A DNA stretch of 63,677 bases, filler included, from Candidatus Woesearchaeota archaeon (GTDB taxonomy: Archaea; Nanobdellota; Nanobdellia; SCGC-AAA011-G17; CAYFGV01): assembly GCA_964342845.1 (NCBI GenBank). It is 4 parts of 4 records of this genome, joined end to end, with 100 filler letters (N's around TTAATTAATTAA, not from the genome) between each part and the next. Parts side by side here need not be neighbours in the genome. Positions count along the whole stretch, not along the records: positions 17,507 to 34,584 come from CAYFGV010000013.1; positions 34,685 to 49,907 come from CAYFGV010000014.1; positions 50,008 to 63,677 come from CAYFGV010000016.1; 1 more part is not named here. The stretch is one strand, 5' to 3'. Position numbers and translations under genes: made by a program. Positions 1 to 63,677 of this stretch are shown here, piece after piece; positions within the stretch are counted from its first letter, which is position 1; every line of letters starts with the position of its first letter. The notes under the pieces are model-generated. The model was not told the DNA's origin, ran no database searches, and was given only the letters and a program-made list of their open reading frames with translations.

Positions 1-2172
1 ATACTCTTCTTCTAAAACTTTTTTAATTTCTTCTGCTTTTTTCTTTCCTATTTTTTCAACTTTAGTTAGTTCTTTAGTGTTGATTATGTTTTTTATTGTT
101 TTAAATTCTTTTAATAATGATTTAGCTAAAGAAGCTCCTACTCCTGGTAAGGATTCTACTATGTATTCTTGTTGCTCTTTTAATGTTAAAGGTTTTCTTT
201 CTGTTCTTAATAAGAATTCTTTTGAAGGTTTTTCTTCTTTAGAAGCTATGACTTTTAATAGTGTAGCTGTTTCTTTGAAGTTTTTTGTTTTTAAGATTGG
301 TATTTGGTAGCTGATAGCTATAGTTGCTAACATTCCTTGGATTGCGTTAGGATGAATTCTTCTTACTGAAAAAATATCTTCATCTCCTTCCAAAATTAGT
401 AATGGTTTTTTGAAGTTTTCTTTTAGTTCTTTTAATTGTTTTAATAGTCTTCCATCTATTATTGAATCTGCAAAGTCTTGGATGCTTTTTCTTTCTACTC
501 CTATGTCTGAGATTATAAAGTCTGTTATTTGATTTTGTGTTTTTATGTCTATGTTTAAGTCTGTTAATTCTTTTAGGATTTGTGAACCTTTTTCTCTTGA
601 GTCTGCGTAGATGGTTATTTTTTCTTCTTTGAAATCTTTTAAAGTTGGTTGTTTTACTGTTTCTAGTTTTAGTTTTTCTTTTAAGTCTTTTAATGTTTTA
701 TACATTCTTTTTTCTTTGTGGTGGGCTACCCAGTGATAAGCTTCATCTCTTGTATTTTTTGTTATTAAGATTATTACTTTGCCTTTTTCTAGTCTTGCGG
801 TTCTTCCTCTTCTTTGGATTGCTCTTATTGCTGAAGGTACAGGTTCATAGAAGATTACTAAGTCTACAGCTGGAATATCTAATCCTTCTTCACCTATACT
901 TGTTGAAATAATTGTGTTATATTCTCCTTTACCAAATTTATCTAGAATTTCTATTTGTTCTTTTTGGTTTAAACCTATACCATCTTTTTTTTGTTGACCT
1001 ACGAATAGTTTTGCTTTTACGTTTTCTATTTGGTTTAGTTTTGTTTCTATTTCTTTTGCTGAATCTCTATATTGATTGAAAACTAAGATTTTTATGTCTT
1101 CTTTTATTTCTTTCTTTATTATTTCTTTTAGTTTTATTAATTTTGGGTGTTCTATATCTTTTTCTATTAATTCTTGTGTTAGAATGTATGCTGATTTGAA
1201 GTTTAGATCATTTGCTAGGTTTTTAACTGCTTTTGTTTTTGTTTTTTTTGCTTGTTCGTAAATTGTTTTTTGATATTTATGTAAAGATTTTATTCCTTGT
1301 GTTTCTAGCATTTCTAGTGCGTGTTGTGCTTTGATTGATTCTGCTGTTATGGAGATTCCTTGCCAGAGTCTTATGTCTCTTTCTCCTCTTGCTAGTTTTC
1401 CGTGTATTGTTCCTTGTAAGATTAAGAGTTGTTTTTTATTTACTAGGTCTTGTAATGAGCCTATGAATCCCCATTCTTTTAGTTTTGTTAGTTTAGATTT
1501 AAAGCAGTCTTTTAGATAGTTTTGAATTTTTTTGAAATTATCTGGTAGTTCTACGTTAATGAATTCTTTTTTTAGTTCTTGAATATAAGGTTTTACATCT
1601 GGGTCTTGTTCTGTTCTTACTTCTATTTCTTCTATTGATGCGTTATTGCAGATGTCTCTTATTGTTTGTAGGTCTGAACCTGGTGAAGCTGTTAGTCCTA
1701 TAATCCTTGGGTGTTTTGAGGTTTTATTATATTGCTTTGCTAGCCAGACATAATCATAGTTTTTAACTGCTCTGTGGATTTCATCTATTATTAAGCAAGA
1801 GGTTGTGCTTAAGTCTATTCTTTTGTTTATGATGTCATTTGTTATTGTTTGAGGTGTTGAAACTATTACTTGGGAGGTTTGCCAGAGAGTTTGTCTTTTT
1901 TTTGGAGGTGTTGAGCCTGTGAATAGTTCTATATTTTCTATATCTGTGTTGTTTTTAAATTCGTTTGTTATTTGAGATGCTAAAGGTTTTGTTGGGGTTA
2001 AGAAGAGAATTTTAGATGTTGGGTAAGAGTTTAGTCTTTGGACAGCTACTAGGATGGCTGTTTTAGTTTTCCCCATTCCTGTGGGAAGTGTTACTAGGGT
2101 GTGTTTGTTTATACAGGTGTTTAAGATTGTTTGTTGGTATAATCTTGGTTTGAAATTTTTTATGTTTGGCAT
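1..2172 (-). CDS. hef: Hef/FANCM-like DEAH helicase fused to ERCC4 nuclease (3' end runs off window; absent from ORF track)
   Basis: Read manually from ATG at 2172: MPNIKNFKPRLYQQ..., Walker A LPTGMGKT, DEIH box, GLTASPG, QRRGRTAR, and C-terminal ERKS..DFADSIIDGRL (ERCC4). Confidence 0.92.
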   Translation of the reverse strand, partial: MPNIKNFKPRLYQQTILNTCINKHTLVTLPTGMGKTKTAILVAVQRLNSYPTSKILFLTPTKPLASQITNEFKNNTDIENIELFTGSTPPKKRQTLWQTSQVIVSTPQTITNDIINKRIDLSTTSCLIIDEIHRAVKNYDYVWLAKQYNKTSKHPRIIGLTASPGSDLQTIRDICNNASIEEIEVRTEQDPDVKPYIQELKKEFINVELPDNFKKIQNYLKDCFKSKLTKLKEWGFIGSLQDLVNKKQLLILQGTIHGKLARGERDIRLWQGISITAESIKAQHALEMLETQGIKSLHKYQKTIYEQAKKTKTKAVKNLANDLNFKSAYILTQELIEKDIEHPKLIKLKEIIKKEIKEDIKILVFNQYRDSAKEIETKLNQIENVKAKLFVGQQKKDGIGLNQKEQIEILDKFGKGEYNTIISTSIGEEGLDIPAVDLVIFYEPVPSAIRAIQRRGRTARLEKGKVIILITKNTRDEAYHWVAHHKEKRMYKTLKDLKEKLKLETVKQPTLKDFKEEKITIYADSREKGSQILKELTDLNIDIKTQNQITDFIISDIGVERKSIQDFADSIIDGRLLKQLKELKENFKKPLLILEGDEDIFSVRRIHPNAIQGMLATIAISYQIPILKTKNFKETATLLKVIASKEEKPSKEFLLRTERKPLTLKEQQEYIVESLPGVGASLAKSLLKEFKTIKNIINTKELTKVEKIGKKKAEEIKKVLEEEY

Positions 2173-2241
2173 TTAGAAGGGAATGTTTAGTTGTTTTTAT
2201 AGGTTTGGGAGTTTGTTAAAGAAAGCTTTGTTAAGTTTAAC

Positions 2242-2583
2242 TTAAGAATCCAAAACTAAATTAGTAACCCTTTGCCAATACCTTCTCATTATCCCTCTAT
2301 CATCTCCTTTTTTTTCATAAAATTGTTTAAAACAAGAGGGGTGCATGGAAAGACCATGGTAACGCCTTAGTTGTTGTGGGTTCGGAATTACTTCATTACA
2401 TTCATTACATTTTGGAACTTTGTCCTCACTCCACCAACCGTTTTTGTCTCTATATTCTAACATCCGTTCCAAATACAATTGGGCAAAATCTTTATCAGGA
2501 AGTTCTACAATTCTTTTATAATCTAGAGCCCTTCCTACTTGTGGAAATACTGGATTTTCTATAATAAACTCGTCAATTACCAC
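2242..2583 (-). CDS. Hypothetical protein with possible Zn-binding CxxC...HxxC motif
   Basis: 113-aa ORF containing CNEC and HPSC; TATA-like element upstream. Confidence 0.6.
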   Translation of the reverse strand: MVIDEFIIENPVFPQVGRALDYKRIVELPDKDFAQLYLERMLEYRDKNGWWSEDKVPKCNECNEVIPNPQQLRRYHGLSMHPSCFKQFYEKKGDDRGIMRRYWQRVTNLVLDS

Positions 2584-2678
2584 GAATTAGGAAAAGGAGA
2601 AGAATATTAAAAGGTTTCGGATATTTGGCAAACATATTAAGGAGATAGATTTATAAATAACCCTAACATCTATATATT

Positions 2679-3056
2679 ATGAAGTTTTTAAGAGCAATAT
2701 TAATTGGAGCTTTACTTTGGGTATTAATTTTTGTTGAGTGGTCTATTTTAATTTTTGCTCCTGTTTTGAAAGATTTAGGGAATTGGCAGTTTTTAATCCA
2801 TTATATTGTTTTAATTCCGATTGTGATTTTTGGAGCTTCTTATTATTATAAAAGTAAAGATAAGGTTAATGGTTTTCTGCTAGGAACTGTTATGTTGGTA
2901 ACAGGATTAGTTCTTGATGCAATTATAACTGTGCCTTTATTTGTAGGTCCTCAAGGAGTAACTTATTCGGAATTCTTTTTCTCTCTTTTGATGTTGATAG
3001 GATATGCAGAGTTTCTTTTGATTTCAGGATTTTATTGGATGAAGAAAGTTAAGTAA
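2679..3056 (+). CDS. Small 4-TM membrane protein
   Basis: Four hydrophobic segments; TTTATAAA box about 20 nt upstream. Confidence 0.75.
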   Translation: MKFLRAILIGALLWVLIFVEWSILIFAPVLKDLGNWQFLIHYIVLIPIVIFGASYYYKSKDKVNGFLLGTVMLVTGLVLDAIITVPLFVGPQGVTYSEFFFSLLMLIGYAEFLLISGFYWMKKVK

Positions 3057-3089
3057 ACTATTTAAACGATAATAAAAAAGATTTAAATT

Positions 3090-4301
3090 ATGGAGAAGAG
3101 GTTTTTAATTTTAATTATTGGTCTTTTGATTTTGTCTGGTTGTGATCAAACTACTGAGACAATAGATAGAATTGAGATAGGGAGTAATATACATCTTGCT
3201 TCTAGGCTACCTATTTCTGCGACAGACTTTCAAGTTGATTTTCTTAATGAGTATTATGATTATGTGATGCCTACTGAATTGTATCATGAGATTAGAGAGA
3301 GGATACAAGGACCTAAAATAATACTTTATCATTCAATCAGAGGTAGTTGGCCAAATTCTAATGCTTTTGATTGGGATCATTTAGATGCTAATGAAAATAT
3401 GTTTTGTCATAAGGATGGAGAGAGGATATTTTCTGTTTATGATTCTTGGCTGATGAATGTTGGTGATTTGGTTGATGCTGATGACTCAGATGCTTTAGAC
3501 CATTGGGTGAATTATTTTGCTGTGACTTCTGCTGAACAAGTTTATGAGTATGGTTATGATGGATTGTATATTGATGAAGCTACTCCAGGATTTTCTAGTG
3601 GTTCTGTTAATGATGTGATTCCTGATGATTGTTCTGTTGAAGATTGGCAAGAAAATATATATGAAGATATAGAATTTATTAAGTCTTATTTACCTGATAA
3701 AATTTTAATATTTAATGGATTGCATCATCCTGAATATGATCCAGATTATATGTTTGATTTTGCTGATGGAGGTTTAGTAGATTCTTTTACATTTAAAGAA
3801 GATGGAACATATAGGGGAGAAGAGAATTGGAAGGAGATAGTGGAGTTAGTTGAAGCGAATAAAGAACAAGAGTTGATTGCTATTACTGCAAAGATGGATG
3901 ATATAGCAAGAAAGGTTGATGAGAGGATGTTTGTGTTTTCTACTTATCTTTTGCTTACTAATGATAATATGGTTATTAGTATGTCGGATGCTGGTCTTGA
4001 TTTGGATACTTTATATTTTTATCCAGAGTATCAAGTTGAATTAGGAGATCCTTTAGATAATTATAAGGTAGAAGACGGGTTTTATAAGAGGGAGTTTGAA
4101 AAAGGTGTTGTTTTGGTAAATCCTAGTGAAACAGAAACCTTTGTTTATAATTTAGGTATGAGTTATAATAAGGTGGTTCCATCTGGTGGAGGTTTGCTGG
4201 CAGAGATTTATGCTGAACTTGATTTAGGTTCACTTGATTATGAATCTGTTTCAGATGTTGTGTTAGACCCTGTTAGTGCTGTTGTTTTGGTAGCTGTTTA
4301 A
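3090..4301 (+). CDS. Acidic lipoprotein, putative TIM-barrel glycoside hydrolase-like
   Basis: Lipobox LILSGC; YGYDGLYIDE motif; C-terminal YKREFEKGVVLVNP typical of putative GH-like proteins. Confidence 0.6.
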   Translation: MEKRFLILIIGLLILSGCDQTTETIDRIEIGSNIHLASRLPISATDFQVDFLNEYYDYVMPTELYHEIRERIQGPKIILYHSIRGSWPNSNAFDWDHLDANENMFCHKDGERIFSVYDSWLMNVGDLVDADDSDALDHWVNYFAVTSAEQVYEYGYDGLYIDEATPGFSSGSVNDVIPDDCSVEDWQENIYEDIEFIKSYLPDKILIFNGLHHPEYDPDYMFDFADGGLVDSFTFKEDGTYRGEENWKEIVELVEANKEQELIAITAKMDDIARKVDERMFVFSTYLLLTNDNMVISMSDAGLDLDTLYFYPEYQVELGDPLDNYKVEDGFYKREFEKGVVLVNPSETETFVYNLGMSYNKVVPSGGGLLAEIYAELDLGSLDYESVSDVVLDPVSAVVLVAV

Positions 4302-4821
4302 GAATTTTATCTATTATTTCTTTTACATTTAGTTTTGAAGTGTCTATGATAATATCATAATTTTCTTTTTTGTAAGGGTTTAGGTTGTAGTACTTTTTGT
4401 ATCTTTTTGTTTCTGAGAGTTCTCTTCTTTTTATTTTTTTGATAATTTCTTTTAAGGTTTTTGTTTGTTCTTCTTTTCTTAGGTCTTTCTTGATATCTTT
4501 ATATATTCTTTTAGATCTTACTTCTAAACTAGCATCTAAAAATATTTTTATTGAGTTTGGAATAAAATGGAAAGATAGTCTTCCGTCGATAATGAAGTTA
4601 TCTTTGTTTTTTAATTGAATTTGTTTTTTGTCTAAGATTTTATCTATTTTATTATCTTTTTCAGCTATTTTTCCTAGTTCTTGTAAAGAGATTTTTCTCT
4701 CTTTTGCTATTTCTCTCATAAAATCTCCAATAGAATAGTGTTTTAGATTTAATTTTTTAGCTAGAATCTTTGCTATTGTTGACTTTCCTGAACCTGCTGT
4801 GCCAGAAATTGTTATTTTCAT
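4273..4821 (-). CDS. cmk: Cytidylate kinase (archaeal type)
   Basis: ITISGTAGSGKST, SIGDFMR, IIDGRLS, IIDTS motifs. Confidence 0.9.
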   Translation of the reverse strand: MKITISGTAGSGKSTIAKILAKKLNLKHYSIGDFMREIAKERKISLQELGKIAEKDNKIDKILDKKQIQLKNKDNFIIDGRLSFHFIPNSIKIFLDASLEVRSKRIYKDIKKDLRKEEQTKTLKEIIKKIKRRELSETKRYKKYYNLNPYKKENYDIIIDTSKLNVKEIIDKILKQLPKQQH

Positions 4822-4892
4822 GTATTTTATTTTTTTTGAAAGTTTAAATAGTTTAGGAAATATTTATATAGTCTTTTTAAATTAATATTAAA

Positions 4893-5615
4893 ATGGAAGT
4901 TTTACTTTTAATAATCCTGAGTACTTTTTTTGTTAGTTTGCTTTCTTTTGTAGGGATATTAACTTTATTAATTAAGCGAAGGGTTCTTGAGAAGGTTTTG
5001 TTATCTTTGGTTTCTTTAAGTGCTGGTGCTTTGATAGGTGGGGCTTTTTTTCATTTGATACCTGAGGCTTTAGAAATTTCTTCTAATGTTTTTGTTTATG
5101 TTTTAGTTGGTTTTATTTTGTTTTTTCTTGTTGAAAAGGTGTTGGGCTGGAGACATTGCCATAAAGAAGGGTGTGAAGTTCATACTTTTGCTTATATGAA
5201 TTTGTTTGGAGGGAGTGTTCATAATTTTATTGATGGTTTGATTATAGCTGCTAGTTTTGTTATTGATGTAGGGTTGGGATTTGTTACAACTTTAGCTGTT
5301 GTTTTACACGAGATACCACAAGAGCTTGGAGATTTTGGTGTGTTGGTCTATGCAGGTTTTAATAAAAAGAAGGCGTTGTTATTGAATTTTTTTACTGCTT
5401 TAGTTGCTTTAGTTGGTGGTGTAGTTGGATATTTTATTTTTGGTTATTTTGAAGGATTTATGGTATTTTTGTTAGCATTTGCAGCTGGAGGTTTTATTTA
5501 TATAGCTGCTAGTGATTTAATACCTGAAATTAGGAAGGAAGTTAGGTTTAAGAAGTCTTTGTTGAATTTTGTTGTTTTTATTTTAGGTGTTTTGATTATG
5601 TATTTTATAGGATAG
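4893..5615 (+). CDS. ZIP family metal (Zn) transporter
   Basis: HNFIDG, HEIPQELGDF and His-rich loop RHCHK. Confidence 0.92.
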   Translation: MEVLLLIILSTFFVSLLSFVGILTLLIKRRVLEKVLLSLVSLSAGALIGGAFFHLIPEALEISSNVFVYVLVGFILFFLVEKVLGWRHCHKEGCEVHTFAYMNLFGGSVHNFIDGLIIAASFVIDVGLGFVTTLAVVLHEIPQELGDFGVLVYAGFNKKKALLLNFFTALVALVGGVVGYFIFGYFEGFMVFLLAFAAGGFIYIAASDLIPEIRKEVRFKKSLLNFVVFILGVLIMYFIG

Positions 5616-5646
5616 ATTTATAAAAACTAAATTATTCTTTTTCTGA

Positions 5647-5907
5647 ATGTTATTTGTATTAGGAATACTGGATATTTTGGCTGGATTGAGTTTGTTTTTG
5701 TTAAAGTTCGGTTTATTTGAATTTGCTGGCTATGTTTTTGCTGGTTATTTGTTTGTTAAAAGTTTGGTATTTTTCTCTCCAGCTAGTTTAGTTGATTTAG
5801 TTTCAGGGATTTTAATTATATTTGCTGTTTTTGGGTATTTTTCTTTTTTTAGTTATGTGGCTATTTTTTGGCTAATTCAGAAAGGGGTCTTTAGTTTATT
5901 TGTTTAA
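5647..5907 (+). CDS. Small membrane protein
   Basis: 86-aa hydrophobic ORF with host-like codon usage. Confidence 0.65.
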   Translation: MLFVLGILDILAGLSLFLLKFGLFEFAGYVFAGYLFVKSLVFFSPASLVDLVSGILIIFAVFGYFSFFSYVAIFWLIQKGVFSLFV

Positions 5908-6630
5908 ATTGTAGAAGTAAATTAATCCTATAATTATTGCTATTATTAAAGATGATAAGATAGTTAGTAAGATGCTTCCTGAGTTGATTAAGAAATATGA
6001 GATTATTATGAAAACTAGTGACATTACATAGAGTACTCTTGAACCAAATAATACTTGAATTCCGTTTAATGACGGGAAAGGTAGCATTGTAAAGATTGCT
6101 AGAGAAATATTTACTGCTATTAGTCTTGAGAGTTCTATGTTAATTAAAGATGCTAGTATTGCAAATATAAATGCTAGAATTAGGTTTGCTAATGAACCTG
6201 ATAGAGCGATTAGACCTTGTTCATAGTCGTCTAGTTTTGGGAATTTCTTTTTTAGTTTTGGAAGTGTTTGTTTTATTTCTGCTCCGAAAACGCCTGTGAA
6301 TTTTATATAACCAAAAGAGTAGAATGATAGAAATAAAGATAAAATGTAACCTAGTGGTATTGCTCTCTTTAGTCTTGAACCTCTTGTGAACCAAAGTTGT
6401 TTTGCTTTCCAGATTATTAGTGTAGAGGAAGCACCTAACTTTTTTGCTATTATTTTTTGTGTTAATGCGTGGATTGCTATAGAGAAAACGAAGATTAAGA
6501 TGTAAAGTAGCCAGTTAGTTGTTCCTATTATTGGACTAAATTCTTCTGTTCCCCATTCTCTAAATGAGAATATAAATCCTAGAATTAAGGATGTATATAT
6601 TAAGTATTTTATTTCTGTTTTGTTAAACAT
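5896..6630 (-). CDS. M50/S2P-like membrane protein with degenerate catalytic motifs
   Basis: IHALTQ in place of HExxH; ALSGSLAN; TMLPFPSLNG in place of NLLPxxPLDG. Confidence 0.65.
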   Translation of the reverse strand: MFNKTEIKYLIYTSLILGFIFSFREWGTEEFSPIIGTTNWLLYILIFVFSIAIHALTQKIIAKKLGASSTLIIWKAKQLWFTRGSRLKRAIPLGYILSLFLSFYSFGYIKFTGVFGAEIKQTLPKLKKKFPKLDDYEQGLIALSGSLANLILAFIFAILASLINIELSRLIAVNISLAIFTMLPFPSLNGIQVLFGSRVLYVMSLVFIIISYFLINSGSILLTILSSLIIAIIIGLIYFYNLNK

Positions 6631-7273
6631 CTTTTTTTATTATATTTATAATAGCTTGTTCATGGCCAGCACCAACAACTGCTATTATTTGTTCATCTTT
6701 ATATTTATGCATTAGGGTTTTTAAGTTTTTTGCCATTATCTCGTTTCTTTCTTTTATTAGGACGTTATAGACAGAAGGATATCTTTTTTTGACTTTTTTT
6801 AGTATTTTGTTTATAATTTTTTGGCTTGGTACTTTTCTGATGTCAAATCTAATGTCTGATTTTCTTAATATCATGCCTTTAAATAGGTCTGCTATGAATC
6901 TTAGTTTTTCTTTAAATGTTATTTGTTTTATTAGTTTTTTTAAGGTTATTCTTATATCTTGGTCTATTAAGGAGATTTTGATTTTGTGTTTTTTTGCTAG
7001 TTGGATTGCTTTTTTCATTTCTGAGCCTGGGGCACTTTTTGTATATTTTCCTAGTTTTTTTTCAATATATGAGCCTATTAGGTTAAGTAAATGCATTTTA
7101 GGGCTTAAACCCTTAACTTTTCCTTTTTGTTTCTGTAAGTTACGGAATCTTAAAGGATCTAGCTCTATGGCTATGATTTCTGGTTTTATTTCTAGGATAT
7201 TTTCTTCTACTTCTTTTACAGAGTCTTTAGAAATATGTGATGTGCCTATTATTGTTAGATTTTTATATCTCAT
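6623..7273 (-). CDS. TraB/PrgY (pheromone-shutdown-like) family protein
   Basis: IIGTSH, IAIELD, PGSEM, ERNEIMA, AVVGAGH motifs. Confidence 0.88.
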   Translation of the reverse strand: MRYKNLTIIGTSHISKDSVKEVEENILEIKPEIIAIELDPLRFRNLQKQKGKVKGLSPKMHLLNLIGSYIEKKLGKYTKSAPGSEMKKAIQLAKKHKIKISLIDQDIRITLKKLIKQITFKEKLRFIADLFKGMILRKSDIRFDIRKVPSQKIINKILKKVKKRYPSVYNVLIKERNEIMAKNLKTLMHKYKDEQIIAVVGAGHEQAIINIIKKDV

Positions 7274-7330
7274 ACAGTTTAGAAAAGTATATAAATTTAA
7301 AATGGTTTCTATTTTTGAGGTGGATTCAAT

Positions 7331-7597
7331 ATGTTAAAAACAAAACTAATAAATGAAATTTACGAGATGCCGGTTTATACAGATGAAGGAACTTATTTTG
7401 GAGATATAGAAGAAGCAATCTTGGTTGCTAATAAAGTGTTTGGTTGGAGAATTAAGGCGAGTAAAGCTTCTCATTTGGGTAAAAGCTTTTCTGGTAAAGG
7501 TGTTATAATTCCACATAGGTTGGTTAAATCTATTGGGGATGTTATGTTGATTAGCAAAGTAAATTTACCCTCTTTTGAAGGTGAGGCTACAGAATAG
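7331..7597 (+). CDS. PRC-barrel protein (CdpB-like)
   Basis: VYTDEGTYFGDI...IIPHRLVKSIGDVMLI PRC-barrel pattern. Confidence 0.8.
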   Translation: MLKTKLINEIYEMPVYTDEGTYFGDIEEAILVANKVFGWRIKASKASHLGKSFSGKGVIIPHRLVKSIGDVMLISKVNLPSFEGEATE

Positions 7598-7645
7598 TTT
7601 TTTTATAGAAACTTTTAAATACTCTTTATTTCATTTTATAAAATT

Positions 7646-8206
7646 ATGGCGAGTGCTTTAGAAGGTGCAATAGATTTTTTTAAGGAATTAGGGCTGTTTG
7701 ATGTAGTGTTGCCTTTTATTTTAGTTTTTACTTTGATTTTTGCTATTTTAGAGAAAACTATGATTCTGGGTGTTGAGAAAGGAGACGTTCCTAAGAAAAA
7801 TTTGAATGCTATGGTTGCTTTTGTTGTTGCTTTGCTCGTTGTTGCTGCTACTAATATTATTGGTGCGATAAATACTGCTTTGCCTCAGGTTGTTTTATTG
7901 ATGGTGATTAGTATTTCTTTTTTGTTATTGTTAGGTGTATTTTGGAAAACAGGAGAATCTAATTTTTTGGATACTCATAAGTGGTTTTATTGGCCTTTTA
8001 GTATTTTCTTTTTATTAGCTATTATTTGGATATTTTTAGGGGTTTTTGATAAGACTCCTGGTTATAGTTATAGGACTTATATTTGGGATTATGTTTTATA
8101 TAATTGGAGCGGTACTGTTTTTAGTTCTTTATTAATTTTGGTTGTTATTTTAGGAGTTATTTTCTTTGTTGTAAGGACACCAAGTGGAGGTAAGGATAAT
8201 GGTTGA
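7646..8206 (+). CDS. Multi-pass membrane protein, paralogue 1 of 3
   Basis: GLFDVVLPFILVFTLIFAILEKT...NAMVAFVVAL motif shared with the next two genes. Confidence 0.8.
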   Translation: MASALEGAIDFFKELGLFDVVLPFILVFTLIFAILEKTMILGVEKGDVPKKNLNAMVAFVVALLVVAATNIIGAINTALPQVVLLMVISISFLLLLGVFWKTGESNFLDTHKWFYWPFSIFFLLAIIWIFLGVFDKTPGYSYRTYIWDYVLYNWSGTVFSSLLILVVILGVIFFVVRTPSGGKDNG

Positions 8207-8744
8207 TTTTTATAGTATGATTTCGGATTTGCAGAATGCAGGGTTTTTTGATATTTTGTTACCTATGTTGTTGGTATTTGTTATTATTTTCGCTACTTTA
8301 GAGAAGACTAAAATTTTTGGTACTTTAAATGAAAAGCCAAGAACTAATATAAATACTATTGTAGCTATAATTATTGCTTTAGTTGTTATTGTTCAGTTTG
8401 ATTTGATTTATATTATGAATCTTTATTTGAGTAAGATGGCTTTATTTATTATAATTGCTTTAATATTTATGTTGACTCTTGGAATTTTTGGTGCAGATCC
8501 TGCAAAAGGATTTTCAGGAATAATGTTAATACTGGCCGTAGTTGTTTCTTTGATTGCTGTGTTTTGGGCTTTGAGTCCAAGTATGGGGTTTGAATTACCT
8601 TATTGGTTGTATTTGAGTGATGAGGCTATTAGTTGGTTGTTGGCTATTGGATTTTTTGTTTTAGTTATAGTGTTTGTTAATTATAAACCAAAAACGCCAG
8701 GATTTACTGAGAAGTTGACTAAAGCTATAAAAGGTTTAGAATAA
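8199..8744 (+). CDS. Multi-pass membrane protein, paralogue 2 of 3 (start moved to ATG 8199 after GGAGGT)
   Basis: GFFDILLPMLLVFVIIFATLEKT...NTIVAIIIAL. Confidence 0.8.
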   Translation: MVDFYSMISDLQNAGFFDILLPMLLVFVIIFATLEKTKIFGTLNEKPRTNINTIVAIIIALVVIVQFDLIYIMNLYLSKMALFIIIALIFMLTLGIFGADPAKGFSGIMLILAVVVSLIAVFWALSPSMGFELPYWLYLSDEAISWLLAIGFFVLVIVFVNYKPKTPGFTEKLTKAIKGLE

Positions 8745-8745
8745 G

Positions 8746-9270
8746 ATGGCAACGTTTTTAGATATAGGATTATTGGAACACTTTTTGCCAGTTTTTAGTT
8801 TTTTGTTAATATTAGTTGTTTGTTATGCTATTTTGAAGAAAACAGAGCTTTTAGGTTCTAATAATGGTTTGATGTGGGTTGCTAGTTTTTCTGTTGCTTT
8901 TTTAGCTTTATTTTCAGGTAGTTCTATTGAACTGATAGCATTGTTAACTCCTTGGTTTGTTGTTATGTTTATATTTTTATTTTTGCTTTTTATGATTTTG
9001 ATATTTTGGGGTGTGGATGAGAAAAAAGTGCTAGGTGAGGTTGGTGGACCCACTGTTTTGCTTGTTATTAGTATATTGATGTTGATTATAGGAATTTCTA
9101 ATGTTTTTGGTGATGTTTTTAGTCCTTATGGTGAAGAAGGAGAGCAAGATATACCGAGTGAAACAATGGAGACAATCTTTCATCCAAGAATATTGGGGGC
9201 TATTTTCATTTTATTAGTAGCTGCATTTACTGTTAATTTCATACCAAGAATAGATAAAGTGGCTAAATGA
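8746..9270 (+). CDS. Multi-pass membrane protein, paralogue 3 of 3
   Basis: GLLEHFLPVFSFLLILVVCYAILKKT. Confidence 0.78.
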   Translation: MATFLDIGLLEHFLPVFSFLLILVVCYAILKKTELLGSNNGLMWVASFSVAFLALFSGSSIELIALLTPWFVVMFIFLFLLFMILIFWGVDEKKVLGEVGGPTVLLVISILMLIIGISNVFGDVFSPYGEEGEQDIPSETMETIFHPRILGAIFILLVAAFTVNFIPRIDKVAK

Positions 9271-9834
9271 CTATTTTTTTAAATTTTCTGTTATTTTTTT
9301 AAGCTCTTTTATGCTTGTTGTTAGTGGTTCTAGTATTTTCTCAAATACCTTTTCTAGTGTTTTAATTTCTGTGTTTACTGATTCCATTGTTTTACTATAT
9401 TCTGTTACTTTTTTGAGAACTGCTGATTCTAAGTTCAAGAATCTATGGTTTGTTCTAATTAATTCTTGTTTTACTGATGCTAAATGTATTTCTAATTTTT
9501 CTTTCCAAATCTGAATATCTCCTGTTTTTTCTTTGAAGTCTTGCCATTTTTCTTGAATAATTGATTCTGCAATTTCTTCTATTCTTTCTATTGTTTCTCT
9601 GCCTTCTAATATTGGTGGGGCAGACATTTTTAGAGGAGTTATTTCTTCAGTAGGACTAGGAAAGCTTGGACCCTGAGGTGTAGGAGAAGGCGGAGGAGGC
9701 ATAGGTCTTGTAGCAGGAGAAGGTGGTAATGGTGCTATTTCTTCTTTTTCTGGTTTTGGGACTTCTAGCTGAGGAGAAGCCTCTTTTTTAAGATCTTCAA
9801 CATTAAATTTAGGTGGTTGATTTTCGTCTGCCAT
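9271..9834 (-). CDS. Pro-rich N-terminus plus coiled-coil protein (start MADENQPP)
   Basis: GAGGT RBS before ATG 9834; Pro-rich tract followed by ERIEEIAESIIQEKW and heptad pattern. Confidence 0.75.
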   Translation of the reverse strand: MADENQPPKFNVEDLKKEASPQLEVPKPEKEEIAPLPPSPATRPMPPPPSPTPQGPSFPSPTEEITPLKMSAPPILEGRETIERIEEIAESIIQEKWQDFKEKTGDIQIWKEKLEIHLASVKQELIRTNHRFLNLESAVLKKVTEYSKTMESVNTEIKTLEKVFEKILEPLTTSIKELKKITENLKK

Positions 9835-10198
9835 GTTTACCTCTTTTTTTGTGTTCTTCAATAATATTTACTACTTCTTTTTCTGTTACGAAGTTTAATG
9901 GATTCCACATATTAATATATTTTTCTAAAACTTTTACGCTATCTTTTCTTGCAAAAAATTCTAATTCTTTTGTTATGTGTCTTAATATTTCTTTTATTTC
10001 GAATAAATCCTTTTTAAATTCTTTTATTTCTTCTTCTGTTGATCGAACGTTTTCTGTTATTTTTTTGTAACCATCAATCATGTTTTGGTTAATTACTAAA
10101 GCTCTTTCTCTCATTAGACTGTTTTTACTTTCTAAAAGTCTTATTCTTGACTGAATTTCAGACATTAAATCGGTTTGCGTGTATTGTTGTTCTGCCAT
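9809..10198 (-). CDS. Coiled-coil protein
   Basis: Heptad pattern with C-terminal LEKYINMWNPLNFVT; overlaps the next gene as an operon. Confidence 0.75.
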   Translation of the reverse strand: MAEQQYTQTDLMSEIQSRIRLLESKNSLMRERALVINQNMIDGYKKITENVRSTEEEIKEFKKDLFEIKEILRHITKELEFFARKDSVKVLEKYINMWNPLNFVTEKEVVNIIEEHKKRGKHGRRKSTT

Positions 10199-10279
10199 TT
10201 TGAAACGAAAGTTTTAATATTATGTTTATTTATTAATATGATGTGTAATAAAATTTGTGTTGTTTAGTGGGAGTGGTAT

Positions 10280-13200
10280 ATGGCAGATTATGAGATAATA
10301 AAAGAGGGGACAGAAGACGTTATGAAGATTGATTACTCTAAAGGTAGAGAGGTTCCTTCTTTAGCAGATAGTAAGTTTTGTATGTCTGATGTTGTTGATA
10401 AGATTTTAAAAGTGCCTAGAGTTAATCGAGTGATTTTTGTTCAGACTAGAAATTATCAATATTCTACAGAACAAATAGATATGTTGCGAGAGATTGCTAA
10501 TCTGTATAGTTATTTGACGAAACAGAAGAAATTTTTGAATGTGTACTCTTATGGTAAGGATTTTCGGTATGCTGGTACTAGGTTTAATGCTATGCAATAT
10601 TTGATATTAAATTTATTGAAAGGGGATCCTGTTGGTTGTTATGTTGAACTTAAAAGATTTCTTAGAGAAGAAAAAGTTTTACAAGAAAGGATTAAAGATG
10701 CTGCTTTTTTGGAAGCTTCCAAGAAGTATTTAGAAATGTTAAATGAGTTTTATTTTTTACTTGATAAGTCTAAAATAATTGTAAGACTTAAGGAAGAAGT
10801 GGCTGGATTTTCTATTGGAAATAGAGAAATTTATAGAGAGTTGTTTAGGCCAATTATAACTCCTAATTTTATGATAACAAGGTTAATGGCTCAGCCCCCT
10901 TTGGATGGTCATGAAGTTGATTCTTACTCTATTGGTGATGTCGATGTTATGATTTTTAAGGTCCCTGGAGATATAGCTTATTTGTATCATGTTGTTCCAC
11001 CTGAATTTAAGATTTCTGAAGATCAGTATGAGTTGATAGAGGTTGCTAGGACTGTGTTGGCTGAACATAAACCAGAGGCAGAGGAGTTTATCGACCCTGA
11101 ACGAATGAGATATAATTTTTTCAATATTGGTAGAGATTTAATCTCTGAATTAGCTACCCATAGAGGAATGGATTTAGATTATGCTGAGTTAGAAGAAATG
11201 GTGAATATTTTGGTGAGGTATACTGTTGGTTTTGGTTTTGTTGAAACTTTGTTAAGTGATAGCAAGATCCAAGATATAACTTTGAATGGGCCTGTGGGTG
11301 AGACACCTATATTTGTTGTTCATGCAGATTATGGTGAATGTAAGACTAATATTGTTCCTTCTGTTGAAGATGGTGAAAGTTGGGCTACTAAGTTTAGGTT
11401 GTTAAGTGGTAGGCCTCTGGATGAGGCTAATCCTGTTTTAGATACAGAGTTGATTTTACCTAGTGTTAGAGCAAGGGTTGCTGTTATTACAAAACCATTG
11501 AATCCTTTTGGATTGGGTTATGCTTTAAGAAGGCATAGGGATAAACCATGGACATTACCTTTGTTTATTGATAATGGGATGCTGAATCCTTTAGCTGCTG
11601 GTTTGATTAGTTTTTTTGTAGATGGAGCTAGGACAATGTTGGTGGCTGGGACGAGGAGTAGTGGTAAGACTTCTTTGTTGGGGAGTGTGTTGGTTGAGAT
11701 TATGAGGAAATTCAGATTAATTACTGTTGAGGATAGTGTTACTGGTGATTGCGAAATTATTGTTAGAAAATCGAAGAAGATTAAGAGAACTACTATTGGT
11801 CAATTAATTGATTCTTCGATTGAAAAGTATGGTTGTTGGTATAATTTATCTGAACACGAGATTTTAGGTAATGATGAAGATGTTGAAATTCTTTCGATGA
11901 ATAAAAAAGGAATTGTGGAATTTAATAGACCTAGTAAATTGATACGACATAAAGTGAATAAACCGGTTTATAGGATTCTAACTAGAACTGGAAGAGAAAT
12001 AAATGTTACTGGAGATCATTCTCTGTTTAATTTAGGTGATGCAGCTGAGATTAAAGAAGTTAAAGTTGGTTCATTGAAGGAAAATGACTTTATTGCAGTG
12101 CCAAGGAAATTGAATTTTTGTAATAAGGAAAGAAAATACCTGAATCTTTTGGATTATTTGGATAAACTTAATAAGGGTTATTTTGAGGGAGAGTGTGTTG
12201 GGGAGTTGTTTAAGAGGTATTGTCATGAGATAAATCAATTGGCTAAGGAGCATGGACATAATAGGTCTTTGAGAAGTCATTGGAGAAGGAGAGAATTTAT
12301 CCCGTTAAAAATAGTTAAAGATTTAGTTTCTTTAGGTTATGATGTTAGTGTTTTGAAGGATTCTTGTTATAGAGGCAGTAAAAATTCTGGAACTCTACCT
12401 GTTTTGATTGAATTAGATGAAAATCTTCTTACTTTTATTGGGTTATGGATTGCTGATGGTTGTTACGATAGGTCTTCTGTTCTTTTGAGTGTTGTTGAAG
12501 AAGAAAATAGAGAAATAGCTTATGCTCTTGCTAGGCAATATGGTTTTAATGTTAAATTTCATTCTGATAGTTTTTCTCTAATGCTTAATTCTACTACTCT
12601 AAAAACTATTATGAGAGAAGTTTTGGATTTGAAAGGAAATGCTTATACAAAAAGAATTCCGGAATGGGTTTATAATTTGAGTGATGGTCAAATAGCTAAT
12701 GTCTTAAAAGGGATTTTTAGTGGGGACGGTTGTGTAGCTGATAAGGAGATAGTTATTCCTTTAGCTTCTTTGAATTTATTAAAGGATATTCAAACTTTAT
12801 TATTGAACTTTGGTATTATTTTTAGGATAGGGGTAATGAGAAAAGATAAAACCTATAATGCTTCTATAAGTTCTTTGAAGTTTTGGAAGATTTTCAAGGA
12901 AAAAATTGGGATTCTACCAAAGGATAAATTAGATAAATTAAATAGATTGTGTTTGAAGGAGAGTACTCATGATTGTTCTGATGTTATTCCTTTGAATCTA
13001 GGTGTTAAGAAAAAAGTTAAACAAATTTATTCTGACTTTAGGGATAGGGATTATATTTATAGGGATAATAATGTCGGGAGAGAGAAATTAGCGGGCATGC
13101 TATTACAGATTAAAGAAGAGTCCGAAATTATTAGTAATTTAAGAATGTTAAGTTTATCTGACGTTTTTTGGGATAGGATTAAAAAGATAGAAGTTATTGA

Positions 13201-14077
13201 GGATTTTGACGGGTTTGTTTATGATCTTTCTGTTCCCGAGAATGAAAGTTTTATTTGTAATAATGTTATAGCACATAATACTTTAGAGATACCTGGAGAG
13301 GCGTTAAGGAAGTTGGGTTATAATATTCAGTCTCTAAAAGTAAGAGCTGCTTTGGTAAAAGGTGGTGGTGAGATGGCTGCTGATGAAGGGATAAGGACTA
13401 GTTTAAGGTTAGGAGATAGTGCATTGATTGTGGGAGAGGTGAGGTCGACAGAAGCAATAGCACTTTATGAGGCGATGAGGATTGGTGCAATGGCTAATGT
13501 TGTTGCTGGAACTATTCATGGTGATTCTCCTTATGGTGTTTTTGATAGGGTTGTTAATGATCTTGGAGTTCCTAGAACTAGTTTTAAGGCTACTGATTTG
13601 ATTTTAGTTGCGAACCCTGTAAAGACTGCTGATAGGTTAAAGTTTGTTAGAAGGCTGATGAGTATTACTGAAGTTAGAAAAGAGTGGGAAGAGGATCCTT
13701 TGAAAGAGGGTGGTTTTGTTGATTTGATGAAGTATAATCCTAAGACTGATATGTTGGAGCCTACAGATAGTTTAATAAATGGTGATAGTGAAATTATAAA
13801 GAGTGTGGCTGGAAATGTTAAAGAATGGGCAGGTAATTGGGATGCTGTCTGGAGTAATATTTTATTAAGAGCAGAGATTAAGAAAAAATTGGTAAATTAC
13901 GCTAATGAAGTTAAGAATAAAAATTTGTTAGAAGCTAAATTCGTTATACAAAGTAATGATGAATTTCATAGGATTAGTGAGAGTGTTAGTGAAGAAGCAG
14001 GGGAGTTAGATAATCGTAGAATTTTACATGATTGGTTAGTTTGGTTGAAAAAGGCAAGTAAAAATGTTGAAAGATAA
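10280..14077 (+). CDS. VirB11/TadA/FlaI-family secretion or pilus ATPase containing an intein
   Basis: Walker A GTRSSGKT, Asp box ITVED|TLEI, LRLGDSALIVGEVR, GTIHG. Confidence 0.92.
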   Translation: MADYEIIKEGTEDVMKIDYSKGREVPSLADSKFCMSDVVDKILKVPRVNRVIFVQTRNYQYSTEQIDMLREIANLYSYLTKQKKFLNVYSYGKDFRYAGTRFNAMQYLILNLLKGDPVGCYVELKRFLREEKVLQERIKDAAFLEASKKYLEMLNEFYFLLDKSKIIVRLKEEVAGFSIGNREIYRELFRPIITPNFMITRLMAQPPLDGHEVDSYSIGDVDVMIFKVPGDIAYLYHVVPPEFKISEDQYELIEVARTVLAEHKPEAEEFIDPERMRYNFFNIGRDLISELATHRGMDLDYAELEEMVNILVRYTVGFGFVETLLSDSKIQDITLNGPVGETPIFVVHADYGECKTNIVPSVEDGESWATKFRLLSGRPLDEANPVLDTELILPSVRARVAVITKPLNPFGLGYALRRHRDKPWTLPLFIDNGMLNPLAAGLISFFVDGARTMLVAGTRSSGKTSLLGSVLVEIMRKFRLITVEDSVTGDCEIIVRKSKKIKRTTIGQLIDSSIEKYGCWYNLSEHEILGNDEDVEILSMNKKGIVEFNRPSKLIRHKVNKPVYRILTRTGREINVTGDHSLFNLGDAAEIKEVKVGSLKENDFIAVPRKLNFCNKERKYLNLLDYLDKLNKGYFEGECVGELFKRYCHEINQLAKEHGHNRSLRSHWRRREFIPLKIVKDLVSLGYDVSVLKDSCYRGSKNSGTLPVLIELDENLLTFIGLWIADGCYDRSSVLLSVVEEENREIAYALARQYGFNVKFHSDSFSLMLNSTTLKTIMREVLDLKGNAYTKRIPEWVYNLSDGQIANVLKGIFSGDGCVADKEIVIPLASLNLLKDIQTLLLNFGIIFRIGVMRKDKTYNASISSLKFWKIFKEKIGILPKDKLDKLNRLCLKESTHDCSDVIPLNLGVKKKVKQIYSDFRDRDYIYRDNNVGREKLAGMLLQIKEESEIISNLRMLSLSDVFWDRIKKIEVIEDFDGFVYDLSVPENESFICNNVIAHNTLEIPGEALRKLGYNIQSLKVRAALVKGGGEMAADEGIRTSLRLGDSALIVGEVRSTEAIALYEAMRIGAMANVVAGTIHGDSPYGVFDRVVNDLGVPRTSFKATDLILVANPVKTADRLKFVRRLMSITEVRKEWEEDPLKEGGFVDLMKYNPKTDMLEPTDSLINGDSEIIKSVAGNVKEWAGNWDAVWSNILLRAEIKKKLVNYANEVKNKNLLEAKFVIQSNDEFHRISESVSEEAGELDNRRILHDWLVWLKKASKNVER
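11735..13279 (+). mobile_element. Intein (515 aa) with LAGLIDADG endonuclease in pilus ATPase
   Basis: Starts SVTGD after ITVED; block B VTGDHS; LWIADG and GIFSGDG; ends VYDLSV...VIAHN followed by Thr. Confidence 0.93.
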
Positions 14078-16196
14078 AAAAGAGGATGAGATTTTAAAAA
14101 AGTACAGATCTAAGTTTAAAAATAGTGAACAGGTTGAGCAAACTATTTCTAACTTTGATGAGAAGGATTTTTCTGATGAATATAAATTATTTAAAAGAGA
14201 GTTGTTAGGTAGGGGTGCTAATTTTTATGAAGGGCTATGTAGGATTTTTGGTAGGATAATTAGAGTTAATCCAAAGAAAAAGGACGAAGAAAGATTAAGA
14301 AAAGATATTGAGATGGCTCATTTGAATATAGATGTTACAGAGAGTTATGGTTTTGCTGTTTTTGTAGTTGCTATTTTTATTTTGTTTTTTTTATTGTTAG
14401 CTGTTTTTGATATTTTGGTTTTTAGTACACAAGGAGGTGCAGGTGTTCCTTATTTTGCTTTTTTAAGTTTGATTTTTATTTTAGTCAGTTTATTATTATT
14501 AAAACCTTTAATGAATCTTCCTAGTTATTTAGCTGCAAGATGGAGATTAAAAGCTAGTAATCAGATGGTTTTATGCATTTTGTATATTGTTATGTATATG
14601 AGACATACTTCTAATTTAGAGCATGCTATTAGGTTTGCTGCTAATCATATTTCAGAACCTTTAAGCTTGGATTTGAAGAAGGTTTTTTGGAATGTAGAGA
14701 CAAGGAAGTTTGATACTATTCGTGAAAGTTTAGATAGTTATTTGATGGAGTGGAGAGAATATAATCTTGAGTTTGTCAATTCTTTTCATTTGATTGAAGC
14801 TAGTTTGTATGAAAGCTCAGAAGATAGAAGATTAAGTATGTTGGATAAAGCTTTGGATACTATTTTAGAAGGAACTTATGATAAGATGATAAGGTATGCT
14901 CATGAGTTGAAAAATCCTATAACTATGTTGCATATGCTTGGAGTAGTTTTACCAATATTGGGTTTGGTTATGTTGCCTTTAGTAAGTTCTTTTATAAAAG
15001 GAATTTCTGTATGGCTGAAAATTTTATTATTATTTTTTGGTTATAATATTTTTTTACCTTTGGTTGTTTTTGTAGTTGGTTTAAGTATTTTGAGTAAAAG
15101 ACCAACGGGTTATGGGGAGAGTGAATTTAATTTTAAAGTTGTGAAAAATTATTTTATTCCTTTTTTGATTATTTTATTCTTTTTTGGGATTGGATTAATT
15201 CCTTTGTTTTTAGGTTATCTTGCTCCTGGTGTTGATATAGATATAGGTATTGGTAATTTTTTAGGGTTTATTGGTAGTAATGGTCCTTATGGGATTGGTG
15301 CTATGATGCTTAGTTTTACTATTCCTTTTGGTTTGGCTTTTGGGTTATCTATTTATTATAGAGGAAAAGTTGGAGGGGTTATTAAAAAGAGAGAGGAAGT
15401 TAAGAAATTAGAGAAGGAATTTTCAGGGAGTTTATTTCAGTTAGGAAATAGAATTGAAGATGGTGTTCCTACTGAGGCTGCTTTTGATTATGTTGCTAAG
15501 AATATGGAAGGTACTCCAACTGGTGATTTTTTTTCTAGAGTTAGTAATAATATTCGTAAAGTTGGGATGAGTATTTATGATGCTGTTTTTAATAAAAAAA
15601 CAGGTGCTATTTTAGAATATCCTAGTGCTTTTATTGCTAGTTCAATGGAGGTGTTGGTTGAAAGTTCTAAGAAGGGAAGTAAGATAGTTGCTCAGGCTAT
15701 GATTAGTATTAGTGAGTATGCTAATCGGGTTCGTAAAATTGATGATAGGTTGCGTGATTTGATGGCTGATATTATTTCTGATATGAAAAGCCAGATTAAA
15801 TTTATGGCCCCTGTTATAGCTGGGATAGTTGTTGGTATTTCGAGCATGATTATAAGTATTTTTGTTAATTTGGGTAATCTCGGGGAAGGTCTTACTTCTG
15901 GGTCTGGAGGTTTTAGTTTTGACATGGCAGGTGTATTGGATTTTTTTGATATTACAGAGGCTATTCCTGGTTATTATTTTCAGATTGTTATTGGAATTTA
16001 TGTGGTTCAGATTGTGTATATTTTAACTGTTTTGAGTTCAAGTATTGAGAGCGGAGGAGATAATTTGACTAAAGATAATAGGTTGGGTAAGAATTTGTTT
16101 AAGAGTGGTGTTTTGTATGTTTTAGTTGGGTTGTTGACGACTTTGTTATTTAACTCATTAGTTATTTTGATATTAAGTGGGTTGAGTGGTATTTAA
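14064..16196 (+). CDS. TadB/TadC (type II secretion F-domain) membrane platform protein
   Basis: Multi-TM protein with two cytoplasmic F-like domains (TSNLEHAIRFAA; GVPTEAAF); overlaps the ATPase stop. Confidence 0.82.
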   Translation: MLKDKKEDEILKKYRSKFKNSEQVEQTISNFDEKDFSDEYKLFKRELLGRGANFYEGLCRIFGRIIRVNPKKKDEERLRKDIEMAHLNIDVTESYGFAVFVVAIFILFFLLLAVFDILVFSTQGGAGVPYFAFLSLIFILVSLLLLKPLMNLPSYLAARWRLKASNQMVLCILYIVMYMRHTSNLEHAIRFAANHISEPLSLDLKKVFWNVETRKFDTIRESLDSYLMEWREYNLEFVNSFHLIEASLYESSEDRRLSMLDKALDTILEGTYDKMIRYAHELKNPITMLHMLGVVLPILGLVMLPLVSSFIKGISVWLKILLLFFGYNIFLPLVVFVVGLSILSKRPTGYGESEFNFKVVKNYFIPFLIILFFFGIGLIPLFLGYLAPGVDIDIGIGNFLGFIGSNGPYGIGAMMLSFTIPFGLAFGLSIYYRGKVGGVIKKREEVKKLEKEFSGSLFQLGNRIEDGVPTEAAFDYVAKNMEGTPTGDFFSRVSNNIRKVGMSIYDAVFNKKTGAILEYPSAFIASSMEVLVESSKKGSKIVAQAMISISEYANRVRKIDDRLRDLMADIISDMKSQIKFMAPVIAGIVVGISSMIISIFVNLGNLGEGLTSGSGGFSFDMAGVLDFFDITEAIPGYYFQIVIGIYVVQIVYILTVLSSSIESGGDNLTKDNRLGKNLFKSGVLYVLVGLLTTLLFNSLVILILSGLSGI

Positions 16197-16233
16197 TAGT
16201 AAAAGTTAAAAAGGTTTAAGGTTTAAAATGTAT

Positions 16234-16386
16234 ATGAAAAGAGGTGCTTTGACTTGGGATTATATTGGAAAGATTTTGATAGGTGTTGCTTTTCTTTTGA
16301 TATTGGCTTTGGTTATTTGGATGTTTAAAGGGAATTTATATGATGTTTTTGAGAAGTTTAAAGAGGTGGTGACTTTCGGTGGCTGA
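16234..16386 (+). CDS. 50-aa class III signal peptide protein (mini-pilin); not in ORF track
   Basis: MKRG|ALTWDYIGKILIGVAFLLILALVIW...; stop overlaps the GTG of the next gene; alternative start at 16228. Confidence 0.75.
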   Translation: MKRGALTWDYIGKILIGVAFLLILALVIWMFKGNLYDVFEKFKEVVTFGG

Positions 16387-17406
16387 ATATAATATCTGGC
16401 AGATTGTGTCTGCTCTTTTGGTTTTGGGTGTTGTTTTTTTTGGTGTTGTGCTTGGTTTTTATACTATGGGTTATGCTGGTGATGTTTTGGATTTTTTAGG
16501 TATTAGTGAGGATGAAGATGAAGGTGGTGAAGATGCTGATGTTTTGAGGTTATTGAGTGAGGCTGTTGTAGGTTGTGAAATTGCTGAAGTTGTAGATTGT
16601 GTTTGTGAAACTGATGTTAGTTTAGTTTTAAATGAAGGAGAAGAATTAAGTATGTGGGCTAAGACTTCTGGTTCTGGTGGTGGAATGAAAGTTAAATATA
16701 TTAAAGGAACTGGTTTTGATATTGAAGATATTGATTCTGGTAGTGGTGTTAATTTTTGTGTAATTGAGGAAGCTGCTGATGATATGTGTGAGATTGAATA
16801 TGCTAGCTGGGGTACTAATTTTTGGTTTGAGTTTAAAGATGAAATGTGGTTTTGGAGTGCTGCTGCTATTCCTGGCATTTGGGAATTTGAAGACGTGCCT
16901 GTTACAGAGAAGCCTCCTGAGTGGGCTACTTTTGATTTTTATGAGAATTTAGTTGATGGTTTGGTTGGCAAGGATTTTGAATCAGGTGTTGATTTTATTG
17001 CTGATACTGCTGAATCGGATAAAGATTCTATTAACGTTCATAGACCTGGTGGACAGAATATTAAATTTAAAGGAAAGCACACGATAAATAACCAAGATAT
17101 TTTAGATGTTTGTCAAGGTTATTATGAATTTTTCCCTAGTTACGCTGGTTTGATAATTAATAAGGATGGGGCTGAATGGAATTTTCAGAGTCCTGATACT
17201 GCTGTTGATAATATGGGCTTGGATTTAATGTTGGAGCCTGTTAAGTTTTATAAGTTTGAAGAGGATGGAGTAGTTAATCTTTGTTTTGTTGGTGAGGGTT
17301 TTAGTGGTGTTAAGGGTTGTGATGATGCAGCTCTTAATTTAGAATTGCAGAGTTTTGTTGTTAAGGATTCTCAGGGAGTTTTGGTTGATGATTTGAGTGA
17401 CGGTGT
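16379..17406 (+). CDS. Acidic membrane-anchored or secreted protein, truncated by contig end
   Basis: N-terminal TM helix, Cys pairs, very acidic; ORF-track stop lies in the artificial linker. Confidence 0.7.
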
Positions 17407-17506
17407 NNNNNNNNNNNNNNNNNNNNNNNNNNNNNNNNNNNNNNNNNNNNTTAATTAATTAANNNNNNNNNNNNNNNNNNNNNNNNNNNNNNNNNNNNNN
17501 NNNNNN
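17407..17506. other. Artificial contig linker (N44-TTAATTAATTAA-N44)
   Basis: Same 100-nt structure occurs three times; gives stops in all six frames. Confidence 0.98.
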
Positions 17507-18562
17507 ATCACAACCAGAATCTAAAAGAGGTTGTTTACACTCCTCAGGAGCATGTGTCGTAATCATAATTTCACTACAATCCTCACCTGAAGTAACCCCT
17601 GCCTCAACACATTCAGGAGGCATATGCATATCAAACTTAGATTCCATCATACCATCTTCTATATCATCAAAAACATCTTGCAAATGATCAGGAAGCCTCG
17701 GCATTTCCAAACTATCTAATTTGTCACAAGCAGCCTCATCACCATCAATGTCACAAGCAGTAGCTAAAGGTGCAGCAGCAGAGCAAACATTAGCAAATTC
17801 AGTAAAAGGTATCTCATCACATCTACAATCTTGCCCAGAGGTTTCAAAACACGCAGACATTATCTCTCCAAATTTTTTAGCTTCTTTTTTCTGTTCTTCT
17901 GTCAAATCTTCATCTAATTCTCTTTGCCATTTAGGCGAATCTTCATCACTTTTACAAACACTATAATATTCATTAACATCTAATCCAGCTAACTCCTCAC
18001 ATAATTCTTTAATCTTAGAAGCAATCTCAGCAGCAGTCGCAATTGACCTTTCCTTATCAATAACATCATCAACAAATTCTCCCCTTGCATCTTCTGGGAT
18101 TTCAGCCTCAATTTCTCTTAAAGTATTTCTAATAGCAGCAGCACTTCTTTTAGCTTCTTCACTCTCTCCAGGCTCAACCTCTTTTTCTAATTCATCAGCA
18201 AATCCTTTATAATTATCCAAAGCCTCAGAAGCAGCATCAATATTACCAGCTTCAACCATAGCCTTAATCTCTGCTACTTTTTCTTCTTTATGATCTAAAT
18301 CACTTCCAAAACCATCAAAAATTTCATCAACAAAATAAAAACCACTATCAGGAGTTATACCTGCCCCAACTTCGAGTTCAGCATCTTCATAGCCTTCAAA
18401 AATATCATCTTCAGATTCTTCCTCTATAAAAACCTCTTCTTCTACAAATCCGTCTTCAAAAAAATCTTCTTCCTCAAAAACAGTCTCTTCTGGAATAACT
18501 TCTTCTGAGTCTAAAACACCTTCCTCTTGAGCAAAAGCAAAACCAATTACTAAAAGAAACAT
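17507..18562 (-). CDS. Secreted acidic Cys-rich protein (DUF5667-like GITPDS motif), truncated by contig end
   Basis: Signal peptide ...GFAFAQ; GITPDSGFYFVD; many Cys residues. Confidence 0.7.
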
Positions 18563-18631
18563 AACAAAAAATAACTCTTTTTTTCCATAAACTAGTTTTA
18601 GGTTCTCTTATTTATATAATTAACGGAAAAA

Positions 18632-18793
18632 TCATAACTTCTTCTTCAACACCTTTAAAAATTCTTTATATTCTTCTTCTGCTTTTAAAAACTTCAAAGA
18701 AGGAAATATTACAGAATCTCCCTCTTTAACAAACTCTTTCAATTCTATATCGACCAACTTTTTCAAAACAAACTTTTCTTCTTTAGTTAACAT
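18632..18793 (-). CDS. 53-aa hypothetical protein (not in ORF track)
   Basis: MLTKEEKFVLKKLVDIELKEF...LKKKL*; host-like codons; TATA-like element upstream. Confidence 0.6.
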   Translation of the reverse strand: MLTKEEKFVLKKLVDIELKEFVKEGDSVIFPSLKFLKAEEEYKEFLKVLKKKL

Positions 18794-18828
18794 AATAGTA
18801 ATCTAACTTCAAGAATTTAAATAACTTC

Positions 18829-20187
18829 CTATACTTTAAACTTCTTCAAAACCTTCTCATGTCCTTTCCAATCAAAAGCATTTTTAAAAACATCTTCTAT
18901 TCTTTCAACAGGAATAATTTTAACACCTTTCAAAACATCTTCCCCTAAAATAATATCTTTTTCATTAGCCTTAGGAACTATAATTCTTTTAATACCTGCA
19001 TTAATAGCAGCCTCTGCTTTTTGAGTAACTCCTCCAACAGCCAACACCTCACCACGAATAGATAAAGAACCAGTCATAGCAGTATCTTGTCTAACAGGTA
19101 CTTTCTTAAGAGCAGATAAAATAGCAACTGCAACAGCAATAGAAGCAGAATCTCCTTCCACACCTTCATTAGTACCTACAAACTGTATAAAAATATCATA
19201 CTTCTCTTTAATATCTTCTCCAAAGTATTTCATTATAGTAGCTGAAACATTTTTAACAGCTTCCTTAGCTATCTTACCTAATTGACCTGTAGCAATAAAC
19301 TCAGCCTTCTTACCACCTAAAGTAATTTCAGACTCAATAGGTAACACCATTCCAGAACAAGCACCATTGCCACCCATAACAGCCAACCCATTAACCCTTC
19401 CTACTTTAATACCAGAAACCAAAATAACTTGATACTTTTTCTTATTTTCAATATATTTATCAGATAGTTGTTGTTCTAGTGTTCTAGCTAATCTCTTAGC
19501 TTTCACAACATGTTTCCTCTCAACAATTTTAGCATTTGTCTCTAAAGCCAAATCACCAGCTGCTCTAATCAAACCACCTAACTCTCTTAACCTTAAAGTT
19601 AATTTTTCAGAAACACCTGCTCTTTTCCTAGCCTCTTGGATTATTTCTAAAACAGCCCCTCTATCAAAATGAGGAATCTTTCCGTCTTTAACAACCTCTT
19701 GAGCAATAAACTGAACAATCTTCCCTCTATTTTGTTTAGTATCATCCATAGTATCATTCATATAAACTTCATAACCATAACCTCTTATCCTAGACCTCAA
19801 AGCAGGATGCATCTTACTAACAGAATCCAAAGTACCAGCAGCAACTAAAATAAAATCAGTAGGAACTGGTTCACTCCTAACCATAGCACCAGAACTTCTT
19901 TCAGATTGACCTGTAATAGGATACTTTTTCTCTTGCATTGCTGTCAACAATTCTTGTTGAGAATGAGGTTGCAAATTTCCAACTTCATCTACAAACAAAA
20001 CACCTCCGCTTGCTCTATGAATCAGACCAGGAACTAATCTTTGATATGCAGGAGTACCAAAACCTCCTGAATTTTTAACTAATATTTTATTAGCAAACAA
20101 ATTTCCAGTTTCGGTTGTCAAATTATATAAAAATCCTTTATAAGGAATCTTTTCAATTTTCTTTATTTTTTCAGTTTTTACTTCCAT
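18829..20187 (-). CDS. lonB: LonB protease C-terminal half preceded by split-intein C-fragment
   Basis: 39-aa IntC then SGGFGTPA, Walker [16 protein letters not shown], catalytic EGDSAS and GGVTQK (Ser-Lys dyad). Confidence 0.93.
20071..20187 (-). mobile_element. Split intein C-fragment (IntC, 39 aa)
   Basis: [40 protein letters not shown] contains blocks F and G. Confidence 0.9.
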
Positions 20188-21251
20188 TCTCTTAAATCTT
20201 TTTGCTCTAATATAAAATTTAATGATTTGTCTGTTAACCTCAAGTTATTTTTAACCCATTGTTCTGAATAATTCCTTTGCGTCAATTTATTTAAGGTATT
20301 TGTTAACTTATTAAATCTCTCTAATTTTAGATTTTTTAGGTTATTTAGCGTATTTATTAACTTTTCTGATTTAGCTCTAGAATAATGAATATCTATATTT
20401 TTATGAAAATTCATTAAATTATCAAAGTTCAAATTTATAGCCAATTTCATCAAAAATTTATTTTCATCTCCTTTATGTTTAAAAGTGTAAATCTTATCTG
20501 CATTAACATTCTTTCTTCTTAAATATCTTTTAATTTTACTTAAAAATTCTATTCTATTTTGATATAATTCCTTTTTACAAACCATACCAATATCTAAAGA
20601 ATCTGTTCTTCTGTTATCTTTATGTATTTTAGGAATTCCTATTTCATTTCCAAAAAAAGAACCAAAAAAACCATCTTGTAGTCTATCATCTTTCAATATC
20701 CATTGCGGTATTTTTAACTTTATTTTTGATTTTCTCCCAATAGGCGCACCTAAAGCTTGGAAAAATCTAATAACATTTCTATTTGTATTTTGATAACACC
20801 AAGAATGGCCATATTCCCCTCCTTCAATAATTCTTGAATTCTTTTCTATATCTTTTCCAAAAATTTCTTTTAAATCTTCTCCAAATTCTTTAACAGAATC
20901 TTTTTCTGAGCTTGATAAAAAAATTCCATTTAAATTTTCAAATATACCTCCGTCTCCAAAAGTAGTTCCCATTACTTTAGCTATTAAAGAAAGATTAGGA
21001 TTATTTTTAGTTAATGGAATCAAACCCTTTTGTTTCAGCCACTGCACAGTCTGAATTGGAACAGGAACATGTTTTTTAGCATGCCACCATCTCGTCTTTC
21101 CAATCGGTTGTCCTAAAAGTTTAGCTATCTTTTTGTAACCAAATTTTGGATTCTGTTTTTTAATTTTGCTGTAGTCATAATACAACCTACACTGCTCTTG
21201 TTGCCTTTTATCATAAGTATTTATTAAATCCTGCTCTGTTAAAATTATCAT
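20178..21251 (-). CDS. Free-standing LAGLIDADG homing-endonuclease-like protein (likely start MIILTEQ at 21251)
   Basis: GTTFGDGG and GSFFGNE motifs; N-terminal HTH-like [13 protein letters not shown] box 21 nt before ATG 21251. Confidence 0.85.
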
Positions 21252-21272
21252 ATTGAAATATAGGAAAACACA

Positions 21273-21327
21273 TTTATAAACCTTATGTGCGTGTTGAAAT
21301 CCTTGCAATGCTAGAAAGTTTTTAGCA
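21273..21327 (-). repeat. Repeat A copy 1 (55-bp promoter-containing element)
   Basis: TGCTAAAAACTTTCTAGCATTGCAAGGATTTCAACACGCACATAAGGTTTATAAA; 50/55 identical to copy 2 by manual alignment. Confidence 0.92.
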
Positions 21328-21519
21328 GAAGAAGTAGCTAATTTTATAAAATAATTTCCTGCCCACCATTAAGAGATTAATAATAAATTTTTAAAAAAGA
21401 AAACAAAAAGAAGAATTAACTAAAAACAAAGTCTAAAACAAATCCCTAAATTTTCTTTAAAACAGCAATATTCATAAAGAAGTCGAAAAATTTATTTAGA
21501 AACTGTTCTCTTTAATCTC

Positions 21520-22266
21520 CTATAATTTATCCTCCAAAGATTTTCTATATTTTCTTACCCTCGATTTAATAGCAATCGGAGTTCTTTTTGAATATCCCAA
21601 ACCAACAAGTCCTTGAACAATCTTTCTTAGATCTGGTCTACCATCTTTATCTTGACAATCTGCTTGTTGTAATAAATTATAAGCGTCTATAGTTTCTTTT
21701 TCTGTCCACAAAGAACAACCTCTAGCAAGAGCCCCTTTTTCGGCATTAGCCCTGGTTTCTTCTGGCGATAGCCCATGTATCCCTAATTTTTCCTCATATA
21801 TTTTTCGTCCGGCTTTTTGACTTACTTTCTTTCTTTTTTCCTTAGCCATATTCCTAAGCCCTTTTTCTCCCCAATAAGAAATCTTTCCTGCTCTTTGGCT
21901 GTCTTTCCGAACTTGATCAGGAGTTCGTGAAAATACTCCCTTTTTATCTTCACATAACCTTTTACTACTTTCTCTATTGTGTTCTTTTGCTAAAGTTCTT
22001 CTTTCGTCTTCTTCAATTAAGCCCATATATGCTCTAACTTTGAGACCTCCTTGGTGTCCAGAAATTGCCCTCTGTATTCCACTCCAAGCAACACTATAGT
22101 TAACTTGGTATTCTAATTCAACCCTTAGAAAGTTCCCAATTTGAGCTATAGAATTTCCTTGCCGATATAGTTCCGCGATTTCAGGATGATCTTTTTGCAG
22201 AGTTCTACCTAATTGAATCGCATTTTTCATAGCTACAAGCTGTTCATCTGTAGGTCCACTTTTCAT
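21520..22266 (-). CDS. Basic putative DNA-binding protein with ~25-aa repeats and a Myb/SANT-like C-terminus
   Basis: Repeated KG..../SQ+AG+ units; WTEKE...RKIVQGL...KRTPIAIKSR. Confidence 0.55.
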   Translation of the reverse strand: MKSGPTDEQLVAMKNAIQLGRTLQKDHPEIAELYRQGNSIAQIGNFLRVELEYQVNYSVAWSGIQRAISGHQGGLKVRAYMGLIEEDERRTLAKEHNRESSKRLCEDKKGVFSRTPDQVRKDSQRAGKISYWGEKGLRNMAKEKRKKVSQKAGRKIYEEKLGIHGLSPEETRANAEKGALARGCSLWTEKETIDAYNLLQQADCQDKDGRPDLRKIVQGLVGLGYSKRTPIAIKSRVRKYRKSLEDKL

Positions 22267-22511
22267 AAAAAAAAGTAAATTTTTGTATACTTAAGGCTTT
22301 CTGTTTGTTGCTACTATTAAATATATACTATATCCAACAAGCAAAAATTCTTTTTAGAAAAAAGAAATAAAAAAGCGAGCTTTTCTCTCTTGTTTATTGA
22401 TCATTGGAAGAAACCATCCCCAAAAATAAAAATTAAAATTCACAAGGAAGCTTTCAGTTTCAGTTTATGGCTCACTAAGGTTCGAGCAAACAAAACAGAT
22501 TATGTGAAATA

Positions 22512-22781
22512 TTATTCAATAACCACCTTTAATCTTTTCAAAATTTGTTTTACTTCTTCTACTTTCATATGAAGAATTTTTGACTCTTTTCTGCCTTCAA
22601 TCTCATCCATAACTCCTAATTCATCAATTAGATCTTTGATTTCTCCATCTAATTTTTGATAGGTTCCAAACTCTTCGTTTAGGAATTTACTACATATTTC
22701 AGCTATTTCTTCTCTAATCTTTTCACAATCTTTACATGTTAATTGTTCTAATTTCTTAATCAATCTACTTATCGATTTCAT
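22512..22781 (-). CDS. Hypothetical protein
   Basis: 89-aa ORF with upstream CGACGGCTTTATTAA promoter-like element. Confidence 0.6.
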   Translation of the reverse strand: MKSISRLIKKLEQLTCKDCEKIREEIAEICSKFLNEEFGTYQKLDGEIKDLIDELGVMDEIEGRKESKILHMKVEEVKQILKRLKVVIE

Positions 22782-22894
22782 CGTATAATTTAATTTGTTA
22801 TTTTAATAAAGCCGTCGATTTACACGTAATTTTGTTTTATGTTTCCTAAATAACACGAGGGTCAAGGATTGTGAAGCAACCGGAAAAGTCAGAG

Positions 22895-23161
22895 TCAATT
22901 CTGATCTATTGGTCGATAAGATCTAACATGTTTTAAGTAGTAACCATCTGGGCAATCATCATCTGCAGCAAACAATTTACCTCTTTCTTCTCTAACTGCA
23001 TCCGAACAATAGAGGTTTATCTCATCACGACCTACAACATAATCTAGACTTAAATTACCATTAGCATGGCCGATTTCTGCCCTTTCCACTACAGGAGTAC
23101 CTTCCCACTTATATACAACAGTTTCTTCATCTAATGTTGGCAAATAGTCTGGAATTACCAT
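22895..23161 (-). CDS. Hypothetical protein flanked by a 13-bp inverted repeat
   Basis: 88-aa ORF with TATATAAA upstream. Confidence 0.6.
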   Translation of the reverse strand: MVIPDYLPTLDEETVVYKWEGTPVVERAEIGHANGNLSLDYVVGRDEINLYCSDAVREERGKLFAADDDCPDGYYLKHVRSYRPIDQN

Positions 23162-23265
23162 AAAAAGAGGAATATGATAAGATTTATATATGTTGTGAAT
23201 TGACTCTGATTGAAACTAACCCATACATATGCAAAAATTCAATCCCTAACTAGATTTTTTTACAA

Positions 23266-23634
23266 TCACTCCAAAACAAAAACTTCACTCCCTTTCCTCA
23301 ACTTAAAAGCTTCAACCCAACTCTTCCTACCTTTTTTCTTAACAGCAACCTTATGCTCAGGACTAACAATTAACTCTTTACCAGATTCAGTAACAACTTT
23401 AACCAAATAAGGTTTATCAGATTCATATTTATTCACAGACAAAACACCAGAATCAATAACCTTCCCTTTTTCTTCACCTAAAACATCTAATTCACCTTCA
23501 CTCAAATAACTAGCCAAATAACCATCTTTCTTAATCAAATCCAATTTATGTTTCCTCAAAAACTTGTTCACTTCTAATGAAATCTTAGATTTCTTACCAT
23601 TTTTCTTCAAAATAACATTCCCACTAGAAAATGA
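23266..23634 (-). mobile_element. Split intein N-fragment (IntN, 122 aa)
   Basis: Begins SFSSGNVILKK after DPLQ; block B LIVSPEHKV; ends LRKGSEVFVLE*. Confidence 0.88.
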
Positions 23635-24243
23635 TTGTAACGGGTCATGAAGCACATCCCCAAGCAAAGCCCCAGCATGAGCTCCAGTACCATCAAAAAA
23701 AGGAGCTGTCTTCTTCTCAAAATTATCTATTAAAATTTTAGGAACAGGATCCTTTTCACTCATCCTAGCCTTCTTACCTAAGTTTAAAAATAAAACCAAA
23801 CAAACAACAAACATCATGCTACCTATCAAAGAAGCTGCAGCCATAATATCTCCATAATTAGACCTAATCCACCAAGGAGAAATAACTGCCAAAATCAACA
23901 AAATAAACAAAAAAACATTCTGAAATTTCAAAGAACTTTTCTCTTGTATTTTAGCCTTTTCAACTAATTCCTTGCCCTTGCCATATGAAAAAGATTTTAT
24001 AAGTGGCAAATTATCATCACTAAAATTATGAAAACTAACAACATCCAATAATTTCTCTTTAGGTAATAAAGAGGATAATGCTTGACCTATTAAACTTTTT
24101 CCAGTACCAGGCTGACCAATTAATAATAGATTTCTTCTCTGCTTAGCAACCTTTTTAACAATATTTACAGCTTGTTCTTGTCCAATTACAGTATCAATAA
24201 GTTCCTTTGGAACCTCAACATCCTTTGTAGTTTTAAAAGCCAT
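23266..24243 (-). CDS. lonB: LonB protease N-terminal half ending in split-intein N-fragment
   Basis: VIGQEQA, Walker A GQPGTGKS, two TM helices, GALLGDVLHDPLQ, then intein sequence. Confidence 0.93.
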   Translation of the reverse strand: MAFKTTKDVEVPKELIDTVIGQEQAVNIVKKVAKQRRNLLLIGQPGTGKSLIGQALSSLLPKEKLLDVVSFHNFSDDNLPLIKSFSYGKGKELVEKAKIQEKSSLKFQNVFLFILLILAVISPWWIRSNYGDIMAAASLIGSMMFVVCLVLFLNLGKKARMSEKDPVPKILIDNFEKKTAPFFDGTGAHAGALLGDVLHDPLQSFSSGNVILKKNGKKSKISLEVNKFLRKHKLDLIKKDGYLASYLSEGELDVLGEEKGKVIDSGVLSVNKYESDKPYLVKVVTESGKELIVSPEHKVAVKKKGRKSWVEAFKLRKGSEVFVLE

Positions 24244-24266
24244 ATTTAAAAAATAAATATATTTAT

Positions 24267-24527
24267 TTAAATTATATCTTCCTCAGAAACAACTATAAAA
24301 TCCCCAACAGCAACCACAGCACCATAAGGTATCATAAAATCTCCTTCCTTCTTCTCTAAATCAAGACCATGAATAAAAGCAGTAGGATTTCTTAATATTA
24401 GTTCTATTAATTCCCCTGTTCGTGTTTCAAAAGAAAGATTACCTATTTCTCCTAACTTCTTTCCTGTTTTAGTAACAACAGTTTTCCCCATCAATTGTTT
24501 AGCAAATTTCTTTTCTTCTCCAGCCAT
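24267..24527 (-). CDS. PRC-barrel protein (CdpB-like)
   Basis: LMGKTVVTKTGKKLGEI...IPYGAVVAVGDFIVV. Confidence 0.85.
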   Translation of the reverse strand: MAGEEKKFAKQLMGKTVVTKTGKKLGEIGNLSFETRTGELIELILRNPTAFIHGLDLEKKEGDFMIPYGAVVAVGDFIVVSEEDII

Positions 24528-24555
24528 GATTAAACACCTTGTTAAATGATAATAT

Positions 24556-25179
24556 TCACTTATTTATATATCTTTCTAACGGGTTTAACAATCCAAAAGC
24601 TCTAACTATCTTCAAAGACAATGGTTCTTTATAAATAATAAGTCTATCAAACCTATACAAATCAACCAATTCTTTAAAAAATAACCCATTATCTAATCCA
24701 GACTGATCTACACTCGCTAAAAATAAATCTGTCTGAGAAACATTCTCTAAACTTTCATTCCCTTTTAATACATTTAAAACTTCTCCTTTGTCTAAATTAT
24801 AATTTTCAATACTAACCTCATCAGCAACAAAATCATCTACAAAATCAACTTCAATCAAAAGTAAGAGATCAGAATATCCTTTTAAAACATCATAATCAAA
24901 ACTTTCCTCTGTTTGCAACTCTTCATAACTTTTCTCTCCAGAAAAATCTACATTATAACCAAACTGAATTTCATCACTACTATAAAAAATAAGATTAACA
25001 TCCCCATCCTCAAAAATAGATTTAATCTCTTGATAATCCTGATAAACAATATATCCAAAAACTCCGAAAATAAGAATAAAAAACAACATAAAAACTAGAA
25101 CAACTTTAAATATCTTTTTTACAATAAAAACTGCTAAAAACACAGCAAAGAAAAACAGTAGTATAGTTATTAATTCCAT
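24556..25179 (-). CDS. Membrane-anchored hypothetical protein
   Basis: Two N-terminal TM segments followed by an acidic domain. Confidence 0.7.
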   Translation of the reverse strand: MELITILLFFFAVFLAVFIVKKIFKVVLVFMLFFILIFGVFGYIVYQDYQEIKSIFEDGDVNLIFYSSDEIQFGYNVDFSGEKSYEELQTEESFDYDVLKGYSDLLLLIEVDFVDDFVADEVSIENYNLDKGEVLNVLKGNESLENVSQTDLFLASVDQSGLDNGLFFKELVDLYRFDRLIIYKEPLSLKIVRAFGLLNPLERYINK

Positions 25180-25220
25180 AAACTTAAACTATATCTAACT
25201 ACTTAATAAACATTTTGCAA

Positions 25221-25573
25221 CCCCCACCCACCTATTTTTCCTATGGAATCTAATATAATAAAAAAAAGTTCGTTTGGAGTACTAGGAACCTCCTTTCCTA
25301 AGAAATCCTTAATTAATATATTATATAAAATAAAAATAAAAAAGTAAGAAATAAAAAATCCTTTAAATTCAATAAATACAAACCTCAAAACCTAAGAATT
25401 AATTAATAATAATAAAAGCATTATTATATTATTATATTTAAGTTTTTCTATATTATATTATATATTTACAAAACACTCATTAACTCCACATGAAATCAAG
25501 GTGTTACCTTATAATCAAAACACAAAAAACACCCAACTTTTAATAAAAAATAATCTCCACACGAAATCATGGT
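25221..25573. other. Putative replication origin (ORB-like boxes around an AT-rich unwinding element) upstream of cdc6
   Basis: Plus-strand boxes CTCCACATGAAATCAAGG (25484) and CTCCACACGAAATCATGG (25555); minus-strand boxes TTCCATAGGAAAAATAGGTGGGTGGGG (25221-25248) and CTCCAAACGAAC (25268-25279); AT-rich 25310-25470. Confidence 0.72.
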
Positions 25574-25635
25574 CTCAGAGAGATATAATCAAATATCTAA
25601 ATGTTTAAATATCTTATAACTAAGTTAAAAACACT

Positions 25636-27942
25636 ATGCCTCCGAAAACAAATCTAAATCAATTTTTTAAAAATTATCTAGAGAAAACTCCTTTGTTCAA
25701 AGATAAAAAAGTATTGCAATCTTCATATACTCCAGAAACAATACCTCACAGAGACGAACAAATAGATCAAGTAGCAGCAATGTTAGCCCCTTCACTAAGA
25801 CTAGAAAAACCATCTAATTTATTTTGTTATGGAAAAACTGGCTGTATCTCAGGAGAAAGTTTAATTTACACAGATAAAGGTAATGTAAAAATAAAAAACA
25901 TAGATACAAATTCTAAAGTATTGAGTTTTAATACTAAAACAAAAGAGTATGAATGGTCTTCTTTTATTTTCCTTAGGTTCGAAAATAAAGATAAACTATT
26001 AAAAATCACTTTAGATAATGGTCATGAACTTATTGTAACTAAAGACCATCCTTTATTAAAAGACGACATGGAATGGAAAAAAGCAGACGAATTAAATATA
26101 AATGACGAATTGGTTGTAGCTTACAATTTACCAAACCCAAACTTAAAAGAAATCCCCTTATCCTTGGCTAGGTTATCTGCTTTTGTTATTGCAGATGGTT
26201 CATTAAATAGAAGAAAAAGAAGAACAAAAGATAGCAAAGGATATTGGTATAATTCAGACAGGCAAAGATTTAGATATTTTAGTGACGATCAAGAACTTTT
26301 AAATTTAGTACAAACAGATATTTCACAATTGTTCAAGAACTACACACCTTCAATAGTTATCGACAAAGGTAAATGTCCATATGTTCAAGTTATTTCGCAG
26401 GAAGTTTGTCAAACATTAAATCAAATAGGAATTCCCTTTGGGAAAAAAAGTGATATTGTAGAAATTCCACAAATTATCTTAGAATCTTCTTCTATTATCC
26501 AAAGAGAATTTTTAAAAGCACTATTTACAGCTGATGGAACTGTAAGCCAACAAACTTTCCAAATAGAATATTATTCCAACTCAAAAAAATTATTACAGCA
26601 AACTTCTTATCTTTTACACCAAGAAGGAATAGCTTGTAAAATAAGAAATAAATCTGCTAAATGTAACGGAAAATTATTCAACTCATTTAGACTTTACATA
26701 AATGGAGAACAAAATTTAACTAGGTTTTACCATAAAATTGGATTCCACAGCACCATAAAACACCAAAGAATGAAGAATCTTTTCAAAAGATACAAAGTAC
26801 ACAAACCAAATCCAAAATACCATAACAACCATATAACTTACAAAATAAAAAACATACAAGAAACTTACGAAGATAAAGTTTACGACTTAACTGTTCCAAA
26901 AAATCATAATTTCATAGCCAATGGAATAATTTCACACAACACAGGCAAAACCCTTTCAATTAAACATGTAACAAACCAAATATTAGAAGTAGCAAAAGAA
27001 CAAAATATATCTGTAGAATGTTTTTATTTAAATTGTAAATTAAAAAGAGTAGCAGACACAGAATATAGATTAATAGCTCAATTAGCAAGGGCTTTCGGAG
27101 AAGAAGTCCCTGCAACAGGATTGCCAACAGACGAAGTATACAAACTTTTCTTAGAAAAAATAGATCAAGAAAAGAAATTAATAATATTAATCTTAGATGA
27201 AATAGACCAATTAGTTAAAAAAGCAGGCGACGAAATACTTTATAATTTAACCAGAATAAATTCAGAATTAAAAAATGTAGAGTTATCAATCATAGGAATA
27301 TCAAACGATCTCCTCTTCACAGACCATATTGACCCAAGAGTAAAATCATCTTTATCAGAAGAAGAATTAGTTTTTCCACCATACAATGCAATACAGATTC
27401 AAGATATTTTAAGGGAAAGAGCAAAAAAAGCATTTGCAGATGAAGTTATAGAAGATGGAGTCATAGAAAAATGTGCAGCTTATGCAGCTAGAGAACATGG
27501 AGACGCAAGAAGAGCTTTAGAACTTTTAAGAGTTGCAGGAGAATTAGCAGAAAGATCAGACAAAACAAAAATATCAATAGAACATATAGATCATGCAGAA
27601 GAAAAAATTGAAAGAGACAGAATAAATGATATAATAGCCACGCAACCAAAACAAGCACAACTAACTCTATTAGCTTTATTTCGTTTAGCACAAAAAGACG
27701 AAAAGTTTTATACTGGTGATATTTTCAAGGTTTACAAAGAATACTGTAGTAAAATAGGTTTAAAACCATTAACTCAAAGAAGAATTTCAGATATTCTCTC
27801 AGAACTAGACTTATTAGGTATTATAACATCAACAGTGATAAGTAAAGGAAGATACGGAAGAACAAGAGAAATTGTTTTAGCAATACCGGATGCAACATTA
27901 CCTAAACTGACAACAATTTTAAAACAAGCTCTTGACCTATGA
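25636..27942 (+). CDS. cdc6: Orc1/Cdc6 initiator containing an intein
   Basis: IPHRDEQI, YGKTG|TGKT, LDEID, HGDARRAL, winged-helix SKGRYGRT. Confidence 0.95.
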   Translation: MPPKTNLNQFFKNYLEKTPLFKDKKVLQSSYTPETIPHRDEQIDQVAAMLAPSLRLEKPSNLFCYGKTGCISGESLIYTDKGNVKIKNIDTNSKVLSFNTKTKEYEWSSFIFLRFENKDKLLKITLDNGHELIVTKDHPLLKDDMEWKKADELNINDELVVAYNLPNPNLKEIPLSLARLSAFVIADGSLNRRKRRTKDSKGYWYNSDRQRFRYFSDDQELLNLVQTDISQLFKNYTPSIVIDKGKCPYVQVISQEVCQTLNQIGIPFGKKSDIVEIPQIILESSSIIQREFLKALFTADGTVSQQTFQIEYYSNSKKLLQQTSYLLHQEGIACKIRNKSAKCNGKLFNSFRLYINGEQNLTRFYHKIGFHSTIKHQRMKNLFKRYKVHKPNPKYHNNHITYKIKNIQETYEDKVYDLTVPKNHNFIANGIISHNTGKTLSIKHVTNQILEVAKEQNISVECFYLNCKLKRVADTEYRLIAQLARAFGEEVPATGLPTDEVYKLFLEKIDQEKKLIILILDEIDQLVKKAGDEILYNLTRINSELKNVELSIIGISNDLLFTDHIDPRVKSSLSEEELVFPPYNAIQIQDILRERAKKAFADEVIEDGVIEKCAAYAAREHGDARRALELLRVAGELAERSDKTKISIEHIDHAEEKIERDRINDIIATQPKQAQLTLLALFRLAQKDEKFYTGDIFKVYKEYCSKIGLKPLTQRRISDILSELDLLGIITSTVISKGRYGRTREIVLAIPDATLPKLTTILKQALDL
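25843..26940 (+). mobile_element. Intein (366 aa) with LAGLIDADG in the Cdc6 Walker A motif
   Basis: CISGES start; VTKDHP; FVIADG and ALFTADG; VYDLTV...IISHN|T. Confidence 0.95.
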
Positions 27943-29594
27943 ACAAAGAAGTAACCATTAATTTTTTTCTGAAAAACAACTTTCTAATAAATCCAGAACT
28001 CTTTAAAGAATTAAAAGAACAAGACTTAGATGAATTTTTATCAAAACTTTCAGAAAAAATAAAAGATAAGAATAACCTTACAATTATAAACAAAGATATT
28101 TTCAAATTAATTTTAAAAACAACTAAAACTCCAGAAATAAATTGGAATGAATTTGAAAAATCAAGAGCATTATTAGAAAAAGGAAAAGATGAAAAAATAT
28201 ACAAAACATTTTTAGACATTATAAATTATCACACTTCAAAAGAAAAAAAAGATTTCTTAGATAGTTTAATAGAAGAAATAAAACAACCAGCAGAACAAAT
28301 AACAGAGTCAAATGACTTGGAAGAAGAATCAACAATTTACCCTGTAATGGTTTTAAAATCTTATAATAAACCACCACAAAAAAAACAAGTCCAGGATTTT
28401 GTAGGGCTTTATAAACAAAGATATCACCAACTAAAAAAAATACTTCTTAATAGACCAGAATTACAAACAGCAACTTCGATAAACAGATTACATTCAAAAC
28501 CACGGGGAGAACAAGTATCAATCATAGGAATTGTTTCAGATAAAATGATTACAAAAAACAACAACATAGCTCTAACTTTAGAAGATCCAACAGGAAAAAT
28601 AAAGATAATGATCATGCAAAAAGAATCAATCTACGAAGCAGCCAAAGATATTGTTTTAGATGAAGTTATTGGACTAAAAGGAAACATGGGTGATAAAATT
28701 GTATTTACAAATAAACTTTTCACACCAGATATACTTCAAACAAACGAATCAAAAGTAACAAAAGAAGAAATCCACGCAGCATTTATATCAGACATACACA
28801 TAGGATCAAAAATGTTTTTAAAAGAAGAATTTTTAAAATTTATAAAATGGCTAAACATGAAAACAGGAAATTCCCAGCAAAAAGAAATTGCCAAAAAAGT
28901 CAAATATTTATTTATTGTTGGGGATATAGTAGACGGTATTGGAATTTATCCTAATCAAGATGAAGAACTTTATCTAAAAGACATTAGAGAACAATATAAA
29001 GAAGCAGCAGAATACATTTCATTAATTAGAAAAGACATACAAATAATTTTATGTGCAGGAAACCACGACGCATTAAGAATTTCAGAACCACAACCAAACT
29101 TAGACAAAGACCTTACAGAAGACTTATATAAATTAGATAATGTCACAATAGTTTCAAATCCTTCTTTAATTAATATAGCATCAAATAAAGATTTTCAAGG
29201 TATAAATGTTTTAATGTATCACGGATATAGCTTTGACTATTATGTAGCAAATGTAGAATCAATAAGAAACAAAGGCGGTTATGATAGAGCAGATATAATA
29301 ATGAAGTTTTTATTACAAAAAAGACACTTTGCTCCAACACATACGTCTACTTTGTTTGTTGCAGACCCAGAACAAGATAATTTAGTTATAGACAAAACTC
29401 CTGATGTCTTTTGTTCAGGACACGTCCATACTTCTTCTGTTTCATCTTATAATAATATAACTTTAATTTGTGCATCATGTTGGCAAGCTAAAACACCTTT
29501 CCAAGAAAAAGTAGGGCACAATCCAGAACCAGGAAAAGTACCAATATTAAATTTAAAAACAAGAGAAGTAAAAATAATGAACTTTGTAAAATGA
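27939..29594 (+). CDS. polB: DNA polymerase D small subunit DP1
   Basis: OB fold LEDPTG; SDIHIGS, GDIVDG, GNHDA, HGYS, SGHVH phosphoesterase motifs. Confidence 0.93.
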   Translation: MNKEVTINFFLKNNFLINPELFKELKEQDLDEFLSKLSEKIKDKNNLTIINKDIFKLILKTTKTPEINWNEFEKSRALLEKGKDEKIYKTFLDIINYHTSKEKKDFLDSLIEEIKQPAEQITESNDLEEESTIYPVMVLKSYNKPPQKKQVQDFVGLYKQRYHQLKKILLNRPELQTATSINRLHSKPRGEQVSIIGIVSDKMITKNNNIALTLEDPTGKIKIMIMQKESIYEAAKDIVLDEVIGLKGNMGDKIVFTNKLFTPDILQTNESKVTKEEIHAAFISDIHIGSKMFLKEEFLKFIKWLNMKTGNSQQKEIAKKVKYLFIVGDIVDGIGIYPNQDEELYLKDIREQYKEAAEYISLIRKDIQIILCAGNHDALRISEPQPNLDKDLTEDLYKLDNVTIVSNPSLINIASNKDFQGINVLMYHGYSFDYYVANVESIRNKGGYDRADIIMKFLLQKRHFAPTHTSTLFVADPEQDNLVIDKTPDVFCSGHVHTSSVSSYNNITLICASCWQAKTPFQEKVGHNPEPGKVPILNLKTREVKIMNFVK

Positions 29595-32500
29595 TAGCTT
29601 CAAAAGAAATGCAGGAATACTTCGAAAGTATAAACAAAGAAGTAAAAAAAACATACGATATAGCTAGTTTAGCAAGGAAAAAAGGTTTAGATCCAGAACA
29701 AAAAATAGAAATTCCTTTAGCAAGAAATATGGCAGAAAGAGTAGAAGGTTTAATTTCTATTGCTGCTCCAGAGATAATCGGGAAAGGTATACCTAAAAAA
29801 ATATTAGAATTAGAACAAGCACATGGAAAGGCAAATTGGAGAGTAGCACTAACAATAGCTTTAGAAGTTGCTCAAGAAAAATTTTGTAAATTTGAATCAA
29901 AAATGAAAGCAATAGAAACAGGACTAAGAATAGGTTTTGCATATGTGACTATTGGGGTTGTTTCCTCACCCTTAGAGGGGTTTGTAGCGGTAGATATTAA
30001 AAAAAGGTTAGATAATCAAAAAGAATTCTTTTCATTAAGATTTGGAGGACCTGTAAGAAGTGCAGGAGGAACAGCAGCTTCAGCTTTTTTATTAATTGCA
30101 GATTACATCAGAAAAGAATTGGGTTATTCCACTTATGATGCGACTGAACAAGAAATAAAAAGATCTGTAACTGAACTAACGGATTATCATGAAAGAATAA
30201 CAAATTTACAATACTTTCCATCAGAAGAAGAAATTACTTTTATGATAAAAAACATACCTATTATGATAGATGGTGACCCCTCAGAAAAAATAGAAGTTTC
30301 TAACTACAAAAATCTCTCAAGAATTGAAGCAAACAAAATAAGAAATGGTTTTTGTTTAGTTGTGGGGGAGTGTATATGTCAAAAAGCACCAAAAGTTTGG
30401 AAACAACTAGAAAAATGGGGCAAAGATTTTGGAATGCAAGATTGGGATTTCCTAGAAGACTTTGTAAAACTACAAAAAAAAATAAAAGCAAAAGGAAAAA
30501 AAGAAACATCAGAAGAAAAAATAAAACCAGATCACACATTTATAAAAGACTTAGTAGCTGGAAGACCTGTTTTAACACACCCTTTAGCTAAAGGAGGATT
30601 TAGATTAAGATACGGAAGGGCTAGAAACACAGGTCTGTCTGCAATGGGTTTAAATCCAGCAACAATGATTATCTTAGATAACTTCATTGCGACAGGCACA
30701 CAACTGAAAGTAGAAAGACCAGGTAAATCAACAGTAATAAATGCTGTGGATACAATAGAAGGGCCAATTGTCAAACTAAAAAATCAAAATGTAGTATATA
30801 TAGAAAACAAAGAATCAGCACTAAAATATAAAGAAGAAGTAGAAGAAATTTTATTCTTAGGAGACCTTTTAGTTAATCATGGAGACTTCTTAGATAGAGC
30901 TCATGTTTTAGCACCACCTGGTTATTGTGAAGAATATTGGACACTTCAATTAGAAAAAAAAGAAGATTCAGTAGAAAAGATTTCAAAAGAATCTAATATA
31001 GAATTACCTATAGTTGAAAAATTATTAAAAGAACCACTAATAACAAAACTTTCACCAAAAAATTGTTTTAATATTTCTAAACAATATAAAATACCTTTAC
31101 ACCCAAAGCACACAATACGCTGGACAGAAATAAACCACAAAGAACTTTTAACTTTGTTTAGTTGGTTAAGTAAAGCAACAATTAAAGATAGCAAGATAAT
31201 ACTACCTATAGTAAAAAATATCGAAGACATAAATCCAAAAAGAGTTTTAGAAAAAATGGGTTTACCTCACTCAGTTGTCACAAATGAATACATAGTTATA
31301 GAAGATTCAGAACCACTAAAAATATCTTTAGGATTTTATACTAGAGACTTAGATATTAAAAAACTAGTATCTTCTGTTACAGAAAAAAAATCTGTTTTAG
31401 AAATTATCAACTCCATTTCTGAAGTGGAGTTAAAAGACAAATCTGGTTTAACAATAGGAGCAAGAATGGGTAGACCAGAAAAAGCTAAAATAAGAAAATT
31501 AACAGGCTCGCCACACGTCTTATTTCCTGTAGGAGAAGAAGGAGGACGGTTGAGATGTTTCCAATCAGCTTTAGAAGCAGGAAAAGTTTCAGCAGAATTC
31601 CCAATTTACCTTTGTAATAATTGCAATAAACAAACAATTTATCCAATATGTCATCTTTGCAAATCAAAAACAACAAAACAATATTTTTGCATAGATTGTA
31701 ATAAATTAATTGAAACCAAAGAATGTAAAGAACATAGAGTTATACCTTACAAACTACAAGATATAAATATAAATGAATATTTTGACGCAGTTCAAAAAGA
31801 TTTAAAATTAAAAGAATTTCCTGCCTTAATCAAAGGAATTCGTGGAACTTCTAACAAAGACCACACACCAGAAAATCTAATCAAAGGAATTTTAAGAGCA
31901 ATACATAATGTATCGGTCAACAAAGATGGTACTATTAGATATGATATGACTGAAACACCAATAACGCACTTTAAACCAAAAGAAATAGGAACTAGTATAA
32001 AAAAACTAAAAGAGATAGGGTATAAAAAAGATATTTACAACGAACCATTAATATCAGAAGAACAAATTATAGAGATTAAAGCACAAGATATAATATTGCC
32101 TGCTTGTTTAGACTCTTTTGATGAACCAGCAGACATAATCTTTTACAGAACTACAAAGTTTATAGATGATTTATTGAAAAATTTATATAGCTTAGAACCA
32201 TTTTACAATCTAAAAAATAAAGAAGACTTAGTTGGCCATCTTGTCATTTCCTTAGCACCACATACATCTGCAGGAACAGTTTCAAGAATAATAGGTTTTT
32301 CAAAAACACAAGGATTTTATGCACACCCATTATTACATTGTGCTGTTAGAAGAGATTGTTTTGATTACGATACATTTATTCCTCTAAAGAAAAACAGAAA
32401 TTGGAGAATCACAAAAATAGGAAAATTAGTCGAAGAACTAAATCCTAAGATTATTGTGGATAGTTGGGGAACAAAAGAAAAAAAAGTTAGTAGATTTGAG

Positions 32501-34519
32501 ACAATCGGCTTAGATAAAGAGATCAAAAGTGTTAGAGTCAAAAATCTTACAAAACATACAAAAAGGAATATGCTTAATATTAAGACTTCTTTAGGAAAGA
32601 AAATTAAAGTAACCGAAAATCATAAGTTCTTAGTTGAAGGAAAAATTAAGAAAGCATCTTATTTAAAAATCGGAGATAAGTTACCTCTTCCAATAAAAAT
32701 TAATATCAAAGAGAAAAAATTAGAACAAATTAATATAGTTGAGTTTCTAAAACATGAAAAAAATTTAATGATTCGTGGAATTAGAAAGTTAGTTGAAAAA
32801 TTAGATGATTGGGAAAAAGAAAGGATTTTAAATAAATTAAAAATTTCTAAAAAACGATTTACAAATTATAAATTGAGAGATAGTTACCCTTTGGAATTTA
32901 TTTTAAGATTAAATTCTGATTTGAAGAAAGAAATTTATGAGCAAGGAAAGATTGCAATTAAAAGAGACAATGTCGAAGTCCCAATTGTGATTATGTTAGA
33001 TAAAGAATTGCTTGAAATTATTGGGCTATATATTGCAGAAGGATATTCTCGTAGTGTTAGAGGGGAAAAAGGTTTAAATCAAGTTTATATTGCTTCTAAT
33101 GATTTGAAGTTAAAGAAATTTATTGAGAAAACCATTTTTGAGAAATTTGGGTTAAAAGTTTCTGAGAAGAAAAAAGATAGAGTTACGTTTTCCTCTAAAA
33201 TTCTTTATTTATTTTTTACTAAAATACTTGAATGTGGAAGTAATGCTAACAATAAAAGAGTCCCTTATTTATTTTTAGATTTACCTCTAAATAGATTAGG
33301 GTCGTTTTTAAGAGGATATTTTGAAGGAGATGGAAGTGTTAGTTTAAGTGATAGGAGGGTTACTTGTGATACAGTAAGTGAAGGATTGTTAGCAGATTTA
33401 GAATTTTGCTTATCTAGGTTTGGAATTTTTTCAAAAAAATATGAATATGAGAAAGAACCGGGTCCTGCTGTGAAAGAATTTTATATTAGAAAAAATAGAA
33501 AAATTCCAAAATTTAAAATAACTAAATTAATAATTGGTTCTGATTTTGTAGATGTTTTTGGAAAGATTGCTTTTCTGTCAAATACAAAAAACAAAATATT
33601 AAATTTCCATTTAAATAAAAAAGGTGTCGGAATGAGAATAGATAAAGATAAAGATTTTATTTACGATCCAATAACTTCTATCGACGAAATTGGAGAAAAG
33701 GAGAGTTATTGTTTAAGTATCGACACTAAAGAACATTTAGTTGTTACAAATTCTATTTTAAGTAAGCAATGCGACGGAGATGAAGTTGCAGTAATGCTTT
33801 TAACAGACGCCTTGCTAAACTTCTCAAAAAAATACCTACCTTCTCACAGAGGTGCTACACAAGATGCACCTTTAGTTTTAACTTCAATATTAGCACCTTC
33901 TGAAGTAGATGACATGGTTTTAAACATGGATATAGCTTGGAAGTACCCATTAGAATTTTATAAGGCTTGTGAAGATTATAAAATGCCTTGGGATGTTAAA
34001 ATAGAAAAATTCGGAGATGTTTTAGAAACAGAAAGACAATTTGAAAAAATGGGATTTACACATCATACTTCAGATATAAATGAAGGTGTAAACTTTTCAG
34101 CATACAAGGCTTTGCCCACAATGGAAGAAAAAGTAAGAGGACAAATGAGACTAGCAGAAAAAATTAGAGCAGTAGACGAAGTAGATGTAGCCAGGTTAGT
34201 TATAGAAAGACACTTCATTAGAGATTTAAAAGGAAACTTAAGAAAATTTTCTATGCAACAGTTTAGATGCGTAAATTGTAATGAAAAATACAGACGACCT
34301 CCATTAGCAGGCCATTGTTTAAAATGTAAAGGAAAAATAATATTTACAATTTCTGAAGGATCAGTTATCAAGTATCTAGAACCTTGTATAAGTTTAGCTA
34401 ACAAATATAATTTACCTCCTTATTTAAAACAAAGTCTAGAATTATTGCAACAAAGGATTGAATCTGTATTTGGAAAAGATAAAGAATTACAAACAGGTTT
34501 AGGAAGTTGGTTTGGATAA
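29591..34519 (+). CDS. polC: DNA polymerase D large subunit DP2 containing an intein
   Basis: GPVRSAGGTA, RLRYGR, RMGRPEK, RRD|CDGD catalytic site, Zn fingers, C-terminal QTGLGSWF (PIP-like). Confidence 0.95.
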   Translation: MIASKEMQEYFESINKEVKKTYDIASLARKKGLDPEQKIEIPLARNMAERVEGLISIAAPEIIGKGIPKKILELEQAHGKANWRVALTIALEVAQEKFCKFESKMKAIETGLRIGFAYVTIGVVSSPLEGFVAVDIKKRLDNQKEFFSLRFGGPVRSAGGTAASAFLLIADYIRKELGYSTYDATEQEIKRSVTELTDYHERITNLQYFPSEEEITFMIKNIPIMIDGDPSEKIEVSNYKNLSRIEANKIRNGFCLVVGECICQKAPKVWKQLEKWGKDFGMQDWDFLEDFVKLQKKIKAKGKKETSEEKIKPDHTFIKDLVAGRPVLTHPLAKGGFRLRYGRARNTGLSAMGLNPATMIILDNFIATGTQLKVERPGKSTVINAVDTIEGPIVKLKNQNVVYIENKESALKYKEEVEEILFLGDLLVNHGDFLDRAHVLAPPGYCEEYWTLQLEKKEDSVEKISKESNIELPIVEKLLKEPLITKLSPKNCFNISKQYKIPLHPKHTIRWTEINHKELLTLFSWLSKATIKDSKIILPIVKNIEDINPKRVLEKMGLPHSVVTNEYIVIEDSEPLKISLGFYTRDLDIKKLVSSVTEKKSVLEIINSISEVELKDKSGLTIGARMGRPEKAKIRKLTGSPHVLFPVGEEGGRLRCFQSALEAGKVSAEFPIYLCNNCNKQTIYPICHLCKSKTTKQYFCIDCNKLIETKECKEHRVIPYKLQDININEYFDAVQKDLKLKEFPALIKGIRGTSNKDHTPENLIKGILRAIHNVSVNKDGTIRYDMTETPITHFKPKEIGTSIKKLKEIGYKKDIYNEPLISEEQIIEIKAQDIILPACLDSFDEPADIIFYRTTKFIDDLLKNLYSLEPFYNLKNKEDLVGHLVISLAPHTSAGTVSRIIGFSKTQGFYAHPLLHCAVRRDCFDYDTFIPLKKNRNWRITKIGKLVEELNPKIIVDSWGTKEKKVSRFETIGLDKEIKSVRVKNLTKHTKRNMLNIKTSLGKKIKVTENHKFLVEGKIKKASYLKIGDKLPLPIKINIKEKKLEQINIVEFLKHEKNLMIRGIRKLVEKLDDWEKERILNKLKISKKRFTNYKLRDSYPLEFILRLNSDLKKEIYEQGKIAIKRDNVEVPIVIMLDKELLEIIGLYIAEGYSRSVRGEKGLNQVYIASNDLKLKKFIEKTIFEKFGLKVSEKKKDRVTFSSKILYLFFTKILECGSNANNKRVPYLFLDLPLNRLGSFLRGYFEGDGSVSLSDRRVTCDTVSEGLLADLEFCLSRFGIFSKKYEYEKEPGPAVKEFYIRKNRKIPKFKITKLIIGSDFVDVFGKIAFLSNTKNKILNFHLNKKGVGMRIDKDKDFIYDPITSIDEIGEKESYCLSIDTKEHLVVTNSILSKQCDGDEVAVMLLTDALLNFSKKYLPSHRGATQDAPLVLTSILAPSEVDDMVLNMDIAWKYPLEFYKACEDYKMPWDVKIEKFGDVLETERQFEKMGFTHHTSDINEGVNFSAYKALPTMEEKVRGQMRLAEKIRAVDEVDVARLVIERHFIRDLKGNLRKFSMQQFRCVNCNEKYRRPPLAGHCLKCKGKIIFTISEGSVIKYLEPCISLANKYNLPPYLKQSLELLQQRIESVFGKDKELQTGLGSWFG
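32357..33769 (+). mobile_element. Intein (471 aa) with LAGLIDADG in DP2, ending in Gln
   Basis: CFDYD start; VTENH; LYIAEG and GYFEGDG; SYCLSI...LSKQ|C. Confidence 0.93.
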
Positions 34520-34522
34520 AAA

Positions 34523-34584
34523 CGCCCCCTCCAGGATTTGAACCCGGGCTCTAACCTCCGCAAGGTTATGTCCTATCCACTAGA
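34523..34584 (-). tRNA. tRNA-Arg(GCG), 5'-truncated by contig end
   Basis: Reverse complement gives TAACC-TTGCGGA-GGTTA anticodon arm, GGTTCAAATCC T-loop and GGGGGCG acceptor 3' strand. Confidence 0.88.
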
Positions 34585-34684
34585 NNNNNNNNNNNNNNNN
34601 NNNNNNNNNNNNNNNNNNNNNNNNNNNNTTAATTAATTAANNNNNNNNNNNNNNNNNNNNNNNNNNNNNNNNNNNNNNNNNNNN
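34585..34684. other. Artificial contig linker
   Basis: N-TTAATTAATTAA-N, 100 nt. Confidence 0.98.
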
Positions 34685-34686
34685 AT

Positions 34687-35025
34687 ATTAATTCTGAAAG
34701 ATTAAGATTTGATTTTAATTTTGACAGAAAATTAGAGAAAGAAGAACTACAAAATATAGAAATACAAGTTAACCAATGGATTAAAGACAAATTAGAAGTT
34801 AAAAGAGAAGAAATGACAGTAAAAGAAGCAAAAGCAAAAGGAGCTGTAGGAATCTTTGATGAAAAATATAAAGAAAAAGTAAATGTCTATTCTATTTCAA
34901 AGGTTTCTAAAGAAATTTGTTCTGGACCTCATGTTGAAAATACTTCTGAATTAGGTGTTTTTAGAATTAAAAAAGAACAATCTTCTTCTGCAGGTGTTAG
35001 AAGGATAAAAGCAGTATTAGAATAA
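34687..35025 (+). CDS. alaS: Alanyl-tRNA synthetase editing domain, 3' fragment (5' part missing)
   Basis: [10 protein letters not shown]...EICSGPHV...[16 protein letters not shown]; a free-standing AlaX cannot be excluded. Confidence 0.8.
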
Positions 35026-35059
35026 TTTATTGTTTGTCTTTGTGGTACATTCATTATTT

Positions 35060-35197
35060 TTAAAGTTCTTTTAAGAAGTCTTTAGAATCCATACTCTTGA
35101 ATTCTCCTCTTTCATATTCTTTCCAAGCTTCTTCTGTTCTTCTAGCAAATTCTAAGTCTACTTTTAATTTTTTAGCCTTGTCCTCAACTTTTTTCAT
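35060..35197 (-). CDS. 45-aa antitoxin-like peptide, no partner toxin visible
   Basis: MKKVEDKAKKLKVDLEFARRTEEAWKEYERGEFKSMDSKDFLKEL*. Confidence 0.5.
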   Translation of the reverse strand: MKKVEDKAKKLKVDLEFARRTEEAWKEYERGEFKSMDSKDFLKEL

Positions 35198-35296
35198 TAT
35201 AATCAATAATTTTGGACAATAATAAACCTTTCGATTTTACTGACTGTGGGACAAAATAATAGAAAAATATTTAAATAGAAAGACTTATCTACCATT

Positions 35297-35380
35297 ATGG
35301 CAAAAATATACGAATCCGAAGTTAAAGAAGCCTTACCTGAAAGAAAAGAACTCAAAGGACATTTAGCTGACACACAATAA
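35297..35380 (+). CDS. 27-aa peptide, candidate RiPP precursor
   Basis: MAKIYESEVKEALPERKELKGHLADTQ*; BRE/TATA GAAAAATATTTAAATA just upstream; TAATG overlap with the radical SAM start. Confidence 0.65.
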   Translation: MAKIYESEVKEALPERKELKGHLADTQ

Positions 35381-36456
35381 TGTTTTTAAGAAGTATGTTA
35401 AAAAGAGCACACATAGATGTAATTGGAAAATGTAATCAAAGGTGTCTGCATTGCCATATGTCTGATTTTTACGGGGAAAATCCTTCCAAAAATAGACTTC
35501 TTAAAATTATAAAAAAATTAAAAGAAATAGGAGTAGAAAAAGTTGCATTAAGCGGAGGGGAACCTTTTCTAAGAAAAGATTTATTTGAAATATTAAAGGA
35601 ATGCCCAAGAAATACTTCAATTCTTACAAATACAACCCTTTTAAATACAGATCATATTACTAAATTAAAAAAATTTAAAGATAAATACAACAAAATTATT
35701 ACGTTAAGAATTGGTTTAGATGGATTAGAATCACATAAGGCTTTGAGAGGTTATGACTATAAACCTGTAATAAAAAAAATTAAACTAATCAAAAAGAACG
35801 ACCTTATCGTTGTAATCAATACAACAATTTCACCTTTTTTAAAAAAAGGAGAATTATTAAAACTATTGGACTTATTAGAAAAATTAAGAGTGGATCAATG
35901 GAACATTGACATTCCTTTTAACGAAGGGAGTTTTAAAGAAAATAAATTAAATATAGAACTAAATTACACCTTATCCGAGTTAAAAAAACTAATAGTTAAA
36001 TACCTTGAGGGAAAAAATAACATTAGGTTAGATATTGTTGGATTATTCTGTTCAGAAAGAATAAAAAAAGGTAGCGGATTTTACGAGTGTGAGTTAAATG
36101 CACATCCGTGCAATTATCAACTCCGCTCTATAACTATAAATCCAAAAGGAGAAATATTGGTTTGCCCTTCTTTACATATACCTTTTGGGAAAATCGCAAA
36201 TGAGTTAAGAACCTATAGAAATTCAAAAGAGTGGAGAGATTTTGTTGAGAAAAATAGGAGTTACCCCAAAGGATGCAAAGAATGTAGATATCTAAAGATT
36301 TGTGGTGGTGGCTGTAGGGCAAATGCATATACTTATGAGGGTGATTTATGGGGAGAGGATAAATTATCATGTAAACTCATGGAATTTCTAGAGAAAGAGA
36401 TAGTTCCTTTATATCCAAAGGAAATTCAAAAACAGTTTAAAAAATTAATGCTTTAA
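35380..36456 (+). CDS. Radical SAM/SPASM-domain protein
   Basis: CNQRCLHC, SGGEP, and SPASM cysteines C...CPS...CKECRYLKICGGGCRANA...C. Confidence 0.92.
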   Translation: MFLRSMLKRAHIDVIGKCNQRCLHCHMSDFYGENPSKNRLLKIIKKLKEIGVEKVALSGGEPFLRKDLFEILKECPRNTSILTNTTLLNTDHITKLKKFKDKYNKIITLRIGLDGLESHKALRGYDYKPVIKKIKLIKKNDLIVVINTTISPFLKKGELLKLLDLLEKLRVDQWNIDIPFNEGSFKENKLNIELNYTLSELKKLIVKYLEGKNNIRLDIVGLFCSERIKKGSGFYECELNAHPCNYQLRSITINPKGEILVCPSLHIPFGKIANELRTYRNSKEWRDFVEKNRSYPKGCKECRYLKICGGGCRANAYTYEGDLWGEDKLSCKLMEFLEKEIVPLYPKEIQKQFKKLML

Positions 36457-36482
36457 AGAGATTGTGGATTTTCTTAGAATCT

Positions 36483-36537
36483 TGCTAAAAACTTTCTAGC
36501 ATTGCAAGGATTTCTACACGCGCGTAACGTATATAAA
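36483..36537 (+). repeat. Repeat A copy 2
   Basis: TGCTAAAAACTTTCTAGCATTGCAAGGATTTCTACACGCGCGTAACGTATATAAA, 23 nt before ATG 36561. Confidence 0.92.
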
Positions 36538-36560
36538 CTAACCGCCCTTCTATTAATATT

Positions 36561-37844
36561 ATGATACATTTTTGGGAACTACCAAACCAAAATAGAGTTA
36601 TTTTGGATGAAATCTTCAAGAAAGAACTTATGTCTAAATTCATGAATAAAGTAAAAACTTTAAACGATGCAGTCAAAGTTTTGGGTTTTTCTAAAAATAC
36701 ATTTAAGAGAGTCATCAATATAAGTAGGCGTAAAATTAGCATTGAGTTTTTGGTAAAATTAATCAGATATCTAAATAATAAAAATTTCACTCTAGGAAAA
36801 GCAGAAAAGAAAATCCTTTGGATTGGACATAAAAACAGCAAGGGAATCATTAATCCAAAACTACCTTTTAATTTTAATTCTAAACAATCTGTAAGGACAC
36901 TAGCAGCAATTTTCAATGAAGGTTGGATAAGCGGCGGAATGTATTATTCAAATAGTGAAAAACCACTAAGAGATTCAGTCAAAAAATCTACCCTAGAAGC
37001 TTTCGGAGGCAATCAAGAAACAATTAAAGAGTATCTAAAAGAAAATGATAAAGTTTTAGCTTTTCCCTCTATCTTTAGGGATTTATTCTTAACTTATGTA
37101 AATTTTAAAGGCTCAAAAGTTACAAATGACCCCAAAATACCTAATGAAATTTTATCTAACAAAGAGCTTATGTGTGCTTGGCTTGAACAAACAATAGCCG
37201 ATGAAGGATCTGTAATTTTTAATCCACAGAAACCTAAACCAGAGAAGTATAAGAAATTAATTAGCTGGAAAAGATCTATGGATGTAACAAATTATAAACC
37301 GCTACAAAATATAAAAAAGAATACACCTTTCAAGAAATTACCTTTCAACGTTCAAACTGAATTAATTCGAAGAATGAATAATATAATGAAGTTCGAAACA
37401 GAAATTCTGAAAAGGTTAGATATAAATTTTAGACATTATTGTGGTAACGTATATTTAACAAAGGATAAAATTAGAATAAGAAAAGTCATCCATATAACCA
37501 AAAGAAAAAATCTTCTAAAATTAAGAAAAATAATAACAATTCCCCATCCAGAAAAAGAATTAAAGTTTAAAGAAATGTTCAATGATTATAAAAGATATAA
37601 AGAGCCATTAAAAGTAAAAAATTCTATCATAGAATTAGGGATAAAGAAAAAACATTTTACTTCTATCGATTTAAAACATAAGATGAAATATCAAAATCTA
37701 AGCAATTCTTTTAAGTGGCTTAAAATATTTGAAAAAGAAGGATTAATTAAAAAGATAAAAGAGTCTTCTTATGGAAATGGATATTATAGGGAACCTGCAA
37801 GGTACATTCTTAATCAAACGTCCAAAGCAGTTCCAGAAACATAA
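36561..37844 (+). CDS. Free-standing LAGLIDADG-like protein with N- and C-terminal HTH-like regions
   Basis: LAAIFNEG and WLEQTIADEGSV; PKIPNEI linker; no Hint motifs. Confidence 0.75.
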   Translation: MIHFWELPNQNRVILDEIFKKELMSKFMNKVKTLNDAVKVLGFSKNTFKRVINISRRKISIEFLVKLIRYLNNKNFTLGKAEKKILWIGHKNSKGIINPKLPFNFNSKQSVRTLAAIFNEGWISGGMYYSNSEKPLRDSVKKSTLEAFGGNQETIKEYLKENDKVLAFPSIFRDLFLTYVNFKGSKVTNDPKIPNEILSNKELMCAWLEQTIADEGSVIFNPQKPKPEKYKKLISWKRSMDVTNYKPLQNIKKNTPFKKLPFNVQTELIRRMNNIMKFETEILKRLDINFRHYCGNVYLTKDKIRIRKVIHITKRKNLLKLRKIITIPHPEKELKFKEMFNDYKRYKEPLKVKNSIIELGIKKKHFTSIDLKHKMKYQNLSNSFKWLKIFEKEGLIKKIKESSYGNGYYREPARYILNQTSKAVPET

Positions 37845-40501
37845 ATTCCAGGTTTGCCCGGTTTTGCTTTTTTTGCCTTACTCTCGGGGTCAAGACTTGG
37901 ATTATTTTTAATTTCCTTCATGGAAAATACAGAAATAGATTCAGAACCTGTAGTTTTAGCTAAAAAATCTTTATTTTCTTCAAACAAATCAGTTTCACTT
38001 GGAATAGGATAAAGATAGGTGTAAGGATTTTCTATTCTTACAATGTTCTTGATATTTATAATATCTTTTTGGCTATTGTTAATCTTTTCCTCTGTCTTTT
38101 CTAGTTCAATATCTATCTTTTTTTCATCATATTCAGGCCACTTAGTTAAGCTAATAAATTTCTTTCCGATTTTATTCCATATTTCTTCACATATGAAAGG
38201 AGTAAATGGACTTAACAACAACAACTGTGTTTCTATGAGGTTATTTAACACAATTTTGTTGGGTTTCTTATTTTTTTGTAAATATCTTTTCAAAGAATTT
38301 TGTAAATCAAAAAATCCTCTTTGAATAGCACTCCTAAACATTGTATTTTCCATAAACCCTTCTGTTTCTTTTATTAGCCTATGTAGTTTGCTCTCTATCC
38401 AATTATCAGAATTATTTCTATCTTTTCTTCCATTATTATAATTCTCAACAACAAAGTCATAGAAACTAATTAATTTATTCTTCATCATTTCTGCAAAATT
38501 ACTATCCCAATTAGGATCATCTAAACCTTCCCCACCATTTAGAATTGTTAATCGAGAAACGTCAGATCCAAACTTTTTAGCCATCTCTTTAACAGGAATC
38601 ATATTTCCCAAACTTTTACTCATTTTTTGACCATCTACTTTAACCCAACCATTAACACCAACCCCAACTGGCCAATACTTCTTAGGAAAAATAGCAACAT
38701 GATTAAATAAGAAGAAAGTCAAATGGTTTTGAACTAAATCTTTGCCAGAATTTCTAAAATCAACAGGATACCAATATTCAAATTCTTCTCTCATTTTATC
38801 AATATTCTTAACTTTGGGTTTTCCTCCTTTCCCTAAGAAAATATAATCAAACAATTTATCATCCACTTTCTCAATTGGAACATCCTTGATCAGGTGAGCT
38901 ATTGTATAATAAGCCATATAAATTGTAGAGTCAGATAGGCTTTCAATAAGCCAACTCTCGTCAAAAGGCAACCTAGTACCTAAACCATACTCTCTAGTAC
39001 AAGCCCATTTATTCAACCAACCAATTACATATGAAAATTGATCTCTAACAATTTCAGGATATAATTTAACACCTTTTAAAACAGTATGAACTTGCTTTTT
39101 CCATTCTTCATTATCATAATTAATAAACCATTGGTCACTTACAACCTTGACCGCACATTTAGCTAGACTTCTACTAACAACCTCTCCAGTTAACTCATAA
39201 AATAACTCAATCCATCCCTGTTCCAATAATTCCTTCTTTATTATTTTTTGACCTTTAGGAATATCCATTCCCTCTAAATTCTTAGAAAATCCTTTTTTAT
39301 ATAAATGACCTAGTTTTCCTTTTGTAAAAGTCAACTTATACAATTCTTTTTTAATCTTTTCTAACTTATCCCTTTCATTCTGAGACTTAACATTATATTT
39401 ATCTAAAAAATATTGAGCAGAATTCCCACCAACTTCAGGAGTTTCAAATATCTCAATAGGTTCTATGTTTTTAACTTCTTTAGAATTTAAACCGTACTCC
39501 TTAATCAAATCGTCATCTTTTTGTAAATCTCTTAAAGCTATTAAATCATCTGCAGAATCAGAAGGAACAGAATGAACCATTCCAGTACCATAATTAGGAT
39601 CTAAAAAAGTAGCAGGTAACACTAAAATTTTCTTTCCTCCAAAAGACTCAACCCACTTACCTATTAAATTCCTTCCATTAACTTTGCCTAAAACCTTAAC
39701 GGCAAACTCTTGGTTTTTAAGTTTCTCTATCACAGGCTCCCCGACAATCCACCTCTCTCCTTTAGTTTCTATCTCTACATATTCGACTTCAGGATTCACA
39801 TACACATTTGTTATCCCCCAAACAGTATCGTGCCTTAATGTTGCAGTAATAATTTTCTTTCCATCATCTAAATTAAATTTAAAAAGACAAAACTCTTGAG
39901 GAACTTCACCCTCTCCTTTTATTCTATCATGGTCTCCTACAGGCATATCTGTTTTAGGGTCCCAAACAACCGGATGCTTTCCTTTAGCAACATATCCTTT
40001 TTCTTTTAGTTTTTTAAATTGCCATTGTATAAATTTATCATAATGAGGATTCATAGAAGTTGTAATAAATTCCCTTCTTTTATCATAAGAAATAGCCATC
40101 ACCCTATAAGCCTCACCCCAGATTTTAGTAAAAACTTTTGGCCAATGTTCTGGTTTTTTTAATTTTTCAATTTCTTTATCTTTAAAACCTTGATCTTTCA
40201 GTAACTTAATTTGTTTCTTTTCACCCTCTTCTATTCTTTTAGCAGCAGCAACAATAGGACTTCCAGTACAATGCCAAGCTTGAGGAAATAAAACATTAAA
40301 ACCCTTCATTCTTTTATATCTAGCAAATGCCTCAACTCTCATTAAAGTATATAAATGTCCGATATGAGGGATAGCATTCATATAAGGGTATGGAAAAGTT
40401 AGGAAAAATTTCTTTCTTTTTTTATCTACTTTTGGTTCAAATACTTTTTTTTCTTCCCAAGCCTTTTGCCACTTCTTTTCTATCTTTTGAAAACTAACCA
40501 T
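37814..40501 (-). CDS. leuS: Leucine--tRNA ligase (archaeal type)
   Basis: FPYPYMN, HIGH, GKDLVQNHL, KMSKS. Confidence 0.96.
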   Translation of the reverse strand: MVSFQKIEKKWQKAWEEKKVFEPKVDKKRKKFFLTFPYPYMNAIPHIGHLYTLMRVEAFARYKRMKGFNVLFPQAWHCTGSPIVAAAKRIEEGEKKQIKLLKDQGFKDKEIEKLKKPEHWPKVFTKIWGEAYRVMAISYDKRREFITTSMNPHYDKFIQWQFKKLKEKGYVAKGKHPVVWDPKTDMPVGDHDRIKGEGEVPQEFCLFKFNLDDGKKIITATLRHDTVWGITNVYVNPEVEYVEIETKGERWIVGEPVIEKLKNQEFAVKVLGKVNGRNLIGKWVESFGGKKILVLPATFLDPNYGTGMVHSVPSDSADDLIALRDLQKDDDLIKEYGLNSKEVKNIEPIEIFETPEVGGNSAQYFLDKYNVKSQNERDKLEKIKKELYKLTFTKGKLGHLYKKGFSKNLEGMDIPKGQKIIKKELLEQGWIELFYELTGEVVSRSLAKCAVKVVSDQWFINYDNEEWKKQVHTVLKGVKLYPEIVRDQFSYVIGWLNKWACTREYGLGTRLPFDESWLIESLSDSTIYMAYYTIAHLIKDVPIEKVDDKLFDYIFLGKGGKPKVKNIDKMREEFEYWYPVDFRNSGKDLVQNHLTFFLFNHVAIFPKKYWPVGVGVNGWVKVDGQKMSKSLGNMIPVKEMAKKFGSDVSRLTILNGGEGLDDPNWDSNFAEMMKNKLISFYDFVVENYNNGRKDRNNSDNWIESKLHRLIKETEGFMENTMFRSAIQRGFFDLQNSLKRYLQKNKKPNKIVLNNLIETQLLLLSPFTPFICEEIWNKIGKKFISLTKWPEYDEKKIDIELEKTEEKINNSQKDIINIKNIVRIENPYTYLYPIPSETDLFEENKDFLAKTTGSESISVFSMKEIKNNPSLDPESKAKKAKPGKPGIYVSGTALDV

Positions 40502-40600
40502 AAGAGAAGAATTAAAAGCCTAGGTTTAAATTATTTTTGGTTTCTTAGATTCTCTTTTAGTAACCTTTATAAAAACAGAATCAGTTCTAAATTCTATAAT

Positions 40601-40701
40601 GGGCCTGTAGCTCAACTTGGATAGAGCACTAGAAATTATGGTGAACCTTCTATCACAAGGAAGCAAGCTAGGGGTTGTGGGTTCAAATCCCATCAGGCCC
40701 G
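40601..40701 (+). tRNA. tRNA-Arg(TCT) with two 13-nt introns (40633-40645 at 30/31; 40653-40665 at 37/38)
   Basis: Removing both introns gives CTAGC-CTTCTAA-GCTAG; each intron forms a bulge-helix-bulge motif. Confidence 0.88.
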
Positions 40702-40755
40702 TTTTATCTTTTTTAAGAAAGCTTTTTAAAAAGAAAGTTATTCTATTTATCCAAC

Positions 40756-40856
40756 GGGTCCATGGCCAAAATTAACATCTAAACAATGTTGGTGGCTATG
40801 CGGTAAGGCACAGGGTTGCAGACCCTGGATCGAGAGTTCAAATCTCTCTGGGCCCT
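40756..40856 (+). tRNA. tRNA-Cys(GCA) with ~30-nt D-loop intron (about 40770-40799)
   Basis: CAGGG-TTGCAGA-CCCTG arm; U73 discriminator; excision restores GCCAAGCGGTAAGGC. Confidence 0.88.
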
Positions 40857-40921
40857 TTTATTTTTCTAAATAAGAAAACTTTATAAATTAGTAAAACAAA
40901 ATATCTAAAAGAGGTATTTAA

Positions 40922-41101
40922 ATGAATTTCAGTATTTGGGTGTTAAAAACATATAAAACGCTTAGAAGAACTGTTCTAATTATAGCTATCCTCTTATTAG
41001 CAATCTGGTATTTCAACCCACAAGGATTCTCTGGAATGGTATCAGCAGGTGGAGATCTTGCAGCTATAACAGGAAACACAATTATAGAAATATTTAAATA
41101 A
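40922..41101 (+). CDS. 59-aa single-TM protein (not in ORF track)
   Basis: GAGGT RBS; MNFSIWVLKTYKTLRRTVLIIAILLLAIWYFNPQG...ITGNTIIEIFK*. Confidence 0.6.
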   Translation: MNFSIWVLKTYKTLRRTVLIIAILLLAIWYFNPQGFSGMVSAGGDLAAITGNTIIEIFK

Positions 41102-41115
41102 AAAAAAGAAAAAAT

Positions 41116-43089
41116 TTATTTTTTCTTTGTAACAATCGCCTTAATAAAGAAGATTATCACTACTAATAGTAATAAGTCACCTAATACGATTAAACTAGAT
41201 GTAAAGTCAATACTACCAATACTATCTATAAAGCTAGTAAATCCAGTAATATCCTCTCCACTAATAGTTGAACCACTTTCACTTTCATCTCCTTCTACTG
41301 TAACAATTAAAGTTTCTGTATTTATTTCTTCATTGTCTTCTTCCAGCGTTATTGTTATCTGATAGGTATTAGCTTCTGCATCATCGTCAACCAATAATGT
41401 CACATAAGCTATGCTCTCTTCTCCTGGTTGTATATCTGCTTCAGGCTGAGTTACATCGATCAAAGTAGCAAACCCTTCATGACCTGTCACACTTATCTCA
41501 AATTCATTCTCAGTACTATCTCCATTGTTAGTTACAGTAACTAGAACAACAAAGGTTTCTTCTTGCTCTGCAGATACAACTTGGTCTTCTAAAGAAATTT
41601 CAACTTCTCCTTCTCCATCTGAAGGATCATCTTCTGAAACAACACATTCAGATCCTTCAATAGTAAATGTTTTTGAAATATCTCCTAGTCGATTATCATC
41701 TTCGTCATATGCATAGATATACAATGTATGAGTTCCTTCTTCAGCATCCTCAGGAATAGTCACAACAAAAGACTTATCAGTTTCTCTATCATTATTTGAA
41801 GAAGCATCATCTCCATCTAGATCAAAGCTTATTGATTCATCTTCAATATCTATATCAGATACAACTAATATAAGATACATATCGTCCTGATCATCCATAC
41901 CTGTATTAACAATAGTTGTTTCTACACTTAATTCCTCGCCACATTCAATTGTTTCTGGATCTATAGTAGTATTCAAGAACACAACTTCATCATCTTCATC
42001 TTTATCAACTTCTAACTCGTCCATAAATAAGAAGTTAACTTCGTAATTATCTCCTGAATCTTTTCCTTCTCCTTCAACAACTAATTCTATTGTATAATAT
42101 CCTGCTTCAACATTGTAAGGCACTTCAAAATCATTAAAAGATTTGTCGTCTCCCTTACCTTCGTCTAAATCAAAGTTAGAAGTTTCGCTTTCTAAATCAT
42201 CTCCACTACCATCTTCCATATCTATAATAACAGTTGTAATGATTATATCTTCAATATCTTCATCGAAAACATTGTCAATATCAAGAGAAACATCAAAATC
42301 CTCTCCTGGTTCTACTTTTGAATCTTCAACTTTAAAGTCAAATATACTGAATATTTCACTCTCAACAGCAACTTCTAAGTCAACAAAACCACCAACAACA
42401 TCATTGGAAACATTAATATCCCAATTATAGTCATTATAAACAAAAGCATCTTCTTCAGTATTTACAGTTAGAGTAATCTCTTGTGTTGCACCTATCTCTA
42501 ATAATGTGATTAAAGTTTCACTAAATCCTAAATTAATTTCACCGTAATAGCCGTCATCTATATTAGTATCCATTTCTTCACTAATCACTAAATCCTTTAA
42601 ATCAGTATTTCCAGTATTAGTAACATTAAAAGTAATAGATTCATTAGAATCTGGATTAATAGTTATAGCATCAATACTGTCAATCTCAATAGAATTAACA
42701 GCATTAACATCTATTGTTAGATTTAATTCATCATAGTCTCCTTCTGTAGCAGTCACGTTTATAACGCCTTCATATGTCGCATTTGGAGTAGTTGCCGGTA
42801 TAGTCACATTAAAATCAACTATTTTCTCTTCTCCAGCTAAAATATCAAAAGCTTCTGGAAATTCAAAAACCATTGAATCAAAACTACCTACTTCTGATAC
42901 AACAATGCCTGTTAGATCTACAGTACTCTCATTTATCGTAAATTGCCCCTGTAATGTTACGCCAGGGTCTGTTGTAAAACTCAAAGAATCTTCGTCTATA
43001 ACTAGATTACCTTCGCCAGCTCCAGCAAAAACAAATACAGCTAATAGTAACAAAGGCATCATTACACTTAATAATATTTTCTTATTCAT
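41116..43089 (-). CDS. S-layer-like acidic surface glycoprotein with Ig-like repeats
   Basis: Signal peptide, repeated V.N.G Ig-like motifs, many NxS/T sites, C-terminal TM plus KKK. Confidence 0.8.
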   Translation of the reverse strand: MNKKILLSVMMPLLLLAVFVFAGAGEGNLVIDEDSLSFTTDPGVTLQGQFTINESTVDLTGIVVSEVGSFDSMVFEFPEAFDILAGEEKIVDFNVTIPATTPNATYEGVINVTATEGDYDELNLTIDVNAVNSIEIDSIDAITINPDSNESITFNVTNTGNTDLKDLVISEEMDTNIDDGYYGEINLGFSETLITLLEIGATQEITLTVNTEEDAFVYNDYNWDINVSNDVVGGFVDLEVAVESEIFSIFDFKVEDSKVEPGEDFDVSLDIDNVFDEDIEDIIITTVIIDMEDGSGDDLESETSNFDLDEGKGDDKSFNDFEVPYNVEAGYYTIELVVEGEGKDSGDNYEVNFLFMDELEVDKDEDDEVVFLNTTIDPETIECGEELSVETTIVNTGMDDQDDMYLILVVSDIDIEDESISFDLDGDDASSNNDRETDKSFVVTIPEDAEEGTHTLYIYAYDEDDNRLGDISKTFTIEGSECVVSEDDPSDGEGEVEISLEDQVVSAEQEETFVVLVTVTNNGDSTENEFEISVTGHEGFATLIDVTQPEADIQPGEESIAYVTLLVDDDAEANTYQITITLEEDNEEINTETLIVTVEGDESESGSTISGEDITGFTSFIDSIGSIDFTSSLIVLGDLLLLVVIIFFIKAIVTKKK

Positions 43090-43234
43090 TTATAACCCCC
43101 CTATGAATATTATATGTTGTAATTTTAGAGTGGTTAGGGTATATATAAATGTTTTGGTGTTTAAAAAGCCCCATCTAGAAAGCAAAAACCAATTCTACCT
43201 ATAAACCCTATCAAAACTACAAAAAACATCAAAT

Positions 43235-43729
43235 TTACCTTCTAAAGTAACATCCCAAATATAATCCTAATAAAGCTCCAAAAACAACATCAAATAACGT
43301 ATGAACACCTATATAAATCCTGCTAAATGCAACTAAACAAGCTAAAGATACAACTAAGTATTTTAATTTTTTAAATTCTTTAACTAAAATAGGAATCACT
43401 GAAAAAGCACCTGCAGCATGAGCACTTGGAAACGAAGGAGAAGCTTTTATAATTAAAGGAGCTAAGTCAGGTCTTTGAGTAAAAAACACTAACTTTAAAA
43501 CCCAAGCTAAAATCACAGCAGAAACAAAAGAAAATGTTAGATTTTTAAAATAAGCCTCTTTTTTTGTTAAAATCAAAATAATCACAAAAACAGCCACAGG
43601 ATACGAAATATAAATCATTAAATTATCTAAAAAAGATAACCTATAAGAAATTATTAAATTAGAAATAAAATCAGACAATAAAAAGGAAATAATTAAAACA
43701 ACTATTGAAATTGGAATTATTTTTTTCAT
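43235..43729 (-). CDS. PAP2-family membrane phosphatase
   Basis: KxxxxxxRP, SFPSAH, SRIYIGVH..D. Confidence 0.9.
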   Translation of the reverse strand: MKKIIPISIVVLIISFLLSDFISNLIISYRLSFLDNLMIYISYPVAVFVIILILTKKEAYFKNLTFSFVSAVILAWVLKLVFFTQRPDLAPLIIKASPSFPSAHAAGAFSVIPILVKEFKKLKYLVVSLACLVAFSRIYIGVHTLFDVVFGALLGLYLGCYFRR

Positions 43730-43802
43730 AAAGGAATTTGAATTAAAGAACTTTTAAAGCTTTTGACAAAACAATTATAAACAAATAAAATAAAATCCTT
43801 CT

Positions 43803-44321
43803 ATGAAATTCATAAAAGACTTAACACTAAGACTAGCTTTATGCTTCATAATCTTATTCTCAAATATTTTCTACTACATAATGTATCCTTTAACTTACTA
43901 CACAACATATTTAATCTTAAGAATTTTCTACAACATCCAACTGGGAGACTATTCATACATAATAGGATCATACGAAATAAAACTAATAGAGGCTTGCATA
44001 GGAATATCAGCTTATATTCTAATCACTTTCTTAATATTTTTAACTTATGGAATTCCATGGAAACAAAGATTTAAAATTTTGGGTTTAGGAATTATCTTAA
44101 TTTACTTAATGAACATAATAAGACTTATATTTTCTATTTTCATCTTAACAAATTACAGCTATGATTTATTCAACAAATTTCATTTGCTATTTTGGACAAT
44201 TTTATCAACATTGTATGTTTTTGGAGTCTGGATCTTCTTAATCTATAAATTCAAAATAAAAACAATACCAATTTACTCAGATTATATTAAGTTGAAAAGA
44301 TACCTAAAGAAATTAAAGTAA
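43803..44321 (+). CDS. Archaeosortase/exosortase family protein (pacearchaeosortase-like)
   Basis: EACIG, NIIR and FH provide the Cys-Arg-His triad in a multi-TM protein. Confidence 0.8.
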   Translation: MKFIKDLTLRLALCFIILFSNIFYYIMYPLTYYTTYLILRIFYNIQLGDYSYIIGSYEIKLIEACIGISAYILITFLIFLTYGIPWKQRFKILGLGIILIYLMNIIRLIFSIFILTNYSYDLFNKFHLLFWTILSTLYVFGVWIFLIYKFKIKTIPIYSDYIKLKRYLKKLK

Positions 44322-44739
44322 CTATAACACCTGCAGTTACAACCCCTAAAGAAATTGCTAAATAAGCTTTCTTTCTTTTAATTTTAAACAACCAAGCAGC
44401 TAATGTTCCTGTATAACAACCAGTTCCTGGAAAAGGAATTGCAACTAGCAAATATAAAGCAACCAACTCCCATTTAGTTCCAACATGCTTCTCTATCTTG
44501 CGTCTAGTTCTATTTATATATTTATTAAAAACAAATGAATAAAATTTAATCTTCAAAAAATGTTCATGCAAGTAATCTAAAAAAAAGAATATAGGAAACA
44601 TAACTAAAATATTCAAAAAAGTCAGCAATAAAAACACAAACAACGGCGAAAACCCTTGAGAAATAGCATAAGGAATCCCACCTCTCAATTCTGAAATAGG
44701 TAAAACAGTTAAAATTATAGCATAAATTAGTTGATTCAT
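44287..44739 (-). CDS. Putative small multidrug export family protein (COG2426-like)
   Basis: LPISELRGGIP and VAIPFPGTG motifs. Confidence 0.85.
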   Translation of the reverse strand: MNQLIYAIILTVLPISELRGGIPYAISQGFSPLFVFLLLTFLNILVMFPIFFFLDYLHEHFLKIKFYSFVFNKYINRTRRKIEKHVGTKWELVALYLLVAIPFPGTGCYTGTLAAWLFKIKRKKAYLAISLGVVTAGVIVTLISLGIFST

Positions 44740-44815
44740 ACTTTTTTTTATTTAATCTTCTTTATAAGGTTTTTTAAAACCTCAATTTCTCATCTTATCT
44801 TTTCAAAAAATTCAT

Positions 44816-45079
44816 CTACGGAATTAAATCTAACGCCTTTTTCCTTCTTTTTAATTCTTTCTTAAATTCCTTTTTAAAAGGAAATTCATCAACAGGATGC
44901 CAATCAATGTCCTCGCAAATCTCCCAATCTTCATCAGAAATTTTTCCAGTCTCTATATATTTTTCAAATATTAATTTCTTCATAGCCTCTTCCCTAGCAA
45001 TTTCACTCCAATTTATCCAGGAAAACTCTTTTAAGTCTCCTTTAAATTCTTCTCCTACAGATAATGTTAATGAAGCCAT
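44816..45079 (-). CDS. RHH-type antitoxin-like protein, probably frameshifted near the C-terminus
   Basis: MASLTLSV...INWSEIAR; alternative frame gives GVRFNSVDEFFEKIR*. Confidence 0.65.
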   Translation of the reverse strand: MASLTLSVGEEFKGDLKEFSWINWSEIAREEAMKKLIFEKYIETGKISDEDWEICEDIDWHPVDEFPFKKEFKKELKRRKKALDLIP

Positions 45080-45081
45080 TT

Positions 45082-45237
45082 TCAGATTTTTCCTCTCCTT
45101 TTTAAGTCTTCAAATTTTCTAAATTCTTTAAGTCTTATCTCAAACCGTTTTTTCAAATATTCTGCCCAATTAATCTCAGCATGTTCATCCATCTCTTTTT
45201 TTAATTCAATTGGTATTGATACAGTAAAGGTTGCCAT
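45082..45237 (-). CDS. 51-aa RHH-type antitoxin-like protein (not in ORF track)
   Basis: MATFTVSIPIELKKEMDEHAEINWAEYLKK... Confidence 0.7.
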   Translation of the reverse strand: MATFTVSIPIELKKEMDEHAEINWAEYLKKRFEIRLKEFRKFEDLKRRGKI

Positions 45238-45350
45238 TTTGCACTAAATTTTGTTTAAATACTAGAATTTGTTTATATATTTAAATCTTTCTATTTTTTA
45301 GATTATCTTAAAACCATAACATTTAAATTATTTTTAAATATCCATATTTT

Positions 45351-46442
45351 ATGATAAAAACAGTTAACGAGGATTATCAGACAAAACAAAGACAAGTTGA
45401 AGACCTTTCTAGAACATATGATATCGAACCACAGAAAGTTTGGGTTATTGACATGCAAAGGGCTTCTGTAAATTTAAGGGACCCGCCCCGTGAATTACTT
45501 CCTAAGGATTTGAAAAATAAATTCCAGTTTGCAACTTTAGTTATGGAATCAAAAGGTGTAAAGTTTACTACAAGTGAAACATCTGTTAGCCAATCTTTAT
45601 TCACTCCTTATGATGTTATTTCAACAAAGAATGAAGAAAGGTTTGATTTGGAATACGATAATATTCCTATTCCTTTTGAAGGACTAAAGTTACTTGAAAT
45701 ATTTGGTAGCCCCCCTCTTTATTATTTTCCTTTAAAATATAATAAAGAAAATAGGAATGGTTTTGCTCATCTTATAGTAAATCCTTATGAAGACTGTTCT
45801 AAAAGATGTAAGCCGTGCGCAAGGTTACCTCACTTTAAAGAAAGATGTGGTAATGAAGAGGAAAACTTGTCTTACATAGCTGATGGTGTTTTTAATTTGG
45901 TGGGCTCTTCAGAAGATATAAAGCTTGTTCAGATAAGTACGGGCAGCACAATTAATGCTGAAAGCGATTTGAAATTGTATGAGAAAATTATATCCTTTTT
46001 TAACAACAAAGGTTTTAGTAACTGTGATTATAGTGTGTCATCTTCAAATATCGAAGAAAAAAAACATATGTTATTATTAAAAGAGATGGGGGTCACACAT
46101 TTCATTCCTAAAGTAGAAACAACATCATTAGAATCAACTGCTCTATTTTCAACTCAAAAAAGACCACTTAGTGAAGTAATTGATATGTTAAATATAGCAG
46201 AAGATATATTCCCCTACATTAGTATAAATATAATGCTTGGTTATGAAGACAAAGAGCAGTTGAAACAAAACTTAGAAAAAATAGCTGAAGAAACAAATAT
46301 TACAATAAAATATTGTATACCTCGAATATATTCTGAAGATCAGCTAAATATACTTCATCCTTCTGCTAAAAATCTAGAATACTTTGTAGAATTATGCAAA
46401 TTTATAGAAAAGAAATTCGTAATAAGAAAAGACTATAGCTAA
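45351..46442 (+). CDS. Radical SAM protein of unknown function
   Basis: Internal CSKRCKPC motif after a ~145-aa N-terminal extension; no SPASM domain. Confidence 0.7.
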   Translation: MIKTVNEDYQTKQRQVEDLSRTYDIEPQKVWVIDMQRASVNLRDPPRELLPKDLKNKFQFATLVMESKGVKFTTSETSVSQSLFTPYDVISTKNEERFDLEYDNIPIPFEGLKLLEIFGSPPLYYFPLKYNKENRNGFAHLIVNPYEDCSKRCKPCARLPHFKERCGNEEENLSYIADGVFNLVGSSEDIKLVQISTGSTINAESDLKLYEKIISFFNNKGFSNCDYSVSSSNIEEKKHMLLLKEMGVTHFIPKVETTSLESTALFSTQKRPLSEVIDMLNIAEDIFPYISINIMLGYEDKEQLKQNLEKIAEETNITIKYCIPRIYSEDQLNILHPSAKNLEYFVELCKFIEKKFVIRKDYS

Positions 46443-46513
46443 CATCTAAATTATAGAAATTTAATAAACATTTAGGCAAAGTTTTTTAAATAATTGAATA
46501 TTTCTTTTTTTTT

Positions 46514-46933
46514 ATGGATTATTCAAAATTGAACTTGCGCGAACTTAACTGTAATTTAACTGTTATAATAGGAAGGATAAACATGCTTGAGAGGGGTTTA
46601 TCAGCAAGAGATATTCCGAAGATCGAAAGGAATCTAGATGGGTTAAATGAAATTTGTCCAGAACTAAAATCTATTTTTAGCGAGACAAGGCCAATAGATT
46701 ACGATAATATTGTTGTGGGGAGTATATTAAAAGAACTTAGGGAAGAAACATTACCTAACTTTGTGGAAGCGTATCAGGATTTGGAAAGAGGGGCCAGAGG
46801 CTTTATTCTAAACGGTGGTAGGAGTTGTTTAGATAGAATCTATGAAAAACTAGGAAATCTTAAACAATATGAAGAGCACATTATTAAATTAGAGTGTGGT
46901 TTAAAATTACAAATAGGGTCTGAAGCATTTTAG
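46514..46933 (+). CDS. Helical hypothetical protein with a degenerate HisKA H-box-like N-terminus
   Basis: LRELNCNLTVIIGRINML resembles HELNNPLTVI.G with the His replaced by Arg. Confidence 0.5.
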   Translation: MDYSKLNLRELNCNLTVIIGRINMLERGLSARDIPKIERNLDGLNEICPELKSIFSETRPIDYDNIVVGSILKELREETLPNFVEAYQDLERGARGFILNGGRSCLDRIYEKLGNLKQYEEHIIKLECGLKLQIGSEAF

Positions 46934-46946
46934 GAATGCAGAAAAA

Positions 46947-48140
46947 TTAATTTATACAACAACAAAGTCCATAAGTAGAAGGTATTTCTCTTTTTCTATA
47001 AACTAAGGTCTTATTTCCGCTTAAATGTGCGTATCTACAAGATAGTTGATGATATTTTTTATCTGATATTGTTACTATTCTTAGATCCCTAGCAATATCT
47101 AAAAAAGCTTGTGCTGATTCTGGATGGAACTGGGTTCCTTTTCCTTCTTTGATTATGTTAAAAGCTCTTTCAGTATCAATACCATCTCTATATGGTCTGT
47201 CTGAAACAAGTGCGTCAAAAGTATCAGCTACCGGAATAGGTCTACTTATCTCAGGTATTTTTTCCATATATAGTTCATGAGGATAGCCTTTCCCGTCCCA
47301 CCTCTCGTGGTGATGTAGGATAATACTTTGATAATCTTTATCAAACATGTCTCTTTTTTGAAATATTTGATTTCCTTTTTCAGGGTGTCTTCTCATCTGA
47401 TCCATTTCTTCATCATTTAATCTACTTGGTTTATTTAATATATCGTCTGGGACACCTATTTTTCCAATATCATGTAGTAGTGTACCAAAACGAAGCCCTA
47501 TTAGGTTAAAAAGGTCGTGTCCTAACTCTCTTGCGATTTGAATCGTATATTGTGTTACTCTCCAACTATGGTCTAATGTGTATCCATCACGAGCTTGTAA
47601 TGCATTATTAAGGACTAGGAGTGTGTTTTCTTTTTGTAATAAAGCATAAATATGGGCTGATATTACAGGACCAACACTGTATTTTAATAGAGAAACATCT
47701 TCTTCACTAAAATCCCCATCTTTTCTATTTCCCATACAAAGCTTTCCTAAATTTAGCCCACCCACTTCTAAGGGGACTATAATTGAACTAGTTCTATATT
47801 CACTTGATCCATCTTCTCTTTTTCCGAGCTTTTTTACTAGTTTAACTTCTTTTTCTTGGGTAGGTGGCACTACTTCTTGGGTTCTGTAAATAATTTGATC
47901 TTCTAAATCAGTAGCAGAAGCAATTGATAAAATGCGGGTGGAGTTAATCTGATCTATAAGCATTAAAGAAACCATCTCAGCATTAAATATTTCACTTAGA
48001 TAATCAACTAATTTATCCGCGTATGTACCTCTTATGCGAGAACCTCTTAAAAAGATATTTGTTGTTTGGACAATGTTTTCCAGGCAAGGAATTTGGTGTT
48101 CTTCTATATTATTAGAATTATTAACTTTCACGTTTATCAC
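46947..48140 (-). CDS. GAF + HD-GYP phosphodiesterase
   Basis: YTLDHSWRV, LHDIGK, HHERWDGKGYP, ADTFDAL..RPYR; N-terminal IIVPL...G.L...NR GAF-like. Confidence 0.88.
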   Translation of the reverse strand: MINVKVNNSNNIEEHQIPCLENIVQTTNIFLRGSRIRGTYADKLVDYLSEIFNAEMVSLMLIDQINSTRILSIASATDLEDQIIYRTQEVVPPTQEKEVKLVKKLGKREDGSSEYRTSSIIVPLEVGGLNLGKLCMGNRKDGDFSEEDVSLLKYSVGPVISAHIYALLQKENTLLVLNNALQARDGYTLDHSWRVTQYTIQIARELGHDLFNLIGLRFGTLLHDIGKIGVPDDILNKPSRLNDEEMDQMRRHPEKGNQIFQKRDMFDKDYQSIILHHHERWDGKGYPHELYMEKIPEISRPIPVADTFDALVSDRPYRDGIDTERAFNIIKEGKGTQFHPESAQAFLDIARDLRIVTISDKKYHQLSCRYAHLSGNKTLVYRKREIPSTYGLCCCIN

Positions 48141-48275
48141 TCTTTATTTATGGAACGTAATGTAGAGGCAAAGAATTACCTTATAAGTTTATTGGTGATT
48201 TCTAACTTAGTTTTTATTACAGTAATCTAAAAATACTAGGTTGGGTTCCTTATTACATATTTTGGAGGTTATAAT

Positions 48276-48614
48276 ATGAAGATTAAACTTTTACCAACTA
48301 ATCAAAATGAGGTTGATGCAAGACTACGTGAGTTGCTAGAGGACAATGCATTTGTTAAAGAGCATGACATTGTTGTTCTTAATGTAGAAGGATATGAAAC
48401 TGTGCCTGGATTAGGGGTTGTTTCAAATAATGGTGTTTCAAATTCGATAAGATCTTACCCTTATGATCGACATTTTCGATCTAAAGATAGGTCTGTTCCA
48501 ATTAATGGTTTAGAAGTTTTAACAAATTCAGATAAAAATGATGTTTGTTATGCTTCTTTAATCCATTTAGATAGAAAAATTGTTGTAGATTTTAAGTATA
48601 AAAATAAAGGATAA
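48276..48614 (+). CDS. Hypothetical protein
   Basis: 112-aa ORF with GGAGG RBS. Confidence 0.65.
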   Translation: MKIKLLPTNQNEVDARLRELLEDNAFVKEHDIVVLNVEGYETVPGLGVVSNNGVSNSIRSYPYDRHFRSKDRSVPINGLEVLTNSDKNDVCYASLIHLDRKIVVDFKYKNKG

Positions 48615-48622
48615 GATGTTGA

Positions 48623-49474
48623 TTACTTATCTTCACTCTGTTGATATATTAACAAATCTTCTGTAGTTAATTTTTTCTTCTGTTTTATCTTTTCTTCAAC
48701 TTCTTTTGTTTTTTCTTTTACTTTTTTCTTAGTTCTTTCTTCTTTAGTATCTTTTTCTTGTTTTTTTAATTCTTTTTGATTCTTATTTAAATCCGATAAA
48801 TTATCTTTTAATTTATCATTTAACCCGGAAAATTTATTCTTAAACTCTATGAACCTATTAAATGCAGTCTCTTGTTCTTTTTTCAACAACTGTATTTCCT
48901 TAGATAAATTAGCAAATGTTTCAAAATTTTTCTTTTGGTGCATCAACCCAAGAATTTGATTATGATATTCTTCTGCTCTTTTCTTGTTTTCTTCTATTGC
49001 TTCTGATATATTCTTAGAACTATTATAAATTTCCTTTAATGCATTATCTCCTTGTTGTTCTTTCTTTAATTGTTTGATTTTCTTCATAGTTCTCTGTTCT
49101 TGCTCAAAAGTCAACGGTTCTGTTTCTATTTTTTGCTCTAATTCTTCAATTTGTTCATTAACATTCTTAGGTTTATAATCTTTTAATTTATGGTCTTTAT
49201 TGATCTCTTTTATTTTTAAGATCAGCTCTTTAACCTTTTTATTATACTTATCTCTTTCTTGAGTTAGTTTTTTCAAAGAAATAGTCGATTTATCACTTAC
49301 AGACTTCAATTCCTTAATCTTTTTAATTAAACTAGAGATTTGGTTTTTTAATTCTTCTTTCTTTTTAAACCAAGTTTCTTTCTGTTCATTTACTTTAGTT
49401 AACTCTTGTTTAGAGTCAATAATTTCCCTTTTTATCTTTTTTATAGACTTTATTAGGTCATTTTTGTTCCACAT
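48623..49474 (-). CDS. Archaeal coiled-coil protein (COG1340-like); start trimmed to MWNKND
   Basis: Long coiled coil, LEQKIETEPL, C-terminal KKLTTEDLL; the upstream ORF extension overlaps rpl12 and is spurious. Confidence 0.8.
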   Translation of the reverse strand: MWNKNDLIKSIKKIKREIIDSKQELTKVNEQKETWFKKKEELKNQISSLIKKIKELKSVSDKSTISLKKLTQERDKYNKKVKELILKIKEINKDHKLKDYKPKNVNEQIEELEQKIETEPLTFEQEQRTMKKIKQLKKEQQGDNALKEIYNSSKNISEAIEENKKRAEEYHNQILGLMHQKKNFETFANLSKEIQLLKKEQETAFNRFIEFKNKFSGLNDKLKDNLSDLNKNQKELKKQEKDTKEERTKKKVKEKTKEVEEKIKQKKKLTTEDLLIYQQSEDK

Positions 49475-49547
49475 TTCAAAAATCTGATAAGAATGCTTAT
49501 TTAAAAATGTTTTGATAAAGAAAAAAATAAAGAAAAAATTTAAGGAA

Positions 49548-49850
49548 TCAACCGAATAATGATCCCAAACCTGCAGCAGCCGCACCTTCGTCTTTTTTCT
49601 CTTCTTTCTTTTCTTCCTTCTTCTCTTCTGCCTTAGGAGCTTCTCCACCAGCAGGAGCAGCAGCAACTGGAGCACTAGCAGCTTCTTTGATTAATTCTTC
49701 AATATTAACGTTTTCCAAAGCTGATACTAATGCTTTAATTTTAGCGTCATCAGGCGTACCACCAGCAGCCTCAACAACTTTCTTAACAGTCCCCTCATCT
49801 ACTTTTTTGCCTAATTTATTAATTAATAAAGCGGCGTAAATCATTTCCAT
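49548..49850 (-). CDS. rpl12: Ribosomal stalk protein P1/L12
   Basis: MEMIYAALL, Ala-rich hinge, acidic tail AAAGLGSLFG; GGAGGT RBS. Confidence 0.95.
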   Translation of the reverse strand: MEMIYAALLINKLGKKVDEGTVKKVVEAAGGTPDDAKIKALVSALENVNIEELIKEAASAPVAAAPAGGEAPKAEEKKEEKKEEKKDEGAAAAGLGSLFG

Positions 49851-49907
49851 TTTAATTACCTCCAATATTATTATCTTTCATTTTTTTGATAACTTCCTGA
49901 GCCTTCT

Positions 49908-50007
49908 NNNNNNNNNNNNNNNNNNNNNNNNNNNNNNNNNNNNNNNNNNNNTTAATTAATTAANNNNNNNNNNNNNNNNNNNNNNNNNNNNNNNNNNNNN
50001 NNNNNNN
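49908..50007. other. Artificial contig linker
   Basis: N-TTAATTAATTAA-N, 100 nt. Confidence 0.98.
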
Positions 50008-50580
50008 ATTGGTATGGTTCCTGTTGGAAAAGTTGAAACAGGAGTTATGAAGGTTGGTGACAAAGTAATAATTGTACCAGGAAGAGAAGGAACAGGTGTT
50101 ACTGGGGAAGTAAAGAGTATAGAGATGCATCATGAACAAATTCAGGAAGCTATTCCTGGAGATAACATTGGATTCAGTGTTAGAGGTGTTGGTAAAAAAG
50201 ACATAGCTAGAGGAGATGTTTTAGGACATACTGATAACCCTCCGACTATTGTTTCAGAATTTACTGCACAGATTGTTGTGTTGAATCACCCTAGTGTTAT
50301 AACTGTTGGTTATACGCCTGTGTTCCATATACACACTTCACAGGTTGCATGTAGATTTGGAGAACTAGTTAAGAAAGTTAATCCAGCTACTGGTGAAACT
50401 TTACAAGAAAAACCTGATTTGCTAAAGAATGGTGAAGCAGGAATTGTTAAGTTGATACCTACAAAACCACTGGTTATTGAAAAACAATCTGAGATTCCAC
50501 ATATGTCTAGATTTGCTATCAGAGATGCAGGTCAAACTGTTGCAGCTGGTATGTGTACAGACTTTGTTAAGAAATCTTAA
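50008..50580 (+). CDS. tuf: Elongation factor 1-alpha, C-terminal fragment
   Basis: [36 protein letters not shown]. Confidence 0.95.
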
Positions 50581-50674
50581 TTTCTTTTTTTCTTTTTTAT
50601 ATATTTTAAAACCATAAAGTTTATAAATAACTTAGATTATTAAATTATTAGTTTTCTAAAAAGGTTGAAACTAA

Positions 50675-51316
50675 ATGGAAGATATGACAAAACTTAAGAC
50701 AGGAACAACAACTATCGGTATTGTTTGTAAAGATGGTGTTGTGTTAGCAGCAGATAAAAGAGCTACTGCTGGGTATATGATTGCTAATAAGAAATTTCAG
50801 AAAATTCATAAAATTACTGACAAAATAGCTATTACTATGGCTGGTTTGGTTTCTGATGCTCAGTTAATAACTAAGTTGATACAAGCTGAGTTGAGATTAA
50901 AAAGAATCAGAACTGGAAAAGATGTTAAAGTTAAAGAAGCAGCTAGTTTGTTGTCTGGAATAGTTTATGCTAATATAAGGAAGATGAGTATGGTTCCTGG
51001 TATTGTTGGATTTTTAATGGGTGGTAAGGATGCTATTAATGGTTTTAGTTTATATGATTTAGGGATTGATGGTTCAATTAATAGAGTAGATGATTTTACT
51101 TCTACTGGTTCTGGTTCTGTTTTTGCTTATGGTGTTTTGGAAACATTATATGATAAAAACATGGATATTAAGAAAGGTGTTGATTTAGCTGTCAAGTCTG
51201 TTAATGCTGCTATGAAGAGAGATGCAGCTAGTGGTGAGGGTGTAGATGTTGTAGTTATAACAGAAAAAGGAGCTGAAAGGCTTCCTACAAGAAGATTAAT
51301 AAGTACTTTAGAATAA
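50675..51316 (+). CDS. psmB: Proteasome beta subunit
   Basis: Propeptide KTG|TTTIG, AADKRAT, TGSGS, RDAASG. Confidence 0.95.
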   Translation: MEDMTKLKTGTTTIGIVCKDGVVLAADKRATAGYMIANKKFQKIHKITDKIAITMAGLVSDAQLITKLIQAELRLKRIRTGKDVKVKEAASLLSGIVYANIRKMSMVPGIVGFLMGGKDAINGFSLYDLGIDGSINRVDDFTSTGSGSVFAYGVLETLYDKNMDIKKGVDLAVKSVNAAMKRDAASGEGVDVVVITEKGAERLPTRRLISTLE

Positions 51317-51336
51317 AAAACTTTTTTTGAGATAAA

Positions 51337-53235
51337 ATGATTAAAATTCTGGAACAAATTAAAGAAATGTTGCCAGCAAATGCTAATGTTAGCACAACTG
51401 GCTTTGAAGGCGCTAATATAGTGATTTACACTAAAAGTAGAGACTTCTTTCTTAATCATAATACTATTATTAGAGAGATAGTTAATACTATAAAGAAAAG
51501 AGTTGAGGTGAGACCAGATCCTTCTATGACATCAGACCTGGAAAAAGCTGAAGATGAAATTAGCAAATTGATACCTGATGAAGCAGGAAATATAAATATT
51601 ATTTTTGATCCTCAAAGAAGTGTTGTGACTATTGAAGTTGAAAAACCTGGTTTAGCTATTGGTAAACAAGGTGAATTGTTAAAATTAATTAGAGAAAAAA
51701 CATTGTGGGTGCCTTTGGTTAAAAGAATTCCAGCTATTAGGAGTAAAATTATTGAAAGCATTAGGCATGTTTTGTATGAAAATAATGATTATAGAAAGAA
51801 ATTTTTGAATACAGTTGGGGAAAGAATATATGGTGAGAGAAGAAGTGCAAAACCAACATGGATAAGAATCACTTGTTTAGGGGCTGCGAGGCAAGTAGGT
51901 AGAAGTTGTTTTTTGTTGCAAACTCCTGAGAGTAAAATTTTATTAGATTGTGGGATGGATGTTGCTGCTTCTGAAGATAATGCTTATCCTTTTTTTGATA
52001 CACCAGAATTTAGAATTGAAAGTTTAGATGCTGTTATTATCAGTCATGCACATATTGACCATTCTGGGTTGGTGCCTTTGTTATTTAAATATGGATATAA
52101 AGGTCCTATTTATTGCACTTTTCCTACAAGAGATGTTATGGCTTTGTTGGCTTTGGACATGATTGGTATTGCTCATAAAGAGGCTAAAAAGAGTTTGTAT
52201 ACTAGTGCTGAAATTAAAGAGATGGTTAAGCACACTATATGTATTGGTTATGAAGAAGTTACTGATATTACTCCAGATGTTAGATTGACTTTTTACGATG
52301 CTGGACATATTTTGGGGAGTGCTATTGCTCACTTACATATTGGAGATGGAATGCATAATTTTGTTTATACTGGTGATATGAATTATGAATTGAGTAATTT
52401 ACTTGGACCTGCTGTGACAAAATTTCCTAGAGTTGAAACTTTGATGACAGAGGCTACTTATGGTACTAAAGATGAAACTTCTGCTACAAGACAAGAATCT
52501 GAAGATTTTTTGATTGATATTATTAAGAGAACCTTAGACAAAAGTGGTAAGGTTTTAATGCCTGTGTTAGGGGTTGGAAGGTCACAAGAGATAATGATTA
52601 TTTTAGAGAGGTTGATTAGAGAAGGTAAGCTGAAAGATGTTCCTGTATATATTCAAGGAATGGTTTGGGATGTTACTGCTATACATACTGCTCATCCTGA
52701 TTATTTTAATAATAAAATTAGAAAGTTGATTTTTCATAAAGATACTAATCCTTTTTTATCTAAAGTTTTTAAGCATATAGCTGGTCAAAAAGAAATGAGG
52801 CAAGTTATTGAACAAGGAGGACCTTGTGTTATTGTAGCTACTTCTGGAATGCTTACAGGTGGAGCTTCTTTAGAATATTTTAAGAATTTATCTGATGATC
52901 CTAAAAATTCTATTGTGTTGACTAGTTATCAAGGAGAAGGTTCTATTGGAAGAAGATTAGAGAATGGTGAGAGAGATTTTGCTTTTAGTTCTGGTGGAAA
53001 TAAACAAGAAATTCTTAAAGTTAAGGCAGAGTTTCATTCTTTGCATGGGCTTACAGGGCATTCAACATATAAGCAATTAATGAATTATTTGAATCACGTT
53101 AATCCTAAACCTAGGAAGGTTATTTTTATCCATGGTGAGAGTTCTAGATGTTTAGAAATGGCTTCAACTATTCATAGACAGTTGAGAATAGAAACAGCTG
53201 CACCTAAAAATTTAGAGACTATAAGGTTGAGGTAA
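51337..53235 (+). CDS. fttA: KH-domain beta-CASP ribonuclease aCPSF1 (FttA)
   Basis: N-terminal KH domains, SHAHIDH, AGHILG, LTGHS, HGE; follows psmB. Confidence 0.93.
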   Translation: MIKILEQIKEMLPANANVSTTGFEGANIVIYTKSRDFFLNHNTIIREIVNTIKKRVEVRPDPSMTSDLEKAEDEISKLIPDEAGNINIIFDPQRSVVTIEVEKPGLAIGKQGELLKLIREKTLWVPLVKRIPAIRSKIIESIRHVLYENNDYRKKFLNTVGERIYGERRSAKPTWIRITCLGAARQVGRSCFLLQTPESKILLDCGMDVAASEDNAYPFFDTPEFRIESLDAVIISHAHIDHSGLVPLLFKYGYKGPIYCTFPTRDVMALLALDMIGIAHKEAKKSLYTSAEIKEMVKHTICIGYEEVTDITPDVRLTFYDAGHILGSAIAHLHIGDGMHNFVYTGDMNYELSNLLGPAVTKFPRVETLMTEATYGTKDETSATRQESEDFLIDIIKRTLDKSGKVLMPVLGVGRSQEIMIILERLIREGKLKDVPVYIQGMVWDVTAIHTAHPDYFNNKIRKLIFHKDTNPFLSKVFKHIAGQKEMRQVIEQGGPCVIVATSGMLTGGASLEYFKNLSDDPKNSIVLTSYQGEGSIGRRLENGERDFAFSSGGNKQEILKVKAEFHSLHGLTGHSTYKQLMNYLNHVNPKPRKVIFIHGESSRCLEMASTIHRQLRIETAAPKNLETIRLR

Positions 53236-53271
53236 GGAAAAGTATTTAAACAAGTTAATTGAAGTTATTGT

Positions 53272-54063
53272 ATGAAACACGGTTTATATGTAACTTTATG
53301 GTTGGTGATGTTTTTTGTAATTGCACAATTAGTTGGTGTTTTAGTTGTTAGTAAGTATCTTGCTGTTGAAGAATTGCCTTATGGAATTGAAAGGCCTGAA
53401 ATTGAAGAAGAAACTTCTTATATTCCTATTGCTATTGCAATTATTATTGCTACTGGTTTGGCTTTGTTGATTATGAAACTTGGTGTTTTAAAACTTTGGA
53501 AGGCTTGGTTTTTTTTGGGTGCTGTGATTACTATGTTAATAGCTTTTGGGGCTTTTGTTAGTCAAAGTATTGCTCTTGTTTTAGCTGCAGTGTTAGCTGT
53601 TTTTAAAGTGTTTAAACCAAATGTTTATGTTCATAATTTTACAGAGTTATTTATTTATTCTGGGATTGCTGGTTTGTTTGTTCCTTTAATGGGTTTGTTA
53701 GCTATTTTTATCTTATTAATCTTGATTAGTATTTATGATATGGTTGCAGTTTGGAAGACTAAACATATGATTTCTTTGGCTAAATTTCAGAGTAAAGCTA
53801 AAGTATTTGCTGGATTAATGATTCCTTATGACAAAGGAAAGAAAACTGCTATTTTAGGTGGAGGAGATATTGGTTTTCCTATGTTGTTTGTTGGAGTTGT
53901 TTTAAAAAGTACAGGTGTTTTAGATGCTTTTTTAGTTATTTTATTTGCTGCTATTGCTTTGCTTTTGTTGTTTTTTTATAGTAAGAAGAATAAGTTTTAT
54001 CCTGCAATGCCTTATTTAACTGTTGGGTGTTTTGCTGGATATTTGGTTGGGTTATTGATTTAA
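53272..54063 (+). CDS. Presenilin/SPP-family intramembrane aspartyl protease
   Basis: YD, LGGGD and PAMP motifs. Confidence 0.9.
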   Translation: MKHGLYVTLWLVMFFVIAQLVGVLVVSKYLAVEELPYGIERPEIEEETSYIPIAIAIIIATGLALLIMKLGVLKLWKAWFFLGAVITMLIAFGAFVSQSIALVLAAVLAVFKVFKPNVYVHNFTELFIYSGIAGLFVPLMGLLAIFILLILISIYDMVAVWKTKHMISLAKFQSKAKVFAGLMIPYDKGKKTAILGGGDIGFPMLFVGVVLKSTGVLDAFLVILFAAIALLLLFFYSKKNKFYPAMPYLTVGCFAGYLVGLLI

Positions 54064-54071
54064 GATATTTT

Positions 54072-54608
54072 TTATATTAAACTTAAAGCTATTAAAGCAA
54101 CTGCTGTGAATCTTATTATTCTTGGGATTATTCCTATTAATACAAAGTATCTTATTTTTAATTTGAAGATTCCTGAGAACCAACAAAAAGGTACATAAGG
54201 TATTGGTGATACTGCAGAAATAAATAAACCATAGTAACCATATTTATTAAATAAATCATGATATTTTTGATATCTTTTTCTTACTATTTTTTTAAATCCG
54301 GGTAAACCATATTTTTTACCTATAAAATAAGAGATGAAACTTGCTGTTATGCTTCCTAGTGATGCTGATAATAAAACTAAAGTAGGATTTAGTTTTACAA
54401 TTATACCTGCAATGATTGGAATATCTGGGCCTATTGGTTGGAATAACATATCTGCCATAAAAGAGATTATGGATATAGCTGGATAACTGTAAGTAATAAT
54501 AAATATACTTATATTTTCTTTTAGATTTGAAAGTTCTAGAAATCCTAGAATGAATATTAGTAAAATTATTACTAAGGCAATTAGAAATATTTTTTTTGCT
54601 TTTTTCAT
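54072..54608 (-). CDS. DedA/VTT-family membrane protein
   Basis: QPIGPD, SYFIGK, SPIPY...SG, IPRIIRF. Confidence 0.85.
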   Translation of the reverse strand: MKKAKKIFLIALVIILLIFILGFLELSNLKENISIFIITYSYPAISIISFMADMLFQPIGPDIPIIAGIIVKLNPTLVLLSASLGSITASFISYFIGKKYGLPGFKKIVRKRYQKYHDLFNKYGYYGLFISAVSPIPYVPFCWFSGIFKLKIRYFVLIGIIPRIIRFTAVALIALSLI

Positions 54609-54671
54609 TGTGTTTTATTAATTTAGATAGTAATATTTATAAACTATTGGATTTATCTTTTTTGGAAGGAA

Positions 54672-54971
54672 ATGGTAAGAGAAATTCGTATTTGTGTTGG
54701 TATTGTACCTTATGATGGTCAAATTAGTTTAAAAAATAGTAATCGTGTAGCTAAGATTAATGAAGTAGAGTATATGGTCTCTACAGGAGAAATAGTTTCT
54801 GAGAGTGGTATGTATAAGCATCTGATTTCTAATCGTCTTAAATGTTTAAAAGGTATTAAAAGAGGAAGTAGTTTGAGTGATATTGTTGACGGCGTTATAG
54901 ATTCTGATGATTTTTATGTAGAAAAAAATGAGAAGAAGATAGTGATAGGTTTTAATGAACCTAGTTTATAA
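54672..54971 (+). CDS. Hypothetical protein
   Basis: 99-aa ORF with TATA box upstream. Confidence 0.6.
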   Translation: MVREIRICVGIVPYDGQISLKNSNRVAKINEVEYMVSTGEIVSESGMYKHLISNRLKCLKGIKRGSSLSDIVDGVIDSDDFYVEKNEKKIVIGFNEPSL

Positions 54972-55083
54972 TAAACTATTATAGTATAATCGACTATGAA
55001 ATTTGGTATGTTTTTATTACCCTCTAATGACTAAAAACGAAAGCTTTATAAATAACATAATTGTTCTATTTTAGTGATAAAAT

Positions 55084-55866
55084 ATGATAATGAAAGAAGA
55101 TTTTGTTAAGAAAATAAGAGGCTCATTTAATTTAAATGAGTATGAAGCAAAGATTTGGATATCTTTATTAAGTAAAGGACAAGCTACAGCTGGAGAATTA
55201 GCTGAAATAAGTAATGTACCAAGATCAAGATGTTATGATGTTTTAGAGTCTTTAGAGAAAAGAGGCTTTATTGTTATGAAATTAGGTAAACCTATAAAAT
55301 ATTTAGCTGTTGAGCCTAAAGAAGTTATAGAAAGAGTTAAAAAAAATATTAATACAGATGCTAAGAGTAAAATAGAGATGGTTGGCAATGTTAGTAAAGC
55401 TCCTATTTTTAATGAGTTGAATTTGCTATTTAATGATGGAGTTACACATATTGACTCATCTGCTATATCTGGAGCTATTAAAGGCAGAGGAAATTTGCTT
55501 AATCATGCTGAAAGTATGATTAGAAAAGCTAAGAATTCTGTTGTTATTGTTACAACTGAAAAAGGTTTAGATAGAAAAATTGAAAATTTAGGATATACTT
55601 TGAAAAAGTTAAGTGATAAAGGTGTTAAAATTAGAGTGGCTGCTCCTTGTGGAGATAAAGAATTGGTTAAGGGTTTAGGAAAGTATGCTGACTTTAAAGA
55701 AATTAAAGATTTAGATTCAAGATTTGTAGTAGTAGATTCTAAAGAGATATTATTTATGCTTAATGGCGAAGAAGTTCATGATTCTTATGATATAGGTGTT
55801 TGGTCAAATACAACTTTATTTGCTAAAGCAGTGAATGATTTGTTTGAGTTTAAGTGGAATAGTTAG
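55084..55866 (+). CDS. TrmB-family transcription regulator / chromatin protein
   Basis: LNEYEAKIW...VPRSRCYDVLESLEKRG HTH; C-terminal RFVVVDSKE. Confidence 0.9.
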   Translation: MIMKEDFVKKIRGSFNLNEYEAKIWISLLSKGQATAGELAEISNVPRSRCYDVLESLEKRGFIVMKLGKPIKYLAVEPKEVIERVKKNINTDAKSKIEMVGNVSKAPIFNELNLLFNDGVTHIDSSAISGAIKGRGNLLNHAESMIRKAKNSVVIVTTEKGLDRKIENLGYTLKKLSDKGVKIRVAAPCGDKELVKGLGKYADFKEIKDLDSRFVVVDSKEILFMLNGEEVHDSYDIGVWSNTTLFAKAVNDLFEFKWNS

Positions 55867-55920
55867 GCGTGTTTTTTAAATTAGAGAAAGTTATATAAAT
55901 AACTTTATTCTATTAGATTT

Positions 55921-56154
55921 ATGATTAAAAGACCCTCAAATATATATCTGATGGTACTATTGGTGTCAATACTTTTGTTGTTTGCTAGTTTGTATTTTAT
56001 TAGTTTAAGTAATTATTTGAATATTTTGGATTATTCTCCAGTAAATATGGGTTTTATGGGTCTTTATTATGCTTTATTTTATTTATCTGTAGTTTTTGGA
56101 GTTTTGTCAGGAGTTCTATTGGTTAAAGGAAAGTATTTTAAAGGAAAAAAGTAA
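55921..56154 (+). CDS. Small 2-TM membrane protein
   Basis: Two hydrophobic helices; TATA box upstream. Confidence 0.6.
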   Translation: MIKRPSNIYLMVLLVSILLLFASLYFISLSNYLNILDYSPVNMGFMGLYYALFYLSVVFGVLSGVLLVKGKYFKGKK

Positions 56155-56164
56155 GCATTTTGGC

Positions 56165-56491
56165 ATGGTTTTTTTGGGGAATGGTAGGAATCATAAGAAT
56201 GGAACAAGGCTTGTTGTGAGTGGTGTAGGTCAGAATTCTAAAGGGTTAAGGAAGATACGCAGAGGGGATGCAGCAGGTGCTGCAGCTGATTTGAAAGATA
56301 AATTAAAAGAAATGGCTGACAAGCATTCTAACATGACTGTTGGTGATTTTTTAGATTACTATATTTTGAACTGTGCTTCTAATGTAGCAGCTATAGAGGA
56401 TTTGGGCTTGGATGAACTGCGTGAAAAGTCTATTGGATATCCTTTTTCTTTTTCATATTATGTTGAGAGAGCTGTTAAGAAATATTTTTAA
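56165..56491 (+). CDS. Hypothetical protein (start probably ATG 56165)
   Basis: Host-like codons; this start avoids overlap with the previous gene. Confidence 0.55.
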   Translation: MVFLGNGRNHKNGTRLVVSGVGQNSKGLRKIRRGDAAGAAADLKDKLKEMADKHSNMTVGDFLDYYILNCASNVAAIEDLGLDELREKSIGYPFSFSYYVERAVKKYF

Positions 56492-56535
56492 AGTAATCAC
56501 AAGTTTTAAATATTCTTTAGTTTTAAAGTTAAATT

Positions 56536-58005
56536 ATGAAAGATTTGATTGATAAGTTACATCCTTTGGAGAGGAGTTTAATTAGTTTTTTGAAAAATGG
56601 TAAGAGCGTTAAAGAATTAAGTTCTGAAAGTGGTTTAAAAGAGATTGAAGTTACAAGAGCTATTCAGTGGTTAGAAAATAAGAATGTTTTAAAGATTAAG
56701 AGTTCTGTTAAAGAGGTTATTTCTTTGGATAAGAATGGGGAAAAATATTTGAAAGAAGGTTTGCCTGAGAGGAAGTTTTTAGAGAGTTTGAAAGGAGAGA
56801 TGGGTTTAGATAAATTACAGCAAGTTAGTGGTTTAGATAAAAATGAAGTGAATATTTCTTTGGGTTTATTAAAGAAGAAAGGATGTATTGGTTTTGATAA
56901 TGGTTTGATTTCTATAACAGAAACTGGTAAAGGTTTTTTAAGTAAGACTTCTTTAGAAGAAAAGTTTTTTTCTGTGTTGCCTTTAGAGATTAAAGAGTTA
57001 AGTGATGAAGAGAAGTATGCTTTTAATGAGTTGAAGAAGAGGAAGCAAATTGTTAAGGTTGATATGGTTAAGGAGAAGGTGATTACTTTGACTAAGAGAG
57101 GTAAGGAGTTGAGTAAGTTGAAATTGAAAGGAAAGTATATTGAGAGTTTAACTCCTGCTATGCTTAAGAGTGGATATTGGAAAGGGAAGAAGTTTAGAAA
57201 GTATGATGTTTCTGTTAATGTTCCTAAGGTTTATGCTGGAAAAAGACATTTTGTTAAAGAAGCAAATAATCTTATGAAAAAAATTTGGGTTGAGATGGGA
57301 TTTAAAGAGATGACTGGTGATATTGTTAATTCTGGTTTTTGGAATTTTGATGCTTTATTTACTGCACAGGATCATCCTGTTAGAGAAATGCATGATACTT
57401 TTTTTGTTAAATCTAAAAGTAAGTTGCCTAAGTTGTCTTCTAATGTTAAAAAAATGCATGAAGATGTTTGGGGATATAAATGGGATGCTAAAGAAGCTGA
57501 GAAAACTGTTTTACGTACTCATACTACTGTGTTAAGTGCTAAGACTTTGGCTGAGTTAAAGGAATTTCCTGCTAAGTTTTTTGCTTTGGGAAGAAATTAT
57601 AGAAATGAAGCTTTGGATTGGTGTCATTTGTTTGAGTTAAATCAGACTGAAGGTATAGTTGTAGATGAAGGAGCTAATTTTAGACATTTACTTGGTTATT
57701 TGAAGCAGTTTTTTAGTAAGATGGGTTATGAAAAGGTTAGATTTAGACCTGCTTATTTTCCATATACAGAGCCTTCTGTTGAAATAGATGTTTATGTTCC
57801 AGAGAAGGGTACTTGGATGGAGCTTGGTGGTGCTGGTATTTTTAGACCTGAAGTTGTGATTCCTTTGTTAGGCAAATGGGTTCCTGTTTTGGCTTGGGGG
57901 CCTGGTTCAGATAGAATTTTAATGGGTTATTATGGTTTGAAAGATATTAGAGATTTATTTAAGAATGATTTGAAACAGCTAAAAGAGATGAAGTGTTGGG
58001 TATAA
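56536..58005 (+). CDS. pheS: Phenylalanine--tRNA ligase alpha subunit
   Basis: WNFDALF..QDHP, LRTHTT, YFPYTEPS, ELGGAG. Confidence 0.96.
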   Translation: MKDLIDKLHPLERSLISFLKNGKSVKELSSESGLKEIEVTRAIQWLENKNVLKIKSSVKEVISLDKNGEKYLKEGLPERKFLESLKGEMGLDKLQQVSGLDKNEVNISLGLLKKKGCIGFDNGLISITETGKGFLSKTSLEEKFFSVLPLEIKELSDEEKYAFNELKKRKQIVKVDMVKEKVITLTKRGKELSKLKLKGKYIESLTPAMLKSGYWKGKKFRKYDVSVNVPKVYAGKRHFVKEANNLMKKIWVEMGFKEMTGDIVNSGFWNFDALFTAQDHPVREMHDTFFVKSKSKLPKLSSNVKKMHEDVWGYKWDAKEAEKTVLRTHTTVLSAKTLAELKEFPAKFFALGRNYRNEALDWCHLFELNQTEGIVVDEGANFRHLLGYLKQFFSKMGYEKVRFRPAYFPYTEPSVEIDVYVPEKGTWMELGGAGIFRPEVVIPLLGKWVPVLAWGPGSDRILMGYYGLKDIRDLFKNDLKQLKEMKCWV

Positions 58006-58044
58006 AGATTTTAAAGGAATAATAAAAAAGAAGTTAATTTTCTT

Positions 58045-58431
58045 CTATTCTTCATCAACTAACTTGTTTTTTTCTATCCAGCTAGAGAATTCGTATTCAT
58101 CAAATAATTCGTCTTTTTTCTCATTACAGAATTTCTCCAAATTGAAATCAAAATCCTCCATATAGAATTCTACTCCAATTCTTTTAAGCAAAGATTCATC
58201 AGTTACTTCCTCTACTGTCGCAATCTTTGTATTCGGATTATATTCTACCATCCTGTATGCTTTATCAGGTGCCATTATTCTTTCTCCTATATGTTTAGGA
58301 TTTTCAAACTCTTCTTTCATGACTATATAATGATTTCCTTTTACATTAATCCCGAGAACATCAAGAGATCCTACTGTTTCAGTTATTCCTCTTTTAGGAT
58401 TATAATCTTCTATTTCCATTCTTTTTAACAT
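58045..58431 (-). CDS. Hypothetical protein inserted after pheS
   Basis: GGAGG RBS before ATG 58431; preceded by repeat B. Confidence 0.65.
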   Translation of the reverse strand: MLKRMEIEDYNPKRGITETVGSLDVLGINVKGNHYIVMKEEFENPKHIGERIMAPDKAYRMVEYNPNTKIATVEEVTDESLLKRIGVEFYMEDFDFNLEKFCNEKKDELFDEYEFSSWIEKNKLVDEE

Positions 58432-58468
58432 ATTATTTCCCTCCAAATTTAATTAAAATTAAGAGGTC

Positions 58469-58505
58469 TTTTCTCTTTATAAATCTTTCGTTTTTGTTAC
58501 TACTT
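58469..58505 (-). repeat. Repeat B copy 1 (37-bp promoter element)
   Basis: AAGTAGTAACAAAAACGAAAGATTTATAAAGAGAAAA; 35/37 identical to 63288-63324. Confidence 0.85.
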
Positions 58506-58607
58506 TTAAAAAATAAATAAGTTTCTAAGAAAATGTTTTTTAAAATAAAATACTAGAATTTTGGAATATTGTAAGTATAAGCTCCGATGGCTTTATTTAC
58601 AGAAAAA

Positions 58608-58662
58608 AGCTAGTAACTTCTTAGCATTGCAAGGATTTTTACACGTGCGTGAGGTTTATAAA
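58608..58662 (+). repeat. Repeat A copy 3
   Basis: AGCTAGTAACTTCTTAGCATTGCAAGGATTTTTACACGTGCGTGAGGTTTATAAA; 44-45/55 identical to copies 1 and 2, ungapped. Confidence 0.9.
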
Positions 58663-58683
58663 GTTGTTAAGCTACCTTATATT

Positions 58684-59529
58684 ATGGATAAAGATGAAGC
58701 TTTAGTTGTATTTCAGGGAAAAGAGATTAGGAGATTGTGGTATAAAGATGAATGGTTTTTCTCGGTGGTTGATGTTGTTAGTGTTTTAGTAGATTCTTCT
58801 GATTCTAGAAAGTATTGGAATAAATTGAGTCAAAGATTAAGAGACGAAGGAAGTGAAGTGGTGACAAATTGTCACCGGTTGAAATTAGTTGCTGAAGATG
58901 GTAAATTAAGAGAAACTGATTGCGCTAATACAGAAAATATGTTTAGAATTATTCAATCTATTCCTTCTAAAAAAGCTGAACCTTTTAAAAGATGGTTAGC
59001 AGAGGTTGGTTATGAAAGGGTGCAAGAGATAGAGAATCCTGAATTAGCTCAAGATAGGGCTAAGAAATATTATGAACTTAAAGGATATCCTAAAGATTGG
59101 ATTGATAAAAGAATAAGAGGAATAGCAATAAGACAAGAATTAACAGATGAATGGAAACAAAGAGGTGTTAAAGAAAATAAAGAGTTTGCTATTTTAACAA
59201 ATGAAATTTCTCAAGCTACATTTGGTGTGCCAATTAAATCTCATAAAAAGATTAAAGGTTTAGATCCTAAGTTTAAAAATCAAAATTTAAGAGATCATAT
59301 GACAGATTTAGAATTAATTTTTGGTATGCTTGGAGAAAGATTAACAACAGAATCAACAAGGAAAAGAAATGCTCAAGGTTTTGTGCAAAGTAAGAAAGCT
59401 GCAAAAGAAGGTGGTAGGATAGCAGGAAGAGCAAGAGAAGATGCTGAAAAGAGTTTAGATATTAAAGTTGTTTCAGAAGAGAGTTATTTACCTAGAAAAA
59501 AGAAAGTTTTAAAAGACAGGGTTGTTTAA
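58684..59529 (+). CDS. Bro-N domain / phage antirepressor-like protein (start MDKDEA)
   Basis: IRR.W...EWFFSVVDVV, QSIPSKKAEPFKRWLA, QNLRDHMTDLELI. Confidence 0.85.
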   Translation: MDKDEALVVFQGKEIRRLWYKDEWFFSVVDVVSVLVDSSDSRKYWNKLSQRLRDEGSEVVTNCHRLKLVAEDGKLRETDCANTENMFRIIQSIPSKKAEPFKRWLAEVGYERVQEIENPELAQDRAKKYYELKGYPKDWIDKRIRGIAIRQELTDEWKQRGVKENKEFAILTNEISQATFGVPIKSHKKIKGLDPKFKNQNLRDHMTDLELIFGMLGERLTTESTRKRNAQGFVQSKKAAKEGGRIAGRAREDAEKSLDIKVVSEESYLPRKKKVLKDRVV

Positions 59530-59537
59530 ATTAAAAC

Positions 59538-60071
59538 ATGACTATGAAACATTTATGGCATGATATAGATCCTGGAAAGTTAGGTAAAATAAAAGCTGTT
59601 GTGGAAATTCCTAAAGGTTCTGGAAATAAATACGAGTTGGATTTGGAGAGTGGTGGTGTTATGCTTTCTAGGGTTTTACATACTGCTTTCAAATATCCTG
59701 TTAATTATGGTTTTATTCCTAGAAGTTTAGCTAATGATGGGGATGCTTGTGATGTTTTAATTGTTGGGGAAGAGTTGTATCCTTTGACTTTGGTTGAGTT
59801 GAGAATTATTGGAATGTTAAAGATTAAAGATGGCAAAAACAAAGATGATAAATTAATTGGTGTTCCTTTGAAGGATCCTAATTTTAATGAGGTTAAGAGT
59901 TATGGTAAATTGCCTAGGAATTTCTTGAAAGAAATTGAACATTTTTTTACACATTATAAAGATTTGGAAGGGAAGAAGGTTAAAGTCGTTGGTTGGATTA
60001 GTGCTAGGAAAGCTTTAAAAGAATTAAGAAATAGTTTAGAGAGGTATAATGCCAAGTATAACACTGAGTAA
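59538..60071 (+). CDS. ppa: Family I inorganic pyrophosphatase
   Basis: EIPKGS.NKYE, YPVNYGFIP, DGDACD, DDKL, FFTHYKDLE. Confidence 0.93.
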   Translation: MTMKHLWHDIDPGKLGKIKAVVEIPKGSGNKYELDLESGGVMLSRVLHTAFKYPVNYGFIPRSLANDGDACDVLIVGEELYPLTLVELRIIGMLKIKDGKNKDDKLIGVPLKDPNFNEVKSYGKLPRNFLKEIEHFFTHYKDLEGKKVKVVGWISARKALKELRNSLERYNAKYNTE

Positions 60072-61644
60072 AAAGGATATTTTTGGATTAGTTGGAAAAA
60101 AAGTTTCTGATGATGTTTTAAAAGATAGGATTTCTATGATGGGAACTGATTTAGAAGGTGTTTCTGGTGATGAAATTAATGTTGAAATTTTTCCTAATAG
60201 ACCTGACATGTTAAATGCAGAAGGATTTGCTAGGGCTTTAAGTTCTTTTATAGGAGTTAAGACAGGTTTGAGGAAGTATAAAGTTAAGAAATCTAATTAT
60301 AAGGTTAAGGTTGATAAAAAAGTTGATAAGGTTAGACCTTATGTTGCTTGTGCTGTTGTTAAAAATGTTTGTTTAACTGATGCTGCTGTTCAAAGTTTAA
60401 TGCAAGTTCAAGAGAAATTGCATGCTACTCATGGAAGGAATAGGAAAAAGGTTTCTATTGGTGTTTATGATTTAGATACTATGAATTTTCCTTTGAATTA
60501 TACAACTAAAAAGAAGAATTTTAAGTTTATTCCTTTGGAAATGGATAAAGAGTTGAGTTTGAGTAGAATTTTAAGTGCTCATCCTAAGGGAAGAGATTAT
60601 GCTCATTTATTGGAAGGTTTTGATGAATATCCTATTTGGTTGGATGCTGAAGGAAAGGTTTTATCTATGCCGCCGATAATAAATTCTGAACATACTCGTG
60701 TTACTGATAAAACTAAGAATTTGTTTATAGATGCAACTGGTTTAGATTCTGTTGCTGTTGAAAAGGCTTTGAATATTTTGGTTACTGGTTTGTTGGATAG
60801 GGGTGCTGATGTTTATTCTATTAAAGTTGGTGGGAAGAGTTATCCTGATTTAGGTACTACTAAAATGAAGATTGATGTTAAGGCTGTGAATAAGTTGTTG
60901 GGGTTAGAGTTGAGGGATTTAGATGTTAAAAAGTTGTTAGGAAAGATGGGTTATGATGTTAAGCTTCCTTATGTTTCTGTGCCTTGTTATAGAGTTGATG
61001 TTATGAATAATGTTGATTTAGCTGAGGATGTTGCAATTGCTTATGGTTATGAGAATTTTTTAGAAGAGATTCCAAATGTTTCAACTATTGGTGAAGAAGA
61101 TTCTTTTGAAGTTTTTAAGGAAAAGGTTTCTTCTTTAATGGTTGGTTTTGGTTATATGGAAGTCAATACAAATAATTTAACTTCTGCTGAGAATCAATGT
61201 GAAGATGTGGTTGAGCTTGAGAATGCTTTAAATGTTGAGTATAATGTTTTGCGTCGTTGGATGATACCTAGTTTGTTAGAAGTTTTTAAGAATAATAAAC
61301 ATTACGAGTATCCGCAGAAGATTTATGAAGTTGGAGATGTTTTCTTAGATTCTAATGAAGAGAGTAATTTATGTGTTTTAAGTTGTCATTCAAAAGCTGG
61401 GTTTACTGAAGCTAAACAAATTTTAGATGGTGTTTTTAGGTTGTTGGGAGTAGATTGTAAGGTTGATTCAGTTGAAAGAGATCAGTTTATTTCTGGAAGG
61501 GTTGGTTTAATTATTGTTAAAGGTAAAAAAGTTGGGGTTGTTGGTGAGATTTGTCCTGGGCTTTTGGGTAAGTTTAAGTTAGAGAATCCTGTTTGTGGGT
61601 TTGAAATTAATTTGGATAGGTTGTTTAAGGTTTTGAAAGGTTAG
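60049..61644 (+). CDS. pheT: Phenylalanine--tRNA ligase beta subunit
   Basis: PNRPDML, QEKLH...GRNR, SMPPIINS, RVDV...DLAEDVAIAYGY. Confidence 0.95.
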   Translation: MPSITLSKKDIFGLVGKKVSDDVLKDRISMMGTDLEGVSGDEINVEIFPNRPDMLNAEGFARALSSFIGVKTGLRKYKVKKSNYKVKVDKKVDKVRPYVACAVVKNVCLTDAAVQSLMQVQEKLHATHGRNRKKVSIGVYDLDTMNFPLNYTTKKKNFKFIPLEMDKELSLSRILSAHPKGRDYAHLLEGFDEYPIWLDAEGKVLSMPPIINSEHTRVTDKTKNLFIDATGLDSVAVEKALNILVTGLLDRGADVYSIKVGGKSYPDLGTTKMKIDVKAVNKLLGLELRDLDVKKLLGKMGYDVKLPYVSVPCYRVDVMNNVDLAEDVAIAYGYENFLEEIPNVSTIGEEDSFEVFKEKVSSLMVGFGYMEVNTNNLTSAENQCEDVVELENALNVEYNVLRRWMIPSLLEVFKNNKHYEYPQKIYEVGDVFLDSNEESNLCVLSCHSKAGFTEAKQILDGVFRLLGVDCKVDSVERDQFISGRVGLIIVKGKKVGVVGEICPGLLGKFKLENPVCGFEINLDRLFKVLKG

Positions 61645-62587
61645 AAAATCTTTTGATAGACTCCTTTAGTTTTGGTATATCTTCATAAATTCCGTTTAGC
61701 ATTTCTTCTTCTGTGTTATACATCTGACTTGCATTTATCTTTTTCTTATAAATTAAGTTTAGTCTTTCTATTCTCCAATTTAGCATATCTAGACAATGAG
61801 TTAGATAAATAATTTCAAATTGTTTTTTTGCTTTTGTGGTTTTTTTGTAGTTATATTTATTAAGAAATAATTCTTTTCTTTTATTATTTAAATCATAAGC
61901 CCAAACAAAGAAAACCAAATCCCATTCTTTTAGGTCATATCTTACAAACTCCCAATCGATTAATTTTAGAGAACCTTTTTTGTAAAAAATATTTTGTCTT
62001 GTTGGATCTCCATGATTTAAGGAAAAATATCTTCTTTTGCTGAATATTTTGTCATTTTTATTTATTATTTTAAAAGAAGCTACAAATAGTTTATCTAATT
62101 CATCTAATGTTTCTTTATTTAATGTATTTTTGAATTTGTTGTATCTTCTTACGGTATGGTTTTTGATATATTTATTTAAAGAATATATATTTTTTTCTTT
62201 AGCTTTTGTTGGAATGTTGTTGGATTTATCTTTGTGTAATTTCTTGTACCACTCTGCCATTGATATTATAATGTCCTTTGTAATCTTTTCTGGGTGTTTT
62301 CCTTCTATAAATTCTTGTATTATAAAATCTCTTGGAATCAATTTTTTAGAGTTGTCAAAATAGTAAACTCTGGGTCCTAACCTTCCTTTTGTTTTCTTTA
62401 GAAAGTTATATTCTGTTTTTAAATTTTTGAATTGCAAGTTGTTTTCGATTCTTAAAACTAGTTTACCTTGCTTTGTTTCGATTAAATAGTTTTCGTTATG
62501 TCCTCCTCTTCCTAGTAGGTAATATTCTATTAGTTCTTTTTTTAGTTTTTTACAAATCTCTAATACTTGTGATTTTTTTATATTCAT
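61625..62587 (-). CDS. APH/choline-kinase-like phosphotransferase
   Basis: HGDPTRQN (Brenner motif) and IDWE. Confidence 0.85.
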   Translation of the reverse strand: MNIKKSQVLEICKKLKKELIEYYLLGRGGHNENYLIETKQGKLVLRIENNLQFKNLKTEYNFLKKTKGRLGPRVYYFDNSKKLIPRDFIIQEFIEGKHPEKITKDIIISMAEWYKKLHKDKSNNIPTKAKEKNIYSLNKYIKNHTVRRYNKFKNTLNKETLDELDKLFVASFKIINKNDKIFSKRRYFSLNHGDPTRQNIFYKKGSLKLIDWEFVRYDLKEWDLVFFVWAYDLNNKRKELFLNKYNYKKTTKAKKQFEIIYLTHCLDMLNWRIERLNLIYKKKINASQMYNTEEEMLNGIYEDIPKLKESIKRFSNLSKP

Positions 62588-62611
62588 AGGTTGTTTAATT
62601 AGATACTATAT

Positions 62612-62914
62612 TTAAATATGTTTCTGAAAATTATGTAAATATTTTTTAAGGTTTATTTTATTATTTTTAATTTCTATTCCTTCTTTTTTAAGAATTTCAA
62701 TTTTTTCTTTTGTACCTTTTGCAAATCCGCCGATTTCTCCATTAGATTTTATAATTCTATGACATGGCACTTCTTTGTGAGGGTTTTTGTTTAATGCGTT
62801 TCCAACTGCTCTGTAAGCTTTAGAGTTTAATGAGTGGGCTAAATCTTTATATGTAGAAATCTTTCCTTTTGGAATTTGTTTTGTTTTTTGGTAGACTTTT
62901 TGGGTGAAATCCAT
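62612..62914 (-). CDS. ogt: O6-methylguanine-DNA methyltransferase (single domain)
   Basis: RAVGNAL and the PCHR active site. Confidence 0.9.
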   Translation of the reverse strand: MDFTQKVYQKTKQIPKGKISTYKDLAHSLNSKAYRAVGNALNKNPHKEVPCHRIIKSNGEIGGFAKGTKEKIEILKKEGIEIKNNKINLKKYLHNFQKHI

Positions 62915-62938
62915 AAAAGAAAATAAGTAAGAAAGAAT

Positions 62939-63253
62939 TTAAATGTTTTTAGGTAGTGATAGTGTAACCCACGTATCTTTTCCTAATTTTAGTTCTAGCT
63001 CATTTCTAATTTTTTCTGTTGCTACTTTTCCTTCTGTATTTAGATCTGAAGTATAATCTTCTAATAATTTGATCTTTTCTTGAAATTCATTTTCATTTTC
63101 ATTATAGAAGTATCCACTAATTTCTGGATTTTTCGGACCTTTTTCTAAGAACCTAACATCTTCCCGAAAGTGGGTTTTGCATTGGTTTCCGAGCAAGAGC
63201 TCATATTTTTCTTTTTTTTTGGTTATTTTAAAATTTTCTTGTTCTATTTCCAT
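62939..63253 (-). CDS. Hypothetical protein
   Basis: 104-aa ORF with GGAG RBS, preceded by repeat B. Confidence 0.65.
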   Translation of the reverse strand: MEIEQENFKITKKKEKYELLLGNQCKTHFREDVRFLEKGPKNPEISGYFYNENENEFQEKIKLLEDYTSDLNTEGKVATEKIRNELELKLGKDTWVTLSLPKNI

Positions 63254-63287
63254 TTTATTTTCTCCTTTTTGTTAAAATTTAGGTGTT

Positions 63288-63324
63288 TTTTCTCTTTATA
63301 AACCTTTCGTTTTTGTTACCACTT
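63288..63324 (-). repeat. Repeat B copy 2
   Basis: AAGTGGTAACAAAAACGAAAGGTTTATAAAGAGAAAA. Confidence 0.85.
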
Positions 63325-63371
63325 CCAAGTCAATCTAATACTTTTAAATATTTTAAAATTAAATTTTTTTT

Positions 63372-63623
63372 ATGGAATATGATCTAGAGTTAGATAAAGT
63401 AGTTAAAGAAGTCAAAAAAATTAAAGCTAAAACTGTTTGTGTTCAATTACCAGATGGTTTAAAGCCTAAAGCAACTGAAGTTGTTGATTTTTTGAGGAAA
63501 AATACAAAAGCTGAGATTTTTATCTGGGGTGGAAGTTGTTATGGTGCTTGTGATGTTCCTAATGTAAAAGTAGATTTGTTAGTGCAATTTGGACATAATT
63601 CTAATTTGAAGATGGGGCAATGA
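63372..63623 (+). CDS. dph2: Stand-alone Dph2 N-terminal domain (83 aa)
   Basis: VQLPDGLK, SCYGACD, LVQFGH, then a stop; full Dph2 is about four times longer. Confidence 0.75.
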   Translation: MEYDLELDKVVKEVKKIKAKTVCVQLPDGLKPKATEVVDFLRKNTKAEIFIWGGSCYGACDVPNVKVDLLVQFGHNSNLKMGQ

Positions 63624-63677
63624 TGCATTGTTAAGTTAACGGGAGTTTTGATTTTAGGAACGAGTAAGTTCCTGGAT

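Follow-up and report, generated by a model that had tools for sequence, protein, structure and literature searches.

A fractured lonB gene in a woesearchaeal genome and its relatives: a probable trans-splicing split intein with a LAGLIDADG endonuclease between its halves

The split lonB locus

In the window analysed here, a whole stretch of 63,677 nucleotides (filler included) from a Candidatus Woesearchaeota archaeon, lonB is encoded by two intact minus-strand ORFs, at 23266-24243 (325 aa) and 18829-20187 (452 aa), separated by 3,078 nt. As the initial annotation had described, with a distance of about 3.1 kb, both lie on one contig, C13 (17,078 bp), which holds no N; runs of N flank it in the window, at 17407-17506 and 34585-34684. 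The split lonB, the gene of a cellular protease, adjoins cdc6 and polD, and no tRNA was found in the window. The layout given earlier stands for the two halves and fails for what lies between them, where a homing endonuclease (HEN) gene and three passenger ORFs, likewise on the minus strand, had been overlooked.

The first gene opens with the N-extein (residues 1-203; 23635-24243), which covers positions 3-196 of the TIGR00764 LonB model (E 2e-52), carries Walker A at residues 43-50, has one hydrophobic segment at about 103-128 and a second at about 131-157, terminates in HDPLQ, and aligns by profile with the solved archaeal Lon structures 4ZPX and 3K1J as far as the same junction. It is followed by a 122-aa IntN and a stop codon (23266-23634; TIGR01445 above cut-off). 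The second gene starts with a 39-aa IntC (20071-20187), recognized by a weak PF14890 match (positions 117-155, E 0.024) and by family alignments, and continues as the C-extein (C-half residues 40-452; 18829-20070), which takes over the LonB model at positions 194-607 (606.8 bits, cut-off 516.6), matches Lon_C and LonB_AAA-LID, and contains Ser+1, Walker B at 64-68, the AAA lid and a protease domain with Ser347 and Lys390. The AAA+ module, membrane insertion, Walker A and B and Ser-Lys dyad of archaeal LonB are thus all present, spread over two genes, with the break in the ATPase core between the two Walker motifs. The motif contents proposed earlier for both genes were borne out, as was the suggestion that joining the exteins restores DPLQSGG: in the intein-free LonB of the nearest relative, G001, HDPLQ runs straight into SGG at the insertion site. 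The search for an intact lonB elsewhere, by tblastn with either half and with the intein-free LonB and by unfiltered HMM search, found no second Lon in this 84.8% complete genome.

The spacer between IntN and the HEN spans 2,014 nt and holds the three passenger ORFs. The nearest to IntN (88 aa; 22895-23161), without a Pfam or NCBIfam match, is enclosed by the arms of a perfect inverted repeat of 13 nt (22889-22901 and 23197-23209); the next (89 aa; 22512-22781) is probably helical, with all Pfam matches sub-threshold. The third (248 aa; 21520-22266) is basic, with a weak helix-turn-helix (HTH_38, E 0.013, under cut-off) and a best Atlas score of 0.78, which at below 0.9 is a lead only; it is found on 6 contigs, plus a variant differing by one residue. 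Homologues of the passengers as a group are absent from the other loci and from the genome; more specifically, those of 88 and 89 aa have none in the other fetched loci, and that of 88 aa none elsewhere in the genome.

The free-standing HEN (357 aa; 20178-21251) is of the intein-type LAGLIDADG (DOD) family (NF038162 intein segment, E 1e-27; Atlas score 0.94 to DOD-type clusters; no Pfam match). It shows two LAGLIDADG-like helices, whose terminal acidic residues Asp100 and Glu203 are invariant in the HEN family alignment, both being kept in 19/19 long free and 28-29 of 29 fused HENs, and its stop codon overlaps the start of the C-half by 10 nt. TATA-like boxes precede all three genes, 28 nt upstream of the ATG of the N-half (24266-24271), 29 nt upstream of that of the HEN (21275-21280) and 29 nt upstream of that of the C-half, here within the HEN coding sequence (20211-20216), in line with the genome as a whole, where TTTWWA peaks at positions -31 to -27 relative to start codons. 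A box precedes the C-half in 13/26 free-HEN loci vs 2/22 fused loci with an ATGA overlap.

Residues, fold and class of the intein

The class 1 core residues (as defined in PMC4031507) are in place: Ser204, which is Ser1 of IntN (23632-23634), the block B His297 within SPEH (294-297), and Asn39 and Ser40 of the C-half. The usual class 1 helpers are replaced, with Ser for Thr at B7, Asn for Asp at F4, no His at F13 and Lys for His at G6. Asn at F4 is found in 61/61 sequences, and Ser at B7, as in the window's IntN, in only 3/238 homologues. IntC begins with Met and ends in Val-Lys-Asn before Ser+1, and the F and G block variants are common to contiguous Thermococcus Lon inteins. Neither the Lys-Asn end nor Ser1 is therefore atypical, as had been supposed, the former being shared with these contiguous inteins and the latter being the commonest first residue of the family (116/238). 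The Pab and Pfu Lon inteins, too, are reported to be without the penultimate His (PMC3906313).

Both intein halves are free of Cys, as are 82/119 short IntN sequences. With Ser1 and Ser+1 this agrees with the cysteine-less Ser1 inteins, and the Lys/Arg-His of their motif NX is replaced: an Arg/Lys-Tyr column of IntN, Lys-Tyr in the window (Tyr273, 23425-23427), aligns in an HMM comparison with the Lys-His of 9HTH. Two exceptions to this His, with Tyr or Asn, are described among 58 in the literature consulted. A HINT fold is predicted for IntN by an AlphaFold2 model of IntN alone (pLDDT 89), with the archaeal inteins TvoVMA and CDC21-1 as best Foldseek matches (TMq 0.78-0.80), and IntN would bind IntC; the single-sequence model of L138, a natural contiguous mini-intein, was too poor for use (pLDDT 45). 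Opposite charges have been described for the halves of other split inteins. Such complementarity is not supported here at the level of whole fragments, IntN (+9) and IntC (+4) both being positive.

Residue 1 of IntN is Ser, Cys or Thr in 238/238 homologues, which were not selected on this residue, unlike positions 3-7, which vary freely. It covaries with the NX position, which is Tyr in 156/161 homologues with Ser or Thr at position 1 vs 0/72 with Cys. On the tree, 32 changes of residue class compare with 35 joint changes, and a strict phylogenetic test on well-supported branches gave 5 concordant, 0 discordant and 2 uninformative pairs (p=0.0625). Conservation of Lys-Asn and Ser+1 in the locus sets is partly circular, because the locus search patterns demanded these residues.

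Distribution, selection and mobility

The proposed survey of lonB loci showed that the split recurs lineage-wide, with split C-halves in 15/61 relatives and 32/401 genomes of the phylum. Because more than 100 other 90%-identity clusters share the N-half layout, it is not a matter of chance. Among the classified loci, 79/91 are of the split type, and IntC nearly always starts 37-45 residues before the junction. The HEN of split loci is fused to IntN, free-standing or lost, both intein halves being intact in 9 loci without it; the same HEN is also found in contiguous relatives, and re-fusion is seen in one copy. The N-half was not found in 4/5 genomes picked for a lone C-half, one of these being 100% complete by markers, and scanning metagenomes with IntN of the window brought up no close relative. 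A split Lon intein was not found in the literature searched; most subscription journals, InBase and supplements were outside its reach, and a supplement list of inteins could hold the family. The LonB inteins listed in the consulted part of PMC4760082 are 10, all from Euryarchaeota, and the word 'intein' is absent from a 208-genome Nanobdellota preprint.

The dN/dS values called for earlier indicate purifying selection on every module, with IntN at 0.30, IntC at 0.16, HEN at 0.16 and the exteins at 0.10-0.11, in pairs of relatives that do not include the window's own locus and with synonymous sites near saturation. Within genera, split alleles are intermingled with intein-free ones, and the two kinds do not cluster on the extein tree (14 changes vs a mean of 15.5 after shuffling; a quick tree, from which G057, with a stop in frame, was left out). 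In close pairs identity falls sharply at the N-junction, in profiles covering 8/10 pairs, that of L089/L129 being an alignment artefact from unequal inserts. Since the alleles are interspersed and mosaic tracts start at the splice junction, the split cassette looks mobile and is apparently still moving between relatives. IntN and IntC, proposed earlier as a possible orthogonal tool, are also shuffled among family members, which suggests cross-reactivity within the Lon intein family. The AU tests among ML trees proved over-sensitive (C-extein data reject the N-extein tree too, and in reverse p=0.017), so that we relied instead on likelihood differences of larger size and on tracts seen in pairwise comparisons.

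Proposed mechanism, origin and rival explanations

We consider it likely that this is a fractured lonB whose trans-splicing split intein descends from a contiguous, HEN-bearing ancestor, the HEN probably still driving homing or allele replacement. Joining by a split intein is the best reading, given that the arrangement is conserved in many genomes, is under purifying selection and always has a nucleophile at the N-terminus of IntN, which supports the earlier proposal that a membrane-bound half is ligated to a soluble one. A membrane-anchored ExtN-IntN precursor and a soluble IntC-ExtC precursor would be made from separate, probably leaderless transcripts, as the spacing of the TATA-like boxes suggests. 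IntN and IntC would assemble as one HINT fold, Ser1 would undergo an N-O acyl shift aided by His297 and the NX-position Tyr, and, if class 1 chemistry applies, Ser+1 would take the ester before Asn cyclises, yielding one full-length LonB subunit. Weighing against this reading are the missing usual helpers, the positive charge of both intein halves, the few informative pairs in the covariation test and the lone C-halves for which no N-half was found. The ancestor, a HEN-bearing intein at the classical Lon site to which homology is evident, would have broken between HEN and IntC and then, in this order, also between IntN and HEN, the gaps later acquiring passenger genes; the HEN, with both acidic residues kept, is probably still the motor by which the split cassette homes or replaces other alleles, which would account for the mosaicism. 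More tentatively, and with somewhat less than an even chance of holding in full, the split intein may be a still homing element whose IntN/passenger/HEN/IntC cassette invades lonB alleles of DPANN archaea and takes their place, carries unrelated genes and can re-fuse, and whose splicing domain flips between thioester and oxyester chemistry, Thr1 included, via one coupled NX change from His or Gln to Tyr.

Rather than being ligated, the halves might merely associate via the intein, or be cleaved free, and work as a non-covalent two-chain LonB subunit. The lack of canonical helper residues would fit this, cleavage at both junctions would likewise conserve residue 1 and Asn, and the Aeh1 NrdA, a broken enzyme without an intein, is described as assembling non-covalently (PMC2677866). 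We nevertheless judge it unlikely: the break comes between Walker A and Walker B, a position in the active site covaries with residue 1, a split lonB without intein halves was not seen in any of the 61 relatives, and in contiguous relatives that share Asn-F4 and Lys-Asn the intein has to be excised from a single chain. Restoration of a contiguous precursor by programmed frameshifting, read-through or RNA splicing, with splicing in cis, is scarcely credible. A -1 shift would join HEN and IntC at the ATGA overlap of 22/30 fused loci, but the other 8 have gaps of -11 to 243 nt, the Met of IntC is conserved, and a Shine-Dalgarno-like word in 14 of the 22 ATGA loci fits re-initiation; in the window IntN and the HEN lie 2,014 nt and three ORFs apart, and L069 and L070 carry opposite-strand genes between the halves. 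These opposite-strand genes and varied gaps led us to reject obligatory frameshifting. That the locus is misassembled, or is a pseudogene in decay while the 15% of the genome missing from the assembly holds an intact lonB, has a negligible probability despite the incompleteness: neither ORF is interrupted and no catalytic motif of Lon is missing, the layout is repeated in dozens of independent genomes, four proteins looked up occur on 2-6 contigs each (the longest of 34,128 bp), and 75-92% of sampled words were recovered in four runs from three studies, one possibly being the source.

As for the origin of the split intein, a free-standing endonuclease might have invaded a mini-intein, as in the route of Dassa (2009), the IntN-HEN fusions being secondary. 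The 10-nt overlap of HEN and C-half and the embedded promoter match that model, and three free HENs branch outside the fused clade of the HEN tree, with weak support (0.26-0.87); yet the HEN is homologous (33-37%) to the domain within same-site contiguous Lon inteins, which branch outside all split forms, and each of the 120 best longer homologues is an IntN-HEN fusion in frame, so that we think this course improbable. A more serious contender, which we still find doubtful, explains the patchy distribution without homing: the gene would have split once, long ago, and ordinary recombination with intein-free alleles would since have removed the split form time and again. Precise loss also yields split/free sister pairs, HENs are broken or absent at many loci, and inteins evolve faster than exteins, which depresses identity anyway. 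Against this, the acidic pair is kept in nearly all long free and fused HENs at a dN/dS of 0.16, the tracts start exactly at the insertion site, synonymous divergence included, and HEN identity is only 60% between hosts whose exteins are 95-98% identical.

Significance and comparison with known systems

The split Lon inteins add a large natural family in a cellular gene outside DNA metabolism, whose products, one precursor in the membrane and one soluble, have to come together. Within a single gene family the intein is seen contiguous, split with the HEN fused, split with the HEN free, without a HEN and re-fused, which points to a reversible way of arriving at split inteins that calls for no endonuclease from outside. 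The choice of nucleophile at position 1 is described as unclear in the consulted part of PMC10189870, according to which no Cys intein has been usefully converted; its coupling to NX makes the question directly testable, and, if true, the change from His or Gln to Tyr would amount to nature's own recipe for making a cysteine-less intein from a Cys intein.

As in the fractured genes described by Dassa (2009; PMC2677866), lonB is broken by a split intein with its parts on the same strand, in order and at one locus, and a free-standing endonuclease between the halves overlaps the C-half start, by 10 nt here vs 6-69 bp there. Those genes belong to phage DNA metabolism and contain an invading GIY-YIG or Vsr-like endonuclease after a spacer of 27-51 nt, whereas the window has a cellular protease gene, the intein's own LAGLIDADG enzyme and 2,014 nt with passenger genes in the gap; the fused IntN-HEN state, common in the split-Lon family, is a further difference from the account given there. 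With cyanobacterial DnaE and Nanoarchaeum equitans PolB (PMC2677866, PMC4760082) the locus shares a cellular host gene, the canonical split site, and IntN and IntC of about 120 and 39 aa. The DnaE and PolB halves are unlinked, and the split of DnaE is presented there as a single, irreversible event; split-Lon halves mostly stay linked with the HEN retained, intein-free lonB alleles are still found in the same genera, and one copy is re-fused.

The contiguous Thermococcales Lon inteins (L153, L156) have the same site, block F Asn and Lys-Asn end, with identities to the window of 33% for the HEN and 55-61% for IntC; they are single polypeptides with Cys1, whereas the window has two genes and Ser1. 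Lon inteins are reportedly also the subject of O'Brien 2010. Finally, the cysteine-less Aes123 PolB1/CLm, PolB16 OarG and LCGC14 inteins, as described in the consulted parts of PMC10189870, PMC11923092, PMC12707363 and PMC13014065, likewise combine Ser1 with Ser+1; the window differs from them in having Tyr rather than His at NX, no G6 His and Asn at F4. The hosts of cysteine-less split inteins described there are phage PolB genes, the window's host being Lon, and, unlike these named inteins, the split-Lon family switches between Ser, Cys and Thr at position 1.

A lonB gene divided between two intein-bearing halves

The lonB locus lies entirely within contig C13 (window 17507-34584), which contains no N, and is read from the minus strand as two ORFs: an N-half of 325 aa (23266-24243) matching positions 3-196 of the TIGR00764 LonB model, and a C-half of 452 aa (18829-20187) matching positions 194-607. 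Together these ORFs tile the model, which bears out the two-gene lonB with intein halves described in the initial annotation. The N-half carries Walker A, two hydrophobic segments and HDPLQ, followed by a 122-aa N-terminal intein part (IntN), and the C-half consists of a 39-aa C-terminal intein part (IntC), Ser+1, Walker B and the Ser347/Lys390 dyad. In the nearest relative (G001), LonB is intein-free and HDPLQ is joined directly to SGG. The predicted IntN structure (pLDDT 89) matches archaeal intein structures. No second Lon was found in the genome (573 kb, 84.8% complete). The conserved split-intein lonB at this locus is real, and trans-splicing of the two LonB halves is probable.

The initial annotation overlooked what lies between the halves. 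The 3,078-nt gap is occupied, in reading order, by three ORFs (88, 89 and 248 aa) and then by a 357-aa protein (20178-21251), the stop of which overlaps the start of the C-half by 10 nt. This protein, a homing endonuclease (HEN) that retains Asp100 and Glu203, matches NF038162, an intein endonuclease segment (E 1e-27), as well as LAGLIDADG clusters of DOD type (Atlas 0.94), and has no Pfam family match. The three smaller ORFs are local passengers, since no homologues were found in the other fetched loci or in the rest of the genome. The 88-aa ORF is flanked by a perfect 13-nt inverted repeat (22889-22901 / 23197-23209), with a single one-mismatch copy elsewhere in the genome; the repeat may be due to chance or may delimit a small mobile cassette. 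The third-position bases of IntN (23266-23634) match the profile of the exteins, the flanking LonB parts (T 0.50, C 0.01), and the HEN and passenger ORFs are A-richer at these positions than IntN and exteins; these differing profiles suggest different residence times.

Genomic surroundings

Those of the best protein matches that have a name are labelled Woesearchaeota or Nanoarchaeota. The spacers between contigs C12, C13, C14 and C16 (17407-17506, 34585-34684 and 49908-50007) cut the ORFs that enter them. Near lonB, a cdc6/orc1 gene with a contiguous LAGLIDADG intein (25636-27942, plus strand) is followed by the PolD small subunit (27939-29594) and then by the large subunit, with an intein near residues 956-1427. 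Among the fetched loci, a PRC-barrel gene neighbours lonB in 129 and cdc6 in 79. The AT-rich stretch upstream of cdc6 (25180-25635, ~23% GC), with a change in GC skew and imperfect inverted repeats, is a possible replication origin. A secretion-type (FlaI/TadA-like) ATPase frame (10268-14074, plus strand) holds a large contiguous intein from near residue 491.

States of the lonB intein

From 101 loci examined, six duplicates and four loci failing the motif pattern (split-type on inspection) were set aside, leaving 91 to be classified. The HEN is in frame with IntN, with a separate IntC gene, in 30 of these, and free between the halves, as in the window, in 26; nine have no HEN, 14 present the HEN or C-half alone on the fetched stretch, and 12 carry a contiguous intein. 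Among 187 longer HEN homologues, the top 120 are without exception ExtN-IntN-HEN proteins that lack IntC. Of 218 metagenome loci, the 80 ranked highest by similarity to the split queries yielded 75 classified loci, none of them contiguous.

Six contiguous inteins (L154, L155, L158, L161, L162 and L163) represent a different allele with Cys1, a Thr-His-Asn end and a length of 427-435 aa; this allele is always contiguous and occupies the same lonB site as the split intein. Another five, from two Thermococci, one Micrarchaeia and two complete same-class genomes, end in Lys-Asn like the split form, have HENs 33-37% identical to that of the window, and, in FastTree trees with the Thermococci at the root, fall outside all of the split forms. 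A 171-aa contiguous mini-intein, known from a single record (L138, 5981-8371), is nested among the split forms in both trees (support with L112 0.99 for the intein and 1.0 for the exteins), and is therefore a re-fusion; the record is labelled Methanosarcinales and its exteins group with Woesearchaeota-labelled records. These states suggest two breaks, one separating the HEN from IntC and the other separating IntN from the HEN. Their order is not settled by the trees, in which three free HENs are placed, weakly supported, outside the fused clade.

Some lonB genes (L082, L107, L117, L076) have an additional contiguous intein directly past Walker A, with or without the split one. At L094:5275-9989, LonB is in three pieces, its C-half holding a second intein (Cys1, fused HEN, Thr-His-Asn end) in overlapping frames, a split that could alternatively be a frameshift error. 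The intein-free lonB of L024 (G057:C2:49040-50872) contains one in-frame TAA within the match.

Assembly, recurrence and expression as two pieces

The two halves are found on 4 and 5 contig records, the HEN on 2 and the 248-aa ORF on 6 (longest 34,128 bp), some of which may be re-assemblies of one sample, and one-residue variants exist for the HEN and the 248-aa ORF. Sampled words were present at 75-92% in four runs from three studies, one of which may be the source. Recurrence across genomes is the stronger argument against an assembly accident: a LonB C-half starting with IntC occurs in 15 of 61 related genomes (this one included), and IntC is matched in 40 of 401 phylum genomes, 32 of them (including this genome and one unpublished, G388) in split-type frames of 454-526 aa, six in frames of 1,061-1,529 aa, one in a 796-aa frame and one cut by a contig end. 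Likewise, among the top 120 N-half homologues of 679 listed, 119 run on into IntN, mostly ending 116-136 residues past the junction. A profile search found no N-half in four of five genomes picked for a lone C-half (G004 and those of L083, L088 and L142); assembly gaps are the likely explanation, as the contigs end within ~530 nt upstream of IntC.

Obligatory frameshifting between the halves would also yield one protein, and is ruled out by the variety of gaps, which differ from ATGA in 8 of 30 fused loci, and by opposite-strand genes between the halves of L069 and L070. Genome-wide, the distance of TTTWWA from the start codon peaks at 27-31 nt upstream (these five positions account for 137 matches in 274 genes that have no near neighbour upstream), suggesting leaderless mRNAs. 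Such boxes precede the N-half (-28), the HEN (-29) and the C-half (-29, within the HEN), which is supportive of separate expression but not decisive, because about half of such genes have one. A box precedes IntC in 13/26 free-HEN loci versus 2/22 fused ATGA loci, and a Shine-Dalgarno-like word in 1/26 versus 14/22.

Mosaicism and possible mobility

Across 51 same-order genomes, the C-extein tree largely keeps families together, and the 19 split and 32 intein-free alleles require 14 changes against 15.5 when shuffled, with split/free sister pairs in three genera (support 99, 96 and 93). The modules have distinct histories: L114 and L118 share exteins at 98% and 95% identity with IntN at 58% and HEN at 60%, L079 and L089 have identical IntC and 44% identical IntN, and the best partner of the window's locus changes from module to module. 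Tested on 18 loci with a free HEN, the extein trees are rejected by the IntN and HEN data with gaps of 277-679 log units, compared with 27-100 for the two exteins against each other's trees. In the pairs L104/L258 and L114/L118, the N-junction is the exact point at which DNA identity drops from ~90% to 40-47%. Six of seven independent close pairs have, out of five segments, their greatest divergence in the first 90 nt of IntN, to which relaxed constraint on this loop could contribute. Homing is the simplest cause of the mosaicism and patchy alleles; repeated loss by recombination might instead underlie the split/intein-free pattern.

Selection and splicing chemistry

Pooled pairwise dN/dS is below 1 for all modules, at 0.10 for the N-extein (7 pairs), 0.30 for IntN (24 pairs, one contiguous), 0.16 for HEN (8), 0.16 for IntC (48) and 0.11 for the C-extein (27), all pairs being relatives that exclude the window's sequences, with synonymous sites near saturation.

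Residue 1 of IntN is Ser in 116, Cys in 74 and Thr in 48 of 238 proteins (240 fetched, one intein-free and one missed by the pattern), and positions 3-7 are highly variable. Among 233 aligned sequences, the column of Tyr273, at the NX-motif position of the N-half, is Tyr in 156 of 161 Ser/Thr1 forms and in none of 72 Cys1 forms, which have His (38), Gln (31), Asn (2) or Phe (1). On an IntN tree built without these two columns, residue-1 class changes 32 times, Tyr 31 and both jointly 35; contrasting sister pairs show a joint switch in 12 of 16, the remaining four being Ser with His. Well-supported branches leave 7 independent pairs, 5 concordant and 0 discordant (p=0.0625), a result that falls short in the strict test. 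Asn at F4, Lys at G6, Ser at B7 and a net positive charge on both fragments are features against efficient splicing.

Comparison with known systems

By HMM alignment, the Tyr273 column corresponds to a Lys-His of the Aes123 PolB1 intein structure (9HTH), the His of which would be the NX His that the depositing paper assigns to this intein (PMC11923092). The published rule (PMC10189870) is that Ser1 inteins carry His at NX, whereas the lonB split family has Tyr with Ser1 or Thr1 and His or Gln with Cys1. Contiguous Thermococcus Lon inteins have F and G variants in common with the window's intein, and a splicing-mechanism paper on the P. abyssi Lon intein appears as reference 84 in PMC4031507. 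No description of a split Lon intein was found in the literature covered, which lay outside subscription journals, InBase and supplements. A parallel is provided by the fractured genes (Dassa et al., 2009; PMC2677866), which resemble the lonB split in their working but differ from this locus in endonuclease type, spacer and host type.

Follow-up and report, generated by a model that had tools for sequence, protein, structure and literature searches.

The window, a 63,677-nt stretch of DNA from a Woesearchaeota-type DPANN archaeon (labelled G000 in our comparisons), consists of four contigs joined by N linkers, and copies 1-3 of a 55-bp element sit on contigs C13, C14 and C16. The relevant features are:

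18829..20187, minus strand: lonC, a C-terminal intein piece followed by the AAA/protease half of Lon
20178..21251, minus strand: stand-alone LAGLIDADG-like gene between the split-intein Lon halves, 357 aa when read from the ATG that follows the TATA box by 21 nt; no Pfam match
21273..21327, minus strand: copy 1, with operator, GC-rich BRE region and TATA box; putative promoter of the endonuclease-lonC unit
23266..24243, minus strand: lonN, the N-terminal half of Lon with an N-terminal intein piece at its end (weak Intein_splicing match at 254-320)
36483..36537, plus strand: copy 2
36483..36501, plus strand: imperfect palindrome formed by the first 19 bp of copy 2 (read from sequence)
36497..36520, plus strand: operator core of copy 2, made up of the 17-nt core and the proximal TTTCTACAC word; most relatives have G[AC]CA repeats in this zone
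36530..36537, plus strand: TATA box of copy 2, 23 nt 5' of the ATG, a spacing that suggests a leaderless transcript
36561..37844, plus strand: 427-aa LAGLIDADG-like gene, convergent on leuS (called from Atlas neighbours)
58608..58662, plus strand: copy 3, with the Bro-N gene downstream
58684..59529, plus strand: Bro-N family gene, 281 aa, between pheS and ppa/pheT (Pfam match)

When the alignment was redone, the copies on the three contigs aligned without gaps at 50/55, 44/55 and 45/55 identical positions, and all contained the 17-nt core, the GCTA-N9-TAGC pattern and the ACACG motif, with the TATA box 21, 23 and 21 nt before the ATG in copies 1, 2 and 3, just as the initial annotation had it. 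The palindrome that it recognized is present, but its length was understated, since it really covers 19 bp (element positions 1-19), and the three copies that it counted are part of a larger set: the whole genome has seven, and two of the four further copies head host operons. In a leave-one-out PWM analysis of G000, the six ungapped copies score 54-78 bits and any non-site at most 4.1; the maximum over five shuffled genomes is 7.3 bits. The seventh copy (on contig C27) requires a one-base gap and scores -3 without it, and was counted because its core is intact and it lies at the conserved position after cdc6b. A contig from another study's run matches positions 58333-58875 without differences, so copy 3 is not an assembly artefact. 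The operator motif stands at a fixed spacing from the TATA box before several unlinked, functionally related genes, and the view of the element as a promoter whose conservation exceeds a BRE/TATA was borne out: judged from its sequence, the 55-bp repeat serves as promoter for seven units in G000, one of them the radA operon.

One copy heads an operon composed of a LAGLIDADG gene, a 94-aa ORF and radA, and another lies directly 3' of cdc6b, which encodes a short Cdc6/Orc1 paralogue, ahead of two tiny ORFs. The proposed enrichment ahead of selfish genes was also confirmed, and every stand-alone LAGLIDADG-type gene found in G000 sits behind the element, one of them through its operon position after radA. 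XPD, Hef and a Cas4-like gene have no element upstream in G000, so the host share of the regulon is small there. Among the downstream genes named at the outset, the Bro-N assignment is upheld by Pfam, whereas the two genes called LAGLIDADG lack a Pfam match and are LAGLIDADG-like by weaker evidence, both calls resting on Atlas neighbours (scores 0.94; LAGLIDADG_3 on 11-62% of members), with additional weak BLAST similarity to LAGLIDADG genes for the Lon-locus endonuclease gene. For the 427-aa protein, a phmmer search against the PDB returned no match and the single-sequence fold prediction was unreliable (pLDDT 36); its orthologue in G001 (57% identity) has a promoter that, by eye, resembles G001's own radA version.

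An analogous, lineage-specific element occurs at radA and beside cdc6b across the order, with G[AC]CA, CTCA-type or TGCAA as its operator words. Candidate radA-operon promoters were extracted from 55 genomes and then from 23 more by choosing the TATA with the highest upstream GC, a rule that can mispick. When compared with these promoters, the cdc6b-adjacent site matched the radA promoter of its own genome at rank 1 in 19 of 30 cases and within the top 3 in 27, an agreement reached by 0 of 100,000 permutations. Because the operator is lineage-specific, exact-sequence searches were nearly empty: the 17-mer was present in one of 60 relatives, and a 20-mer from the radA promoter of G001 matched only itself. 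Lineage patterns yielded 2-34 matches per genome (overlaps counted) versus 0-1 for reversed controls in 18 of the 20 genomes searched; one pattern had no match in G132, and another had only a control-level match in G120. In various relatives, the element lies ahead of Pfam-named LAGLIDADG, TnpB, KilA-N, RhuM, Hef, XPD and Lhr genes, as well as DprA (a member in G097), Cas4-like, RNase_H_2 and exonuclease genes, and a partial motif is found ahead of MCM in G234 and of cdc6b in G232. At least four of the eight sites in G007 (97% complete) lead LAGLIDADG genes.

The mobile genes (Bro-N, LAGLIDADG and TnpB) mostly carry the version of the element that belongs to their host. Ranked among 78 radA promoters, Bro-N promoters (G000 included) matched the host version first in 11 of 23 cases and within the top 3 in 16, with seven of the 23 showing no match to it, and Lon-endonuclease promoters matched it first in 6 of 7 (G000 included), so that the host's own version precedes most of the Bro-N and Lon-endonuclease genes scored. 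As a control, the promoter of the initiator cdc6 ranked first in 1 of 20 (median rank 35). In two empty-site pairs of congeners (G033 versus G005, G020 versus G043), the promoter is kept without the endonuclease, and at orthologous host genes (the radA operon and the cdc6b-adjacent ORFs) the element is conserved independently of mobile inserts.

These patterns bear on the proposal that the element is a mobile promoter or the recombination site of a gene-cassette system, which we regard as very improbable. Integron attC cassettes and the ends of IS elements and MITEs are likewise repeated elements beside unrelated accessory genes, and an imperfect palindrome is a further point in common; the present element, however, lies 5' of its gene, holds a TATA box, leads core genes too and stays at empty sites. 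The 80-91% identity of the copies across 55 bp would suit a cassette, as would the similarity running upstream in paralogous Bro-N cassettes (by eye), the position of the operator in G093, within the left end of a TnpB insertion sequence that has several copies, and the fact that mobile genes somehow acquire the host version. Yet empty radA sites have the element too; it occurs just once per gene, on the 5' side at a fixed distance from the TATA box, and the PWM scan gave no partner site downstream; the analogous promoters are widespread although the 17-mer is not; and the Lon endonuclease's nearest homologues are without the element. Its persistence at empty sites, together with its mostly following the host version before mobile genes, largely rules out a cassette recombination site or a promoter that moves by itself, and the one relative with the TnpB insertion sequence illustrates passive travel. 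When the Bro-N locus was examined for strain polymorphism, for which the contigs were too short, no joint at the element appeared among those listed. An IS or MITE end was rejected: the copies in G000 have unrelated flanks and, in the PWM scan, no partner end, and in G093 the operator is inside, not at, the TnpB left end. Still less credible is a structured RNA, a CRISPR-repeat-like unit or a second, Cdc6b-bound replication origin. The 19-bp palindrome could suggest the first; archaeal CRISPR repeats can carry a GTT...GAAAG-like stretch, as the reverse strand of the element does; and cdc6 paralogues often adjoin their own origin. Against these stand the fixed TATA and ATG spacings at many unlinked genes and the different boxes of the true origin. 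Transcripts would not include the element, given its place 5' of the TATA box; the covariation expected of an RNA hairpin was absent (423 of 500 shuffles scored as high), Rfam had no match for the element, and the tandem-repeat listing contained no CRISPR-like array.

Cdc6b was found in 86 of 91 genomes searched. It retains Walker A/B motifs, the initiator being a separate gene with origin boxes, and its predicted fold is an AAA+ domain plus a winged helix (pLDDT 92; TM 0.80 to DNA-bound Cdc6-1), in which the two covarying positions, 311 and 315, both fall in the third helix (310-322). In 73 of the 76 genomes pooled, G[AC]CA operators follow the helix motif [RK]xxxR: the rule held in 51/51 of the set that generated it (two partial proteins having been dropped), in 20/23 genomes tested after it was fixed, and at 21/25 further loci (67 loci minus 26 duplicates and one truncated left 40, of which 15 lacked a scorable site), with misses in G049, G045 and G186 plus four of the further loci. 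Helix position +4 was added to the rule after exceptions were seen. G[AC]CA occurs in the radA promoters of 43/47 RxxxR genomes, 0/18 non-R0 genomes and 0/6 non-R4 genomes, and the TGCAA word of G000 is typical of another helix class (1/18 versus 5/6). Helix position 0 is the top of 391 columns in the 76 genomes; in a 31-genome contrast subset it is only third to fourth (p = 0.0034), behind columns outside the helix. Phylogeny-corrected pairs on well-supported branches number 4-5 with none contrary, which is not significant (sign test, p = 0.125). Operators follow the helix within family f27 (G190/G191 versus G047/G188 and G027/G189) and within family f7 (G182 versus G007/G034/G053/G184/G185). 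Of 26 full-length initiator copies seen, 25 have QRR in the helix; the origin boxes, which differ from the operator, all belong to the TCCA-N3-GAAA type. A site adjoins cdc6b in many genomes; within 700 nt upstream of cdc6b itself, an operator was found in 0 of 72. G012 has two ORF94 copies, of which the one preceding radA was used; the other has GACA repeats resembling those of G017, and would count against the helix rule if native.

We consider it fairly probable that the upstream part of the repeat is a Cdc6b site activating a radA-centred, SOS-like repair regulon that selfish nuclease genes have joined. Cdc6b would bind the operator repeats and activate transcription at element-led genes, activation being favoured over repression because the site lies upstream of the BRE/TATA; the inducing signal may be DNA damage or another recombination-competent state, and the nucleases would benefit from expression at times when RadA is at hand for homing or repair. 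The initial annotation's other suggestion, the operator of a regulon for mobile genes, thus named the right class, but the regulon is the host's and centred on radA.

That the same radA-centred regulon is read by another factor, such as a small regulator or the tiny ORFs beside cdc6b, and that Cdc6b covaries through ancestry or linkage, seems unlikely. The non-significant tree-corrected test, the columns outside the helix that score as well on the contrast subset and the missing cdc6b autoregulation would all fit, whereas the contrasts within f27 and f7 and the element sites beside cdc6b argue for Cdc6b. The other readers considered were one rival transcription factor and sigma-70, along with an alternative TFB, and all look unfavourable. 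The conserved 150-aa winged-helix protein encoded near cdc6b hardly varies in its helix and lacks an element (2/27 within the top 3); Sigma70_r2 was found in only 40 of 78 genomes, and not in G096, G097, G099, G051 or G010; and G000 has a single TFB gene. The case for sigma-70 came from TTGACA, placed 17 nt ahead of TATAAA in many sites of family f4, but the spacing is 15-18 elsewhere. Distinctly less probable than another reader is a Cdc6b regulon that answers not DNA damage but a life-cycle state (for instance attachment to the host, the onset of replication or an exchange of DNA between cells), or Cdc6b acting as a repressor. Archaeal activators typically bind just upstream of the BRE, which the site fits, and the other Pfam-named host members are repair helicases and nucleases (Hef, XPD, Lhr, Cas4-like, RNase_H_2); conversely, the operator abuts the BRE, making steric repression possible, and a life-cycle role could accommodate DprA, the partial motifs before MCM and cdc6b, and the control of DNA-exchange genes by Orc1-2 that PMC6061795 describes.

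At the Lon locus, two ORFs end and start with intein pieces and an endonuclease gene stands between them, its stop overlapping the start of lonC, which is probably co-transcribed from copy 1. This is the layout of fractured genes, described by Dassa et al. 2009 (PMC2677866) as a split intein plus a free-standing homing endonuclease, with co-transcription from the endonuclease promoter proposed. The order lonN-intein, endonuclease, intein-lonC and the overlapping stop are shared; the gene here is a chromosomal archaeal Lon and the enzyme LAGLIDADG-like, and the promoter is that of the host regulon rather than endonuclease-borne. Among 29 Lon loci, this promoter is present in 15, absent in 10 and unscorable in 4. 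Arrival of the element had been offered as an explanation of how the lon intein split, but it is not needed, as relatives have split lon without it: in G005, G028 and G173, the gap between the N-half and the endonuclease gene is just 5-19 nt, too short to hold the element. Because the endonuclease tree is poorly resolved (4/20 branches starred), we claim no history of transfer.

Profile comparisons place Cdc6b nearer to initiator-type Cdc6-1/Orc1 (E = 8e-52 and 4e-39) than they do to A. pernix ORC2 (3e-15), which we take to belong to the Orc1-2 clade, and the Cdc6b regulon is therefore likely convergent with that of Sulfolobus Orc1-2. Both are non-initiator Orc1/Cdc6 paralogues with AAA+ and winged-helix domains; like Orc1-2, Cdc6b would read a short motif in repair-gene promoters, and the winged-helix arginines that contact DNA in Orc1-2 are predicted to do so in Cdc6b. 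However, the Cdc6b operator is a lineage-specific repeat, not ANTTTC, although the G000 copies contain ACTTTC; no operator was found on cdc6b's own promoter, unlike Orc1-2; G000 has one TFB and no TFB3; and, in small genomes, most members are selfish nuclease genes. The Sulfolobales Orc1-2 DNA-damage regulon is described, in PMC6061795 and PMC9738581, with the DDRE 5'-ANTTTC-3'. The Cdc6b regulon also resembles the bacterial SOS response in having one operator before recombinase and repair genes, clade-specific boxes and co-option by mobile genes. In that response, a LexA box precedes recA and mobile elements come under its control; here, the promoter is an archaeal TATA/BRE, an AAA+ winged-helix protein is the proposed regulator, and from the position of the site activation seems likelier than a self-cleaving repressor.

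Searches of the open-licence literature turned up no account of a global regulon, or of its regulator, for this DPANN group. The present work puts forward a regulon, names a candidate for its regulator and makes a residue-to-base prediction open to in vitro testing even though the organisms are uncultured; it bears on a question that PMC6061795 raises, namely whether Orc1/Cdc6 paralogues direct damage responses outside Sulfolobales too. It also places selfish nucleases, among them stand-alone TnpB/Cas12f-like genes, under what is probably the host's control of recombination. A wider scenario, which we advance only tentatively, is that Woesearchaeota-type archaea independently gave a duplicated initiator overall control of an SOS-like radA regulon, whose operator is rewritten per lineage together with two recognition-helix residues. 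Homing endonucleases, TnpB and Bro-N would repeatedly adopt the current host operator so as to cut when RadA is induced, the rapid turnover of the operator may be how hosts escape them, and the C-terminal half of Lon would depend on the switch in some lineages.

Three copies of the element, which the initial annotation had placed on separate contigs, were confirmed at their stated positions; in a gap-free alignment they match at 50, 44 and 45 of 55 positions, respectively:

21273-21327, minus strand: 55-bp element (operator, BRE and TATA box)
36483-36537, plus strand: 55-bp element
58608-58662, plus strand: 55-bp element

A position-weight-matrix scan of the source genome (573 kb, 85% complete; the window joins four of its contigs) returned six gapless copies and no other site above 5 bits, and a looser motif scan added a seventh, on contig C27, which needs a one-base gap and scores -3 in an ungapped leave-one-out comparison. 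Leave-one-out scores of the six ungapped copies are 54-78; non-sites reach no more than 4.1 and shuffled genomes no more than 7.3. Because a TATA-like word lies upstream of about 176 of the 553 ORFs, the element is rare among promoters. An exact match to 58333-58875 occurs in a contig from another study. From 5' to 3' the element comprises a 19-bp imperfect palindrome, an invariant TAGCATTGCAA, a proximal word (TTTCTACAC), a CGCG-rich stretch that falls in the BRE zone, and a TATA box; the first ATG follows that box by 17-23 nt in five copies, and in those on C10 and C27 the leader is longer and includes a ribosome site of the GGAGG/GAGGTG type. The palindrome gave no sign of covariation (423 of 500 shuffles were equally high) and the element had no match in Rfam; its position upstream of the inferred transcription start points to a DNA site rather than an RNA.

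Three of the seven copies precede genes of the window. Elsewhere, the copy on C5 precedes a LAGLIDADG_3 gene, that on C4 a second Bro-N gene, and that on C10 heads the series LAGLIDADG_2, a 94-aa ORF (ORF94), radA and LAGLIDADG, while the C27 copy overlaps the stop codon of a 348-aa Cdc6/Orc1 paralogue (Cdc6b) and is followed by a pair of ORFs, 43 and 36 aa long. Every stand-alone LAGLIDADG-type gene found in this genome lies behind the element, directly or via an operon, and the remaining LAGLIDADG matches sit within inteins; its XPD, Hef and Cas4-like genes are without the element.

The C5 LAGLIDADG gene terminates inside a tRNA-like sequence on the opposite strand, within its 3' end (L008:5867-5960; C5 about 21850-21945). 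This sequence is apparently an intron-bearing tRNA-Gly that received no ARAGORN call and is possibly the homing target of that gene. Two or three tiny ORFs recur after cdc6b across the order (in the source genome at L270:889-1120, minus strand of C27, the second ending in an EAGFMxGY-type motif); they are a core member of the regulon and possibly modulate Cdc6b or RadA. Convergent on them is a 103-aa Lys/Arg/Ala-rich repeat protein resembling histone H1 (L270:552-863). The intact sigma-70-like gene on C1 (L148) has an ordinary TATA promoter without the element. A second, two-copy repeat of 58 nt (58448-58505 and 63267-63324, 86% identical) holds a TATA-like word, each copy standing before a leftward gene; run contigs have loose ends at 58472-58517.

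Among relatives, the exact core was found in 1 of 60, and an analogous GC-rich element lies before the TATA box of the ORF94-radA operon across the order. In 4 of 55 genomes an endonuclease separates this promoter from ORF94, and congeners without it (G033, relative to G005, and G020, relative to G043) keep a matching promoter. The site after cdc6b was compared with the radA promoters, sites being retained if 22 nt held 9 or more G+C; the promoter of its own genome was the best match in 19 of 30 genomes and among the top three in 27, and none of 100,000 permutations did as well. We conclude with high confidence that the element is a real feature, the host's own radA-regulon promoter.

ORF94 (L009:3613-3897) stands directly before radA where checked and was found in 36/39 and 26/30 genomes; it has no Pfam or PHROG match, presumably resembles a PC4-type single-strand binder, and contains a conserved GCGAAAGC-type hairpin in its leader. 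The endonuclease genes that separate ORF94 from the radA promoter in the source genome (L009:2863-3653) and in G005, G029, G043 and G193 encode a W-x3-E-x3-L motif at the N terminus and are patchily distributed inside genera. In 12 of 28 relatives the open frame of radA is 700-1400 aa long (L056-L067), consistent with inteins. The second ORF94 locus of G012 (L235, C120) has a promoter like that of G017 and is possibly a mis-binned contig.

At the Lon locus, lonN ends and lonC starts with a piece of the intein, and between them lie three ORFs, the element and the endonuclease gene. The initial annotation had suggested that arrival of the element could explain how the intein split while staying expressed, which proved unnecessary: a separate lon half adjoins the endonuclease in all 29 loci of this family, and an element-like promoter precedes it in 15, was not found in 10 and was unscorable in 4. 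Because the end of the N-half is only 5-19 nt from the endonuclease in G005, G028 and G173, and the closest homologues (66-69%) are without the element, Lon could split with no need of it. Where the element is present, lonC is probably on the same transcript as the endonuclease; co-transcription from an endonuclease promoter has been proposed for fractured genes (Dassa et al., PMC2677866). The three ORFs (21520-23161; 248, 89 and 88 aa) have no convincing Pfam match, and the cargo between the Lon halves varies widely among relatives.

Selfish genes mostly bear the version of the element that their own host uses. Ranked against 78 radA promoters, the promoters of Bro-N genes (30 loci, 7 of them unscorable) placed their own host first in 11 of 23 cases and in the top three in 16, and those of Lon endonucleases placed it first in 6 of 7; the control, the promoter of the true Cdc6 initiator, placed it first in 1 of 20 (median rank 35). 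Across 18 of 20 genomes, lineage-specific patterns gave 2-34 matches per genome and their reversed controls 0-1; there were zero matches in G132 and one, at control level, in G120. Behind the examined subset of these matches are host-type genes (XPD, Hef, Lhr, DprA, RNase_H_2 and Cas4-like nucleases) as well as an integrase, HNH, KilA-N, RhuM, Bro-N, many LAGLIDADG and TnpB/Cas12f-like genes; several have no Pfam match or no clear ORF downstream. Genome G093 has about a dozen near-identical operator copies, located within the left end of a TnpB element, so there the promoter travels as cargo. This element (L136, C142) is a TnpB-only insertion sequence present in multiple copies, with TTTATT-like words preceding its insertion points.

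As the reader of the element, we consider Cdc6b a likely candidate. It is separate from the initiator, whose gene precedes DP1/DP2 with origin boxes upstream, and was found in 30/31, 26/30 and 30/30 genomes; it keeps its Walker motifs and models as AAA+ plus a winged helix; in the third helix of the latter, most genomes have RTFxR and the source genome TTLYR. A rule from the first genome sets, pairing [RK]xxxR in this helix with operators that contain G[AC]CA, matched 51/51 there, its +4 term having been added after exceptions were seen; fixed beforehand, it agreed in 20 of 23 scorable cases among 30 new genomes. Pooled agreement is 73/76, with helix position 0 the best of 391 columns, and further loci gave 21/25, three misses carrying TTGTCA repeats. 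Operator words sort with helix class, the TGCAA of the source genome being atypical for its own class; over the same genomes the initiator helix and origin boxes are nearly constant. After correction for the tree, the supported pairs number only 4-5 and none is contrary (p = 0.125); in a contrast subset of 31 genomes, position 0 comes third to fourth. The three alternative readers screened, a sigma-70 factor (found in 40/78), a TFB paralogue and a linked winged-helix protein, each fitted more poorly than Cdc6b; the sigma-70 genes of this group have been published without a function (PMC8204110).

Three origin-box-like words of TCCA-N3-GAAA type lie at 25237-25566, upstream of the intein-bearing cdc6-DP1-DP2 operon, and mark the likely origin of replication; most of the relatives examined have these boxes too.

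The Orc1-2 protein of Sulfolobus uses its winged helix to bind ANTTTC in promoters induced by damage (PMC6061795, PMC9738581), and by analogy the system described here would work similarly. Unlike in the Orc1-2 system, ANTTTC is not its conserved motif and no autoregulation was found (0/72 cdc6b genes have an operator upstream); Cdc6b scores nearer to initiator-type proteins. A term search of the main text of a preprint on 208 complete Nanobdellota genomes (2026; 10.64898/2026.05.13.725050) returned neither radA, regulon nor promoter, and no description of this regulon was found in the open-licence literature searched.

On balance, we favor a model in which Cdc6b drives activation under damage-like conditions. 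Cdc6b most likely binds the repeats just upstream of the BRE and TATA box and, when the cell needs recombination, would raise the transcription of radA, the tiny ORFs and a varying complement of repair enzymes. Nucleases that spread via break repair would profit from the same promoter, and mobile genes could come to carry the host version by residing in the genome for long, by gene conversion or by selection once they have arrived.
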